Below, in pieces: positions 1 to 64,000 of a stretch of 64,000 nt of DNA. The stretch is taken from NCBI RefSeq assembly GCF_000143415.4, contig NW_003314304.1:814667-878666 (forward strand), in the 5' to 3' direction. The translations under genes were made by a program, and so were the position numbers. The notes under the pieces were generated by a model that saw only the letters and a program-made list of their open reading frames with translations, was not told the DNA's origin and did not search any database. Source of the DNA: Selaginella moellendorffii (lineage: Eukaryota; Plantae; Lycopodiophyta). Positions within the stretch are counted from its first letter, which is position 1, and each line of letters opens with the position of its first letter.

Positions 1-388
1 TGTTTCATCCTGGAAAAAGTTTGTCACGACTCTACTCGCTCTAAAAAAAAGTGGAGGAAAGATCTTTCGATCGATCGAGCTTTAGCTTTTCACTCACATT
101 GGAGAGCCGGAATGGGCAAAACTTTGGCTTTCCTCGTCTCCCATACTTGAGGAGCTGGGCTCCCTTCTTCAGCGCAGTGATAGCCTTTTACACACGAGAG
201 AAGAGAAAAATTTAATCATGCAAAATAGGCAAGCCAAAGAAAAGAGAGGAAGGAAGAAGGAGAAGAAGAAAAGAAAAAAAACACGACGATGGATGGAACT
301 TGGAAGAAGCGAGGAGAAAAAAAAGGTTTTGAGGAAGAACCTGTTCAATGTCGCGCTCCACGGCCCCATTTCTCGCAAGATCTGCCAT
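1..388 (-). CDS. PRAF/RLD family (PH-RCC1-FYVE) protein, 5' end; continues off the window
   Basis: Exons 388-341, 184-98 and 9-1 with GT-AG introns give MADLARNGAVERDIEQ|AITALKKGAQLLKYGRRGKPKFCPFRLSN|DET, the typical PRAF/RLD N-terminal PH segment. Confidence 0.9.
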
Positions 389-1448
389 CGCCGGAACCAA
401 ATTCCTCTAGCTCCGGCGAAGAACAAGACGCCGATGATGATGATAGCGACGGCGCTGTCGATGGCAACGATGCATCTTCACACCCATGACAAGCAGCAAT
501 CTAGCTCCGTCCTGCCGCGACCCTGCCTAGATCTAAGCTCGCCGCCGCCACTGGCGAGATCCCATGCCACGCCCAAAATCGCCACTCCTCCTTCGGCTCC
601 TCTTCCTCATCCCTCCTCCAAATGGGAAAATAAACACCTAAAATGTGAGCGCGGGCATTTGGGTAGCGATTCTTTCCACCATAGCTGGCCTTGCGGTCGA
701 TCGATCGAGAGATTCTACCATTCTACTCCACTGTTCATCATCATCCCTGTGATACACAGTGACCGAGTCTGCCAAAACAGACAACGCAAATGGAGGGAGG
801 GCAAAAAGAAGGAAGAGAGGAAAAAAGGTTTTTTTTTTCTTTGGCTTCCTCTTTTTTGGGTCGCTGGGAATTTCTCTGTTCTCGAATGGGTTGTGCTTGG
901 ATTCTCCAGTGGCGTGCTCAATCGATCGATCTACGAATCAATCCCTAGCTTCTCCTGGAAGGACTGGGTCTCATCGGATCAGAAGAGATGCACAGTCATC
1001 AATTTCTTGGATGGATCGAGAGAGGAGCGATCGGAGCTCCTTTTATTTCGGTGGGGGGACCTCCAATTTCTCGCCCTCGTCGCGATCGAGCGCGCAAGAA
1101 ATTTCCCCTTCTCTCGAAGAGGGAGCGTTTAGAAAAATTAAATACAAGTACACTGTTCCGTACAAGCCCACAATCGCGATCCTCTTGCACGAGACAAAAA
1201 GTCAAGCGCTCGATTCCGACCACCGCCAGGAATATCCACCGCGCACCATTTCAAATGCGAGAATATACCCCCTCCTTCCAGGCTCTGTTTTTATTCTTTG
1301 TAAAAACGCTTTATTGCTTCTTTCTTTCTTCCTCTTCGCGACGACAAAGCCATAGCCTGCTCTCTTCGAATGAAATCATCTAAGCATCGAAGTTACGTAT
1401 CCTTATGTATGTAGCTAAGAATGAGAGTGAAAGCTCTTGGAGATCTTA

Positions 1449-3275
1449 CTAGGCGGTGGGGAGGGACTTGGACAATAGTTGCTGCATCGCTCGGGCATAA
1501 GTCTTGTGCTGGTAAGTCAGCGTCGATTCCAAGAGATCGAACAGAGATGTCTTGGGTTCCCACTCTGGATCAAACACCAAAAAGAGAGAGAGAGATGTTT
1601 AGACACGATTGGTTGATAGAACAAAAGCTAGAACACGATCGTAGCTCTTACCCAGTTGCTTCTTGATGATCGTCATGTCTGGAATGCGCTTGTCGCTGTC
1701 ATCATATCCCTCCCCGTAAAACTCCTTCGAGCTCACGTCGATTGTGGGCTCGTCCAGCTGCGGCCTGCCGCTAACTTTTGTGTACACCTGTGTGGCACCA
1801 ATGAGAAGTATGAAGATAAGCCTGGGAAACTGAAAGAAAGTTATAAAAACAACACTTGCCTCGGTCATCATCAGAGCAAGTTCTCTAACTGTGACTTCAT
1901 TGTCTGGGTTGCCGACGTTGAACACGTAACCATTTGCTCGTTGTGGATTTTCCTGTCATGGTTCCAAGTGATTAGACTACATCTGGATTTATTCCAACAT
2001 CATAGAGGCTTACCACCATACGCATCACCGCGTCAATGGCATCCTTGATGTAGACGAACGTCCGTTGTGATTGTCCACCATCGACGAGCTTTAGAGGCTC
2101 GCTCTTGAGCAAGTTCTGCACGGAAGTAATAAAGTAGCTCGTCACATAACATCAATAGCTAGACTCCACAGAAATGTGGTGGCTTGCATACCGTACTGAA
2201 GCAAGCCAAAACTCTTGGTACGCCTTCGCTTGGCCCATCGATCCCGGGAATAAAATCCATCCGTGGCCCAATCCAGTTGAAGGGACGTACGATTGTGAAT
2301 TCAAGGCCGTTCTCTGCTCCCTCGGCTGGAAAGATTATATAACACCACAACCACATGACTTAGTTTCTTTCAAACAGAAACTTTGCTTACCATAGATGAC
2401 ACGCTCGATCAGCTGCTTTGCACAAGCATACGACCATCGCTGCTTCTCAATCGGGCCAAAAATGCAAGGAGACTCGTCCTCCTTAAGCACGTAGTAACTC
2501 GGGTCCTGTCGCCACGAACAGAATAAAAAAACACGATAGAAGAAAAGGTAAAGTCAGACGAAGAGAAACTGGATAGAGATCACCAGGAAAAACAAAATAC
2601 ATGCCTTCCTCAAGGAACTGTCCTCGGGCAAAAAGCTTCCAATCGTTTTTCCATACACTTCGCACGTAGAAAAATGGATCAAGCGCTTGTTGTTGTCCGA
2701 GCAATATCTAACCTGTTCGTTCTCAGTCACTTAAGTTCCAAAAAGCAAAAAATAAGCTCTAAAAACAACTATCAAGCTCTAAAAAAGAACTAAAAACACT
2801 CTCGAAACGCTAAGAAAAACTACCGACTTACCACTGGCAATGCGTCAATAAAATTACTGTAGATCGTGTCGAGCGGCCGCGTGTTATAGTCTGCCGGTGT
2901 GCAAATTGCCGCTAGATTGATAGTCTGGCCACACACACAAGGATCTCCCGTGAGGAAAAACTCGAAATCTCTAGCTACATTCCAATGGAAATCCCATCTA
3001 TGGCGACTTACCAGGTCGGCGAGCTTGATAAGCCCCTCGAGCCGCGAATCGTGCTTGATATTGATCCTGTGGAACTCAATCCGGCTGCTCCAAGATTGCC
3101 CTGGCTCCAGCAAATGCTGGATTTTGTCGCTGTAGACATCAATCGCCAGCACCGAATGCTGCGTCTCCCACATGAGCTTCTCGCACAGATGCGAGCCGAT
3201 GAATCCCCCAGCTCCTATCATACAAATCTTGAGCGGCTCTATCACCTGTCCATCCAGATCTAGCCTCGCCGCCAT
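1449..3275 (-). CDS. AXS: UDP-D-apiose/UDP-D-xylose synthase (multi-exon)
   Basis: MAARLDLDG..ICMIGAGGFIGSHLCEKL, INLAAICTPADYNTRPLDTIYSNF, IVRPFNWIGPRMDFIPGIDGPSEGVPRVLACFS, EFYGEGYDDSDKRIPDM; last exon WEPKTSLFDLLESTLTYQH with TAG at 1449-1451. Confidence 0.95.
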
Positions 3276-3533
3276 GGATGCCAGCCTGTTGCCACAGATC
3301 CGGGCAATGCCGCGCCCCCGCGCGCCCGCGCCCTCGCGTTCTTCCCACACTGAAAAAATGAAGCACCGAAAATTTCTTTTTCACCCTTCACGGGTGTTCT
3401 TTAAGGGACCTCTTAACGGACGGAAAATGCGGCAGGATATTCCGCCCGCACGAGGTACATTCTGTCGGACAATAATATTCACGGAATATCCCATGACGCG
3501 CTTTATACGTAGCCCATCCTCCAGGCAACACAC

Positions 3534-6076
3534 TCAGCCCCTCTCGAGCTTCTGGAAAATCAAACATTAGCTCCAAAGAAACTATGATAGCGACCAAAAC
3601 CTCTCGTAGAAAACCTCTAGAAAAGCAAAGAAAACATACTTCTCGGCCGCTTGGACGTCGCTTGTCAGCGAGAAAGCTCTGCGACGAAGTCAATCGAATC
3701 AGTGCCACCGATGTCCGGCTCTGGAAGCAAAGCGTTAGATCAAAAACTCGACTGGAAGTTCTACCGGAAGAATTCATGAAAACCAAAGATTTGTTTAGAG
3801 CAGCAGTTTAGACATACCAGTTCGATCAAGAACAACGTCCACCAGAAGCCGGGGAGCCCAAATCCAGCTCGGTAGAATGCCTGCACGATTGATGGAGACG
3901 TGAGAGTCGTGTGCTCCAAACGGAGTGATTTGGAAAGCTCACCAGGGTGACCATTATTCCGCCAGAGTAGCAGCAGACCATTGCGAAGCCTAGGAATTTG
4001 AGATCTCGTCCTGCCTGCCAGGACAACGAAAAGAATTGTTTAGAGATGGTCAGCATCCCGTAGACAAAAACGAAAAAGCTACTACATACCAGTAAAGTGC
4101 CTTCCAGTGCAAGCATGGGTGGAGTCACGACCAGCGTGCACAGCACCGGCAGACTTATTCTACGCATCTGAAAAGATTTCCCAAGGTGTAAGAACTCTCA
4201 TCAGTATCAACAGTGACACTCACTTTCTCAATTATCACCACGTCCTTTGTGAAGACTTGCGGAACAAGCCACGGGATTGAGATCGCGGAAAACCCAGCAA
4301 CAAGCCCCACTGTTGCACCAATAATGAGAAGGATTTGGAGAAGAACACGGGCCTGAGCATGAGATTAAACCGTGACGTTTTCTGTTCGAGAAACTAGGAA
4401 ACGCGAGTACCTGATTCAAGTCGCGAGAGGATCCATCAAGTAACGCAGGCATGAATGTCTGCGCTGTCTGAGCTAAAGGTTCTCCCCATACGTAGCACAA
4501 GTTCTGGATTCCTATCATCACCTGCAAGTTTCATGGTTTTACTTCCGTCTTAGTACTGTTTGGCCGGGCCTGGAATTATAAAAACAATTACCTGGTGCGC
4601 AGCAAGATTTAGGGGCCCCAACGTCGATGCAAGATATGTACACAGAGTATAAAACACGACCTGCAGAATGTTTCTTCAGCAACCAAGTCAAGACAGGAAC
4701 GAGGAGGCAACCTCAAAAACGGTCGTTGTCAAAACAGGAACGACTATTTTCAGGAGCTGCTTCAAATCTTTTCTTGACGGGAGGCAGACAAGAAATATGT
4801 TGTATCCTTTATGAACTAAAGACTTGAGCATCAAAACCACTGCAACATACTGCCGAGGAAACATTTCATATGAGCGTGAAGAACTTGTAGGCAGCATGAG
4901 TTACCTGAGCAAAAGATGTTGCCCAAGCCGCGCCGGCGATTCCAAATCCTAGAGACGAGCACAGAAGAATGTCTCCGACGGCATTAATAGCACCGGCAAT
5001 GGCTAGCACCTTCAAAGGGCTCCAAGAATCCTTCATTCCAAGGCTGGAGAAACTCCGGTGCAAGTTATATGCTATTCACAGAATCCAACTTACATAGCAC
5101 TTTGAGCAACCATTCCAACAAGCATTGCTGGCCATGACAAAGCTCTAATCTGAAAAAATAAGAGGGCAAACTGAGAAACCTACGTAAAAGATCGTAGAAC
5201 TACCTTTACCTTTACGTATGTCGCAGCAGGAGATACCAGGAAAGAATTCTGTGACTTTAGGAAACCTGATTGATTTCAAAGCGAATGATTGAAGCTAAAG
5301 AATCGTCTTACCTTGGAGAAGTGGAGTCGCGTAGAACTCCATCAAAACGAGCATGCCGATGCCGAGGCTCAACGATATCAAAAGCAGCCGAGACAAATGC
5401 TGCGCTGCTTCTTCCAGATCCTGATATAAAAACGAGCGAGTGACTTCAAAGTCTGGAAAGATGAAAAAATCTCTACACTCACATTGCGAGCCAGCGAAGT
5501 TGCAATAAGATTGGAGGTGGCCACCGATAAAAACATGAACAAATACGAGACATGGTCGCAAAGAACTGTTGCTGGCCCTGTCTAGAAAATTCTACGTAAG
5601 GCAAAGAAGCAAGGAAGTGAAAAAGAAAAAGCTCAAAGCTTACCAAGCGCTGCTAGCTCGAGGGTGCTACAATTTCCAATCACCGCAGTGTCAATGAGGC
5701 TCATCAAAGGACTGAAAAGCCAGATCCCAAGCGCGGGTCCAGCAAAGGTCATGATCTTCCAAAACTGCCGTAGCAATTTTTTCCCCCAGACAAGACGAAG
5801 AACAACGCCGGAAGAACCATCCGCCGCTGCGCTGGACTCGTAGAACTCCTCCTTGGAAATATACTCAAACTTCCCATCGCTGTTTCGAAATCTATAGCCA
5901 CCGCGCTGGCTCGCCTGGCTCCTCCAATCCCTTCTGGGCCTACATTCGCGAATCGAAGCCTCGAGCGACGGAGCTGGAGCAGCAAAACTCCTGATTCTCA
6001 CCAGTCCCCAAGTGGAATCTGTGCCTGTCCACGATGGAAAACCCCCAACAGCGGCGCCGACATAGCCTATTGGCAT
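3534..6076 (-). CDS. MATE efflux transporter, DTX46/EDS5-like (multi-exon)
   Basis: [78 protein letters not shown]|AGRDLKFL. The 3' end is approximate. Confidence 0.88.
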
Positions 6077-6439
6077 TGGGATGACGTTTAGGGTTAGGCG
6101 AGTCGTGCGCTAGTGCTAAATTTTGCAAACCATCCACAAATTCCACCATCCATCAATTCATCGATTTCGTTCTGGTCCTTTCCACTTGCGAGCAATGGCG
6201 ATGACGAGCGATGACACCATGCATTTGAGCCTCACGTTCTTCAGCTCCAAAGATTGCCCTTGCCCGTTCCTTCCATTCACAGTCAATCCCACCATGCCAT
6301 TCTCGTTGGCGATCTTCTTCAGTTCACTGCTTGTTTGGAAATCAACCTTTTAGCTGAAAGTGTATCCAAGCATTCGAATATCCAGGAGTTAGTACAAGCC
6401 ATAAGTTTAGGCTAATTTTTTTTGCTTGAGAGAGTAAGA

Positions 6440-8461
6440 AAAAAATAAAAAACAGTTACTGGTTTTGATTGTTTTTTTTTTACTGAATGAGCATTTTAAT
6501 CACTGATGGATTAATTGAAGTAAAATTTCACAGCTGAAATACTGATCTTACTTATCACTAAAACTTAACAAACACAATTTTATCAAGTTTTTCATTAGCT
6601 CTAAACTTAAAAAGTATTATTTAAAAAAATTTAAATAAATAACTTTTTTGAAATATTATATTTTTGTAATTACATAAATAGAAAAATGATATATAAAAAT
6701 ATTTCTATTATTCATAGACTATAAAAAAAATGGACATTTGATATTAAGTAGATCAAGTGCATACATAAATATAAACTAAATGATGGATTAAACATAGTGA
6801 TTATTAAATAAATATATTTTTTTTTATGAGAATAAAATTCTTAATTTTTCTAACAAGATAATATTTTATAGTATATTTTTCTTACCGTGAATTTGAAATG
6901 AATTTTTTTTCATTTAAATATATTCCATAAAAAAAATTATCTAAAATAAAACTACCAACTAAAACTAAAATTTATATTTAGGTAGTTAATTTTGTTACTT
7001 ATGAATATTCATTATATAAACCAAGATGCTTTGCCAGGGATAGATTCCCTGCTCGGTCAGGCATAGCACTGGATTACAGTTGCCAAACACACGGCGTCCC
7101 ACTTTGGCATTCGATCTCTCGCAAAGTTGCATTTCGAAAAGGACCGGACGGCTTGATGACCATGAAAAATACTAAAAAAAGGAAGTTTCGAGAGATTAAA
7201 TGATTACACTCGATGCGTTAAAAGGAAATGGCAATTTGATAAAAAAGAGCATATTCCTTTTTTTTTAGCCCTTGGGCGGGAAAGCAGCGGAGCGCGATGG
7301 CGGAGAAAGAGAAGGCAATGAATAACAAGGTGGGTAAGAGGAGAACGCCAAAGCAGAATCCATGCCGCCTCACGTTCGTCAAAGAGAAGCGGCTCGATCA
7401 CAACCTCAAGCGCTGGACTAAATAAGAAGAAAATAAAAAATAGCTATTGGTTTTGCTTGCTTTTTTGGTTGTTGAATGAGCATTTTGATCATTGATGGAT
7501 TGATTGGAGTGAAATTTCACGGCTGAAATACTACTGAATTCAATTTGATACAAATGCATAATCCTACAAATAAGTTTCTTTATATAATTTTCACCCTTAC
7601 TTATCACTAAAACTTAACAAACATAATTTTATTAAGTTTTTCATTAGCTCTAAACTTAAAAAGTATCATTATTTAAAAAAATTTAAATAAGTAACTTTTT
7701 TGAAATATTATATTTTTGTAATTACATAAATAGAAAAATGATATATAAAAATATTTCTATTATTCATAGACTATAAAAAAAATGGACATTTGATATTAAG
7801 TAGATCAAGTGCATACATAAATATAAACTAAATGATGGATTAACCATAGTGATTATTAAATAAATATATTTTATTTTTTATGAGAATAAAATTCTTAATT
7901 TTTCTAACAAGATAATATTTTATAGTATATTTTTCTTACCGTGACTTTGAAATGAATTTTTTTTCATTTAAATATATTCCATAAAAATAAATTATCTAAA
8001 CTAAAACTACCAACTAAAACTAAAATTTATATTTAGGTAATTAATTTTGTTACTTATGAATATTGACTATATAAACCAAGATGCTTTACCAAGGATAGAT
8101 TCCATGCTCAGTCGGGCATAGCACTGGATTATAGTTGCTAAGCACACGGCATCCCACTTCGGCATTCGATCTCTCGCAAAATTGCCTCTCGAAAAAGACC
8201 GAACAGCTTGGTGATCATGAAAAAATACTAAAAAAAGGAAGTTTCGAGAGATTAAATGATTACACTAAAAGGAAATAGCAATTTGAAAAAAAAGAGCATA
8301 TTCCTTTTTTTTTAGCCCTTGGGCAGGAAAGCAGCAGAGCGCGATGGCGGAGAAAGAGAAGGCGATGAACAACAAGGCGGGCAAAAGGAGAACGCCAAAG
8401 CAGGATCCACGCCGCCTCACGTTCGTCAAAAAGAAGCGGCTCGATCACAACCTCAAGCGCT
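6440..8461. repeat. Direct tandem duplication of a ~1 kb unit (~6440-7415 / ~7430-8461): very AT-rich block plus a PPR-like remnant
   Basis: Near-identical AT-rich runs (6560-7020 vs 7600-8070), and both units end in 'cggctcgatcacaacctcaagcgct'. Part of the unit (7025-7280) recurs inverted at ~30085-30365. Confidence 0.9.
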
Positions 8462-8879
8462 AGACTGAGGTGCAAGAATCTCTTTCTTTGCTTTGAATAA
8501 TTCTTTCCTTGGACAAAACAAATCTTCTCCTCCTCCTCCTCCTCCTCCTCCTCAGGAGCACGACGATCCAGTGCCAGAGCCAGAGGCGGAGATGGAGATG
8601 GAGCCAGAGCCAGAGGCGGAGAATCCCATTGCCACAATGTATGTGTGGCCATGTATCATCCTATAAATGTCTGGATCCTCGTCTGGATCTCAATCGTTCT
8701 AAATTAATCAATCTTTCTGTTCTTGGTTCTAGGGTCTGTCTCGATCTGGATCGTTTCACGATGCAACTATTTTTCTAGAGTTTTGGCCATGGCGGAGCTT
8801 GCAATTGAAAGAATTTAAGCGGTGCAAATCTCTATGGCTCCTTCGAAATTGAGATCTCAACATAGAGCATGAATATGGA

Positions 8880-9706
8880 TCTACTGGTAGCAAGCTGCAA
8901 AACAGGATCCTCCACCAGTGTATCCCGGAAGAAAAGAATGCCAACTTGTCATTTGAGCGTCGATCGGACCTTTTTTCACGCGCTCAATCCTCTGATCCGT
9001 CTCGTCCATAGTTTTCTTCCCAGCATCCATGAGTTGCTGGTTTGACATTGCTACAAAAACGAAGACCAAAGAGCTTAGAGAATCAAGCGAGACAAGTCGC
9101 GACTTACTGGACACCATCTTTAAGTTTGGATCCGTGAGGTCAGTGCGAGCACATTCGCCACCTTCCCTCAACTGCGACCTTTTGTTCCCCAGCGAGCTCG
9201 TGTACCTGGGCGAAACCAAGGAAAAAGAGAAGAACTTGTGAGACACCGGCATGGCGAAGGAATGCATACACAAGAACTCACGTTTTGCGCAGGGCCACAT
9301 ACGAGTTGAGCTCCTTGATCTGCAAGAGACACCATCGTAGCGCTCGCAAAATCTCCTGGCCTGGAACTTACCAGTGACTGCTCCTTTTCATTCAGCTGCT
9401 TCGTCAAATCCGGTGGATTCATCGACTCCTCCTCCTTGATCTCCCTAAACTCCTTCATGAGCCTACATTGACCCTTTAGCGTCTCTAGCTAGCACAGCCA
9501 GGAGGCAGCGAGACCGACCTCTTGCACTCGCGCAGCCCCTCCAGATCCTTGCTCTGCCGGCCAGGCTCCTTGATCTTGTCCATCTTGGATCAGTGAGAAT
9601 TTCTAGAGAATTTCTATAGCGAAGCGAGCATGGCGACTGACGAGAGAGCCCGGAAGAGATCCTTGTGGCCATCTAGATCTGCGATCGTCGGGCTGAGCTC
9701 GGCCAT
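8880..9706 (-). pseudogene. NPSN (novel plant SNARE) degenerate copy 1
   Basis: MAELSPTIADLDG..LFRALS, KMDKIKEPGRQSK, LMKEFREIKEEE..QLNEKEQSL, IKELNSYVALRKT, MSNQQLMDAGKKTMDETDQRIERVKK; has small deletions and is truncated before the TM segment. Confidence 0.85.
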
Positions 9707-10499
9707 CGTCTCGCGCCTACAGCCCTCCCGCCCAAACCCCCGCTAAAACCCTAAATTCCAACAAATATTCCTTCTTGGCCGCCATTCGCGCTTCGATAGC
9801 CCTAAATTCTAGGAATATGCTCAGGGTTCTCTAATATGCAGCACTTTGGAAAGGGCCTGGTTCCCTCCAACACCTTGACGAAAGTGTGGACGTCGCCCCA
9901 CAAGCCCAGCCCACATTGCATGACCAGAATCCACAGGCAAACGCTCAAATCCACCGCCCAGCCCAGCCTCGACAGGGATTTGGAGCCTCCCTGCCACAAG
10001 AGACGAAGAGCGGCTTGATCCCATGAATTTGTTGCGGACATGGGAGAATGAAAAGTGATGAGAGACTATCTTCTTCACTTACCGTGTTCCATCCAAACGC
10101 ATCTAGGACGAAAGACTCACGTGGTCCCCGTATCTTGGTGTCCATACCTCCTCTGAAGGTATAAACACTTGGGAGAGGGTCTCGTGACTCGGTGGGAGCA
10201 GGGCCTCTCGAGTCTTCTCTTTAGAAGTTTCTACATGACTTAAATGGAGCTCGAGGGGATGGAGCTTTGATAGGACTTTCACTGACCTTTCAGCGAGAAT
10301 CAAGGGATAAACTCTTTAAGGTTTCTCGTTTGACCATGACTTTGGCATTTTTTTATAAGGGCCTTCGTCTGAGCGGGAAGATCTTCCTCTGGCAGCTTCG
10401 TCCAGGTCGAGCAAGTTCTACCTTGCTCATCGCCGGCAAAAGGTTGCGTTCCTCCGTGTAATCTTTCCCTCTCTCACGCTCAATCACAGAAGGATTTCG

Positions 10500-11070
10500 G
10501 CGACATTGCTGACCGAGAAGCCAAATCCGCCAGCGCCAGCGTCGCAGGAGCCGATTGGCAAGTAGCTCGAGCTCATCGAGCTCAAGCAAGCCCGAGCGGA
10601 GCAAGGGTTTAAACGGTACATACTCCTCCCACGGTCCTTTTTCTTCTACTTGTTTCCTGTGATCGATCGATCGTTCCTTTTCTTCAGGATTTTGTGATAC
10701 CAATTTTGGATCGACTGCTGATCGTGACTACGACCTTCTTGATTCCTTTGGTATATATTTCTTTCGTGGTTCTCTTTGTTCTTCACATGTACGAGAGTTT
10801 CGGGTGGTGGAGACGAGCAGACTATCTCAAAGTACATTTCTCTGAGAGCTGGAATGAGCTCCATCACTTGCGATGAGCAATGGTTTGATCACTTCCTCGT
10901 TCAACACATCGCCGTGGCTTACTACTTCCTCACTTCGCTTATGTACGCCATCAGCCCACGCATGGCATGTAAGAATTTCTAGCTACTTGCACCATGGCAG
11001 ATCACTTGTGGAGAAACACGACTTCTCAACTTACGACAAGTTCATCATCGAGAAATGTATTGCAAGTTCA
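10500..11070 (+). pseudogene. Plastid terminal oxidase (PTOX/IMMUTANS) fragment
   Basis: VLHMYESFGWWRRADYLKVHFSESWNELHHL, WFDHFLVQHIAVAYYFLTSLMYAISPRMA, VEKHDFSTYDKFI; frameshifts, deletions and intron remnants. Confidence 0.9.
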
Positions 11071-11405
11071 CTGGTTCACCCAAAATGGTTATATAGCAAT
11101 TCCCACCTGTAGCTAAGATACCAGTGACAAGAACTTTGAGGAATTTTCAATTTTCAGCTCGAAGCTTGCAGAGTGCAAGGCTTCAAAGCTCGTCAGCCTT
11201 GGGACAACACTACGTCAATAGAAGTTTACGAAGCCTCCAATTTCAAGAGTTTGGATCCAAGGTAGACTATTTAAGAAACTCACCGACTCTTCAAGTTTAT
11301 TCCAGAATTAAATTATAAAAAACGTCATTTAAATTTTTAACTTGATGTTTTTGACCCTTGATCGACTCCCAGAATTCTTGAGCTATCGAATCCTTCCACG
11401 TGGGA

Positions 11406-11830
11406 ATTGTGGTGGCGACTCAAGCGTCGTCACCATCTCCCCATTGGTGGACTTGGATCGTCCAGGCTCGTACGTGGTCGTCGCAGAGATGCCAGGCACG
11501 CAGTCGGCCACCGTGGACATCGCTTGGGTGGAGGACAAGTCGGGCTTTGTGTTCAAGATCACTGGCGTTGCCGAGACGAAGATGATGGCGGAGAAGCGGT
11601 GAGAGTAGAGCGGGGAGAAGCGAGCACCAAAGTGTTTGCTCGCAGGCTTTACTTCCCCACGGTGTTGTGCAGGATGTGGCAACATATCACCTTAGTGATG
11701 GGCTTCTCAAGGTGACGCTACCCAAACATGTTCCAAGCCTTGGGCAAAGTATAGCGGGCCTATGGAATAAAGCGTTAAAGCATGTCATATGCCAAGGTGT
11801 TCAGTTTGGGAGGATGAGGGCGAAGTACTG
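11406..11830 (+). pseudogene. 3' half (second ACD) of the double alpha-crystallin sHSP gene, frameshifted
   Basis: Matches 34735-35160 with indels. The promoter sequence 'atcgaatccttccacgtggga' is joined directly to 'attgtggtggcgac', so the first ACD is deleted. Confidence 0.88.
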
Positions 11831-12519
11831 AGTGTATGTTGTAAAACCTTCATCATAATCAATATCACATTTAAAATGCTGCTTTTTAATTCTATAAAAG
11901 GTTATGAGAGAAACTACAATATTTATTGCGTCATGAAGTTTATTATTGCAGACCTAAGAAACATTAAAAGCTTGCTCTTTGAATATGCTTCCAGGATTTC
12001 CTCTCGATGATGAGAGAATTTTTGAGGCCATGGCCAAGAACCATGTGTTTGCAGGGCATTAAAGCTCGGCCATCTCGCTCTTCTAGTTAATGCAGCTTGA
12101 GGGAACTATCAGATCCAACCTCAAGCCAAAGGATGTTTTGAAAATTACATTTTAGACAAGGACAGGTCATTATGAGTTTTTGGTGATGTTGTTTAGTTTT
12201 GACAAATGCTTTTATAACTTTTTAAAGATTGATGAATTAAGTTTTATACCCTTATTTAGGAAAATTTACAATTAATTATTTTGATGATATTTTAGTATTT
12301 AAGGAGGAACATGGTATGAAGTGTTTTACAACTTTTGAGAGATAACAAACTCTACTCAAAGTTATCAAAGTGTGAGTTTTTTTAAAGAAGATTGGATATT
12401 TCAGGCATTTGATTTTAGTACATGAAATGAAAACTTACAAAAATTCACATCGTGGTTAATTGGTTTATACCTTCAACAGTGAGGGCTGTTGATATAGAGG
12501 GCCCTTTCCCATCCTGGCT

Positions 12520-13180
12520 TGCTGCCATGCGTGTTCCAGAACACAGGTGCTACTGAAACTAAAACAGCGTCTTACTTCTTATTACATCAACTGGTTGCTA
12601 AAAGTTCAACTCCATCAACCACAGCTGGCAAGGTGACTTTGGATACCCTCAACCTCACCGAGCTCTGGATTGATACTGATAAGCTCAGCATCCAGTCGCA
12701 TTCCCTGAAGAAGCTCGAGGTTATGAACAACAAAGATCTTCAATTGATCGTCCTCCGTCGGCAAATCTAGAGTACTTGAAGCTCTGAGTCTTGAAAAAAT
12801 GAAGCTGTGCTTCTAGCCAACATAGCAGGTGGCTGTGTACGTTGGACCTTTCAAACTTCCAAGGGAGAGTCTAACAAGTACAGCCAAACTCAGGTGCTTG
12901 AGATTTTGATTCAGAGGCTTTCATTCACTGGATGCTCCAAAGAAGCTCGAACTCTTTTAACCTGTCTGGGAGTTGTTGAAGAGATGCTGGTGGAAGTAGA
13001 TCACGCTGAGGAATAACGGTACTCGTTTCATTGATCATCTCGATGCAACGATGTTTCAGCTCCGGAGTTTGCCAGAAGTCTCCTCACTCCATAAGCTGGT
13101 GATCACCTGCTGTTTCGAGCTGCTTCCAACGATCAACTCCAAGGAAGGTGATTTAGTCGTAGTATCCTGAAATGTAGTCG
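12520..13180 (+). pseudogene. Possible F-box/LRR(FBD)-like remnant
   Basis: Leu-rich fragments LNLTELWIDTDKLSIQSHSLKKLEV and SLHKLVITCC, with stops and frameshifts. Confidence 0.3.
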
Positions 13181-13184
13181 TAGT

Positions 13185-14777
13185 CGACATTAAGAGCATG
13201 AACAACGATCTGTTTGTAGCCGCATGGTGGAGGGCCGCGGCCAGAGTTATTCCTTCAAACATGATGATGAACGAGTGCACAAGTGTGTAGAAGTCAAGGA
13301 TAAAAAACTAATTAATAAATAAAATAAAGATAAAAAAATAAAAGAAAAAGGATAATGAAGCATCCGATGGCGATGCTCTGATCGAAGAAAAGCCTTAAAA
13401 AAATCCGAAGCCTTCCCCTCCCCTGTGCAGCTCGCTGCTGATCTGAAGAGAACCTCGAGCACATCTACTCCAAATGATTGGAAAAGCTTGTCAAACACCA
13501 GCAGCATACAGAAAACATTCAGCGAATGATTGTGAAAACTAGAAGAATAAACGTATTGAAAAAAATAAATGATTAAAAAGCCAGACCTCGAGCATGTTGT
13601 AGATCACATAGAGCTTGATGTTTGGCTCGAATCTGATAGAGTGATAGATGTACCTGATCTCTGGAACTCATACACACACATAAAAAAAATTGAATAAATG
13701 AATTTGAGCAGCGAAAAATGATTGAGGAGCTCACCAGCTTGCTGAAGAGCCTTCACTCCGGCGATTAATATGATCAAACAACATAAGTCGCACCAGTCAC
13801 TGGGTCCGACTGTCCGGAAGTTCCTGCTCGAGAAATATATCAATAAAAATGAATGTATAAAAGATGTAAAATCACCTTACACGGTTCGGTAAAACCATCA
13901 GGAGCCGCAATGGAGTCACAGTTAAGAGTGACAAGAAAGAGTCTAGGCAGACAAAGAAACAAGCTGAGTAAGAAAAAACAAGAACAAAGTGAATAAATTC
14001 AAACCGAATGCAACCAAACAAAATAAAACTGGAAAAAAAAACCATAAAACTGACCAGCTCGCAGCGCCAGGGAACATTGCACAAGACATTGTACCCGCGC
14101 TCCCGGCTTTGTTCGCTTCCGGTTCTTGTCGTAATTTGCAGAGCAGCTCCATCAGTGAGCTCGTCCATCACATGTTGAACCGGAGAAAAATCCAGTTCCA
14201 TGTCTGAAATATTTCAAAAAATAAAAAGAATTATATCCTGAAGAAAACAAAAAATGTCGCAACATACTTACACTCATTGCCAGCATTCATAAGTTGTCTC
14301 CAGTGAGCTCCACTGGTGGGATCAAAAGCTGGTGGAAGAGCCGGGAAAGGTTTGTCAGCCTCGTTCTCGAGCTTCTTCTGTGAACCCGGTTCGGTTTCAC
14401 CATCGGGTTCAAAGTTGATAACCGAGGTATGTTGGCGGAGAAGCGGGCTTCTCCGCCAGAGGTGTGATGAACGACTGAGGTAGCCGGGTCTTCAACCCGG
14501 GAGCTGCATGTGTCTTCGTCCACCAGAAGAAGAGATCCATTGGCGGGCTCTGAAGAGCTCTTGCTTTCTGCCGGTGGGAGATCAAGCCTCGGGCGGTGAT
14601 GGAGGCCGCCATTGGAGTGAACAGTGGCCTCCTCGATCTCTGGCGGGCTCAGCTCGGAGCTGGAGCGGGTGGGAGACCCTAAACCCTAAACCCTAAACCA
14701 GAAACATCGCGGAGCAGCACATCGTAGGAGAAGCTCCGGCTCATGCGATGATGATCCTGGGATGCTGCTGGCGCCAT
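13185..14777 (-). pseudogene. POD1/TAPT1 (DUF747) membrane protein, 3'-truncated and frameshifted
   Basis: Spliced exons give NVPWRCEL, FFVCLDSFLSLLTVTPLR, IYHSIRFEPNIKLYVIYNMLE|VFDKLFQSFGVDVLEVLF, HSFIIMFEGITL. Exon 1 is disrupted by (TTTAGGG)3. Confidence 0.85.
14677..14697. repeat. Interstitial plant telomeric repeat (CCCTAAA)3
   Basis: ccctaaa ccctaaa ccctaaa. Confidence 0.95.
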
Positions 14778-14978
14778 GAGTTGTGGACTATGCTCATCTC
14801 CCCCCTCCCCGCGACACTCAAGCTCCAGGAACCCTAATTCTTCCAGAGAAAGGAATATTCGCCCGCATCTCCATGTGGCCGCCGACAACTGGACAGCCTA
14901 CGTGTCTGCGATCTGGGCTCAATAAAAGAGTAAAAATTCAGGGTTTTTCTCCGGAAGCAGCAGAAGAACGAGAAGGAG

Positions 14979-16359
14979 ATGGAGGATCCGAACAAGGATT
15001 CAAGCGGCGGCGATGATCAGGTAATGATCTCTCTCTCAGGCTCAGCTAGAGGAGAAGGGTTTCCCGCTAGGTCACAGTGACGATCCACTTCGCTGAGCCA
15101 GATCTGGTCTACACTATCCACTACAGCGGTGGAGTGCTGGCGCAGGCAGCCTTCGATGAGAGCGTTGAGAAGGGGATCTCTCAGTTCCTGGAAGCGACGG
15201 GGCTGTCCAAGGAGGACTTTCTGAGCCATCCGGAAGGTATGTGGTCCAAGCCTTGTTTCTGGTCGACAAAAGTTGAACTCTTTGTTCTTCTGCAGCGAAT
15301 CTGGATGGGAAGACGGTGGCGGAGTGGGCCAAAAACGCTGTTCCTCGGGTGATCCTCACCACCAAGCCGAAGAATGGGCTTCTTCACAAGCTGCAGTGGA
15401 AGACGAGGGAGGCCCAGGTCGCCAGGCAAGTGATGGGTGCCCAGGAGGAAACGGCGAGGCAGAAGGGTGTGGCGATGGCCAGAGCTGTGATGCTGAATCC
15501 GCAGCAGGAGCAGCTGGGGCGGCTGCAGAGCGAGAAGAATCAGCTGAAGTACCAGCTGCTTGCCGCGCAGGAGGAGCTAAAGGGGAAGGCGGAGTCCGAG
15601 AAGCAGCAGGTGATGATCAGGGAGGCCGAGCAGCAGCAGATGAAGATCAGGGAGGCGGCTCAGAAGGAGGCGAGGAAGCAGGAGGAGGAGGCTGCGAAGG
15701 TGGCGAAGAAGAGGCATGACCAGCTGGTGAGCCACATCGACAGCCTCCAGCGCCAGCTGCGAGAGAAGCGGGAGGAGCTGGACACGCACAAGAAGCTCCT
15801 CCGGGAGCAGCGAGATCTGCTGGACAAGCAGAGCGAGCTTGTCCAGCAGGAGGTTGACAAGCAGCTTCTCCTCCAGCAAGCCGAGCACGAAGCCGAAAAG
15901 CTTCTCCTCCAGGAGAAGGTCATGGAGAAGCTAGAGCTCTACAATGCGGAGAGGCGCTACCGGGACAATGACACAAAGCAGAAGAAATCCCTCCAGAAGG
16001 ACCTGGAGAGAAAGAAGGTGGAGAAAGTGACTGATGAGATGACGATCGTGGGCCTGGAGAAGCAGATAGGGGAGCTCAGCAGCAGGGTGGTGAGCCTGGA
16101 CCAGGAGAATGGGAAGCTCAGGAGCAGGGTGGCGACCCTGGAGCAGGAGAATGGGAAGCTCAGCAGCAGGGTGGCGAGCCTGGAGCTCCAGAACTCCACG
16201 CTCGTGCAGAAGAACGAGGAGATGAGCACCCTGTTCCTCAAGGAGATGATGGAGCTGCGGGACATGATGAGCACTCAGGAGAAGGAGCACAAGATCACCG
16301 TTGGAGCCCTGTGCAAAAGGATTGACGAGCTCGAGACCGGTCGCCCGGTCCCGGTGTAA
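14979..16359 (+). CDS. Coiled-coil protein of unknown family (exons 14979-15020, 15071-15236, 15296-16359)
   Basis: GT-AG introns join MEDPNKDSSGGDDQ|VTVTIHF..HPE|ANLDGKTVAEW in frame. Long E/K/Q-rich heptad region, GC-rich codons and a 14-aa internal repeat. Confidence 0.75.
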
Positions 16360-16759
16360 GCTTCCTCTTCCCATCGATGGATCGAATCGATCGATGCCAG
16401 CTTTTTTCCTTTTAGTTTCTGGCTTTCTACCATCGCCTCCTTTATTTTCTGGTTAGCTACTACGTTTTGTACATGAATATATCTACAACGATCCCCCTGG
16501 GATTCTCGTCACTGGCGAACTGGCCTTGGAGATGTGATCAGCTTCGATCCCCCCCGCTTGCTGGAGGAGTATATGGAGCGGGTTAGCCAGGATCGATCAA
16601 CGGGAGGCGGCGATGGATCAACACTGGGATTGAGCTTCTCGAGTGCTCGGGTGTTTTCCGAGCTGCAGGGGTTCCTGGAAGATTTCCCTTGGAGTACCCG
16701 GTGCTCGTCATGGAGGGGGTTTGGCACCGGGAGATGCCCCCGGGAGTTCTTGATTTCTT

Positions 16760-17368
16760 GATACTAAACAATTCTGGCTCCTTGTTAAGAATACTAACAC
16801 AATATAATTCAGAACAATAACTGCCACAGGGCCTCTTTTGAGCTGCATGCACATATAGAAACCAGCCAACTCAAAGGACGCCGAGCCATTTGATCACAAT
16901 TACCTCGATGACAATCCTCATTCCTGCTCAATCACTGTCGCTTACGCCTTGTAGCACCTGCACAGAAAAATAATATATTATATTATCTGAAACGCCTGAG
17001 GCGCACCTTGCTGCTACAAGTTCGGCAATCTTCGCAACCAAAGTAGACTTATTTGGAATCTGCAAAACCAAGGCCAAATCTAAAATCATCATCTTAATAA
17101 TATATTACAAGTCGAACCTCAGTAATTTCATAGATGGTAAGTTCCCACTTATTTGAGAGAACGAGGACACGGGTCTCACTCACTTCTACTTTTTTTTTAT
17201 GATGCGAGATCTGCTTTGCCTCTACCTGTAATCTTTCCGCGGCCTGTTCTAATGCGTCCTCTATCCTGCGAGTTACTATAGCTTGTAAGGCCGAAGGAAA
17301 GAGGCCCCAAAATTTGTCCTCCGGTCGGAAAATCTGGGGCAGGCAGATATTCCATCAGTTCTTCGATC
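16760..17368 (-). pseudogene. DNA gyrase subunit A (organellar-type) internal fragment
   Basis: IEELMEYLPAPDFPTGGQILG, RTGRGKIT, IPNKSTLVAKIAELV, GVSD..AGMRIVIE|LKRG; spliceosomal introns, deletions and a stop codon. Confidence 0.85.
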
Positions 17369-17469
17369 TGTAAAAATCATGGTTGCAGTGACGTATCCTT
17401 TCTCGTTGAATTTTACAGCGTTGCTAAGAAGACTTACCTGCAGAGTTAGAGTCAGATGCGAATAAGCTG

Positions 17470-17860
17470 CAAGAAGTAACTGACCAGGATTTGGCGGATT
17501 CGAGCCGACTCCCCGAGCAAAGGGCTAGGAACAGAATCCTAAGTCAACTCAAGACCCTTCGCGACAAGATCAAATGATTCTTCAACACGTTGCAGGATCT
17601 CTGTAGGTTGCAAGTCAAGCTCCATGTTACCCGCTTCAATTTTGCTGCAATAGAACGAGAGCAACCAAGCTCAGCATGACGTGAATTTAGATCCGCTTCT
17701 TACCTGTAATCAAGGATAACATTGATAATCCCCAGCAATACCTCTCCACTGCTGCGAGTAGTAGAAGCATACTCGCCTTGCTCATCCGTTATGTCCGTTT
17801 CAGCGTCCATGCCAATCACGGCATTCATTGGAGTACGAATTTCATGCGACATGTGAGCAA
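17470..17860 (-). pseudogene. Hybrid histidine kinase HisKA-region fragment
   Basis: H-box [47 protein letters not shown]; deletions and stops. Confidence 0.85.
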
Positions 17861-18583
17861 TCTTTGGAAGCCAAGTACCAGATATAAGTTGTGTGAAATA
17901 CTTTAGTACCAGGAATTTTCGATGAAGAGGACCCTGTCGCGCTTGGGTGAGGAGAGCGCTGGATTGGGAGGAGCGTCCACAATCCTCCGGATCTCTCAGG
18001 CTGGCAACTGGTACGAACTGCAAAAGAACGCATAAAAAACTAGTAGTTAAAGTAGAAACAGATTCTCACCTTTTAGAGCTGATCCTCAGAAGGAAGCGTG
18101 GACTTCGTCTCCGGTTTTTTCCACTCTCCATTCTTTCTTCGCTAATCAAGAAGGTAGCAAATCAACCTCCTGCGAGAAAAACAAAGTTACGTTGTAATAT
18201 TTGCACTGCTCGAAAAAACTTATCGCAATTTATCGGTGAGTGGAATAAGTGACCTCGCCAGAAGAAAAGCACTGGTCCAGCACATTGTCCAGCCCCTTCA
18301 TACTTTCGTCTCGGGTAAATCAGTCGGCAACGATCGTAGCTACTGTGCTTTCTTGAGTCCGGGCACTGTCTGGTGAGACAAGCAGCTTCCTCGCTCTTCT
18401 GCAAGCAAATCAATGAGAAAAACCAGAACCTTCTTGAAGTCAAAATTTTCTTGTCTCGTATTTTATCGCCGTCAATCACATGCTCTTTGCAAGCAGCATT
18501 GCTTGCATTCCCAAAAAGATCTTGTTCCTAATCAAAAGAACTCAAGATGGAGAAACACGTCAAAGGAAATACTTACACTGAAA

Positions 18584-19575
18584 CTAGAGATCAAGTGTTC
18601 TAGTCAAGTCAAACTTGAAACTAGAGCTGATCATCATGGTAGAATTGGGATGATAATTCTGCATATCACTTAGAATGGCCCCGTAGGTTGTAGCACCTTC
18701 TTGTATGTAGTGCGTCATATTGCTCGTGAACCAGCCCCTCTGATTGACTTCGTCCTAAAAGAAAACTTCACAAGATTAGTAAATGTGGAACTTTCTCTGC
18801 ACTTACAAAATATGATAACTCAGAGTCTAAGCATGCAGAAATTGAGACCACGCTCGTTCTGAAAAACACTCCGGCTTGTAATATCTCTGGCGGCGTCTGG
18901 GACGATGCGTTAAACCATCCAGATCCAGTGTTTCCATATGGAAGATCAAGCACAGTCCCGCTGTGACAGGAATCGAATATGGCAGTCAGATGGACTCCTC
19001 CATGGAGATACTGGACCATGACGTTATGAAGTATGTCATCTACCGAGTACTGTAACAAAGACAGAAAATGAAATTGTAAACAGCGATGAAATCAACAAAC
19101 CCCCGTCGTTGAAGCATAAAGCCTCGTCGTTTCCATCCAGCTCGTCCAAGTTTTTGTCGGGGAATTGAGTCCCGTGTCCACAAAAGTAAAACAACAATCT
19201 TTCGCCAGCGCTAGCAGCCGCAGCAAAATCTAGTATAGCGGTCAAAGCTTGGATCACTTCTGGGCCTGAAAAAACAAACACTTACAACAAAATCTCAAAT
19301 AATCACATTACCATACTCTTGAATATTGTGGTTTTATACTTCCGACCGATCAGGTTTAATATGTCCTCTAAATCCTTCAAGCATCCTATCCCACCGTCGT
19401 CAACCGTTAGAAGTAAAGCGTTCATAGACGTTGACAATATCGTAGGATCTACCACGGAGCTCGTACATGTCTTGCAACTGAAGGAATTTTCGAGCGACAC
19501 AAAGTGCCCTTCAGCTTGTGACAAAAGCACAAGAAGGACGATAACTCCTGCACCTGTAAACAGCAAAAATCTCAT
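18584..19575 (-). CDS. Metacaspase (peptidase C14) with hydrophobic N-terminal leader and no Zn-finger prodomain
   Basis: LLFYFCGHG (catalytic His), [29 protein letters not shown] (catalytic Cys), p10 [11 protein letters not shown] and end [14 protein letters not shown]. Introns 19316-19266 and 18806-18755. The middle intron needs the TAG acceptor near 19040 or a 1-nt indel in a G5 run. Confidence 0.85.
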
Positions 19576-19607
19576 AACATTCAATCATCATAAGACATAA
19601 TACAGAC

Positions 19608-20640
19608 CTTTGCCTTGCCATAAGGACTCGGACAGTAGGAAGAGAGACTCCCATATCCGCCGGTTGAAAAGAATCTGGCTGGTGTTCGCGAGGGGAGATA
19701 ATCCGGGAAGGCCGCAGATGTTCTTCTTCTTGGGATCAACAACCTGCCATTGAAAATTTAGAGCTCCTGGATAGAACAAGAGAATGGCTTTTACCTGGAC
19801 GACGACCACGGCAATGGCGCCCAGGAACAAGAAGAACAATATGCATCTACCGGTAGCAAGCTGCAAAACAGGATCCTCCACCAGTGTATCCCGGAAGAAA
19901 AGAATGCCAACTTGTCATTTGAGCGTCGATCGGACCTTTTTTACGCGCTCAATCTTCTGATCCGTCTCGTCCATAGTTTTCTTCCCAGCGTCCATGAGTT
20001 GCTGGTTTGACATTGCTACAAAAACGAAGAGCAAAGAGCTTAGAGAATCAAGTGAGACAAGTGGCGACTTACTGGACACCATCTTTACGTTTGGATCCGT
20101 GAGGTCAGTGCGAGCACCTTCGCCACCTTCCGTCAATTCCGCCTTTTTGTTCTCCAGCGAGCTCGTGTACCTGTGGAAAAGAGAGAAGCACTTGTGAGAC
20201 ACCGGCATGGCGAAGGAATGCACACACAAGAACTCACGTTTTGCGCAGGGCCACATACGAGTTGAGCTCCTTGATCTGCAAGAGACACCATCGTAGCGCT
20301 CGCAAAATCTCCTGGCCTGGAACTTACCAGTGACTGCTTCTTTTCATTCAGCTGCTTCGTCAAATCCGGTGGGTTCATCGACTCCTCCTCCTTGATCTCC
20401 CTAAACTCCTTCATGAGCCTGCATTGAAACTTTAGCGTCTCTAGCTAGCACAGCCAGGAGGGAGCGAGACCGACCTCTTGCACTCACGTATCTTGGCAGT
20501 GAGCTCCTCCAGATGCTTGCTCTGCCGGGCAGGCTCCTTGATCTTGTCCATCTTCTGGAAGCCAGACCTGCATTTGGCCAGTGAGAATTTCTAGATATCT
20601 AGTGCGAGGGCGACTTACGATTGATCCTTGAGCTGGCCAC
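19608..20640 (-). pseudogene. NPSN copy 2: in frame from exon 2 through TM and tail, lacks the SNARE-core exons and a complete exon 1
   Basis: SGFQKMDKIKEPARQSKHLEELTAKIRECKR..IERVKK|LATGRCILFFLFLGAIAVVVVQ|VVDPKKKNICGLPGLSP. Confidence 0.85.
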
Positions 20641-20644
20641 CTAC

Positions 20645-21511
20645 ATCTACCTTGACGACAATCACGGCAATGACAATGAGGACAGGAAGAACAGTATGCA
20701 TCTATCGCTAGCACGCTGCAAAACAGAGAAAGAAAAGAATGCCAACTTGTCATTTGAGCGTCGACCGGACCTTTTTTACGCGCTCAATCCTCTCATCCGT
20801 CTCGTCCATGGTTTTCTTACCAGCGTCCATGGGTTGCTGGTTTGACATTGCTACAAAAACGAAGAGCAAAGATCTTAGAGAATCAAGCGAGGCAAGTTGC
20901 GACTTACTGGACGCCATCTTTACTTTTGGACCCATGAGGTCGGTGCGAGCACCTTCGGCACTGCCACCTTCCATCATCTCTGCCTTTTTGTTCCCCAGAG
21001 AGCTCGTGTACCTGGGTGAAACCAAGGAAAAAAGGGAAGAACTTGTGCGACACGGCGTAGGAATGCACACACAAGAACTCACGTTTTGTGCAGGGCCACA
21101 TACGAGTCGAGCGCCTTGATCTGCAAGAGGCGATGAGATCGATCGCTCGCAAAATCTCCTGGCCTGGAGCTTACCAGTGACTGCTTCTTTTCATTCAGCT
21201 GCTTCGCTGGGTTCTTCGACTCCTCCTTGATCTGTCTATCAAACTCCTTCATGAGCCTGCATTGACCCTTTAGCGTCTCTAGCTAGCACAGCCAGGAGGC
21301 AGCGAGACCGACCTCTTGCACTGGCGCAGCTCCTCCAGATCCTTGCTCTGCCGGCCAGGCTCCTTGATCTTGTCCATCTTGGATCTGCATTTTGGCAGTG
21401 AGAATTTCTAGAGAATTTCTAGAGCGAAGCGAGCATGGCGACTGACGAGAGAGCCCGGAAGAGATTCTTGTGGCCATCTAGATCTGCGATCGTCGGGCTG
21501 AGCTCGGCCAT
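20645..21511 (-). pseudogene. NPSN copy 3 (frameshifted), head-to-tail with copy 2
   Basis: Same exon series starting at MAELSPTIADL, with deletions in exons 2 and 3 and a frameshift in the TM exon. Confidence 0.85.
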
Positions 21512-22078
21512 CGTCTCGCGCCTACAGCCTCCCGCCCAAACCCCCCGCTAGAACCTAAATTCCGACAAATATCTTTGCATATTCCTTCTTGGAAGAACAA
21601 TTTGTTCTAATGGACGCCCGCCATTCGCGCTGGGAAGATCTTCCTCTGGAAGGTTCGTCCTGCTCATCGCCGACAAAAGGTTGCGTTCCTCCGTGTAATC
21701 TTTCCCTCTCTCACGCTCAATCACAGGAAATCGGCAAGGAATTTTCAATTTTCAGCTCCAAGCTTGCAAGGATTCAGAGCTCGTCAGCTTTGGGACAACA
21801 ATACGTCAATAGAAGTTTACGAAGCCTCCAATTTCAAGAGTTTGGATCTCTCCAGACACGTCTAGGCTCTAGGGCAACATAGAGGCTGGCGAATCTTCAA
21901 GTTTATTCCAGAGTAATTAAATTACATAGCACTAAGTATATCTTTTTCATTTAAATTATGTTTTTAATAAAGTTTCCTAAACACCTCCTGATTAGAGCTA
22001 TCGCGTGGGAGCTCATACCTTTTCTTTTCTTGTATATAAGTCCCCTGGTCCAGGTGCTAGGGCAGAGAAGGGCGAAGA

Positions 22079-23146
22079 ATGGCGATGGCGGCAGCGGGGG
22101 CGGCGATGGTATTCTTGGTGCTTGTCGCGGCGCAGGCGTGCGGCCGTGATTACTGCTCTCTCCGCCAGGCGCGCGGCTGCGGGAACAGCACGGTTGAGGT
22201 AGAGCACGCTATGAGCGCGCACAAGTGCTTCATAGCCGACACGGTTGTAGCTGCCACGCTCACAGATGTGCGCCGCCTCCCCAACTCGTATCTCATCCTT
22301 TTGGAGATGCCGGGCGTGACGAGCAGCAGCGATGTCAAGGTGGAGGTCTCGGGCTCTCAGTTCCATCGAGTCGTCTCCATCGTTGGGATCTCTCACGAGG
22401 CAAAAGAGCGTCGCATCCTCAAGGATCGGGGCGCCTTCACCAAGATGTTTGCGCGAGAGTTTGTGCTCCCCGATGCAGTGGACGCGGAAAGGATAAGCTA
22501 CCAGCTTCACAGTGGTCTCTTGCGGGTGACGCTGCCGCTTGTCCCAGGGCTGGAGCAAACAGGGCGAGAGCAGCGAGAACAGCGAGTTGTGGAGGAGGAG
22601 GAGTACCTTGCGGTGCCTGCCGCGCGTGTTCCTCCGGCCTCGTGCACCATTTCAGACGCGGCCGGGCTCATTCGGCCGGAAGCTCTCGCCTCCAACGACG
22701 CAGAGGATTGTGGTGACGACTCAAGCGTCGTCACCATCTCCCCATTGGTGGACATCTTGGATCGTCCAGGCTCGTACGTGGTCGTCGCGGAGATGCCAGG
22801 CGCGCAGTCGGCCACCGTGGACATCGCTTGGGTGGAGGACAAGTCCGGCTTTGTGCTCGAGATCACTGGCGTTGCTCGAGACGAAGATGATGGCGGAGAA
22901 GCGGTGAGAGTAGAGCGGGGCGGAGCGAGCACCAAAGTGTTTGCTCGCAGGCTTTACTTCCCCCGCGGTGTCGTGCAGGATGTGGCAACATATCACCTCA
23001 GTGATGGGCTTCTCAAGGTGATGCTACCCAAACATGTTCCAAGCCTCGGGCAAAGGATAGCGGGCCTATGGAATAAAGCGTTGAAGCATTTCATATGCCA
23101 AGGTGTTCAGTTTGGGAGGATGAGGGCCAAGTATTGTTTCAGGTAA
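22079..23146 (+). CDS. Small heat-shock (HSP20) protein with signal peptide and two alpha-crystallin domains
   Basis: Intronless 355 aa; leader MVFLVLVAAQACG. ACD1: DVRRLPNSYLILLEMPG..FAREFVLPDAVDAERISYQLHSGLLRVTLP. ACD2: VDILDRPGSYVVVAEMPG..FARRLYFP..LSDGLLKVMLPK. TATATAA lies ~40 nt upstream. Confidence 0.85.
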   Translation: MAMAAAGAAMVFLVLVAAQACGRDYCSLRQARGCGNSTVEVEHAMSAHKCFIADTVVAATLTDVRRLPNSYLILLEMPGVTSSSDVKVEVSGSQFHRVVSIVGISHEAKERRILKDRGAFTKMFAREFVLPDAVDAERISYQLHSGLLRVTLPLVPGLEQTGREQREQRVVEEEEYLAVPAARVPPASCTISDAAGLIRPEALASNDAEDCGDDSSVVTISPLVDILDRPGSYVVVAEMPGAQSATVDIAWVEDKSGFVLEITGVARDEDDGGEAVRVERGGASTKVFARRLYFPRGVVQDVATYHLSDGLLKVMLPKHVPSLGQRIAGLWNKALKHFICQGVQFGRMRAKYCFR

Positions 23147-23479
23147 ATATTTAGACAGAGTATTTCATGCGGCTCTCATCTGATTAGACCTCTCTCCCTC
23201 GAGCTGCATCGACTGGAAGAGCGGATAGCCGAGCTTGGCTCCTGTTGGCCATGGCCTCGAAAGTTCTTGAAGAAATCCTGGAAGCATATTCGAAGAGCAA
23301 GCTTTAAATGTTTCTTAGGTCTAGTTGTAGTTTCTCTCATAACTTTCTATAGAATTAAGTAGCAGCACTTTAAATGTGATCTTGATTATGATGATATCCA
23401 GCCAGGCATCAGTCATAAGTCCGGAGAGCTGCTGTCCAATATCTGTGGCACGAATCGAAAGGAAGAGTCTGTCACTGCT

Positions 23480-23990
23480 GCTGCAGCTATTCTCTCGGAC
23501 ATGTGTTGCTCTCTCCTGGACGCGCTTGTAGCCGGCTTCTGTCAAATTTGGATCTCGAAAGAGCTTGATGGTGTTGGAGGCTAAGTCGAGAACACCTTCC
23601 TTGCCAACTTGGTGAAGCAAGCCAGTGGATTCGTCTACGACGATCTCTGTCGTTCCACTGGCAGCAGTACCCTGTCAAGGCAAAGTTGATCAGCCAATTC
23701 ATTTGCACAGTGGTCCGATAGATTACCAGAATGGGAAGCTTGAATGCCATTGCTTCAATTGAAATCCTTCCCAAGCCCTCTTCCTCAAGGCATTCGCTCA
23801 GGCCGTAAAAACTAGTGCTGGAATTTTTGCTGTTATCGTGGGAAGTGACTGGGTCGGGCAGCCAAAGTTTGAAGCAGAGTTGCGAGAGCTTGTCAAGAAG
23901 AACAGCATGCAGCACGTAGTTCGATTTTGTCAACAAGATGATGAATATGGTTCCATATCTTGCTGCATCAGATGTTCTCATCCAAAACTG
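23480..23990. pseudogene. GT4 glycosyltransferase fragments in opposite orientations
   Basis: Minus strand: GRISIEAMAFKLPIL|GTAASGTTEIVVDESTGLLHQVGKEGV..GYKRVQER. Plus strand (23838-23990): GSDWVGQPKFEAELRELVKKNSMQHVVRF. Confidence 0.8.
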
Positions 23991-24261
23991 GTTCTTCCAG
24001 GCATGAGGAGAGGTTTGGCAAGATCCCCTAGCATGTTCTCTCCTGAGAACGTTCAAGAGAGCTCTCACCCAGTAGCTGTTGCACTGATTGAGTGCCTTCT
24101 CCTTGAGCTCCCACTTTCACCACCTTATGAATTCTTGATACAGCTACTGTGAGACTGATTCATCGTTTGAAACACTGAAATAATCACAAGTGAGAAAGAC
24201 TTACATGTTGTTGTGACTACACTGCTATATTGATATGCCATAGCTGCCTTGGCCGATGTTA

Positions 24262-24622
24262 GATTAGTGATTGATCAAGCTCTGCCATGGCCAAAACCCT
24301 AGAACAATAACAAAACCAAGTTGCATCAGATCGAGACAAAATTAGGAACATAACATATGCCTAAATTAGAACAATTAAGATTCAGACATTTTAAAGAATG
24401 ATGCATAGCCACACACAAATTGTGGCAATAGACTTCCGCTCTACCGTCTCCTCCTCCTCCTCCTCCTCAGGAGCATGACGATCTAAAGCCAAAGGCGGAG
24501 ATGGAAACAATCGTTTTGTTCCTAGTTTTAGGGTCTGTCTCGATCTCTATATTTCACAACGCAATCTTGTTCTGTTATTGTTCTAGGGTTTTGGCCATAG
24601 CAGAACTTATCAATCACTAATC
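24262..24622. repeat. Fold-back element: ~75-85 bp inverted arms around ~200 bp
   Basis: 'gattagtgattgatcaagctctgccatggccaaaaccctagaacaataac' matches the reverse complement of 24575-24622. The interior derives from 8520-8800. Confidence 0.85.
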
Positions 24623-26499
24623 CAGTCACAACAACACGTAAGTCTTTTTCACTCATGATCTTGCAATACTTAGATGAGGCATTGCAATACTTAGATGAGG
24701 CAGATGATCAAATTGGTCTCACACTGGCCACATCATCATTAGGCTGCTTGGCTAGAGCTATGACAATGGAGCAGTGAGTGATTGTGACCAGGCTCCTCGT
24801 GACAAACTCTCCCGACAAGAATTCAGAAGGTGGCGAAAGTGGGAGCTCGAGGAGAAGGCACTTGATTGCAACAACTACTGGGTGAGAGCTCTCTTGGACG
24901 TTCTCAGGAGAGAACACGCTGGGGGATCTTGCCAAAGATTTTCTCCACCCGGGAGAGATTTGCGAGAGCCCTGTGCTCATGGCGTTCCAGGAGATCACAT
25001 CGTGGTGCAGTATTGGATTGAACAGGTGCTGCACTTGTTCAAGATCCCCCTGCTGCATGTAGATCACGAGAATCAATTTGCAGGACACCACATCTCGCTC
25101 GGGCATTGAATCGAACAGCTGCTGGGCTTCATCGTGATTGCCAGTCGGCGAGAACAATGAGATCACTGACTTCCGTGACATGAGATCCCGCCGCTTCATC
25201 TAGCAACCGAAGATGGTCTTGGCCTTGTCCACCAGGATTGTGTTTCAGAGCGCGGTGCTCACCAGAGGAGTGAAATTGAAGATAGCTTGCGCTCGATCGA
25301 CATTGCTAAGCTCGCTGTGAGCGGAAGATCAGAGAACTCACAGACACAATATCTCCTCCTCGATCGATCCATTGTGAGCAAATCCCACAATGAGAGTGTT
25401 CCACGACACTAGATTCTTCTCTGCGAAGCGCTTTTTGCAAATCCCCGGCTTGGGCATTTGCGTGAATCATAGCAGTCCAGGTAACTACAATCTATCTGGG
25501 CATTCTTGAAAAACCATTATCGGCGTCTGTCAAACCATCGTTTTTGGCATACGCCTCTAACATTGCGAAGAGATCACATCTCTCTCGTCCATGGTATCAA
25601 AGAGAAGCTTCAATTCTTAAGCATACCCGTTCTGGGAATATGCTGTAAGCATCGCGGGGAGAAGCAGCCTTCAATTTCCTGCCTTGCTCTCCCTCCATGA
25701 TCGCCCTCACTTTCTCTTCCACCTCTTCTCTCGGCGCAAATCCATCCTTCCCTCCAGATCTCGAGAATGCTATTCCCTCCAGCACCAGCTTGGCATTCGG
25801 TTTTGCTCGAACATAGATGGCCACCCCAGCATTGGCACTCCACACGCCAAGCTCTCGAGCATGGAGTTCCATCCCCCTGTTGATGCGTACTGCGTGATCT
25901 CTAGCTGCGGCTCCCACCTCACGAACAATCCTCTAGAAACTTTTGTAGAACTCCTAGAGCAAAGTTTGATCGTATCACCCAGAGGAAAGGAACCTTGCTT
26001 GCCTCATGGCTAGACGAGCATGATCGTGGCTCGGCCCTCTCGTTTGGAAGTATCTCCATCATGACTGCCAGCAATTCGAGAAGACAAGGGAGTTCTCAGG
26101 CTAACCTTTTTTCAATCCAGTTCTTCTTTAAGTTCGCTGCTTGTCTGGAGATCAAACTCTTAGCTTAAAGTGTATCCATCTCTAACATTGGTGAATATCA
26201 GCTGTGTTAAAAAATGTAAGGCTCAAAAGCATGGTGTATGAACTGTCATCGCTCGCCATAAATGGATGATGATTAGACCAAGAAACAAAGAAGAAACTTT
26301 TCAAAGAGGAGGTTTTGATGGATCGTTTGAGATACCAGCACTCATGGGCTGAACTGGACATTGTTCTTTCTTCTACGTTTTATAGACGTGTTTTTAACAT
26401 AGGTAAGTTATATGTACGAAAGTAAGGATTAAATGCGAAATAACCATAACTTTAAGGCAATATATAAATTTAAGTTAGGATGTGTGAATGGACCAATCT

Positions 26500-28555
26500 C
26501 CTTCGCATCATCCAAGAGCCCAGCTCTTGCAACACCAATCAAGCAAGTGATCTTGCTCGGGACTTAGATTGTATTCAGAAACCATTGGAGCCAAGGAGTC
26601 TCTAGCAGGGATTACCAGCCCAAGGTGGCAGCAAGCGATCAAAAGGCCCATGAAACTCTTGAATCCTTCCAGATTCAAGACTTTAAAGAGCTGAATGGAT
26701 ACAGATTCTGGGCAAACTACATGATAAGAACGTTCCTGGTCATGATGTTTGCTACAGCATCTAAACAATGTCCAAGCGTCGTCCTAAGTGTCCATTTTGC
26801 CCCTACGCTCCGATCATGCAATTCTTTTAGAACTTCTATAGTGCCAAACAAGCACTTTGCCTTGCGTACATGACCTCGTTCGGCATATGCAGTGATCATA
26901 GCATTCCATGCTAAGAAAACTGTCCACGAGACAAGGTTTCTTTGAGGCATTAAATCAAAGAGATTGTGTAATTGATTGGTTTCACTTCACTGGGTGTCTG
27001 GTCAGAGCATTGCAGTCCACGCTATAACACGAATGTTTCTTTTGCTATATCACTGCAGCCATGCTGCGCAAATGAGTTGGTAAGTGTTCCCCATGACACG
27101 GAAGCTCTCTGCGTCATCCTCGCAAAGAACTTTCTTGCTTCATTAAGATCTCCGAACTGGGCTCGTGCAACAATCATAGAGTTCCATAAAACTGGATTGA
27201 TGATCTCTTTCCATCCTGTCGAACAGCTTCTTTGCTTCGAGAAAATCTCAAACGCTGGAATAATCACATTCCACAACACAGAATCTCTCTTGGACATGTT
27301 GTCAAATTGGTTTCTAGCCTCACTGATCATTCCAGCTTTCGCGAATCCAGTGACAGAAGCAAACAAGGCAGCGTCATGCAAACTACGTCCCAAGCCTTGC
27401 GACGTACATTTGCCAGTTTTGGGCATTTGCAAAACAAATCGCATTCCATGTCACTACATTCTTCCCGGGCACGGAATAAAGCTGACGATTGTGAATGTAA
27501 GCTTGGAGCAGGATTTTCCATGAAAAGGAGTCTGGGCAAGAACGTGGAACTCCTCTAGGCAGAGGATGATCACAGGAGCTTGTATGGCAGTGAGTGGGAT
27601 GCAGGGTTGAGAGTGGCAGTGTGGTGGGATTTTGAGATCCCCGCTCCAATTTTGCAAAGAACTCTATGGTGTAGACCAAGACTTCTGGCTTGAATCCTCA
27701 AACCTTTCAGAGCATACAAGATTGCATTGGGATTTCTCTCCACCATTTGCCATCGTGTAAATTCTCTTGATCTTTTCTCTTTGCTAGATTTTCATGGATC
27801 AATCATTGTGATTTTTGTTTCTCTTCCAGTTTGGCCTCCGATCGAACTCTCATGATGGATTTGGTGCTGTGGACTGTCCATCATCTGCCACCAGCGCATC
27901 TCTTCGTCGTCTCCATGGGGCTGCATGAAAGCTATCTCGTTTGGTTTGATCCTCTCGAGCTGCATGGTTTTTAGCAGCTCCAGAGCTTGGTGAGGATGGC
28001 CATTGAGATTAAACGCCGAGAGCATCGAGTTCCCAGTGACGATGTTTCGTCTCTTTGCGGGCATGGAATCAAACACTTGCTTTGCACGAAATGCTTGCCC
28101 GTTTTGGGCATATGCAGTGATCATAGCGTTCCAAGCCATTTCATCCTTATCAAGGATTAAATCAAAGATATTCCTTGTCTTCTCGACAAGACCTTGTGCG
28201 CAAACGCTTGCAGAATTGTAGTTTGAGCGACCACGTCCTTCTCAGGCATGAGAGTCCTCTCGGCATTTTCAATTTCTCCAGCTTTGGCATACGCAGTGAT
28301 CATCGCAGTGTAGACGTGAATGTTTGGGTTCTCCATCTCATCAAAAAAACGCTTCGCTTCTTCCAGCCGGTCGTGTGCTGCATTAGAGCACCCCAAGAAA
28401 CAGGATTTCTCTCCAAAAAACGCTTTTTTTCTATCCAAATTCCTTTCTGGGTAAATGCGGTAACCATCACAGTCCATGCCACTACATTCTTCTCGGGCAT
28501 TCGATGAAACATTCCCTGGGCTTGATCCAAGTTCCCATCAGCTGCGTAGCATCGT
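26500..28555 (-). pseudogene. PLS-class PPR pseudogene fragments
   Basis: FHRMPEKNVVAWTVMVTAF, FFDEMENPNIHVYTAMITAYAKAG, AWNAMITAYAQNGQ, MPQRNLVSWT; many frameshifts. Confidence 0.88.
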
Positions 28556-28566
28556 ATCAGGATGAC

Positions 28567-28940
28567 CAACAACTCTGCTCTAGGAGTTCTACAAAGGTTT
28601 CTAGAGGATTGTTCGTGAGCTTGGAGTCGCAGCTAGAGATCATGCAGCACGCATCAACAGGGGGATGGAACTCCATGCTCGAGAGCCTGCCGTGTGGAGT
28701 GCCAATGCTGGGGTGGCCATCTATGTTCGAGCAAATCACGAACCAAGCTGGTGCTGGAAGGCGAGGGCGTGGGAATATAATTCTCGAGATCTGGAGGGAA
28801 GGATGGATTTGCGCCGAGAGAAGAGGTGGAAGAGAAGTGAGGGCGATCATGGAGGGAGAGCAAGGCAGGAGATTGAAGGCTGCTTCTCCCGGAGGTTCTT
28901 CTCATACGAACCTTAAGAAATTCGTGGAGAGTCTCGTCTC
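28567..28940 (+). pseudogene. UDP-glycosyltransferase (UGT) C-terminal fragment; inverted copy at ~25660-26070
   Basis: Eroded PSPG box RGLFV..QLEIMQHASTG-GWNSMLESLPCGVPMLGWPSMFEQ, then VRAIMEGEQG and GGSSHTNLKKFVE. Confidence 0.88.
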
Positions 28941-29289
28941 ATTCATTCATAAAAGTTTAAATCACTATTGGTTTTCGATCGCTCCTAATCCCTAGAACGC
29001 GATGCTTACACCATATACCCAGAACGGGTATGTTTAAGTATTGAAGCTTCTCTTTGATACCATGGACGAGAGAGATGTGATCTCTTGGCCCAAAATGTTA
29101 TAGGCGTACTCTTAAAGCGATAGTTTGATAGATGCCGATAATGTTTTCGGAAACATTCTCAGATAGATTGTAGTTACCTGGACTGCTATGGTTCACGCGA
29201 ATGCCTAAGCCAGGCATCTGGAAACAGAAAGACAGATCTTCGACACGATGATAGAGAAGAATCAAGTGTTGTGGAACACTCTCATTGCG

Positions 29290-30810
29290 AGATTTTCTCA
29301 CAATGGATCGATCAAGGAGGCGATATCGTGTCTGTGAGTTCTCTGATCTTCCGCTCACAGCGAGCTTGGCAATGTCGATCGAGCACAAGCTATAATCGAT
29401 TCCACTCCTCTGGTGAGCACTGCACTCTGAAACATGATCCAGACAAGGCCAAGACCATCTTCAGTCGCTAGATGAAGCAGCGGGATCTCGTGTTGTGGAA
29501 CTTGATGATCTCGGCGTTCTTGCTGAGCGGCAATCACAACAAAGCCCAGCGGCTGTTCGATTCAATGCCCGAGCGAGACGCGGTGTCCTGCAAATTGATC
29601 CTCGTGATCTGCATGCAGCAGGGGGATCTGGAACGAGCGCAGCACCTGTTAGATTGAATGCCGTGCCACACTGCGATTTCCTGGAACTCCATGATCGTGG
29701 GGCTCTCACAAATCTCTCTCAAGCAGAGAAAATCTTCGGCGAGATCCCCCAGCGCGTTCTCTCCTGAAAACGTCCAAGAGAACTCTCAGTCGATTGCACC
29801 AATCGAGTGCCTTCTTCTAGAGCTCCCACTTTCGCCACCTTCTGAATTCTCGTCAAGAGAGCTTGTCATGAGGAGCCTAGTCATGATCACTCACTGCTCC
29901 ATTGTTTGTCATATTGATTGCAGCTCTAGCTAAGCAACCTAATGATGATGTAGTGAGTGTGAAACTGATTCGATCATTCGCCTCGTCTGAAACACCGAAA
30001 TATTGCAAGATCACGAGTGAGAAAGACTTACATGTTATTGTGACTACACTGCCATATCGATCCACCTTCGCCTCTGCCTCTGGCTCTTTCTCCGCCCAAG
30101 GAAAGAAAAAAAAAGGAATATGCTCTTTTTCTCATTTCCTTTTAACGCATCGAGTGTAATCATTCAATCTCTCGAAACTTCCTTTTTTAGTATTCTTCAT
30201 GAGCATCAGGCTGTGCGGTCCTTTTGGAGGCTTAAAAGAGACAAAGGTGGTCACGGTGATCGAAGCGAAAGATCTGCTCGATCGAATGCCGGAGTGGGAT
30301 GCCGTATGCTTGGCAATTGTATCAGTGCTATGCCCGAGCAAGGAATCTATTCCTGGCAAAGCAACTCTTCGATTCAAGGCCCGCGAAGAACATCGTCGCA
30401 TGGTCTGTGATGGTGTGCTGACTAAAACAGGATTGAGGAGGCGAAGTATCTGTTTGGCATAATGCCCGAGAGAAACAGCGCGGTGGGGAATGCGATGCTA
30501 GCAGCATTTACCCAAGCAGGGTATTTGCATGACGCAGAGAAAGTCTTCGATCGAATGCCCGAACCGGATGGAATTGAAGACCTCTCGGGCTACTCACAGC
30601 TTGAGATTTCATGCGTAAGCCACGATCGTAGTTTTGGAAGAATTCCATGCAGGAGCGTGATCTTGTTGCCTGGAGCGTGATCATCCTGCATATGCCCAGA
30701 TCGCGGATGTTGCTGTGGTGCTTAAGCTCTTCGATCGAATGCCCGCGCGGGACATGTTCGATTATCGCGGCTATTGCTCAGTACGGTCAAAGCGCAGCAG
30801 CGATGGAGAA
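29290..30810 (+). pseudogene. PPR pseudogene fragments
   Basis: MKQRDLVLWNLMISAF, LFDSMPERDAVS, NAMLAAFTQAGYLHDAEKVFDRMPE, LFDRMPARD. Confidence 0.85.
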
Positions 30811-30864
30811 CAAGTCCAATGCCGGGGTGTTCGTTGCTCTTCCAGAAAGATCGAGGAGTGCTGG

Positions 30865-31220
30865 CAGCGTGTCTGGATCGCTCTCACGGCGCTGACGAGC
30901 AGCAAGGAGATCAAGCGAGGGGACATGAACAAGCTTTACGAGCTTTGGGACGCGGTTTCTAAGCAGCAAAGTTTCTATCTCGTGATATCTTTGAGGGATG
31001 CTCGTTTTGATGGAGTTTTACGCGCCTCTTCTCCAAGGTAAAGTGATTTTTCAATCATTCGCAGGAGTTTTACGAGACTAAAGCAGCGGCGGATGGTTCT
31101 TCCAGCGTTGTTCGTGTTGTCTGGGGTTAAACATTGCTACGACAGTTTCGGATCATCATGACTGGAGGAAATTGTAGCTGCGGAGCTCTTGGTAAGCTTT
31201 GAGCTTTCCTTTTTTCTATG
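30865..31220 (+). pseudogene. Chimeric EF-Tu + MATE fragment, copy A
   Basis: 30871-30955 matches EF-Tu 61521-61625. 30995-31062 matches the MATE reverse complement of 5355-5281. 31063-31215 matches the MATE reverse complement of 5850-5625. Confidence 0.85.
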
Positions 31221-31937
31221 ATAATTGTCAGTGAGGTCCAATGGTTGCTGCTTTGGTAGATTGGAGACGAGTCTTTGGTAAGTGTTCTAAGCTTTCTTTG
31301 GTGTTTGCTCAGGTACTTCCATTCTTCTGCTAACAGGTTTGCCACTGGTATGTATGTTTCATTTTTCCTTTGTATGTTTTCTTTGGGTTGGGGCTATTGT
31401 CTATAGCGTGGAAGTCGGGCGTTACAGAGAAACAAAACAAGCTCGGTGAGGTACCGAAGCTTTGGTCGTTCATTTCTAACTTCGTTCCCCCAGGTTGAGA
31501 GAAACTAGCACGCATGGAAAATCGAGAATTCGAAAACTTTTCACGACTTCCGTTCTCTGGCTGAGCAAATTCAAACCTGCCATTCGTTTATCTGTGTGAT
31601 CCAGTAATCTTAAGACACAAGTAATCGTCTCCATACAACTTTACAAGACAAGACCAATTTCATACCAAAAACTTCGATTCGTTTGATGCTCTAGCAAAAT
31701 TACATGAGAACGAACAAGAGCTCGAGGAATCTCGTTCTCAAGGCATTGAGAGGAGAAGGCAGGAAAGCTCCAAGCTTTGAGCTTTAGAGAAAGAGGAGGA
31801 GGAGGGGAAAGGCACGAGCACTTCTATCCCCCAAAGATCCGACGAAGGGAAACAAAGGGAGGGGAAAGACACGATCATTTCTTTCCCCAAAAGCGCCGAT
31901 GAAGAGAAACAAAGAGAAGAGGAAGGGAAAGGCACGA

Positions 31938-32360
31938 TCATTTCTTTCCCCCAAAGACGAGCCCAGCTCCGATGAAGAGTCCGGCCACAGCGAGTCCAAG
32001 GCCTATGTTGGAGGCAGCATTCTCCAAAGACGATCCGAGAGTGGTCGCGGCCTCTTTCACTGCTTCCGAGCCGGATTTGGAGCTTTCCTTGACCCCATCA
32101 CTGACTGCTTCAGCCCCGACGCGCACCACTTTCTCCACAGAGCTTGCTCCAGCTTGAAAGATCTGCTCCATCCTCTCTCCAGCCTTGCTCATTGTCTGCC
32201 CGATCACCTGGCTTCCCAAGATCACGCTCTCTCCCACACACGATGCGAGCTTAGGAGCCCCGTAATATATGGCAACTCCAGCGCCAGCAACACCAGCAAC
32301 CCCAGCAACTCGCAAAGCAAAAGACTTCCAACTGCCTCCCGCGATCTTCCATAGCGCCAT
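31938..32360 (-). CDS. Small Gly/Ala/Ser-rich protein with two hydrophobic segments, unknown family
   Basis: Intronless 140 aa: MALWKIAGG..VAGVAGVAGAGVAIYYG, an amphipathic middle, then IGLGLAVAGLFIGAGLVFGGKK*. Telo-box (aaaccctaaa) just upstream. Confidence 0.6.
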   Translation of the reverse strand: MALWKIAGGSWKSFALRVAGVAGVAGAGVAIYYGAPKLASCVGESVILGSQVIGQTMSKAGERMEQIFQAGASSVEKVVRVGAEAVSDGVKESSKSGSEAVKEAATTLGSSLENAASNIGLGLAVAGLFIGAGLVFGGKK

Positions 32361-32429
32361 GCTTCCAAGTTCCCAAGCGTAAAACCCTAAAACTCTGGTT
32401 TCAAGTAGCAAGAATATTCGATTGCCAGT

Positions 32430-32610
32430 CCAAAGGATCACGATTCGCGGCTCGAGGGCGCCGACCTGGTAAGTCGCCATAGATGGAATTTGCATTGGAA
32501 TGTAGCTAGAGATTTCTCACGGTGTATGGCCAGACTAGCGGCAATTTGCACGCCGGCAGACTATAACACCCGGCCGCTCTACAGTCTCTATTGACACATT
32601 GCCAGTGGTA
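32430..32610 (+). pseudogene. Inverted fragment of the AXS gene (exon 1-intron-exon 2)
   Basis: Matches the reverse complement of ~2820-3070, including the intron, with about six short deletions. Confidence 0.92.
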
Positions 32611-32754
32611 AGTCTGTGGTTTTTTCTTTTAGAGAAGAGATTTCCTTTTGAGAACTTCAGTGACTGAGAGATATTGCTTGGACAACAACAATTTTTCTAG
32701 GCATGGAAAGTTTGCCCGAGGACAGGAAGACATGCTCAAAAGAACGCATATACT

Positions 32755-33360
32755 TACCTCCTGGGAATGGGAGTCTCGGCCGGCAAGCCGAAACCTTTCA
32801 GTCGACGAGAGTGACGTTCCAGAGTCTCGTCCGGCGAGCCAAAACCGTTCAGTGGACGAGAGTGATGTTCCACCCGCGCTCGTTTTCTCCTCCGGGGAAC
32901 TGCTACCTCCAGATCGTCCTCGAACGCGTCGAAGTCGCGAGCTGCGAGGAAATCGACAAGAACATCGATGTCCTCCGCCCCTGAAAATGCAAATCTTGAT
33001 AGACATTCTTTTCGAACGGAAAAAGCTCACCACACGATGCAATTGCTTGTGACGCCTGCTCGTAGCTGTAGCCGAGTGTCGTCAATGTATCTAACGCAGT
33101 CATATCCTCGTCCTGCAGATAAAGAATTCTCAACACCAGAGAAAGCTGACATTTCTACCGGCTGAGCGCCAGATCCATGCTCAATTATATACGCAATGAT
33201 CGTTTGAATCGCTGCTCCTCTTCCTGAAGCCTTGCTCAAATCAGAAACCAGAAAAGAAAAGATTGTTCTCACCGCAGCTGCTCATAGCTTCAATGATGTC
33301 TTGAGTGGCAAAACCCATGCTGCGGAGGAGATCATTTCCAGTGCTATCGTCTAGTTCCTG
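32755..33360 (-). pseudogene. Tandem UBA-like domains resembling a DRM methyltransferase N-terminus (fragment)
   Basis: LLRSMGFATQDIIEAMSSCG..IQTIIAYI and LTTLGYSYEQASQAIASC|GAEDIDVLVDFL. No catalytic domain follows. Confidence 0.6.
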
Positions 33361-34111
33361 CTTCAGAGAAGTTAGACCAAAGAAAGCACCTTCCATTCCC
33401 CTCGCAAATTTCAGCATTGCGGCACTCTCCTGGCAGCAGGAGCGATGGTGACGAGGATGCGCATTTGGACGAAGAAATCCGGACAATTGCGCTGGGGGCA
33501 AGGGTGGCGAGTCTTTATTCTGAAGTGCAGCGCTTAATTAAATTACAAATAAATTGCTACATGTTGCACTTGGTTTGTTAATTACTTATTAATTCAATTG
33601 ATCAAATAAAGTCTATAATTATAAGTATGTTTGTAATTTATAAACACAAGATTAATCAATAAAAATAATATATAAGAAAAGGTTTCAGAAAGTTTATAAA
33701 TTATAAACATGCTTATAAATTATAAATACAAAATTAATCGAAATGAATAACAACCGTTAGCTGGTAGAATATTCAAGAATATTTTAGGTATATCCACTCA
33801 GTCCATTTGCTTGTGGCATTCATTTAAATTAATTGTTTAAATAATTTATAAATTTTCCTAAACACATCCTGATTAGAGCATTAAGAAAACCACTTTCTTC
33901 AATTTATTTTTTCTCCACTAGCGAAGAAAGAGTGGACAAAAACAAGAGACGAAGATGGTGAGGATCTGTTTCCAGTTTAACTTGATGTTTTTGATCCTTG
34001 ATCGACTCTCAGAATTCTTGAGCTATCGAATCCTTCCACGTGGGAGCTCATACCTTTTCTTTTCTTGTATATAAGTCATGGTCCAGTTGCTAGGGCAGAG
34101 AAGGGTGAAGA

Positions 34112-35173
34112 ATGGCGATGGCGGCAGCGAGGGCGGCGATGGCATTCTTGGTGCTTGTCGCGGCGCAGGCGTGCGGCCGTGATTACTGCTCTCTCCGTCA
34201 GGCGCGCGGCTGCGGCAACAGCACGGTTGAGGTAGAGCACGCTATGAGCGCGCACAAGTGCTTCATAGCCGACACGGTTGTAGCTGCCACGCTCACAGAT
34301 GTGCGCCGTCTCCCCAACTCGTATCTCATCCTTTTGGAGATGCCGGGCGTGGCGAGCAGCAGCGATGTCAAGGTGGAGGTCTCGGGCTCTCAATTCCATC
34401 GAGTCGTGTCTATCGTTGGGATCTCTCACGAGGCGAAAGAGCGTCGCATCCTCAGGGATCGTGGTGCCTTCACCAAGATGTTTGCGCGAGAGTTTGTGCT
34501 CCCCGATGCAGTGGACGCGGAAAGGATAAGCTACCAGCTTCACAGTGGTCTGTTGCGGATGACGCTGCCGCTTGTCCCAGGGCTGGAGCAAACAGGGCGA
34601 GAGCAGCGAGAACAAGTTGTGGAGGAGGAGTACCTTGCGGTGGCTGCCGCGCGTGTTCCTCCGGCCTCGTGCACCATTTCAGACGCGGCCGGGCTCATTC
34701 GGCCTGAAGCTCTCGCCTCCAACGACGCAGATGATTGTGGTGGCGACTCAAGCGTCGTCACCATCTCCCCATTGGTGGACATCGTGGATCGTCCAGGCTC
34801 GTACGTGGTCGTCGCGGAGATGCCAGGCGCGCAGTCGGCCACCGTGGACATCGCTTGGGTGGAGGACAAGTCGGGGTTTGTGCTCGAGATCACTGGCGTT
34901 GCTCGAGATGAAGATGATGGCGGAGAAGCGGTGAGAGTAGAGCGGGGCGGAGCGAGCACCAAAGTGTTTGCTCGCAGGCTTTACTTCCCCCGCGGTGTCG
35001 TGGAGGATGTGGCAACATATCACCTCAGTGATGGGCTTCTCAAGGTGACGCTACCCAAACATGTTCCAAGCCTCGGGCAAAGGATAGCGGGCCTATGGAA
35101 TAAAGCGTTAAAGCATTTCATATGCCAAGGTGTTCAGTTTGGGAGGATGAGGGCGAAGTATTGTTTCAGGTAA
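34112..35173 (+). CDS. Second intact copy of the signal-peptide double-ACD sHSP
   Basis: 353 aa, near-identical to 22079-23146; TATATAA upstream. Confidence 0.85.
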   Translation: MAMAAARAAMAFLVLVAAQACGRDYCSLRQARGCGNSTVEVEHAMSAHKCFIADTVVAATLTDVRRLPNSYLILLEMPGVASSSDVKVEVSGSQFHRVVSIVGISHEAKERRILRDRGAFTKMFAREFVLPDAVDAERISYQLHSGLLRMTLPLVPGLEQTGREQREQVVEEEYLAVAAARVPPASCTISDAAGLIRPEALASNDADDCGGDSSVVTISPLVDIVDRPGSYVVVAEMPGAQSATVDIAWVEDKSGFVLEITGVARDEDDGGEAVRVERGGASTKVFARRLYFPRGVVEDVATYHLSDGLLKVTLPKHVPSLGQRIAGLWNKALKHFICQGVQFGRMRAKYCFR

Positions 35174-35289
35174 ATATGTAGACAGAGTATACGTTGTAAA
35201 ACCTTCATCATGCATTTAAAATGCTGCTTCTTAATTCTATAAAAGGTTATGAGAGAAACATGCGGCCATGAAACATTTAAAGCTTATGC

Positions 35290-35735
35290 TTCCAGGATTT
35301 CCTCTCAATGATGAGAGAGCTTTCGAGGCCATGGCCAAGAACCATGCGCTCACGGGGCACCAGAGCTCGGCTATCTCGCTCTTCCAGTCGATGCAGCTCG
35401 AGGGAGAGAGGTCTATCAGAGGAGAGCCGACTGATCCAACCTCTTCTACTGCATGGTCGATCTCTTGGCAGCAGCAAGACGCCCGAGAGCTGAGCTTGGC
35501 GTGGCAAACACTCCTCGGATCATGCAAAGTTTCTCATGATATCCAGCTCGCCAAGCACGTTGCAAACCAGGCATCAGTCATAAGTCCGGAGATGTGCTGC
35601 TGTCCAATATCTGTGGCACTAGTCGAAAGGAAGAGGCTGTCAATGCTGCTGCAGCACTTCCTTGAGGACTCTTCCTATTCTCTCGGACATGTGTTGCTCG
35701 AGAAATCTCTCCTGGACGCGCTTGTAGCCGCAAAG
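35290..35735. pseudogene. PPR/E-domain remnant (+) abutting a GT4 C-terminus (-)
   Basis: AISLFQSMQLEG..AWQTLLGSCKVSHD on plus; GYKRVQERFLEQHMSERIGRVLKEVLQQH* on minus. Confidence 0.8.
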
Positions 35736-35989
35736 AGACATGCATACCAGTGGCAAAGCGAGGAAAGATTTGGAGCCATTCTTCCAAATAGTTGAGAAAT
35801 AGGTGAGAAAAAACTTGTTAGCAAAAGAGTTTAAGTACCTGAGCAAACACCAAAGAAAGCTTAAAACACTTGCATGGTGAGAGCTCCAGAAGCTTGTGAA
35901 TGCCTCATCGCCATAAGATGAAAGTCTCATCTCCAATCTACTAAAGCAGACCTCGTTGACAATTATCATAGAAAAGCTGCTACAGAAAA

Positions 35990-36290
35990 GGAACCAAGAG
36001 CTGCGCTGTTACAATTTCCTCCAGCAAAGGTCGTGATCTTCCGAAACTGTCATAGCAATGTTTTCCCCAAGACAACACGAACACGCTGCTTTAGTCTCGT
36101 AAAACTCCTGCGAATGATTGAAGCTCAAGAATCATTTTACTTTGGAGAAGTGGAGTTGCGTAAGACTCCATCAAAACGAGCATCTCATCAAACATATCCC
36201 GTGTCCCGAAGCTCGTAAATCTTGTCCATGTCCCCTCGCTTGTTGCTCGTCAGCGCCATGAGAACGCACGGGAACGTTGCCTCCCGCTCC
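35990..36290 (-). pseudogene. Chimeric EF-Tu + MATE fragment, copy B (inverted relative to copy A)
   Basis: ~35740-36320 is the reverse complement of ~30820-31360. Confidence 0.85.
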
Positions 36291-36422
36291 TCGATCTTTG
36301 GCAGCGCTCAGAACAGCGGCATTAGGCATTTAAATACCCTGGTTAAGAGGTTACATATGCCGGTGGAGCAAACTTCACTCCCCAAAATTTACATTTATGT
36401 CTATGAACATTTCCTATCCCAG

Positions 36423-36983
36423 TTAACTACTTAATTTCCGTGAAATAATATACTCCTCCTCCACAACTTGTTCTCGCTGCTCTTGCTGCTCCAGCCCTGG
36501 GACAAGCGGAAGAGTCACCCGCAAGAGACCACTATGAAGCTGGTAGCTTATCCTCTCCGCGTCCACTGCATCGGGGAGCACAAACTCTCGCGCAAACATC
36601 TTGGTGAAGGCACCACGATCCCTGAGGATGCGACGCTCTTTCGCCTCGTGAGAGATCCCAACGATGGACACGACTCGATGGAATTGAGAGCCCGAGACCG
36701 CCACCTTGACATCGCTGCTGCTCGTCACGCCCGGCATCTCCAAAAGGATGAGATACGAGTTGGGGAGGCGGCGCACATCTGTGAGCGTGGCAGCTACAAC
36801 CGTGTCGGCTATGAAGCACTTGTGCGCGCTCATAGCGTGCTTGACCTCAACAGTGCCGTTCCCGCAGCCGCGCGCCTGGCGGAGAGAGCAGTAATCACGT
36901 CCGCATGCCTGCGTCACGACAAGCACCAAGAATACTATCGCCGCCCTCGCTGCCGCCCGTTTACCCATTGCCATCCCTTCCAT
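36423..36983 (-). CDS. Truncated single-ACD sHSP copy (open 186 aa ORF)
   Basis: Signal peptide and ACD1 up to VVEEEY, then a new tail IISRKLSS*. Confidence 0.6.
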   Translation of the reverse strand: MEGMAMGKRAAARAAIVFLVLVVTQACGRDYCSLRQARGCGNGTVEVKHAMSAHKCFIADTVVAATLTDVRRLPNSYLILLEMPGVTSSSDVKVAVSGSQFHRVVSIVGISHEAKERRILRDRGAFTKMFAREFVLPDAVDAERISYQLHSGLLRVTLPLVPGLEQQEQREQVVEEEYIISRKLSS

Positions 36984-38019
36984 AGAATTATATACAACAT
37001 AAGAAAAGGGAACGACGATTTAAGGAAATAAACACCTTTATCAGTGTTTTTTTCAGTTATTTTTTGTTTATTCTTTTTCTTTCTTAGGGCTATTCCAGTG
37101 TGAGCAGCTCACAGCTCATGTTCGTGACATAGTCGGTGAGAGTCGTCGCTCTCATACTCCATGCGATGGTCCCATAACACTAAGATCCAATCGAAGAGCC
37201 ACTTCACCTGCCCGGGGCCACACCTTCCGTACATCTGGACGAGCAGGTTGGCGAGGTATCGATTGGGCCAGTGGTCATTGCTTCGTACACGTTGGTCCCA
37301 TCGTCAAGGTCTGTACACGCCTGCCGTAACGTCAAACAAGTCAAATGGGAGATTTCAGGCAGGAGTTGTTATGCAATGTCACGATGGTTTTTTCTCTCGA
37401 GCATGCATTGCATAGCCTGTGATCATCGTGGGCTAGGAGATGTTCTTTGTGGGATTTGCATCAAAGAGATGCTAACTGGATCACACAGATACCATATAGT
37501 CTTATCTACTGCTTTTTTCCATCTAATTGCGACAAGAGGGAAGGGATCTAAGAAGGACAATGCCCGTGCTTTTGCACATATCTTTTGGGGAACGGAAATT
37601 AAAGTTATCTTTAGCTGGTATGGAATAAGAAACGAATTTGTTTGATCAATTGCTGAGTGAATTATGGTGCTATGGACATTGTATGCACAAGGAAGATTTT
37701 AAAGCACACCATTCCTTTCTTGTACCGCAGCACAGCCCAAGTCCACGTTTCCAATGGCAACAGAAAACACGTGTGGGCTGTACGAATATTCCACATTTCA
37801 AATGCGCCTCCCCTTTATTCTCTACTAAACTGGGCATTAGATGCTGCATCAGTCAACATCGATTCCAAAACTTGGGTTCCCAATCTGGATCAAACACAGA
37901 AAAGACGCAAAGCAGTCAAAGCAGTCAAAGCAGACGCAATTGATTGAAGGAAACTGGAACTAGATCGAACAAAGGAAAGACGTTAAGAACTCGAGGACTC
38001 GGGAAAAAGAAAAAGACAA

Positions 38020-38130
38020 TCGAGTTGTCTCTTGTGATTGTCATGTCTGGAATGTTATCATATCATACTGCTTTGAGCTCACGTCAGGGTCCTGTGTGTG
38101 CTGTGGCACCAATGAGAAGTACGAACATAA
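38020..38130 (-). pseudogene. Second AXS fragment
   Basis: Matches 1652-1820 ('gtcatgtctggaatg', 'gagctcacgtc', 'tgtggcaccaatgagaagta') with deletions. Confidence 0.75.
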
Positions 38131-38152
38131 GGATTGCTGGCCCGATAACTTA

Positions 38153-38212
38153 TCTTCCCGTGTTCCCGCTGTTCTTCCCGTGTTCCCGCTGTTCTTCCCG
38201 TGTTCCCGCTGT
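38153..38212. repeat. 20-bp minisatellite x3
   Basis: (tcttcccgtgttcccgctgt)3, perfect. Confidence 0.95.
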
Positions 38213-39964
38213 GCTTCTCGAGCGTGATCCTCACTCCAGGCTACTATCCTGGGCGGAAAGAACTGCTTTTGCTTCAGTCGCGCTGCCGATCAATCCATCG
38301 GAAATGCGCATCCTCACCACCACATGGTGTTGCTGCCTGGATGCAAGGGGACAATGCTGAAGTTTGCAAGGGGACTGGAAGGCGCATCGTGCAAAGATAA
38401 AGAAGCCGATCACCAATTCCTCTTATAGCGATCAAGAGCGTCAGGGGGCTCCCAGAGGTGGCGACGCATTCTCTCTCTTGTCAGGCTCACGGCAACTTTG
38501 GCATCTGGCCAGATAAAAGTGTGATCTTAAGTCAGTTCTTCTTCATTCTTTCTCTGTTCTTTAGATGGGCTTCGCTACCACCAGAGGTCTTCGGATTGTC
38601 CAGGTAAGCGAGTGTCCGAGAAAGAAATTTTTGTTTCTATATAATCGGCTTTTACCTTTCGTGTGTGTTCTTGTGTTTGTCGTCCCGGCAGTGGCTTTCA
38701 AGGACGTGAGCGATGCACTTGCCGTCCCAAAGGGCTGCACTTCATGTTCCAGGAGTAATTGATCTTTGCTCGGATTTCCTTGTGAGGATGGATCCCGTGT
38801 TCTACAAATCCCGTGGATCCAAGGCATGTGTGTTCTTTAAGCGCGTGAAAAAAACTGCCTGATTAGAAAAAGTATGGTCTAATTAGTGTTGGAAGAGCGC
38901 CATCGATACCATTTTTCTAATCATATCGAGCATGGTTTTCATGCTCTTGGTGATGGTGAAGTCTTTTTTAGTTTAGGAAATGGATCTGGCCAGAAATAAC
39001 AAGAGTTCCAACTATCAATCACTTAATAGTATTTAACTATATATGATAAAAAGAGTATTCATATCCACTTTCAATATTTTGAAATCAAATAAATATGGCA
39101 ATGAATATGTAGTTGTGCATGAGAGTATTATATATTTACACATGTACGAATATATATTTTTGTTTTAAGTTATATGCAAAATATTATGCACACAATTAAC
39201 ACGTAACTCTAGTTTTTTTTAAAAATCATACTTCTATCATTGAGTGTAAATTTTTTATCTTTTAATTATGACAATCTCTCTCCTCTTCTACAGCACAGAT
39301 TCTAGCACAATCTATTGAATCTTTCTACATTAGAGCATGTTGCAATTGAAATATGCATTCAATAGTCTGGGCGATTTTATATAAAATGCTGAGAATACCA
39401 GTTGAGTGAAGCATTTAATCTTGTGTGATATGGGGCATCCTTGATTGGTCTTTTCTTGTTTGTAGCAAAGAATCTCCATTGCAAGAGAGGCTAATGGTTG
39501 ATTAGGTTTTACATCAAGCTTTGCAGCAGCATCAGTAGTAAAATCTATAAGCTATGGAAGAGGTGTGAAAAAAAAGTGGTGAAGAAAGTTCAAATGGTTT
39601 AAAGTGAATATTAGCCATCAATTTGGCAAGCACACTTATTATTTCTTATTTTTCCTATTTATAATTACTAATTTCATTTTCTTGGTTTTTTTTTGTATCT
39701 CTCGACATCTCTTATGTCTCTGGCTAGCAAAACGTTTTTGGTGGGTGTTGAGAACAATCATCGATAAAAAACAAACTGGATATATGCCAAACAAATGTCA
39801 CAAAAAGTTAAATTGCTTTCTCTAATAAAATTCATTTAAAAAACTGTACTTCCTAGGACTTAATATTACTTAATCTCAAAAAAGCTTAATTAACTTTGCC
39901 ATTTTGATGAACAACTTAAATTCACAAAAATGACTTTTTTTGGAAGAAATTCTTAAAAAAAATT

Positions 39965-41936
39965 CTAAACAACAGCATGCCAAGTTCTTGATGAGCGGCA
40001 CATACACTCAGGTACAGGGTAACCGAGCACATCCCTAGTTGGTTTCTCCATTCTAAGCTGGGGTCTTCCATTGGCCTCAGAGTGGAGCCTCTTGATCTCA
40101 TCATTTATCTCTTCCTCGCGCATGGAGCTTGAATTGAGAAACAGCTGGATCAAATCTCTCTTTTGTGGCGTGATGTACTTGCGATGACCAACGTATGCTC
40201 GATGACCCTGGCAGTCAAGAGAAATTTTGTGAGATCATGTTTTTGAGGAACTTTGGAGAGAACTAAAACCTTGTTTTTGCTTACCCGGAGAGCGTGGCCC
40301 ATGTTTCCACCATGGGAGGGGATGAAGACATCACTGTTGAGGGTGATGATATAATCAATCGCGGCCAAGCTCGAAGCTTTTTCCCTGAATGGCTCCATCT
40401 CCCATGGCTCAGCAATGGAGAATTTGTCGTAGAGAAGCGGGAACTCTGCCCTCAGTGGCTCCAGCGATTTAGATCCTCCAAATGCCTCTCCTCCAGCCCA
40501 GAATACCCGAGTCCTTGAATTCGCCCCCAGTGCTCTCAATGTCCTGCCATCGCAATTGATCGATCAATCGAAATCGTACTTTTCCTATTACCTTGCGATC
40601 TCATGCGCAGTGAGGGGACAGAGTCCCTGCTTACGTCGCTCCTCGAAAGTCATGTTGGATCGCGAGGTGAGCAATTGGGGGCTTTTGATCCTGGCGATCC
40701 GGATTTCTTCGTCCAATTCCGCGCTCAATCCCGGCAGGCATCCAGTTCTCACCCACACATCCTTCTCCAGCCTCAAATGGAGCGCCACGAAAGGCCCTTC
40801 TTCCCACATCCTCCTCGCGAGCTTCTCCCCGAGAGCTTGCAGCGACGGCGCGAATCTCAGCGCATGGAATGCCGCCTAAAAGGTTTCAAATTTAAAGCTC
40901 CCGCCAGAATTCTCGTTTCTAGGGTTAGGGCTCTTACCTTGCATTTGAGCTTCTGGAGGTCGGACGGGAGATCATGGGAAAGGCGCGAGTCCATTCCGCG
41001 TAGCAGCAGCACGCCGTCGCGGCGGAGCTGGAAAATGTCGATCGGTAAACATCCAAGCATCGATTTCTTGGCTTGAATTTGGCCTACCTTTCGGGTGTAG
41101 TGCGATTTAATCCAGTCAGGGCTTGCGTGTAGCGGCATATTGCTCTCCACCGCTGGCCTCGCCACGACGTGCGTCGATGGGAGCGACGAGACGATCCTGA
41201 TGTCGTCTCTCAAGATCCTCTTGAAGTGCTCCACATCGAAAATCTCCGAGAATTCGCTGCGATGGAAAAGCTCCTTTGGTGGGAAATTTTGTCAAAGATT
41301 TTTTGCTAGCGCCTACCTCTCATCGCCCCAAATCTGGTTGACTTGCAGCACTGGAATCACAAGCGCGGCCTCGAGAATCCTGGCGATGAGCACGGCGTCG
41401 ACGATCTGGTTCCTCTGTTGATTCAATCCTCCGTTCACGACCACCATGAGATACTTCCTCCTCTGCCGGATGATCGCGCTAGATGCCTGAGCATATTCCT
41501 TGCTGATCTCCAGGCACGGTCGGTACCCGAGATCGTTGGGCTGCTTCCAAAACTCCCTCTCCGAATCGCTCAAGTTCTTGGGCAATTCGTGCGGCTTGAG
41601 AGGGAGGATCATCAGCGGCAATTGCTGCTGAGGCCGCCGGTGGCTCGCGGGATCGAGGTTGAGGTTCTCCGTGATCAATCGCCGGTGAATTCCATAGATG
41701 GTTCTTACCGTTTGACATGGATTTTTGAGGAGGTTTCCCGGATGCCAGATGACGACCGACTTGATCATGGTCAAGAGCGTGAAGCTGACGATGAGGAAGA
41801 GCCACAGCGTGGTGCTTTGAATCCTTCTCCACAACCGGGAGTTCCTGCTGTGCCGAATTGCCGCAGCTTTGAGCTTCTTCGGGGAGGTGATGAATTCATC
41901 CACCTGTGGAGCGGCGATTGAGATCAGACTTGGCAT
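39965..41936 (-). CDS. O-fucosyltransferase family (GT106) protein
   Basis: Type II TM segment, FWKQP..YRPCL, VVNGGLNQQRNQIVDAV, FVALHLRLEKDVWVRTGC, GLCPLT, LAAIDY..SDVFIPSHGGNM, YPVPECMC. Confidence 0.93.
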
Positions 41937-43371
41937 GGTGAGCGAGACAAATTCCTCTCCTCTTTCGATTTTCCTGCTCTCTTTTCCTCCTTTTCAGATC
42001 ATCCAGCTTTTGAAAAGCTCCTCATTCTTTTCGTCCTGTTCCAGATTTTTGGGCGTCAAAAGGAAAGCCACAGCTTTGCAGAGCAGCCGAAAGAGTGCTC
42101 GAGACGAAACACGGCGCGAATTCCGCGTCCCTGGCGAGTTTTGAATGCTGGATCCTTTGGTGGGCGATCTGGAATGCGGGATCGAAGCTCGAATTCCAGC
42201 GAATTCCCCAAGAACAAGGAGAAGAGAAGGAGAAGGAGAAGCTAGCTTGGATTTCCAAGGCACTCACTCTTCTACTCGCTCACCATCATTCCTCTCAGGT
42301 CAGCTAGCGCCTTCCTTCCATCGCAATTCTTCCTCCTTTCCTTCTAATTACTACTCCCCTGTACCAGTGACGACTACTACTACCGCCTCCACCAACAGGC
42401 GCAATCGCGAGCGAGAAATCTTCAAACTTGTGATGGTGTGGATGGGCGATGGCGTCGCGATCGCGTGGATCGTCGCTTGGGCCCAATTGGCCAACCTCCA
42501 GAAGGGATCTCTCCTCCCAATTCATCGCGTTTTTCTAATCCTCCCTTCCTCCTCCCTCCCCCTCTGCTCATGCCCATGTCCATTTCGCTGGCCATTCCAC
42601 GCCGGAATGTCCAGCGTCTCCGCGTAAAACCTCTCCTTTTCCCCCATTTCCCGCCGGACGGAATGTTCGTCTGCTGACACCCCAGTGTGACGGAATGTCC
42701 GCCGCCGGACCTTTACCACTTTTACCGCCGGGTAACACAAACGGCCAAACGTGGGCTGACACTTAAACCACCGGGTAAACGACGCTACCCAGGACGTCAT
42801 GACAGGCGGAACGTCCACATTGGTGACGTGCACCCCAAATGGGCCAGTTCTCCCAACTCCACCACCGGCAAAAAAAAAGTTTAGGGCTCTTGGTGAGATC
42901 TCACACTCAGCAGCTGGTATGGTGTGCCCTAGACACCTAGAAACACACTTGCCTTTGCTATGCTCGCCAACTTTCTAGAAGAGGGCCAAGCCAAACAGTA
43001 GTTCGCGGAATCTATTATTTGAGATCATTCCATGCCTTTTGATTTGGGGCATTTTGGTTGGCGCGGTGGTTTTGGGGTTTAAAATTCAATCATGGAGCCA
43101 CATCACCAACCATAGCTGCCAATGCAATCACGTATATGACAGATTGGCACTGGGTGGCATGGAGGCACGAAGGGTTGGCCTGTAGCTCCACGACAAGGTT
43201 AAAAAAATGGAAGGTACGTTCTCTTCTCGATTGTCAAGGTATCGATGGTGACGACGTAGCCGAATCCAGAGAAGACTCTCTCGTGACCGTTGATTTTAAA
43301 ACCCTAGTTAGGGCACAGATGGAGCTCGAATTTTAGGGTTTAAGCAAGATGGAGAGGTAAGCGCGACCGCG

Positions 43372-45099
43372 ATGGCGCTGCGATTGCTCTCTAGGGCTCT
43401 GTCCGGCGCCTCCAGGGTGAGGATCCACAATGCCGGGTGGATCTCTAGGGCGGGGATGTGTTCCTTGGCCAGCGATGGCGGCATGGAGGAGCGGCTGCGA
43501 GCTGTGGTGGACGGGCTCGGAAGTTTTCTCCACTCGGAGAGGAAAATGCCGGCGGAGGTAGCGCAGGCGATCGCGGGCAATGCGTCGACTTTCGTGAGAC
43601 AGGTGTTGGATTCCTTCGAGAGAGCGCATGGGCAGAATTCCAGCGCTGAGATTATAGCGGAGAAGATCCAGGGCCACCTCGCGAAGATGAGAGTCGACAA
43701 AGTCTTGCTCTTCTACGAGAGCATTGGGATGGAGTTGCCGGGAGATGGTGATCCGGAGAAGATGGCCGTGATGAGGACTAGATACCAGCACGTCGTCGCT
43801 GTGACGGCGTTCTTGGAAGAGCTCAAGGTGGAGAGAAAGACCGTGGGAAATCTTCTCGAGAAGAACAAGTTCTTGTTCGAGGCAAACACGTCGGAGGTTT
43901 TCAATCTCTTCCAGTACTTGCATACAAACGGTGTGGTGGCCGAGGGACTCCAGGTGCTGTGCTCGCGCTATCCCGGGATTTTCACGCCATCCATCAAGGA
44001 CGACTGGGAGCCATTCTTGCAAGTTTTACGTGACTTTGAGATCCAGGAGCCCGCGATGAGACGACTCATCAAGCATTTTGGTTTTTTGCTACTGGAGCTT
44101 CCGAAGATCGACTACATCACGACGCTGGATTATCTCCAGCTGGATCTGAATCTGGAGAAGCCTGAGATCTCGAGAATTCTCAAGAGCCACCCGGAGGCTT
44201 TACTTCTCGACTTCAACAAAACGATGAAGTCCAAGGTCAAGTTTTTGAGGAGCCACAAGGTCCACCCGGCGGATATAGCTCGTATCTTTGCACGGTGTCC
44301 GAGCATCGTCGGCTACAGCGTTGACAGCCTCTCCGAGAAGATCGGCTATCTCCAAGGACTGGGACTGAGACCGTGGAACGTGAGGCAGATATTGGTTGCT
44401 TTCCCGGCTATTCTGGCGCACAGCGTTGAGAACAAGATGAAGCCCACGGTGGCGTTTCTGGAAGAGGCCGGGATCACGGGAGAGAAACTCTCGAAGCTGA
44501 TTGTCAAAAGGCCGGCCATCTTCGCGATTGACAACAAGGAGAAGCTTCCGAGGCTGTTGAAAAATATAGCGTACCTGGGGCCGGATGGAATGGTGCTGGC
44601 TTTGTGCTGGGGTGTCGCGGAAGGCATCAGGCACATGAAATCGCGCCTCAAGTACCTGCAAAGCCTGGGATTTAGTGGCGAGGATTTGGTAAAGATGATA
44701 TCCAGGGACCCGCGGATCCTGAAGATAAGCAAGGATGGACTGGAGACCAAAGTGAAGTATCTTACGGAGGTAATGGGATTATCACCGCAGGCGCTGCTGG
44801 GAAACCCGACTTTCCTCTACAGCCACTTTGAGCGGAGGATAAAACTCCGTTACGAGGTTCTCAAGCTGCTCCACGACAGAGGCGAGCTCTCGCGCGAGCC
44901 GCAGCTTTCGCAGATGCTGTACATGGACAACAAGGAGTTTATGGCGCGCTACGTGAATCCATATCGGCCCTGCGTGACTTTGGCGAAGAAGCACTATCGG
45001 ATGTTCCAGAGGAAACCAGACGGCGACCACCTGTTCATGATGAAGTACCTTGACGAGCAAAAGGAGTCGCCGCTGCCGGAGGGCACCTCGAGACCGTGA
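43372..45099 (+). CDS. mTERF family protein
   Basis: Intronless 575 aa with an organelle presequence and repeats such as RCPSIVGYSVDSLSEKIGYLQGLGL, FPAILAHSVENKMKPTVAFL and PTFLYSHFERRIKLRY. Confidence 0.92.
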   Translation: MALRLLSRALSGASRVRIHNAGWISRAGMCSLASDGGMEERLRAVVDGLGSFLHSERKMPAEVAQAIAGNASTFVRQVLDSFERAHGQNSSAEIIAEKIQGHLAKMRVDKVLLFYESIGMELPGDGDPEKMAVMRTRYQHVVAVTAFLEELKVERKTVGNLLEKNKFLFEANTSEVFNLFQYLHTNGVVAEGLQVLCSRYPGIFTPSIKDDWEPFLQVLRDFEIQEPAMRRLIKHFGFLLLELPKIDYITTLDYLQLDLNLEKPEISRILKSHPEALLLDFNKTMKSKVKFLRSHKVHPADIARIFARCPSIVGYSVDSLSEKIGYLQGLGLRPWNVRQILVAFPAILAHSVENKMKPTVAFLEEAGITGEKLSKLIVKRPAIFAIDNKEKLPRLLKNIAYLGPDGMVLALCWGVAEGIRHMKSRLKYLQSLGFSGEDLVKMISRDPRILKISKDGLETKVKYLTEVMGLSPQALLGNPTFLYSHFERRIKLRYEVLKLLHDRGELSREPQLSQMLYMDNKEFMARYVNPYRPCVTLAKKHYRMFQRKPDGDHLFMMKYLDEQKESPLPEGTSRP

Positions 45100-46469
45100 C
45101 AAGCGGAACAAAACGCAGACGACCGGGTTTAAAGCAGTGTAAGCAGTCACAGGTACGATCTGCTTAGATTTGTGAGATGATCCATACTGAGGCTTGTACG
45201 TAACTGGCGCTGCAGGATTGACGCAATATGCTAGCTTTACAGCAGCACCACTAAAGCAGTGGAAAACTCCACTAGGGAGTAGAAGCTGTGTTGTTGGATG
45301 CCCAAGGAACCAGACGTCTTCATCATGCAGGTGATGATGCTGAGCACCGAGTGGGGACAGGTTCTTGCCAAAAGCTGTAGTTTTCATAGAATGCCACTGA
45401 ACGGTAAAAGAAAAAAGGGAGAAGCAAAAACGCAAAGCTGTCTCGAGGTTTGCAGTCGTTTTCCATTCTTTTTTTAAAAAAATTTGTGGTGTGTTTTTCT
45501 TTTCGTTTTTTTTTTTTCTTCTTCTATGCAGCGACGAGGAGCACGCACATTCAAGAGATTTGGACAGTGGCATCGGGTAGTAGTAGAATTGCTGGAAAAT
45601 GCTGTGATCAATGTCTTTCTGCTGAGCAGCCATTGTTTGTGGCTGGTATGTGTGTCAGGGGAAAGAAAGAGGATGGCATTTACAACAGGCTTTCGACTGG
45701 GGTTCGCTGCTGCGACTGAGCCACTGCTGCTGCTACTGCTGCCGCTGCTAAGTTTTCGAAATAAAGCCAAGTAAGTACCAGCGTGATATTGAGATGGCTC
45801 TGGAGCTCCTCTCCTCTCCGTTGCTAATCCAAAAAAATATAGTTTTGCTGATTTGCTTTCCGGTGGCCGCTGTGACCAACGCGATACTGTAGCTGGAGAT
45901 GACACAAAGACGTCCTCCTGGTTCGTGTTTTTATAGTTTTTTATTCTCTTATCATCCTTGTTGTGTGTGTTTTATTATCTTTTTCTCCCTGTGGGCATGT
46001 AGCTGGGCCTTGGACAGACTGCGAGAACTAGGAAGTGGGCTGTTCCAACTCCTTATTTTATCATCGCGAGACAGGAAAGCATAGTCTATTCATTTCCATT
46101 CCGGCTAATATTCCTCCACATCTGGCTCCAGGAGAAGTTTGTTCCGTCGACTTTCTTTCCCCGGCTTGGGTTTCAGGTATGTAGCAACCGATTTTACTGT
46201 GGAAGTTCCCCCTCTCCAGTACTGATCGTTGCCTCGTTTGCTTGAATCTGTAACTAGGTGCTGTCGAGTGGAACGCAAGATACACTTGGTCCTCCACCAA
46301 CACGCTTGTGGTGTGATCTTCCCTGTCATGCATGCGGTTTGCATTGACAGCCCCCGAGCGTTTGCTTTCAAAGCCAGCCGGGAAAACAAACAAGAGCTGG
46401 ATTCGACTGGGAGGTATTCTTGTCAACGTCTTACCTGTGTAGAGTAGCTAACAAAGTTGTGGCAGGGAA

Positions 46470-46473
<4 letters not shown>

Positions 46474-46507
<34 letters not shown>
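46474..46507. repeat. (GA)n microsatellite; similar runs at ~49508-49549 and ~55323-55360
   Basis: Direct inspection. Confidence 0.95.
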
Positions 46508-46511
<4 letters not shown>

Positions 46512-46732
46512 AAAAAATCGATTTTGATCGCGGAGGTTTGATTTGTGTACCAATGTTAAGCTCAATCTAATCTTTGCACTGCGTTTGATCGACGAATCGC
46601 GAGTGGGGTCGTCCGTGGAAGAAAACGACGCTTTGGAGATAGGATTCGTCCTTTGGCCACGAATATACCGCCGGGTCATACACGTAGCGGGGTTGCGACC
46701 GTTGATGGCAAGACCATCACATGGACCGGGCA

Positions 46733-46796
46733 GCCACGTGGCGCGTACCGGGTGGCGAATGGATGCGTGACGCGTGTCGTTGTGGATCCACGTGTC
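46733..46796. promoter_or_regulatory. G-box/ABRE + CE3 cluster
   Basis: GCCACGTGGC (46733), ACGCGTGTC (46770) and CACGTGTC (46789), ~450 nt upstream of the ATG at 47241. Confidence 0.5.
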
Positions 46797-47240
46797 AATG
46801 ACATTTCTTTGCCCCTCTTTTTACTACTTTGGTTTTAACTCCCAGTGTGTGGGTGTGTGTGTTTGTTTTTGCCCTCGCCCTTTGCCATCTTCTTTCTTTC
46901 TTTGCCGGGGCGCGCACGCCAGCGGCCGCGTCGTCAAGATCCTCGCCTTCTTGCCACGATCTCGCGCTCCATTCCATCGATTCATCCAGCGATCCCTCGA
47001 ATTGGCTGCTTGGTTCTCTGCAGATCCGCGGAATTTGGCAGCGGGCTCGCGGTCGCCGCGGGAACCATCGGCCATAGCTGGGAGAGCAGCTCCTCCTCTC
47101 CCGGCGAGGAGCGAAGAATCGCGAGTGAGAGGAGGTCACTGCAGTCACAGGGAGGGTAATATCGATTGATCGATAGATCGATATTTCGCGCAGATTCACG
47201 GCGGCGAGGGCTAGATCGCAGCGTGCAAGAGCTCCGCGCC

Positions 47241-48337
47241 ATGGTGGCTGGGGCGATGAGCCTCGCCCCAAATGCCAAGAACAGGTTGAATCAATCGGCG
47301 AGTATAAGCAGCCTGGGCGAGGGAGAAGCAAAGAGGCGCGATCCCTGTCGTGGTCATGGCAGGAAGGATAGCTTTGGCGCCAGCGACGATCGCCATTCTC
47401 GCGATCTAGAAGAGCAAGAACAAGAATGCTGCATGTGTGGCGATGTCGGTTTCTCCAGCGAGCTCTTCCGCTGTAGGAAATGCGTCTACCGATTCCAGCA
47501 CACGTATGGGTTTGATTCATTCTCATTCTTCTTGCGTGAGAATTGTTCTTCCTCCAATTGTTTCTTGGTTCTTCTTCCATTCTTGAGTGATAGATTCCTT
47601 GTGCGTGAATTTTTCCTCTTGTGACTAGTGTATTGACGCGGTCTTCTTGTTGGTCTTCTTTACCGATTACCAGGTACTGCAGCCGATTCTATCCAGGCAG
47701 TCCCAGCCAAGATATCTGCGATTGGTGCTCTCAGGATCCAAATCCCTCCACTGGCAGTAGCAGCGCTGGTACCTCGAGCACCAAATTGAGAGGAGTGCTA
47801 AAACTCGGTGGCAGCAGCGTTATCGGTGGTGGTGGCGGCGCTAGCAAAAGGAAGGTTGCCGGCCAGCTTATAGGTGAATCGTTGAGTCCAGTAACAGGAG
47901 CTACGAATTGGCCCAGGAAGGATGAAAGCGATCGTGATACCAGAACCAAGCTCCAAGGCAGCAATGACACTGGCAAGAAGCGCGACGAGAATGCGATGAT
48001 AAGAAACTCCACTGGCGCTGGCAGCCCCAGGAGCTCGATCAAGCATGGCCACAAGGATGCGCTGGAGCTGCTGCTCGAGGTGGCCCAGACAGTGGCGGCA
48101 GATAATGGAGCCATGGATCAGACGATCATGGGTGGGGATGCCATCAAGAATCCACTTGCGAGGCAGTGCTCCATCGATCGCCCGTCCAGCTCCGGGCGGC
48201 TCCAAGTTGCAGTAACGACGAGCTCGAGCTCTCCCTCGCCCAAGAGGCAAAAGATAGCCACCACTACGCCTGTGCAAGCTGGTATAAGAGGCGATCATCA
48301 TCACCCTCATCATTATCATGACAATGATCATCATCAC

Positions 48338-48369
<32 letters not shown>

Positions 48370-48496
48370 TCATCATGGCTTCAAGAATCTGATCAAAGGT
48401 CACCATGGCGGCCTGAGAAAAGATAAGCTGCAGCACTTGAGCAGTAACAGGAGCATTGGCAGGCGATACAAGCTACTGTCTGATGTTATGTGCTAG
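47241..48496 (+). CDS. Plant-specific Cys/His zinc-binding (PHD-like) protein
   Basis: ECCMCGDVGFSSELFRCRKCVYRFQHT|YCSRFYP..ICDWC with intron 47504-47673; conserved C-terminus RRYKLLSDV. Confidence 0.85.
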
Positions 48497-49508
48497 ATCA
48501 TGCAGCCAGGACAGGGAACCAAGATCTTCCACACCAATCAAGATCGAAGTTGCTGGAAGCTTATGATCAAGCATAAGATGAATTGTGTCAACCAGACAAG
48601 GCTTAGAGGAGTGCAGCAATGCTACATGAGGATTGTTCATCTCCTCAAGTTTGCTGCCAGTGGGTGAGCTGTAGAGATTGATGTGAATGCATGGCTTTTC
48701 ACTGGAAGAAGAACAAGGATCATCAAGCTTGGGTACTCAGGAATCCTAAGCTTTTTGTTATTTCTGTTGCTTGTCCTCACCATCTTCTTGGTTTCCTTGA
48801 AAACAAGTACGAGCTATGTCTTGTGTTCCTTATGTTCTTGGTTTGGTTTTGTGCTTGTGGATGCTATGGAAATAAAAAGAATGAAAAACAGCAGGAACTC
48901 TGCAGATATGGTGGTTTCAACGTCCCGGTGGGTACCCGAGAGAGCATTGTTTTAAGAGAATTCGGCAAAATGTCTCTCGCCATCACTGCCTTCGGATTTT
49001 TTCTCATGTCGTTTTGCTCTCGGCGTGAATGGACCTGCCTTGCCTCGTTTCTGAATGAAATGACAACACCAACACACACATAATTCGTGGAGCACACAAG
49101 ATAATACTATACCACCCACAAAAACAGGCTCTCTTTTGTTTGTTTTCGTCCTGCTTTGGGGTCGATAACAATGAAAAGAGGATCAAATTGATAGGCCCAT
49201 GTTTTCACAGTTTGTATCGGTTTCCAAGGGATCAAAATTTCTGCCACCGCTAAAACTGCCACTCGGTTTCTTGTGGTCTCGCTCCCCCACTTTGTGTCTT
49301 CCTTGAATGCAAGCTCATATAGCAACACAATTTCCAGGGGGGGAAAGAAGAAAAAAACACCAAGTGGAAGAAGAATGAAGGAATCTACTTTTTATATAGA
49401 ATAGTATAATACTACAATAATTAGATTATATTTTGTTTTTTAATCTTTTTCTCGCGTGTGTGTGTGGACAGAGCGTGCTTGCTTGCCTCATTGATGGGGT
49501 CACCCCAC

Positions 49509-49553
<45 letters not shown>

Positions 49554-50333
49554 CCAACAAAACCGGTCACCTCAAAACTTCTGACTCCACCTTTTAAATG
49601 TTCCAACTGGGACAGAAAGCTAACCTCCTCCTCCATCCTCTCTCTCTCGTTTGTTTTGGGAGTTTCAATTGAAATCAGTTGCGTTGTGCTTGCTACTGAT
49701 GCTGATGTTGATGTCCCCCTGTTTCCTGTTCCTTCTCCTCCTCGGCCCAAAATGCCCAGTCGCGGCATTTGCATTTGCTTCCTCTCCCACAACTTTTCCC
49801 CTCTGGGACTCCGTGTCGGGTAATGTCATTCCTTTCCTGACCCACCAACGGCATTTTGCTCGTACGCAGGAGTCCAACGGGCATCTGTCCGATTTATCCA
49901 AGTTACTGAAACGTACGCTCCAAGGGAGAATCGCCATGTCGGTGTCCCCTAAACAACAATGACAGTCACTGTTTCTCAGAAAACCAGCTTTGTTCCATAC
50001 CTCAACTCCTTTCTCCTTCGTCTTAAAAGAACTGGGAGGGGATCCTGCTCACTGCTAGCTGCGTGGAGCAATGGATCTTGAGCTTTGCAGGAGAAACAAA
50101 AATAACTCTCTGTACCTACACGACAGTCAAAACACAAATCCAGATTAGTACGCGTAGGTAATTGCACCACACAACAACAGCTGTGCCTGCTGTTGCACGT
50201 CCTAACAAGGAAAGTAAAAATAAAAAAAGTCGCTGAGTAAGTACCTGGAGGAGATCACTGTCGAAGTTAAGTTCCCTCTCCCCTTGACAAGTTTTGCATC
50301 CTCCCTCGCCGAAGACAAGGCCAGGACCAGTGC

Positions 50334-52549
50334 CTAGAGATTTATGGCCAAATCCATCACCACTGCTCGCAGAGTCTCCAGAGGCAGAGGTCCCAGGAAC
50401 CTCTCACTAGCTGGAGCACTGGCCCCGGAAGCAGCAGCCGTGTCGTCTGACCCGAAAGAGTAGAATCTCAACCACCAGTTGATGCAGTAACCAGATGGAG
50501 CGGCCACAAGCGATACCAGCCCGTTGTTTTGTATGTTGAAGACGATGCTCAGGAAATCTCTTTTCACTCTCGGCCCCAGCAGCACGGCCTCCTCTTCAAG
50601 CCACCCGATGACTTTCCCCGCGATCTGATAGTAACAAAGTCAGAGACGATGACGCTGGGAAGGAGTGAAAGATGAAGGAAGCTGTTTCCTTTACCTGTGT
50701 GAGCAGGAAAAATGGAAGCTCTGAGACGCTGCACACGCAGCTTTTCATCCCAGTTGACTCTTGTCCGGACGCGCCCAACGGCATGCAGCCATCAAGCCCC
50801 TCTATCGAAAGAATCTCCTGGCGAAGAACTAGCGTGCACTGGAATGTAGCGCTGGTTTCACGAACCAACGCGTTCCATTCCAGATGTTTCATCTGACCTC
50901 CATTCATGATGGCTTCCGGGATGTCGAAGTAAACATCCCAGGCCGAGACGAAAGGCCGCCATGTTGGATGAGATCGAAACCACAGCTGTGGAACTTGCAG
51001 AACCTGAAACACCAAACTTTAGCATCCATCTTCAAACAGATGTCGGTACTAGGACTTACCAGCGTGTCCAGAAGCGAAACAATCTTGTCGCCGGCGCTTC
51101 TGTGACGAGCAAGGACGGAAAAGTTCTTCAGCAGGTTCGCTGGCTCCTCCTTTCCAGTCCCAGCTCTAGGCCCAGGTGCGCTTCTTTGTACGATGCTTGC
51201 TAGCAACATTGAGTAGAATCCCTGCTGCAAATAAATTCTGAGGCTGCCTGCCAAAGGCAGCCTCTTGACGTCGACTTCTTTCAAGGCGGCATCGTTTGCA
51301 GCGTCGTCCTCTACAAGCCTGAAGAATGACGCTATCGAAGGACCCGCGCCAATATCTAGAGACGATTCGCCAATCTCATGCAGGCTCGTGGCCGACGAAG
51401 GTTGGAGAACATCCCGACACAGGCATTCAAATATCTGCAAGCGAAGATCGCTGGTGAGTTTAAAAGAAAGTTACAAGAACTTGAGGCATACCAGCTCGTC
51501 AAATATTGATAGCTGGATATTTCGGAGTCGATGGTTTGCTGAGCTTGTTCCCTCGTCAGGGTCTCGATTGTCTCGTCTCCGAGGTGGTTGCTCTAACTGC
51601 TGTTTGCTCGTGTATTCTTCTAACTCGCGACTGAGATAAACCTGTAAGGTTGTGATAGTTTTTCCAGCGGGGATTTGCACGGAGAGCAGCCCATTTGCAT
51701 CCTGGTTCACTTTGATCAATGTCCACGCAGCAGTACGCGAAGAAGATATCAAGCTCGGGTCCACAGATAGAGGAAACGACAAGTCCATGAGAAAACCAGC
51801 TTTTCCTCCAGGACCCGCAGAGACACCACGCTGGCGTTTTATCTTCCAGTTTCTTTGCAAACTGAGAAAGAAAAAAGCATGTTAAAAGAACAAAACCGCA
51901 GAGAGAATGATCTTCAAGTCACAGCGTACCGCATAAGAGCTCCATAAAAGACCGATTCTCTTTCGACTTGGCGCTCCAGAGACTTGGCATTGCGCTTGAG
52001 ATAACTCGCAATTTCCTGGAACAAACTATCATAAGATCTAGAACGAAAGAAACTCACAAAGCTCACCTTGTAACTCCGAGACTTTGAAGCCGTTCGCAAC
52101 GCTAAATCAGCACCAGCTTCGTTTGGGAGTGGCTTGGGTTTCATCATATGGGTCACTGTGAGCGCCTCATTGCTCTCCACCTAGAGGATCGAAGAAGAGA
52201 TTAGAAAGAAAAAATTCCATGGGAGCGAACTTACATGAGCTATGAAATCCAGTAGCGTCATAAGCTCTTCCCTTGCTTGATGGAAATGCTCGATGAGACC
52301 CTGCCACGGCCACTGCGACGCTCCATCCTTGCCGCTCTTGCTCTTCTTCGCTTCCTTCTCGTCGGGCCGCTCGAAATCCAAGCTCTGGAGAAGCGACAAC
52401 GGCTTCTCGTCTTGCGAAGATTCACTACAATCAAACGATCAAGCAAAGCTCTTCCAACAGCGGACTTACGGCGGATAGAGCTCGATTCCCGACTCCTCGA
52501 GCGCGAGCACTCGCTTCAGCGGCAGCGAATCTAGCGTCACTTTCGCCAT
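50334..52549 (-). CDS. MED17: Mediator subunit 17
   Basis: VTLDSLPLKRV..E.GIELYP, WPWQGLIE..AREEL, KPKPLPNE..DLA, AKSLERQVERESVFYGALMR|LQRNWKIKRQR; ends LGPLPLETLRAVVMDL. Confidence 0.9.
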
Positions 52550-52625
52550 TCTTGGTTAAACCCTAGCTCTCACATTTGCGAAGAACCCTAAAATTTCGAG
52601 CTCCTATATACATTTCCCTTTAGAG

Positions 52626-53207
52626 CTAGTCGTCGTCCTCGTCGCGCTTCTGCCACACGAGATTCCAATTCACGCGCGCTTCGTCCCACCCCAGTACCGA
52701 TCCCTCGCGCAGCGGATCCCAGCTCGTCGACACCACCGCGTACAAGATCCCAAATCCGGAGAGCCCGAACAAGAGGAAGGAAGTGATCATCGGCAAGACT
52801 TGGGGGAATTCCATCCTGAGCGCCGATTTCGCGAAGTAGTAGGCCGGGAATGCGAGGAATCCGGTCCCCAGCGGCGCTCCCACCGTCACGATCATGCGCT
52901 TGAGCATCCGATTCGTCACAACCTCTGGCACGGTATCGTCGTCCTCCTCTCCCTTGGCGGACGATTCTTGCCCCAAATTCGAGGTCGTGGCGATGGAGGA
53001 AGAAGGAGAAGAGGATGATTCGTCCCTCTTCTTGCTGGAGCTGGGGAGCTCTCCAAAACCCTTGGGCGCGGATTTGAGGGCGCCACAGCGAATCGACGAG
53101 CTATAGCTCCTCCTACCTCGAGATTTCGGCCGATCGATGCTCGCAGCAGTGGCGCCAGTGTAAGAACAGGACGGAATCGAGAGGAGGAGGCACGATGACG
53201 ACGCCAT
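52626..53207 (-). CDS. PAM68: PAM68 thylakoid membrane protein
   Basis: Transit peptide, PKGFG, VPEVVTNRMLKRM..VGAP, two TM segments, STSWDPLREGSVLGWDEARVNW. Confidence 0.92.
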   Translation of the reverse strand: MASSSCLLLSIPSCSYTGATAASIDRPKSRGRRSYSSSIRCGALKSAPKGFGELPSSSKKRDESSSSPSSSIATTSNLGQESSAKGEEDDDTVPEVVTNRMLKRMIVTVGAPLGTGFLAFPAYYFAKSALRMEFPQVLPMITSFLLFGLSGFGILYAVVSTSWDPLREGSVLGWDEARVNWNLVWQKRDEDDD

Positions 53208-53294
53208 GGCCGGCGTCTCTCCGCGTTCTTCCTCCTATCTATATAAGCGACAAAGCGATGAGAGAGACGAGGTTGACTAGGGCGCTTTGTTTCG

Positions 53295-54855
53295 ATGGAT
53301 CTCCTGGAAATCCCCTCCATCGCTCGCATTGGATCTGGAGGCGAGGCTGCCAGTCCATTCTTCTCGATCGATCGCAAATGCGATGGAGGAGAAAGGATCC
53401 TTGGAAGCGCCGCGGAGGTGAGAAAATGATCTTATCCTTCGTTTCAAGGGAGTTTACTTGGAATGGCTTAGCTTATCGGATGGACGCCCCTGGTGGAAAC
53501 CAAGAGAATCTCTGCCAAGGAAGGAGCTCTCGCGAGGATCGTCGTCAAGTTGGAAGGATATCAGCCTGGATGCTCCGTCAAGGATCGCATGGCTCTGTCG
53601 TAAGTGATTCCATCTTTCATCAGAGTTCTTTAATCAAGGATCGCATTGCTCTCACTTTAGATCCACCAAAGTTCTTTAGTCAAGGGTCGCGTTCGTAAGA
53701 AACTTTAGATCCATCAAAGTTCTTTAGTTCTTTCATCAAAGTTCTTCAGTCAAGGATCGCATTGCTCTCTCCCAAGTAACTTTAGATCCATAAAAGTTCT
53801 TTATTTCTTTCATCAAAGTTAGCTCTTTCACCCAAGTTCTATCGGTTGTTTTTTCCAGGATGATCATTGATGCCGAGAACAAGGGACTCCTTATTCCTGG
53901 AGTGTCAACCATTGTGGAGCCAACGAGCGGGAACACTGGAATCGCTCTAGCTCTTGTAGCTGCAGTTCGAGGATATAAAGTCGTGGCCGTCATGCCTTCC
54001 AGCTACTCGATCGAGCGCCGGATGATTCTCAAAGCCTTTGGGGCTCAAGTCATCCTCACAGGTTCTTTCCACACATTGTTTTCTTAGTCTGAGGTTAACT
54101 TGTTTTGTGATGCCAGATCCTGCTCTAGGATTTGCCTTCTTGTTTGACAAAGCTCGAGAGCTAGCAAAAACACTTCCAAACGCGTGCATGCTGGATCAAG
54201 CCCAGAACCCATGCAACCCTCAAGCTCACTTCGATAGCACGGGTAAGATTTCAAAGAGTTCTTCGTTGCCTGGCTTCATCAAAGTGTGTCTTTTATGAAC
54301 TTCCAAGGTCCTGAGATCTGGGAAGACACGGCAGGCAAGGTGGACATCTTCATGTCGGGCTGTGGGACAGGAGGAACACTGAGTGGAGCTGGGAAGTATC
54401 TCAAGTCTCGAAACCCGGAAATCCAAGTCATGGCAGTGGAGCCGGCTGAGAGTCCAGTTCTGTCGGGTGGTGTCAAGGGGCCGCACGGGATCCAAGGAAT
54501 AGGACCAGGATTTATTCCAGACGTCACAGACACGAGCATCATCGATAGAGTGGTGACCGTCACTACGGAGGAAGCTCTTGATTGGACGAGAAGATTGGCG
54601 AGCGAGGAGGGCCTTTTGGTTGGAATCTCGTCCGGAGCTGCGTTTGCTGGAGCTATCAAGGTAAGCAATGCTTTGATGCGGCATGTTTTCAATCCTGGTT
54701 GATTGATTCTTGTTGTTTAGATCGCGAAAAGTCCTGAGAACGCTGGAAAGATGATCGTTGTGATACTTCCCAGTGCCGGTGAGCGCTATCTTTCCACACC
54801 TTTGTTTGCAGAGATTAGAGACGAGTGTGAGAAAATGGAAGTGATCTCAGCTTGA
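53295..54855 (+). CDS. Cysteine synthase / O-acetylserine(thiol)lyase family
   Basis: [84 protein letters not shown]. Confidence 0.93.
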
Positions 54856-55787
54856 TCTTGAGCCGCCGCTAAGATGGTGTTAAGATGGTGCGATCCTTGT
54901 GCTACAACAAACTTTAAGATTGGAAAGCAAACTTGGAGCAAACGAAAGAACTTTGGTTTCGTTAGATCGTGTCCTTCCTTCACCAGAGAAAAGAAGAAAA
55001 GAGAGAGAGCTTTGGGAAAACTTTCTGGCTATGGTGGCAGCATATTCCCTATATTCATGCCAGCCAGCAATGAAGAACATGGTCGCTATAGAAAAACAGC
55101 AGCTTTCCACCTGCGCAGACAAAAGAAGACTAGAAAAGAAAAGATCGAAGAAAAGAGAGTAAAGTTCACACAAACTGGCAGTAATCTGGCGACGATCAGC
55201 CTGAATTTGCGACTCCGTGTTAAAATCGTCACAGTCACGAGATTAAATTCGTGTCCACTGCCCAGGATTTTGTGCTCTTGATCCTTTGTTTTTGTCTGCT
55301 TGATTTGTTTTCTTGTGGAAAGAAAGAGAGAGTGAGAGAGAGAAAGAGAGAGAGAGAGAGGGTCTGAGCGAGCGAGCGAGGAAGAAGCAGCCATAGCCAA
55401 GTCCTTGCTTTGTTTTAGCTCGCCCTTTTCATCATTTCGTGGCATTGTTTGTTTGTTTGTTTGTTCTTATGTTGTCTCGAGGGAGAAAAGAGAAAAATGT
55501 GAGACGAGGGCGATGATGGGTTGTGGATCTGCGTCATGAATTCGTGTTTTTGCGCTAGTGGGTCGCTGCTCCTGCCAAAAAATCCCCGCGGCCTTTGGTA
55601 GTTGGAGCGTTGTTGTGTTCTTGTTCCTCGCAGCTTTTACCTCGCTCGCTTCCAGCGTTCATTCATTGAGCAAAAGCTTTCCTCTCTTCTTTTTCCTGGT
55701 GCGAAGAAAGAGTAGAGTATCTTTGGACAGTCGCTTGGTTCTTTAGGAAAAGAATGCGAGTCTAATCTAAAGAGTGATCCATTCGTC

Positions 55788-58700
55788 ATGGAAGTTTCTC
55801 CAGCGAGAAGAGCGACGAGGTGGAATTGGAGGATGGTGGCTGTGGTTTTCATTCTCGCGGGGCTCTTCTTGCAAGCTCAAAGCTGGACAGATCCCCAAGA
55901 TGGTATGATCTTCCACTCTTTGTTTCAAGCATTTTGACAAGGTTGATGATCGTTGTTGCTTTCTCTTCCAGTATTTGCTCTCTCGGTTCTCTACGCTAGC
56001 CTGAATTCGCCACCACTGACTGGGTGGAGCATGAATCCCGTAGACCCGTGTGGAGAATTGTGGCAAGGAATTCAGTGTGCTGGCCCGAACATAACTGGAA
56101 TGTAAGTCGCTTTTCTCTTTGAAAGTTCTTCCACTCAAGCTTTTGCTTTTGGAACTTTCTTTTCTCTTCGAAACAATCATTCATTGAATCGTTTCCATCC
56201 AAAAGTCGTCTCTCTGGACTGGGAATAACAGGATGGCTCGGCTACGCGCTCTATAACTTCACTGGTCTCCTCACACTGTAAGGCTCCAATCGAGAATCTT
56301 GCTCTTTCTTGTAAGATGACTGCTCGTTTTCTCGATCCATGCTAAACTCTCCTATCTCTTTTTCTCGTTCTTCTCCAGGGATCTCAACAATAACAGCATC
56401 GGACAGATGGTTCCATATCAACTTCCACCTCGCATTCAAGAAATGTACGTAGTTTTCATTCATTCTTCCGTGTTGCTCTTGATATCTCTTTCGTATCTAG
56501 AAACTTTGCGAACAACGAGTTCACCGAGACACTTCCCTACTCAATGAAGGATCTTATCTCGCTGATAAGCTTGTAAGTTTTCAGGAGTTTTGATCCATCG
56601 AGAGCTTAAGTTTCGGTTTTTTTTTTTTTTTTTTGTTGTAGCAACATGAGCAACAATCAGATTGTCGGTCCCGTTCCAGACATGTTCCAATCCCTGACGA
56701 GTCTTACGAGCCTGTAAGTACTAAGTAGTTCTTGGTTCTATTCTCCAGGTTTTCTATTGATTTCTTTGATCCAGGGATCTGTCTGGCAACCAGTTTAGTG
56801 GTCCCCTTCCACCCTCCATGGGAGCTTTGACGAGCTTGATAACTTTGTAAGTCCAATCATGATCGCTTGGATCTTGGATCACAGTTTCTTACACTGTTTG
56901 ATCGTGTCAGGCATATGGAGAACAACTCGCTCAGTGGAGATATCGGCGTTCTAGGCCAACTCCAGCAGCTCCAAGACCTGTAAGTTACGTTCTTGCTCTC
57001 GAAAATCTCAAACACGAAATGTTGCTCCTTGTTGCAGCGATATCACAAACAATGGTTTCTCGGGACAAATTCCACCATCACTTCTCACGATTCCATCTCT
57101 CAAGTAAGCCATAGCTTTTCTTGTTCTGTTTCGAAAAAAATCATGTTTTACTTTCCGTCAGGATAACTGGCAATCAGTTTGGATCAGCGATTGTCATGGC
57201 TCCTGCGCCAGCTCCATTCCTTTTCGCTCCAGCCTCCGCTCCATCAATGCAAGTCTTGCAGCAGCCAAGCACGGTGAAACAGAATCCCGACCAGAAGTCT
57301 CCGCTCAAAGGCCCGGTTATATCAGGTGTGATGAGCAGAGGGAGTCGCCGGTACTGGAGCGCTGGAAAGATAGCAGGCGTGGTGGTGGCCTCGGCACTGG
57401 CTTTACTCGCAGGCTTGCTGGTAATTCTCTTCTTTTGCGGAAGAACAAACAAGGACGAAGAAGGAACCAACTCGACCAAAGACGAAGAGAAGCGAAGCTC
57501 CAAGAGTCATCCTCTCGTTGCCCTGGACAGAGGTAAGAATGTTTTGAGTATGAAACTTCTCATCGATTCTTTCTTTGTTCGGTGGATCAGTGTCTCGAGA
57601 GATGTTTGCGCAGCCAAAAGCTGACAGGCCTTTGACTCCACCACCCGCAGAAAAGAGCAAGCTTTCGATCGAAAAGAGCCCAGCCATGAAAAGTATTACA
57701 CCCACGCCAGGCAAAGCTTCCAAGCTCCAGATTGCCGTCCCTGCCATCTCCATCGCCGAGCTCCAAGCTGCGACGAACAGCTTTTCTCAGGAAAATCTGG
57801 TCGGAGAGGGAGCTCTCGGGAGAGTCTATAGAGCCGAGATAGATGACAAGGTAAAAGTTCTTGGCATTTTTTATTCCTCGTTCGTTATAAGCATCGGTTG
57901 TGTTCTTCCAGATTGTAGCTGTGAAGAAGCTCGACACTTCAGCACCTATGGTACAAAACGAGGACGAGTTCATCAAAGTGGTCTCGAATCTAGCGCGCTT
58001 GCGGCACAGTAACATCACCGAGCTGGTTGGATATTGCACAGAGCACTCGCAAAGGCTGCTAGTTTACGACTTTGTCGAGTATGGGACGCTGTTTGAAGTC
58101 CTCCATTGCTCGGATGAGTCGAGCAGGAGGCTTTCATGGAACCAAAGAGTGAAGATCGCCCTGGGAGCTGCTCGAGCACTCGAGTAAGAACTATTTCGTC
58201 AGCATCCTTCTTTTGATCATTAAATGCTTTTCACAGGTATTTGCACGAAGTTTATCACCCAGCTATAGTTCACAGGAACTTCAAGTCGGTCAACATTCTT
58301 TTGGACGAGGAACTTAATCCTCGAGTCTCGGACTGTGGACTAGCAGCACTCGCTCCTTACGGTGCCGAGCGTCAGGTATCCATCTCACTTTTCTTTTCAG
58401 TCTCGTCTTTAATCTCTTTTCTTCTTTCTCGATCGTCCTTATTGCAGGTTTCTTCGCAAATGCTGGTCTCTTTTGGCTACAGCGCGCCGGAGTTTGCCAT
58501 GTCTGGCGTGTACACTGTCAAGAGCGATGTTTACAGCTTTGGAGTGGTGATGCTGGAGCTTCTAACCGGAAGAAAATCGCTAGACAGGTAAAAGCTTGAA
58601 GAAGTTCTTCCATCCAAGAGTTTTATGTAAGTAAGCTCCAAACTTGAAACTTCCAGCTCGAGGAGCCGAGCCGAACAATCGCTGGTGCGATGGGCAGTGC

Positions 58701-59032
58701 CGCAGCTCCACGACATCGATGCCTTGTCGAGGATGGTTGATCCAGCACTCAAAGGAATCTATCCGGCCAAGTCTCTCTCCCGCTTTGCCGATATCATCTC
58801 ATCGTGTGTCCAGGTAAAAGTTTGCGTTTTGTACCAATGATCCAAGCTCGTTGGGTTTGATTCTCTCGCGCAGCCCGAGCCGGAGTTCCGGCCTCCAATG
58901 TCGGAAGTTGTCCAAGCTTTGGTGCGTTTGATGCAACGAGCGAGCTTGAGCAAGCGAAGGCTAACAGCAGACGATTTGGGATCCTCACAAAGGAGTCTAG
59001 ATCGTTACGAACCTTCAGATTCATCGGCTTAG
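55788..59032 (+). CDS. STRUBBELIG-receptor family (LRR-V) receptor-like kinase
   Basis: Signal peptide, [12 protein letters not shown], short LRR exons and a TM segment. Kinase region: [72 protein letters not shown]. Confidence 0.93.
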
Positions 59033-59761
59033 AGAAAAAAGAAATACTTAGATTTTGACAACATTGTATATTGAATATGGAAAATAACTTGATAGAGAAA
59101 GTTAGCTGACCTGGCCCAGAAGGATTATCATCAACATTAAATGCCTTGCAGTAATTTACAAATATTTTTCAAATGGTCCTTATTAACACACCTAGTAGAT
59201 AATGAAATTGTAAATCAGCTCAGGCAATTAAAAAATATTAATATCTCATGACACACTTTTTAAAGAATCCTTTAGTTAAAGTCAAAATTATAATTTAAAA
59301 GTAAAAAAAACTTGTTTGCGAAAATATTATAATTATATATATATATTATATTTTATATATATATACACATCCAACAAAATGTTTTGCATAGTTTTTGATA
59401 TATAGTAGTGGATATACCTAGGATGTTCTAATATCCTAGCCTTATTCCATCATCTAATATACATTTAAATAACAATATAAACCCTACTTAACCTGAAAAG
59501 ATTAATTATAGTAAGTATTTGAACCATGTTTAGCATAAATGCCTATGTGTTAGAATGGACTACCATGCGAGATGGTAGTACTAGAAAGTTTTACTACCTT
59601 CGATCACTGGGTTTTGAATCTAGAGTTAGGAGAACCACATCCTAAGGACATGATTGATTACTCACATGAGAAAAAGGATTAAGTTTATGTCGGTAGAGGG
59701 AGGGTATTTCTTTTCATGCTTGATCATCCACGACAAAGGAGAAAGAGAGTTTTGGAAGAGA

Positions 59762-60455
59762 ATGGCGCAAGTGATGGTGATGGCAACAGCTTCCGGGAAG
59801 AGTTTGCTCGCTCATGGGCTTCATTCTGAGCAGCGCCTTCGGATTCGATGCTCCAGCTCGAGCAGTGACGAAGAATCGTCGTCGCCCAGCACAAGGTATC
59901 GATTTCATTGTCTGTGTGATCTGTTTGTGATCGATCAGTTTACCAGTGGGAGGAGCAAATTGGGGAGAGTGATCTTCTCAGCAATCGCAGCTGGAATTCT
60001 TCTCGCAGCTCCATCTTCATCTGATCCTGCCGACACCGTCGCCATCGCAGCTCCCTCTGGCGGTAGAATTGGAGGTCAGTCCTTCCGTTCCGCTCCAAGA
60101 ATGGCGCCAAGAGTGGCTCCACCGCCAAGATCAGCTCCTCCTCCTCGATCCGGCCCCAGAATCAACAATTCCAGGTAGACCCACTTTCGATCTTGACTTT
60201 CAAAAGCCAGTGATGGTGCGCAGGACAAACATCTACGTGAATCCTGGCTATGGCTATGGCGGCTATGGGAATCCATTCTTCGGTGGCGGATGGGGATTGT
60301 CCCCATTCTCGTTCTTCGCTCCGCCCGCTCCGGCAGTGGCTGTAGGCGTCGGTGGATTCGATTTCGTTCCATTGCTGCTGGGATTACTGGCCGTGGGATG
60401 GATCTCTAGGGTTCTTCGCAACAGGAGAGACGAGGACGAAGGAGATGATTACTAG
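59762..60455 (+). CDS. Plastid Gly/Pro-rich membrane protein (SGGRIGG type)
   Basis: Transit-like N-terminus, SGGRIGGQSF, PRINNSR|TNIYVNP, GWGLSPFSFF, a TM segment and an acidic tail; two short introns. Confidence 0.75.
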
Positions 60456-60788
60456 TAAACAGAAATTTTTGTATTATAATCGCGTAAATATCTGACGGTC
60501 AATATAAGCTCAAATGGAAGGCTGTCGTTAGCGCTACGTGGCGGCATCCGAATGGTGCTAGGCTTGGATCCATCGTGGCCGTTGCTACGCTCTATCCATT
60601 TGAGGGATTATTGTGGCGGGCGTGGAGGAGGAGAGGCGAGGCGCGCGATCTTCGACCAGCGCCCAGGTACATTCTAGCTCAGATTTCTCGCATTCTAGCG
60701 CCGGCATTGGATCGATGGATGTTTGATGCGAGGCTCTTTGCAGGCGCGGCAAGAGATCGAGAGCAGTGATTCCATCCCGCCAGGGTTT

Positions 60789-60796
60789 TAGGGTTT
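60789..60796 (-). promoter_or_regulatory. Telo-box upstream of EF-Tu
   Basis: TAGGGTTT (AAACCCTA on the minus strand) just before the ATG; common in promoters of translation-machinery genes. Confidence 0.5.
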
Positions 60797-60803
60797 ATCG
60801 GGC

Positions 60804-62241
60804 ATGGCGTGCTGCACGGCAGTCACGTCCTCGGCAGCGGCAGCGAGCGGCACCACTTTCCAGGCCGCCAAGCCTTCGATTACCCCCTCCCGGTCGCCAG
60901 TGGCTCTAGGATTCGGCTTCTCACACTCGCAACAGAGCTTCCACCAGGCATTGCAAGCCGAGATTTTCAGAGAGCGTGTCCCCGGGCGGAGGTCCTCTTC
61001 CTCGCTGGTGGTCCGCGCGGCAAAGGGGAAATTCGAGAGGAAGAAGCCGCACGTCAACATCGGCACAATCGGGCATGTGGATCACGGCAAGACCACCTTG
61101 ACAGCGGCGCTAACTTTCATTGGAATCGGTGGTGGAAAGCCCAAGAAGTATGACGAGATCGACGCTGCTCCGGAGGAGAAAGCTCGCGGGATCACCATCA
61201 ACACGGCGTGCGTGGAGTATGAGAGCGAGGAGCGGCACTACGCTCACGTCGATTGCCCCGGCCATGCCGACTACGTCAAGAACATGATCACTGGAGCAGC
61301 GCAGATGGACGGGGCCATCCTGGTCGTGTCTGGAGCCGATGGGCCGATGCCACAGACGAAAGAACACGTCCTCCTGGCCAAGCAAGTCGGGGTGCCGAGC
61401 ATGGTCGTGTTCCTCAACAAGCAGGACATGGTGGACGACGAGGAGCTCCTCCAGCTCGTGGAGCTCGAGGTCCGCGAGCTTCTCAACTCGTACGAGTTCC
61501 CGGGAGACGACGTCCCCGTGGTATCTGATCAGCTCTCACGCTCTCACGGCGCTGACGAGCAACAAGGAGATCAAGCGAGGGGACGATAAGTGGGTGGACA
61601 AGATCTACGAGCTCCGGGACGCGGTGGACAAGTACATCCCGATTCCTCCACGGCAGACCGACCTCCCGTTCCTCATGGCGATCGAGGACGTGTTTTCGAT
61701 CACCGGGCGTGGAACTGTGGCCACGGGACGGGTCGAGAGGGGCACCGTCAAGGTTGGCGAGGTGGTCGAGATCGTTGGCCTGGGCGATACGAGGAACACG
61801 ACGGTGACCGGGTGCGAGATGTTCAAGAAGGAGCTGGATGAGGCACTGGCTGGCGATAACTGTGGATTGCTCTTGAGAGGCATCCAAAAGGCGGACATCC
61901 AGAGGGGAATGGTGCTCGCCAAGCCCGGATCGATCCAGCCGTTTAGCAAGTTCGAGGCGCAAGTCTACGTGCTCAAGAAGGAAGAAGGTGGACGCCACTC
62001 GCCATTCTTCTGTGGCTACAGGCCCCAGTTCTACATGAGAACGACGGACGTGACGGGCAAGGTGATCGAGGTGACCGGTGAGAAAGGGGAGGAATCCAAG
62101 ATGGTGATGCCGGGTGATCGCGTCAACATGAAGGTGGATCTCATCACCCCGATCGCGTGCGAGAAGAAGATGAGATTTGCGATTCGCGAGGGTGGCAAGA
62201 CCGTCGGTGCTGGAGTGATCCTCAACGTTATGAAGGAGTGA
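60804..62241 (+). CDS. tufA: Nuclear-encoded plastid elongation factor Tu, frameshifted at ~61527-61540
   Basis: Transit peptide, [72 protein letters not shown]. The ORF is split across two frames. Confidence 0.93.

Positions 62242-64000: not shown

What the first reader, a model, noticed from the sequence alone, without database searches (positions are those of the whole stretch)
6400..39900. 33 kb gene-fragment shuffling zone containing pieces of the genes flanking it on both sides
Seen: between intact syntenic-looking blocks lies a patchwork of more than 12 unrelated gene families as intron-containing fragments in both orientations. Several match neighbours in this window: AXS (32430-32610, 38020-38130), MATE coding sequence (31000-31215, 35990-36185), MATE upstream DNA (26130-26260) and EF-Tu (30871-30955, 36190-36290). 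No transposase, Rep/helicase, RT, LTR or TSD was recognised. Inference: a local DNA-level capture process such as repeated template switching (FoSTeS/MMBIR-like), templated DSB repair or a non-autonomous Helitron/Pack element, acting as a nursery for the orphan genes inside it.
Basis: partly seen in the sequence, partly recalled or inferred. Interest (0 to 1): 0.85.

Follow-up and report, generated by a model that had tools for sequence, protein, structure and literature searches.

The report
Local gene-scrap patchwork around sHSP cluster
A 33-kb stretch of the spikemoss Selaginella moellendorffii genome is a real patchwork of a growing small-heat-shock-protein gene cluster and dead, intron-bearing scraps of other genes, some copied from its own neighbours. 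It was most likely built by repeated break-repair copying, re-duplication and small deletions, which is a known kind of genome wear.

Summary
The window is Selaginella moellendorffii scaffold GL377608.1. Between MATE (about 3.8-6.1 kb) and O-FucT (about 40-42 kb) lies about 33 kb of mosaic DNA.

- **Not an assembly error.** The second haplotype (GL377690.1) is collinear across the whole zone and contains every junction, so the zone predates the haplotype split.
- **Not a dispersed repeat family.** Independent DNA contigs give the donor pieces the same depth as the DNA around them. sHSP paralog loci on other scaffolds carry none of the mosaic pieces.
- **No transposon hallmarks.** I found no transposase, reverse transcriptase or helicase domain, no terminal inverted repeats or direct repeats at the edges, no target-site duplications, and no convincing Helitron end.
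- **Built in several events.** Divergences range from about 3% to 20%. One EF-Tu/MATE chimera was made once and later copied in inverted orientation. One haplotype has a recent 582-bp insertion with no target-site duplication.
- **Eroding by deletion.** The copies lose DNA through small deletions.

Best reading: recurrent local break-repair or template-switch copying, plus unequal crossing-over in an sHSP cluster. The "orphan-gene nursery" idea is only weakly supported. The scan has already reported the same kind of local patchwork on other pieces of this genome.

The parts
1450..3230 (-). Donor gene AXS (UDP-apiose/xylose synthase), intact and expressed
   Evidence: Epimerase domain. ORF translations. 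Annotated as 410 aa in haplotype 2. Spliced mRNA reads were seen as loose ends.
3830..6076 (-). Donor gene MATE transporter
   Evidence: ORF translations. Annotated as a 548-aa MatE protein in haplotype 2. Exon 1 to intron 3 read directly.
60804..62241 (+). Donor gene, organellar-type EF-Tu. This copy has two 1-nt gaps relative to the mRNA, in about 61510-61538.
   Evidence: GTP_EFTU, D2 and D3 domains lie in two frames. mRNA loose ends differ from the window by two single bases.
6435..8466 (.). AT-rich tandem duplication (two units of about 1.03 kb, 93.6% identical) at the left edge. A related piece lies at 30086-30366.
8872..12104 (+). Block A, a degenerate copy of block B: an 850-bp unit followed by an sHSP copy that has lost its 5' half in this haplotype
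   Evidence: Haplotype 2 keeps the full gene (P0004).
9793..10374 (.). Haplotype-specific 582-bp insertion with no target-site duplication and no terminal inverted repeat. The site is empty in haplotype 2 and in paralogous block B.
12566..14131 (-). DUF747 (TAPT1-like) fragment, annotated as a gene model
17703..18065 (-). Histidine-kinase HisKA fragment
   Evidence: E 5e-9. In haplotype 2 it is merged with the metacaspase piece into one 678-aa model.
18771..19091 (-). Metacaspase fragment
   Evidence: E 1e-11 to solved metacaspases. Weak Peptidase_C14 hit.
19792..21572 (+). Two tandem 850-bp units (82% identical). Haplotype 2 has one hybrid unit, indicating unequal crossing-over.
22079..23146 (+). 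sHSP gene B (double alpha-crystallin domain, 355 aa)
   Evidence: dN/dS 0.21 against C.
23990..24960 (.). Fold-back inverted duplication forming a 970-nt hairpin (arms about 90% identical, spacer about 236 nt)
   Evidence: -498 kcal/mol, z = -29
24624..30045 (.). Large inverted duplication: arms 24624-25966 and 28571-30045 (81-95% identical), themselves made of PPR and UGT gene pieces. The centre holds a PPR pseudogene (27025-28537, minus strand) and the MATE-upstream pieces (26128-26237).
   Evidence: No target-site duplication at the outer ends.
30846..31340 (+). Chimera copy 1: EF-Tu piece (30879-30956), then MATE exon 3 plus the start of intron 3 (about 30975-31062), then the MATE exon 1 3' half plus intron 1 (31063 to about 31262), then exons of another gene
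32439..32725 (+). AXS piece A: donor 3053->2618, inverted relative to the donor. 90.1% identity with 8 deletions and no insertions.
33565..33946 (.). AT-rich dispersed repeat, about 400 times the local depth, also present on another scaffold
34112..35173 (+). sHSP gene C (353 aa), transcribed
   Evidence: Exact-match RNA contigs..
35811..36299 (-). Chimera copy 2, an inverted copy of chimera 1. 85% identical, with the same internal junction and the same 9-bp deletion in the EF-Tu piece.
   Evidence: (39 nt identical across the junction)
36423..36983 (-). Truncated sHSP gene D (186 aa, one alpha-crystallin domain), an inverted copy of the promoter and 5' half of B/C. The ORF is open in both haplotypes.
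37831..38131 (-). AXS piece B: donor 1820->1469, in the same orientation as the donor

Best explanation
The zone is a duplication-prone, mostly unconstrained spacer built around an expanding cluster of lineage-specific sHSP genes. Pieces of nearby genes (AXS, MATE, EF-Tu) and of genes located elsewhere entered several separate times as short DNA-level copies. These copies came from ectopic templates during double-strand-break repair or replication template switching, the process that produces complex 'filler DNA' and SDSA/MMBIR-type mosaics. Later the pieces were re-duplicated together with sHSP segments, often in inverted orientation. They were further shuffled by unequal crossing-over and steadily shortened by small deletions.

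Shown: DNA-level local origin, low copy number, presence in both haplotypes, multiple ages, deletion bias, and absence of transposon hallmarks.

Inferred: the repair or replication mechanism itself.
For: 1. Local donors with introns retained.
2. The chimera abuts an EF-Tu piece against two MATE pieces that are permuted (exon 3 before exon 1). Simple deletion of a larger copy cannot produce that order. The junction is identical in both copies, so it arose once.
3. Chimera copy 2 and truncated sHSP D lie 150 bp apart and are both inverted. Their divergences from their sources match (K about 0.17 and dS 0.18). This fits one inverted duplication copied from two templates.
4. At least five inverted duplications or inversions lie within about 14 kb, including a fold-back with a 236-nt spacer.
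5. A recent 582-bp insertion in one haplotype lacks both target-site duplication and terminal repeats.
6. Duplicate identities span 81-97% and donor-copy identities span 72-91%, so the events were recurrent.
7. AXS piece A lost 31% of its length through 8 deletions and gained no insertions. The zone has 8.6 indels per kb between haplotypes against 1.9 in the flanks.
8. DNA depth over the pieces equals that of neighbouring DNA.
9. No TE domains, Helitron end, edge repeats or target-site duplications were found.
10. Known precedent: filler DNA is copied from sites near the break and can be a mosaic of several origins (PMC2686159). Gene-bearing filler can arise via SDSA (PMC3445842).
Against: - The best-resolved junction (MATE intron 3 to exon 1) shows no microhomology, and the EF-Tu/MATE junction shows at most about 3 nt. 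The MMBIR signature is therefore not demonstrated.
- The events are old, so their junctions have decayed.
- Donors of most fragments (PPR, HisKA, metacaspase, UGT, DUF747) are not in the window and could not be located. 'Local' is shown for only three genes.
- Depth from assembled contigs is a crude copy-number measure, and it covers only 30.7-36.4 kb.
- No whole-genome nucleotide search was possible.
Confidence: 0.55

Rival explanations
1. Erosion only. One or a few large local segmental duplications of the flanking regions landed in the zone. Deletions and inversions alone then reduced them to islands, with no multi-template patchwork step.
For: Deletion-biased decay is clear. BLAST 'islands' turned out to be parts of longer collinear copies (AXS A 436 bp of donor, AXS B 352 bp). 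Earlier scan notes describe such eroded local copies elsewhere in this genome.
Against: The MATE pieces are permuted and abut directly. EF-Tu, 56 kb from MATE, is joined to it with no trace of the roughly 20 kb of genes between them. No further collinear similarity exists between the donors and the zone. The intervening segment 'Y' is not AXS-derived.
Confidence: 0.2
2. Capture by a non-autonomous transposon (Pack-MULE, Helitron or CACTA-like) that picked up gene fragments and inserted here, with later local duplication.
For: Mosaics of short intron-bearing fragments from several genes in both orientations are typical of such elements (PMC3288121 and PMC1947982, listed). The inverted repeats could in principle be long TIRs.
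Against: - No transposase, helicase or RT domain.
- The inverted repeats consist of gene fragments themselves and have no target-site duplication.
- No paired high-copy termini appear in the depth profile.
- Only one weak Helitron-like 3' end in 35.5 kb, and it is not at a boundary.
- The pieces are low-copy and absent from sHSP paralog loci.
- Having three donors in the same 64 kb is not expected from genome-wide capture.
Confidence: 0.12
3. A single catastrophic replication event (chromoanasynthesis-like) created the whole patchwork at once.
For: Many fragments, both orientations, local templates.
Against: Divergences differ widely between parts: 3% for sHSP B/C, 10% for AXS A including its intron, 15% for the chimera pair, and up to about 20% for the inverted-repeat arms. 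Haplotype-specific events are still occurring.
Confidence: 0.06
4. Assembly artefact (collapsed or chimeric contigs).
For: The region is rich in repeats and inverted repeats.
Against: The independently assembled second haplotype is collinear through every junction at 91-99% identity. Contigs from later independent runs cover the stretch with few differences.
Confidence: 0.02

Closest known systems
Complex filler DNA and SDSA 'gap patching' at repaired double-strand breaks in plants (PMC2686159; PMC3445842 and the Wicker et al. work it cites)
   Same: DNA-level copies, often from nearby sites. Mosaics of several origins. No target-site duplication or terminal repeats. Donors stay intact. Chimeric gene structures are created.
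   Different: The pieces here (about 80-440 bp) are longer than classical maize filler (8-131 bp). They sit inside a 33-kb zone that has been re-duplicated many times. The breaks themselves and their cause are unknown.
FoSTeS/MMBIR complex rearrangements (my own knowledge of the Lee/Hastings/Lupski models)
   Same: Several short templates from a local neighbourhood joined in either orientation. Inverted duplications with short spacers.
   Different: Junction microhomology, the defining mark, was not demonstrated. The ages show many events and not one.
Pack-MULE and Helitron gene-fragment capture (PMC3288121, PMC1947982)
   Same: Patchwork of intron-bearing fragments of unrelated genes. Can be annotated as chimeric genes.
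   Different: No TIRs of transposon origin, no target-site duplication, no Helitron ends, no family of copies. Three donors are neighbours.
Tandem gene-cluster dynamics (unequal crossing-over and partial duplicates)
   Same: sHSP copies at 83-97% identity. A hybrid 850-bp unit in one haplotype. A truncated derivative gene.
   Different: Does not by itself explain pieces of unrelated neighbouring genes or the permuted chimera.

Membership tests
Pack-MULE | Terminal inverted repeats of Mutator type, shared with other family members | tested here: not met
   All inverted-repeat pairs of 25 nt or more belong to four systems made of gene or sHSP sequence. No paired high-copy termini in the depth profile of 30.7-36.4 kb. 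Zone edges show no TIR above chance.
Pack-MULE | 8-11 bp target-site duplication | tested here: not met
   Flanks of the big inverted repeat, the hairpin and the chimera pair show no duplicated bases.
Helitron (non-autonomous) | 3' hairpin followed by CTRR, with a 5' TC, at the element ends | tested here: not met
   A simple scan with perfect stems of 6 bp or more found one weak site (14332) in 35.5 kb, not at any block boundary. The scan is crude.
Helitron / any TE | Multiple dispersed copies in the genome | tested here: not met
   DNA contig depth over the chimera and AXS pieces is 420-900, the same as neighbouring DNA, against 3-8x for sHSP and about 400x for the AT-rich repeat. sHSP paralog loci lack the pieces. 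A whole-genome BLAST was not possible.
Any autonomous TE | Transposase, RT, integrase or Rep-helicase coding remnants | tested here: not met
   Pfam scan of all 249 stop-to-stop segments of 60 aa or more in the zone found none.
Filler-DNA / SDSA templated insertion | DNA-level copy of an intact, often nearby donor | tested here: met
   Introns retained. The donor genes AXS and MATE are intact in both haplotypes.
Filler-DNA / SDSA templated insertion | Mosaic of several templates joined directly, in either orientation, without target-site duplication | tested here: met
   Chimera of EF-Tu, MATE exon 3, MATE exon 1 and another gene. A 582-bp recent insertion without target-site duplication.
FoSTeS/MMBIR | 2-5 nt microhomology at the template-switch junctions | tested here: inconclusive
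   The MATE/MATE junction has 0 nt. The EF-Tu/MATE junction has at most about 3 nt and is blurred by later indels.
FoSTeS/MMBIR | All junctions formed in one event | tested here: not met
   The ages of the parts differ from about 3% to about 20% divergence.
Retrocopy (processed pseudogene) | Introns absent, poly-A tail | tested here: not met
   Introns are present in the AXS and MATE pieces.

The most novel reading that the evidence does not exclude
Selaginella moellendorffii may have a specific, locally acting 'copy neighbours, invert, then erode' repair route that repeatedly seeds patchworks such as this one. Its inverted products include the 970-nt hairpin and the inverted EF-Tu/MATE chimera pair. 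These might act as small-RNA sources that regulate the donor genes, or supply new gene variants such as the truncated sHSP.
Probability: 0.08. Interest if true: 0.7.

Novelty: new member of a known kind. Interest (0 to 1): 0.38.

Why it matters
This locus is a well-documented example, confirmed in two haplotypes, of how a compact plant genome with no whole-genome duplication makes and destroys gene fragments without transposons. Nearby templates are copied into breaks, the copies are re-duplicated (often in inverted orientation), and small deletions wear them away.

It also affects annotation. Several gene models here are stitched from unrelated dead pieces, for example the metacaspase + HisKA model and the DUF747 stub. 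One genuine new gene variant, a single-domain sHSP, arose from a partial inverted duplication.

The scan has reported similar patchworks elsewhere in this genome. The phenomenon may therefore deserve a genome-wide survey of junctions and donor distances. This single locus is not exceptional.

Tried and rejected
- Exact-sequence look-up of the raw sHSP ORF found no record. This was solved by going through homologues.
- Synteny in related species: the mTERF neighbour has only its own allele and a 36%-identical Diphasiastrum protein in the protein collection, so no related-species interval could be fetched.
- Donor search for a non-local piece: the UGT fragment's best representative was only 66% identical and had no contig on record. 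Donors of the non-local pieces remain unknown.
- Hypothesis that AXS pieces A and B plus the inverted segment 'Y' are one split AXS copy: Y shows no similarity to AXS above shuffles. Its 25-bp match to 40698-40722 is marginal.
- A very permissive tblastn produced only noise beyond the known hits.
- Rfam gathering scan and tRNA scan found nothing.
- The 'SNARE-like' 850-bp unit and the GT1-like ORF gave no solved-structure sequence match.
- Findings look-ups by sequence and by one set of words were blank.
- Crinkler-type nuclease lead from earlier notes: no such domain was found in the zone by Pfam.


Full report
**Identity of the window**

The 355-aa ORF at 22079-23146 is 100% identical to SELMODRAFT_419652 of Selaginella moellendorffii, on a 1,658,729-bp scaffold. 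Gene look-ups place the window at about GL377608.1:814,688-878,687.

The left flank holds AXS (minus strand, about 1450-3230) and a MATE transporter (minus strand, about 3830-6076). The right flank holds O-FucT, a small unknown gene, an mTERF gene (43372-45099) and, further out, an organellar-type EF-Tu (60804-62241).

Yes.

- AXS: 2687-3053 matches 32691-32439 (inverted). AXS 1551-1820 matches 37871-38131 (direct).
- MATE: exon-1 and exon-3 pieces lie at 30995-31216 and again at 36020-36183.
- MATE upstream DNA lies at 26128-26237.
- EF-Tu: 61539-61625 matches 30879-30956 and 36199-36266.
- E-values reach 1e-23. The two flanks share nothing comparable with each other.

The pieces are genomic copies, not retrocopies. 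The AXS piece contains the end of one exon, the whole intron, the next exon and the next splice donor. The MATE piece contains intron 1 and the first bases of intron 3.

With small search spaces the BLAST 'islands' chain into longer collinear copies.
- AXS A covers donor 3053->2618 at zone 32439->32725.
- AXS B covers donor 1820->1469 at zone 38131->37831.

Other families in the zone:
- PPR, HisKA, DUF747 and HSP20 by Pfam.
- A metacaspase piece and a UGT C-terminal piece by comparison with solved-structure sequences.
- GT1, UBA and AOX hits are weak. The 'SNARE-like' 850-bp unit was not confirmed.

No transposase, reverse transcriptase, integrase or helicase domain was found in any of the 249 stop-to-stop segments of 60 aa or more.

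**Not an assembly artefact, and older than the haplotype split**

The assembly contains a second haplotype of this region (GL377690.1). I fetched it through the sHSP alleles. It is collinear with the window from AXS to mTERF.
- Flanks are 97.7-98.9% identical. Zone segments are mostly 91-98% identical.
- Both chimeras, both AXS pieces and all the large inverted repeats are present.
- Along the collinear chain the flanks differ by 1.27% substitutions and 1.9 indels per kb. The zone differs by 2.28% and 8.6 indels per kb, as expected for largely unconstrained DNA.

**Not a dispersed repeat family**

I laid contigs and reads of four public runs on 30700-36400 at 80% likeness or better. This stretch holds both chimeras, AXS A and sHSP C.

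In the DNA run:
- The chimera and AXS bins have word depth 420-900, the same as the surrounding unique DNA.
- The sHSP gene, a known multi-copy family, has 3-8 times that depth.
- An AT-rich segment at 33565-33946 has about 400 times that depth. It is a dispersed repeat that also appears on another scaffold.

Contig depth is a crude measure, but a family of tens of copies would show up. The two sHSP paralog loci on other scaffolds share only the gene, about 50 bp upstream, and that AT-rich repeat. They contain none of the mosaic pieces.

**Transposon hallmarks were looked for and not found**

- All inverted-repeat pairs of 25 nt or more in the zone belong to four systems made of sHSP or gene-fragment sequence.
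- Their outer flanks show no target-site duplication.
- The zone edges show neither terminal inverted repeats nor direct repeats above shuffled controls.
- A simple scan for Helitron-type 3' ends found one weak site in 35.5 kb, away from any block boundary.

**Anatomy of the key chimera**

Read on the plus strand, copy 1 (30846-31340) contains these parts in order:
1. An 80-bp EF-Tu exon piece.
2. The end of MATE exon 3 with its splice donor and about 17 nt of intron 3.
3. Directly abutting it, the 3' half of MATE exon 1 with the whole of intron 1.
4. Exons of another gene.

The two MATE pieces are in the same orientation but in the wrong order, exon 3 before exon 1. Deleting parts of a larger copy cannot produce this order. 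It requires a backward template jump, a tandem-duplication junction or a circular intermediate.

The junction (…CATTCGC|AGGAGTT…) shows no microhomology with either parent. Thirty-nine bases across it are identical in copy 2. Both copies also share a 9-bp deletion in the EF-Tu piece. The chimera therefore arose once and was later copied in inverted orientation to 35811-36299.

The two copies are 85% identical, K about 0.17.

Copy 2 lies 150 bp from a truncated, inverted sHSP copy, gene D (36423-36983). D includes the TATA region and the 5' half of the gene. Its synonymous divergence from B and C is 0.18-0.20.

The matching ages, the shared inversion and the adjacency suggest one inverted duplication that copied from two non-adjacent local templates. 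This is inference.

**Many events, not one**

- sHSP B and C differ by dS 0.073.
- AXS A is 90% identical to its donor, intron included.
- The fold-back at 23990-24960 has arms about 90% identical.
- The 24.6-30.0 kb inverted repeat has arms 81-95% identical.
- The 850-bp units are 82-93% identical.
- The AT-rich tandem is 93.6% identical.

Events continue to occur.
- Haplotype 2 has one hybrid 850-bp unit where the window has two, which indicates unequal crossing-over.
- The sHSP copy in block A lost its 5' half in the window but is intact in haplotype 2.
- The window carries a 582-bp insertion at 9793-10374. It is absent from haplotype 2 and from the paralogous block B, and it has neither target-site duplication nor terminal repeats. 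That signature fits a repair-mediated insertion and not a transposition.

**Erosion**

Against its donor, AXS A shows 8 deletions (8, 10, 11, 12, 12, 12, 21 and 28 bp) and no insertions. It has lost 31% of its length.

An earlier scan note on another piece of this genome reported an excess of 8-12-bp deletions. Here 5 of 8 deletions fall in that range. Between the haplotypes, however, only 23 of 239 zone indels do. I therefore regard that pattern as untested here.

**What is functional**

The sHSP genes are functional.
- B against C gives dN/dS 0.21. D against B or C gives 0.22-0.25.
- D is open in both haplotypes.
- RNA contigs match gene C exactly.

Of the RNA reads laid on the stretch, 89% ran on into unlike sequence. 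On the AXS and EF-Tu pieces their loose ends spell the spliced donor mRNAs. Reads on 31273-31546 and 35443-35730 carry fixed differences, so they come from parent genes elsewhere.

One RNA-run contig with three differences spans 30700-31037, so low-level transcription of chimera 1 cannot be excluded.

The 'orphan-gene nursery' idea thus rests mainly on gene D and on annotation models that join unrelated pieces, such as the 678-aa metacaspase + HisKA model in haplotype 2.

**Mechanism**

The features are:
- short DNA-level pieces copied from nearby intact donors;
- several templates joined directly and in either orientation;
- no target-site duplications or terminal repeats;
- frequent inverted duplications with short spacers;
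- a fresh insertion without target-site duplication;
- recurrent timing.

Together these fit templated break repair or replication template switching. [quoted passage not shown] Gene-bearing filler can be produced via SDSA (PMC3445842).

I cannot choose between NHEJ-associated filler synthesis, SDSA and MMBIR. The junctions are old, and the clean one has no microhomology.

Rival readings, with my estimated probabilities:
- Pure erosion of large segmental duplications (0.20).
- Transposon capture (0.12).
- A single catastrophic event (0.06).
- Artefact (0.02).

**Limits**

- No whole-genome nucleotide search of this plant was available.
- Donors of the non-local pieces were not found.
- No related Selaginella interval could be fetched.
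- Reads were laid on only 5.7 kb of the zone.

**Relation to earlier scan notes**

Notes on other pieces of this genome describe the same kind of thing: local patchworks of neighbouring genes and 'duplicate then abridge' copies. This locus is therefore another instance, larger and wrapped around a gene cluster, and not a first sighting. I found no paper in the searchable library describing the phenomenon in Selaginella.

Noticed in passing
window 61500-61545: The EF-Tu gene in this window lacks two single bases relative to the EF-Tu mRNA seen in two independent RNA runs. This puts its two halves in different frames (ORFs 60804-61589 and 61339-62241). The cause may be a frameshifted allele or pseudogene, an expressed paralog elsewhere, or a local assembly error.
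   Followed up: partly
window 23990-24960: A near-perfect 970-nt hairpin (-498 kcal/mol, z = -29 against shuffles) formed by a fold-back duplication. It overlaps a weak glycosyltransferase-like gene model and is present in both haplotypes. It is a candidate hairpin-RNA or siRNA locus. No small-RNA data were examined.
   Followed up: partly
window 36423-36983 (minus strand): A truncated sHSP gene with one alpha-crystallin domain instead of two. It has its own copied TATA region and a new C-terminal tail, is open in both haplotypes, and has dN/dS about 0.22-0.25 against its full-length relatives. It is a possible new gene variant born from a partial inverted duplication.
   Followed up: partly
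window 33565-33946; L005 18615-18864: An AT-rich segment just upstream of sHSP gene C has about 400 times the local DNA depth and recurs on another scaffold. It is a dispersed AT-rich repeat or MITE-like element of unknown type.
   Followed up: partly
L005 9611-10601 (GL377646.1) and L006 10171-11038 (GL377658.1): Single dispersed copies of the same sHSP family (78% and about 68% identical) sit among unrelated genes. They carry only about 50 bp of shared upstream sequence. How the gene moved there is unexplained.
   Followed up: no
L002 15932-19553 (haplotype 2); window about 17.1-19.6 kb: The public annotation joins a metacaspase piece and a HisKA piece into one 678-aa protein. This is probably a model stitched across unrelated dead fragments.
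   Followed up: no
window 46464-46512, 49509-49552, 55317-55362: A 40-46-bp motif is repeated three times (89-95% identical) in the right flank, outside the zone.
   Followed up: no
window 63268-64000: A 733-bp (TA)n microsatellite lies at the end of the window.
   Followed up: no

What the first reader, a model, noticed from the sequence alone, without database searches (positions are those of the whole stretch)
18584..19575. Metacaspase with a signal/anchor-like leader and a fungal-like catalytic motif
Seen: intact His-Cys dyad (CGHG, DSCH), very short p20-p10 linker, no LSD1-type Zn-finger or Pro-rich prodomain, and an N-terminus [14 protein letters not shown]|H followed by CKTC. Known: plant type I and II metacaspases generally lack signal peptides. 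Plant type I typically reads KLH(A/S)I(I/V)DACHSG, while yeast Mca1 reads [19 protein letters not shown], close to this [18 protein letters not shown]. Inference: a secretory-pathway or apoplastic metacaspase of unusual, possibly horizontally acquired, origin.
Basis: partly seen in the sequence, partly recalled or inferred. Interest (0 to 1): 0.8.

Follow-up and report, generated by a model that had tools for sequence, protein, structure and literature searches.

The report
Divergent, probably decaying Selaginella metacaspase
This is a real but very divergent metacaspase (caspase-like protease) gene of the spikemoss Selaginella moellendorffii; it shows no sign of coming from a fungus, and it carries likely disabling lesions in both haplotypes, so it is probably a dying gene copy rather than a new secreted protease.

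Summary
A 4-exon, 275-aa minus-strand reading (19575-18584) has His117 in CGHG, Cys166 in DSCHSG, a short p20-p10 linker, no Zn-finger or Pro-rich prodomain, and a signal-peptide-like start.

- **Organism:** Selaginella moellendorffii.
- **Relatives:** The only close relatives among ~15 billion proteins are the other haplotype's allele (EFJ07021) and one paralogue (XP_024521621, "metacaspase-1-like").
- **Origin:** A fungal origin is not supported. The Cys motif is fungal-typical, but the p10 motif (SAC.D) and the linker length are plant-type-I-typical. Plant and fungal profiles score alike. The pair lies outside core fungi, and AU tests reject neither affinity.
- **Intron 2:** The paralogue and the other haplotype place it in phase 0 (DG|YL.DD). 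The window's extra G (G5 against G4) then shifts the frame, unless a cryptic acceptor 10 nt downstream is used. RNA did not cover this junction.
- **Other haplotype:** It lacks the ATG and has a 122-nt deletion in exon 1.
- **Constraint and expression:** Allelic changes are 10 nonsynonymous to 3 synonymous, and expression is near zero.
- **Leader:** Its ATG lies inside a candidate 55-nt intron, so the secretory reading is unproven.

The scan noted this same stretch twice in this genome and not on other DNA.

The parts
19317..19575 (-). It holds ATG 19575-19573, a 23-aa signal-peptide-like leader (19575-19507), FSCKTC, the first beta-strand (NALLLTV) and the S1-pocket motif GCLKD (19386-19372).
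   Evidence: The 3' end (donor at 19316) is confirmed by an X1 spliced contig. The 5' end and the start codon are not confirmed by RNA.
19266..19316 (-). Intron 1, 51 nt, GT..AG, phase 1.
   Evidence: Joint 19264/19316 in an X1 contig at depth 9. The paralogue P0004 has an intron at the same position and phase.
19101..19265 (-). Exon 2. It holds the catalytic His117 (19176-19174, in FCGHG) and the acidic Ca-site-like run DELDGNDE (19146-19123).
   Evidence: Pfam C14 E = 0.014 on this exon alone.
19100..19104 (-). G5 run at the exon 2 donor. The other haplotype has G4. The extra G moves the donor from phase 0 to phase 1.
   Evidence: Pairwise alignment of the window with L001. The paralogue's conserved phase-0 intron is 'KDG|YLLDD'. 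P0001 reads 'NDGYLVDD'.
19040..19100 (-). Intron 2 as needed to keep the frame in this haplotype (61 nt, cryptic acceptor 19040|19039). The conserved acceptor is 19050|19049. Using it with G5 gives a stop after 5 codons.
   Evidence: No read or contig covers this junction.
18807..19039 (-). Exon 3. It holds the catalytic Cys166 (18968-18966, in [13 protein letters not shown]), the short linker and the p10 motif SACLD (18839-18825).
18755..18806 (-). Intron 3, 52 nt, GT..AG, phase 0.
   Evidence: Joint 18753/18806 in an X1 contig and one X9 read. The paralogue has an intron at the same position and phase. Populus type I has a phase-0 intron 2 residues away.
18584..18754 (-). Exon 4. It holds the rest of the p10-like region and the stop codon (18586-18584).
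   Evidence: It is 100% identical between the two haplotypes.
19328..19449 (-). The 122 nt of exon 1 that are deleted in the other haplotype (GL377690.1). The deletion is out of frame and removes the first strand and GCLKD.
   Evidence: The X1 transcript contig carries this stretch, so it comes from a window-type allele.
19553..19607 (-). Candidate 55-nt GT..AG intron that contains ATG 19575. If spliced, it joins the upstream open frame (19881-19608) in frame to GAGVIVLL...
   Evidence: Sequence. The annotated fused model P0001 uses it. Binned depth of 0.45 (42 nt) in bin 19510-19603 of X10 and X11 fits one read each that stops at the acceptor. This is an inference only; no joint was listed.

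Best explanation
**What it is.** This is a nuclear, intron-bearing gene of Selaginella moellendorffii for a very divergent, prodomain-less, type-I-like metacaspase (peptidase family C14, p20 + short linker + p10). It is one of only two such loci found. The other is XP_024521621 on another scaffold. Both loci lie next to a signal-peptide double-alpha-crystallin sHSP gene, which points to a segmental duplication.

**Origin.** It most likely descends from plant type I metacaspases by fast divergence, not by transfer from a fungus or bacterium.

- It keeps what a Ca2+-dependent, Arg/Lys-directed cysteine protease needs: His117, Cys166, GC..D and D-S-C for the S1 pocket, the acidic D-x-D-G-x-D-E run, DD, and LDLP.
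- It would enter the ER through a cleavable leader.

**State in the sequenced plant.** The copy is probably being lost.
- This haplotype has one extra G on the conserved phase-0 donor. That gives a frameshift, or loss of three conserved residues through a cryptic acceptor.
- The other haplotype lacks the start codon and has a 122-nt out-of-frame deletion.
- Substitutions between the haplotypes look neutral.
- Transcripts are very rare.

**Shown versus inferred.** Shown: family, fold (on the paralogue), gene structure of introns 1 and 3, the haplotype lesions, and the absence of close relatives. Inferred: vertical origin, loss of function, protease specificity, and any targeting.
For: - **Species and relatives:** searches give the species and accessions. 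The exhaustive search with exon 3 found only P0001 (99% identity) and P0004 (55%) as close hits. Word searches with P0004 and P0001:186-400 found nothing closer than about 90-95 bits.
- **Family and fold:** Pfam C14 is above cut-off. The best PDB sequence hits are Yca1, C. glabrata MCA-I and TbMCA2. The AlphaFold model of the paralogue has pLDDT above 90 over the core, and its top Foldseek hits are 7QP0 and 4F6O.
- **Plant-like traits:** SAC.D occurs in 106/107 plant and 1/109 fungal proteins. The spacing is 39, against medians of 37 and 77. The plant HMM scores 87 bits and the fungal HMM 81 bits.
- **Introns:** the two Selaginella genes share three intron positions and phases. Two of these lie at or near Populus type I introns of the same phase.
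- **Trees:** the pair has 100/99 support and lies outside core fungi. pair+plants is not rejected.
- **Decay:** G5 against G4, the lost ATG and the 122-nt deletion are shown. The conserved DG|Y phase-0 intron is shown. Allelic changes are 10 nonsynonymous to 3 synonymous. Depth is at most 1-2, against 50-150 on the neighbouring gene.
- **Duplication:** the neighbouring sHSP at the paralogous locus is 47% identical to the window's.
Against: - The frame is otherwise open over 275 codons, with every catalytic and pocket residue kept.
- Introns 1 and 3 are correctly spliced in window-type transcripts.
- A cryptic AG 10 nt downstream restores the frame exactly.
- G5 could be a consensus error in a low-coverage haplotype. 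A search for runs holding the G5 words listed none, which is uninformative.
- The count of 13 allelic substitutions is small.
- No non-angiosperm plant type I sequences were in the trees. The pair sits on a long branch, and in two trees it joins a fast-evolving basidiomycete paralogue (P0089; 99/88 and 96/83).
- pair+fungi is also not rejected (p 0.38).
Confidence: 0.55

Rival explanations
1. It is a working secretory-pathway or apoplastic metacaspase. ATG 19575 is used and the 23-aa leader is a cleavable signal peptide. Intron 2 is spliced in frame, either through the cryptic acceptor or because G5 is an assembly error. The lumenal protease then acts on secreted substrates, perhaps together with the neighbouring secreted sHSPs.
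For: - The leader has the canonical n/h/c layout, with small residues at -3 and -1 (A-E-G|H).
- There are three N-x-S/T sequons, and the one at P-N-S-T-M is shared with the paralogue.
- The paralogue also has a hydrophobic helix ahead of the domain.
- Both loci lie beside signal-peptide sHSP genes.
- The catalytic and pocket residues are intact.
- Window-type spliced transcripts exist.
Against: - ATG 19575 sits in a pyrimidine-rich ...TTTACAG| acceptor context, inside a canonical 55-nt GT..AG candidate intron. It is absent from the other haplotype and is preceded by several upstream ATGs.
- Binned depths in X10 and X11 fit splicing of that intron.
- The cryptic-acceptor product lacks the conserved Y-L/S-V before DD.
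- Expression is near zero in three deep runs.
- No signal-peptide predictor was available here.
Confidence: 0.22
2. The metacaspase is the C-terminal part of a longer protein. Upstream exons, either the SNARE-like gene or its open tail at 19881-19608, are spliced to the acceptor at 19554|19553. The hydrophobic stretch is then an internal, second membrane segment, and the protease domain is membrane-tethered rather than secreted.
For: - The upstream frame stays open from the SNARE-like TM exon to 19588.
- A 55-nt GT..AG intron would join it in frame.
- The GenBank model EFJ07021 is built this way.
- The depth pattern in X10 and X11 fits that splice.
- The paralogue is annotated with 74 residues ahead of its hydrophobic exon.
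Against: - No joint between the two genes was listed in any run. Depth falls from 50-150 on the SNARE-like exons to about 1.
- EFJ07021 also swallows the downstream HisKA fragment, which is typical of an over-fused ab initio model.
- The paralogous locus has no SNARE-like sequence upstream.
- The upstream tail has no Pfam match.
Confidence: 0.1
3. The family entered the Selaginella lineage by horizontal transfer from a fungus (or a bacterium) and later gained introns.
For: - The [13 protein letters not shown] motif is the fungal norm.
- The best word-search hits after Selaginella are all fungal.
- In two trees the pair joins a divergent basidiomycete paralogue, P0089.
- Exon 2 alone matches bacterial GSU0716 best in PDB.
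- No plant orthologue was found outside S. moellendorffii.
- pair+fungi is not rejected.
Against: - The pair is excluded from the core fungal clade (100/97).
- With the fast basidiomycete rows removed, it branches beside plants at the eukaryotic base. pair+plants then costs only 0.8 lnL.
- The P0089 join is flagged as long branches meeting, and P0089 shares none of the pair's indels.
- The p10 motif and linker length are plant-type.
- The paralogue's Cys motif is plant-like (NACHSGTALDLPF).
- Intron positions are shared or near-shared with Populus.
- Bacterial proteins are only 28-39% identical over about 70 residues and form the outgroup.
- The flanking genes are ordinary plant genes.
Confidence: 0.07

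Closest known systems
XP_024521621.1 'metacaspase-1-like', Selaginella moellendorffii (P0004; scaffold GL377694.1)
   Same: It is the only true close relative: 40-41% identity over about 215 columns, with a 100/99 clade. It shares FCGHG, the 4-residue-shorter loop before DD...NTGSGW after LDLP, SACLD, PNSTM, three intron positions and phases, a hydrophobic segment ahead of the domain, and an sHSP neighbour.
   Different: It has 399 aa and 12 exons. Its hydrophobic stretch is internal, after 74 residues built from tandemly repeated mini-exons. It has Asn instead of Asp two residues before the catalytic Cys (NACHSG). It has an intact phase-0 DG|Y splice.
Plant type I metacaspases (AtMC1-3 class; here 120 angiosperm proteins, e.g. 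Populus POPTR_017G052600, P0345)
   Same: They share the p20 + short linker + p10 layout, the SAC.D p10 motif, the Cys-to-p10 spacing, a similar profile score, and phase-1 and phase-0 introns at or near the same places.
   Different: The window gene has no LSD1-type Zn finger or Pro-rich prodomain. It reads DSCHSG..LDLPY rather than the usual DACHSG..LDL(E/x)H. It has Cys in place of Ser in S-G-H-G and a shorter loop before DD. It sits on a very long branch and is not recovered inside the angiosperm clade.
Fungal type I metacaspases (yeast Yca1/Mca1, PDB 4F6O; Candida glabrata MCA-I, 7QP0)
   Same: They are the best solved-structure matches by sequence and fold, and have a near-identical motif around the catalytic Cys.
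   Different: Fungal proteins have a Q/N/P-rich prodomain, a linker about 40 residues longer, and S-G-S or S-G-C rather than S-A-C in p10. The pair lies outside the fungal clade.
Bacterial caspase homologues (GSU0716, PDB 3BIJ; Acidobacteriota, Bacteroidota and Nitrospirota proteins, L002-L059)
   Same: They have a similar domain size and share the short 'DE..C..DG' loop seen in exon 2.
   Different: They are only 28-39% identical over the core, form the outgroup in all trees, and are mostly 600-860-aa multidomain proteins.

Membership tests
Peptidase family C14 (caspase/metacaspase fold) | Match to the Pfam Peptidase_C14 profile above the curated cut-off | tested here: met
   The allelic model P0001 scores 43.3 bits and the paralogue P0004 38 bits, against a cut-off of 21.4. 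Single window exons are only weak (E = 0.014 and 0.24). The spliced window protein could not be handed to the Pfam tool. It scores 242 bits over the full length of an in-session C14 HMM.
Peptidase family C14 (caspase/metacaspase fold) | Catalytic His-Cys dyad in the G-H-G and C-H-S-G contexts | tested here: met
   His117 is in FCGHG and Cys166 is in DSCHSG. These columns are invariant in alignment A3.
Peptidase family C14 (caspase/metacaspase fold) | Caspase-hemoglobinase fold | tested here: met
   This was tested on the paralogue only. In the AlphaFold2 model the core has pLDDT above 90. The Foldseek top hits are metacaspases 7QP0, 4F6O, 9N3E and 4AFR, at E = 1e-15 to 1e-12.
Type I metacaspase | p20 and p10 joined by a short linker (no long type II linker, no p10-p20 swap of type III) | tested here: met
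   There are 39 residues from the Cys motif to SAC.D. The plant type I median is 37. The order is p20 then p10.
Type I metacaspase | N-terminal prodomain (Pro/Gln-rich, and in plants an LSD1-type Zn finger) | tested here: not met
   Only about 45 residues precede the first strand. They form a hydrophobic leader plus FSCKTC, with no CxxC..CxxC finger and no Pro-rich run. The prodomain is common but not universal among proteins called type I.
Type I metacaspase | Acidic S1 pocket and Ca2+-site residues. As recalled from the TbMCA2 work of McLuskey et al. 2012, these are Cys/Asp in GC.ND, Ser in SGHG, Asp before the catalytic Cys, the D-rich loop, DD, and D in LDLP. | tested here: inconclusive
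   By alignment, [18 protein letters not shown] and LDLP are present. Ser is replaced by Cys (FCGHG). The p10 D.QTSAD motif is degenerate (DSELSYFD). The residue roles are recalled from the literature and were not verified here. No activity data exist.
Type I metacaspase | Placement inside a recognised type I clade | tested here: inconclusive
   The pair lies outside both the angiosperm type I and the core fungal clades on a long branch. AU tests reject neither. No bryophyte, lycophyte or algal type I sequences were sampled.
Secreted protein with a cleavable signal peptide | N-terminal n/h/c regions at the true translation start | tested here: inconclusive
   The pattern is present by eye. The start codon is unverified. 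It lies in a candidate intron and is missing in the other haplotype. No signal-peptide predictor was available.
Horizontally transferred gene | Nested within a donor clade with support, against the species tree | tested here: not met
   It is not nested in core fungi (100/97) or in bacteria (100/95).

The most novel reading that the evidence does not exclude
Selaginella has a small lineage-specific family of prodomain-less metacaspases that work inside the secretory pathway or apoplast, targeted by a signal peptide or signal anchor. The genes are paired in the genome with secreted double-alpha-crystallin sHSPs. The window copy would be a still-functional, low-expressed allele, with G5 being either an error or bypassed by the cryptic acceptor.
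Probability: 0.18. Interest if true: 0.65.

Novelty: new member of a known kind. Interest (0 to 1): 0.3.

Why it matters
No metacaspase of land plants is known to carry a signal peptide, so a truly lumenal or apoplastic one would open a new compartment for this protease family. The evidence instead points to a fast-evolving, species-restricted paralogue that is being lost.

That outcome is useful in three ways:
- It is a caution against inferring transfer from a 13-residue motif.
- It flags a chimeric database model: EFJ07021 fuses a SNARE-like gene, this gene and a HisKA fragment.
- It is a small example of haplotype-specific gene decay in Selaginella.

The intact paralogue XP_024521621 is the better target for testing the secretory idea.

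Tried and rejected
- **Handing in the spliced protein:** the 275-aa protein has no reference. It went only to local scripts, and exon pieces went to the other tools.
- **Pfam on single exons:** only weak hits. Exons 1 and 4 gave nothing in Pfam or PDB.
- **The search for related loci with the wide alignment A1:** no stretch was conserved enough. The narrower A2 worked.
- **LSD1 Zn-finger scan:** none were found in the first 268 proteins fetched. This is why plant type I had to be fetched through P0023.
- **Daucus locus look-up:** not on record.
- **Search for runs holding the G5 words:** none listed, so uninformative.
- **Bacterial-type promoter and terminator scan:** irrelevant for a plant gene.
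- **Literature searches:** nothing on Selaginella or signal-peptide metacaspases in the held library.
- **The quick tree's free search:** it missed a better tree by 26 lnL, so only the careful trees are used.
- **Joining of the pair with P0089 (Meripilus):** rejected as probable long-branch attraction. The tool flags it, there are no shared indels, and P0089 has an insertion where the pair has a deletion.
- **One X9 read ending exactly at 19039:** considered as evidence for the cryptic acceptor. Rejected because the read is fully laid (150 nt), so its end carries no information.

Full report
**What is there.**
- On the minus strand, four exons give an 828-nt frame of 275 codons: 19575-19317, 19265-19101, 19039-18807 and 18754-18584. 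The GT..AG introns are 51, 61 and 52 nt.
- The protein starts with a signal-peptide-like leader (M-R, 16 hydrophobic residues, S-Q-A-E-G|H), followed by FSCKTC.
- A caspase-type domain follows, with His117 in FCGHG and Cys166 in [14 protein letters not shown] 39-residue linker leads to a p10-like part that begins ISACLD.
- There is no Zn finger and no Pro-rich prodomain.

**Organism and context.**
- The window carries ordinary plant nuclear genes: plastid EF-Tu with a transit peptide, an mTERF protein, UDP-apiose/xylose synthase and an O-fucosyltransferase.
- The exhaustive protein search with exon 3 found a 99% identical 678-aa protein, P0001. This is EFJ07021.1 (SELMODRAFT_430194) of Selaginella moellendorffii on scaffold GL377690.1.
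- That scaffold is 97.7-99.2% identical to the window over the locus. It is the other haplotype of the same gene, or a second allele.

**Relatives.**
- Apart from that allele, the only close relative in the 1.84-billion-representative library is P0004. P0004 is XP_024521621.1, "metacaspase-1-like", also from S. moellendorffii but on another scaffold.
- Two word searches, covering lengths of 118-698 aa, found no further plant relative. The next hits score about 90-95 bits and are fungal or unnamed.
- P0004 shares idiosyncrasies with the window protein: FCGHG, a loop four residues shorter before DD, NTGSGW after LDLP, SACLD and PNSTM.
- The two genes share three intron positions with the same phases.
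- Both loci lie next to a signal-peptide, double-alpha-crystallin sHSP gene; the two sHSPs are 47% identical. The two loci therefore look like the product of a segmental duplication.

**Family and fold.**
- Pfam Peptidase_C14 is above the cut-off on P0001 and P0004.
- The best solved structures by sequence are the type I metacaspases Yca1 (4F6O) and C. glabrata MCA-I (7QP0), then TbMCA2. The Arabidopsis type II enzymes are far weaker.
- An AlphaFold2 model of P0004:70-399 has pLDDT above 90 across the core. It finds the same metacaspases first.
- By alignment, the window protein keeps the GC..D, D-x-C, acidic-loop, DD and LDLP positions. These form the basic-residue S1 pocket and the Ca2+ site in TbMCA2; the residue roles are recalled from McLuskey et al. 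2012 and were not tested here.
- Ser is replaced by Cys before G-H-G, and the p10 D.QTSAD motif is degenerate.

**Is it fungal-like or transferred?**
- The Cys motif is indeed the fungal norm (112/113 DSCHSG). It is a minority form in the 112 angiosperm type I proteins fetched (14 DSCHSG, 96 DACHSG).
- The paralogue reads NACHSGTALDLPF.
- The p10 motif S-A-C-x-D occurs in 106/107 plant and 1/109 fungal proteins. The Cys-to-p10 spacing (39 and 38) matches plants (median 37), not fungi (median 77).
- The plant and fungal domain profiles score the window protein at 87 and 81 bits. They score the paralogue at 94 and 106 bits.
- In careful ML trees (LG+C20+F+G4), the two Selaginella proteins form a 100/99 clade on a long branch. 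That clade lies outside the angiosperm type I clade (100/100), outside core fungi (99/99 to 100/97) and far from bacteria.
- In two trees the pair joins a fast-evolving basidiomycete paralogue (P0089, Meripilus). The tool flags this as long branches meeting, and there are no shared indels.
- Without those fast rows, the pair branches next to plants at the base of the eukaryotes. Forcing pair+plants then costs 0.8 lnL.
- AU tests do not reject pair+plants (p 0.85, 0.29 and 0.24) or pair+fungi (p 0.38).
- Two of the shared introns lie at or near Populus type I introns of the same phase. One falls within an indel and the other is two residues away.
- Bacterial homologues are 28-39% identical over the core.
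- Taken together, nothing requires a transfer. The weight of small characters favours a fast-diverged plant type I derivative. No bryophyte, lycophyte or algal type I sequences could be fetched, which is the main gap.

**Is the gene intact?**
- The paralogue has a phase-0 intron exactly at KDG|YLLDD.
- The other haplotype has G4 where the window has G5 (19104-19100). Its model reads NDG|YLVDD through acceptor 19050|19049.
- With G5 the donor is in phase 1, and the conserved acceptor gives a stop after five codons.
- Only the AG at 19041-19040 restores the frame, at the price of the conserved Y-x-V before DD.
- No read or contig covers this junction, and a search for runs holding the G5 words listed none.
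- The other haplotype is clearly broken. The ATG is replaced (ATC AAA...), and 122 nt of exon 1 (window 19449-19328) are deleted, out of frame. The deletion removes the first strand and GC..D.
- Between the haplotypes there are 10 nonsynonymous and 3 synonymous changes in 228 codons, roughly the neutral ratio.
- In three deep stranded RNA-seq runs the gene has depth of at most 1-2, while the upstream SNARE-like gene has 50-150. One older run yields window-type spliced contigs for introns 1 and 3 at depth 2-9.
- I therefore read this locus as a copy under relaxed constraint that is being lost. I leave about one chance in four that the window allele still works.

**The leader.**
- ATG 19575 lies in ...TTGCTGTTTACAG|GT, which is an acceptor context.
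- A canonical donor (CAAAG|GTCTGT) at 19608|19607 defines a 55-nt candidate intron, the usual size here. Splicing it would remove the ATG and join the upstream open frame (19881-19608) in frame.
- EFJ07021 is built that way, but it also swallows the downstream HisKA fragment, so it is an over-fused model.
- No joint was listed there; the threshold is three reads.
- The depth of 0.45 (42 nt) in bin 19510-19603 of both X10 and X11 is what one read stopping at the acceptor would give in each run. This is an inference from binned depth, not a finding.
- The paralogue has its hydrophobic stretch on a separate mini-exon after 74 annotated residues. That stretch is predicted as a helix.
- So a hydrophobic segment ahead of the domain is a family trait. 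Whether it is a cleaved signal peptide, a signal anchor or an internal segment is open.

**Verdict.**
- Horizontal origin is not supported.
- The secretory reading is unproven.
- The scan noted this stretch twice in this genome (s1-368755 and s1-368829), and not on other DNA.

Noticed in passing
window 19588-20640 (minus strand): This is a well-expressed SNARE-like gene (depth 50-150), with introns at 20015-20073, 20168-20236 and 20275-20328. Its reading frame stays open past the TM exon (19860-19795) to 19588, which is 13 nt before the metacaspase ATG. GenBank EFJ07021 fuses it with the metacaspase and a HisKA fragment. No read joint between the genes was listed.
   Followed up: partly
window 17700-18030 (minus strand); P0001 residues 487-544: A histidine-kinase HisKA fragment ([13 protein letters not shown]) lies just downstream of the metacaspase. 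Pfam HisKA scores 45 bits on the fused model. It is probably a separate gene or a gene remnant.
   Followed up: no
window 22079-23146, 34112-35173 and 36423-36983; L060 5746-6921; L001 1283-3392: Signal-peptide, Cys-containing double-alpha-crystallin sHSP genes lie beside both metacaspase-like loci. The L060 protein is 47% identical to the window's (E = 1e-93). The gene pair seems to have been duplicated together.
   Followed up: partly
window 18500-18980 against L001: The two haplotypes are 100% identical over about 480 nt (the 3' half of the gene and its flank) but differ by 2-3% just upstream. This could be a gene-conversion or recombination boundary.
   Followed up: no
window 20730-20849 and 19895-20014: A 120-nt piece of the SNARE-like gene is duplicated about 830 nt upstream (95.8% to L001 4564-4683). 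Reads that 'go back 778' (20850 to 20073) probably reflect this repeat.
   Followed up: no
L060 3380-3660: The 5' part of the paralogue is made of tandemly repeated mini-exon plus intron units. The exons start GAGAA and end GGTGCAAG, and the introns are similar. One of these mini-exons encodes the hydrophobic stretch.
   Followed up: no
P0005, P0007-P0011, P0018, P0024 (dinoflagellate, euglenid and MMETSP proteins): Many protist proteins carry two or three complete C14 domains in tandem. Each domain scores 230-270 bits on the in-session HMM.
   Followed up: no
window 19726-20507, runs X9-X11: These RNA-seq runs carry the same species label as the window. They differ from the window at many fixed positions (for example 20358 and 20377) and are heterozygous at others, so they come from another genotype. 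Depth drops near 19936-19955 are probably mapping losses.
   Followed up: no
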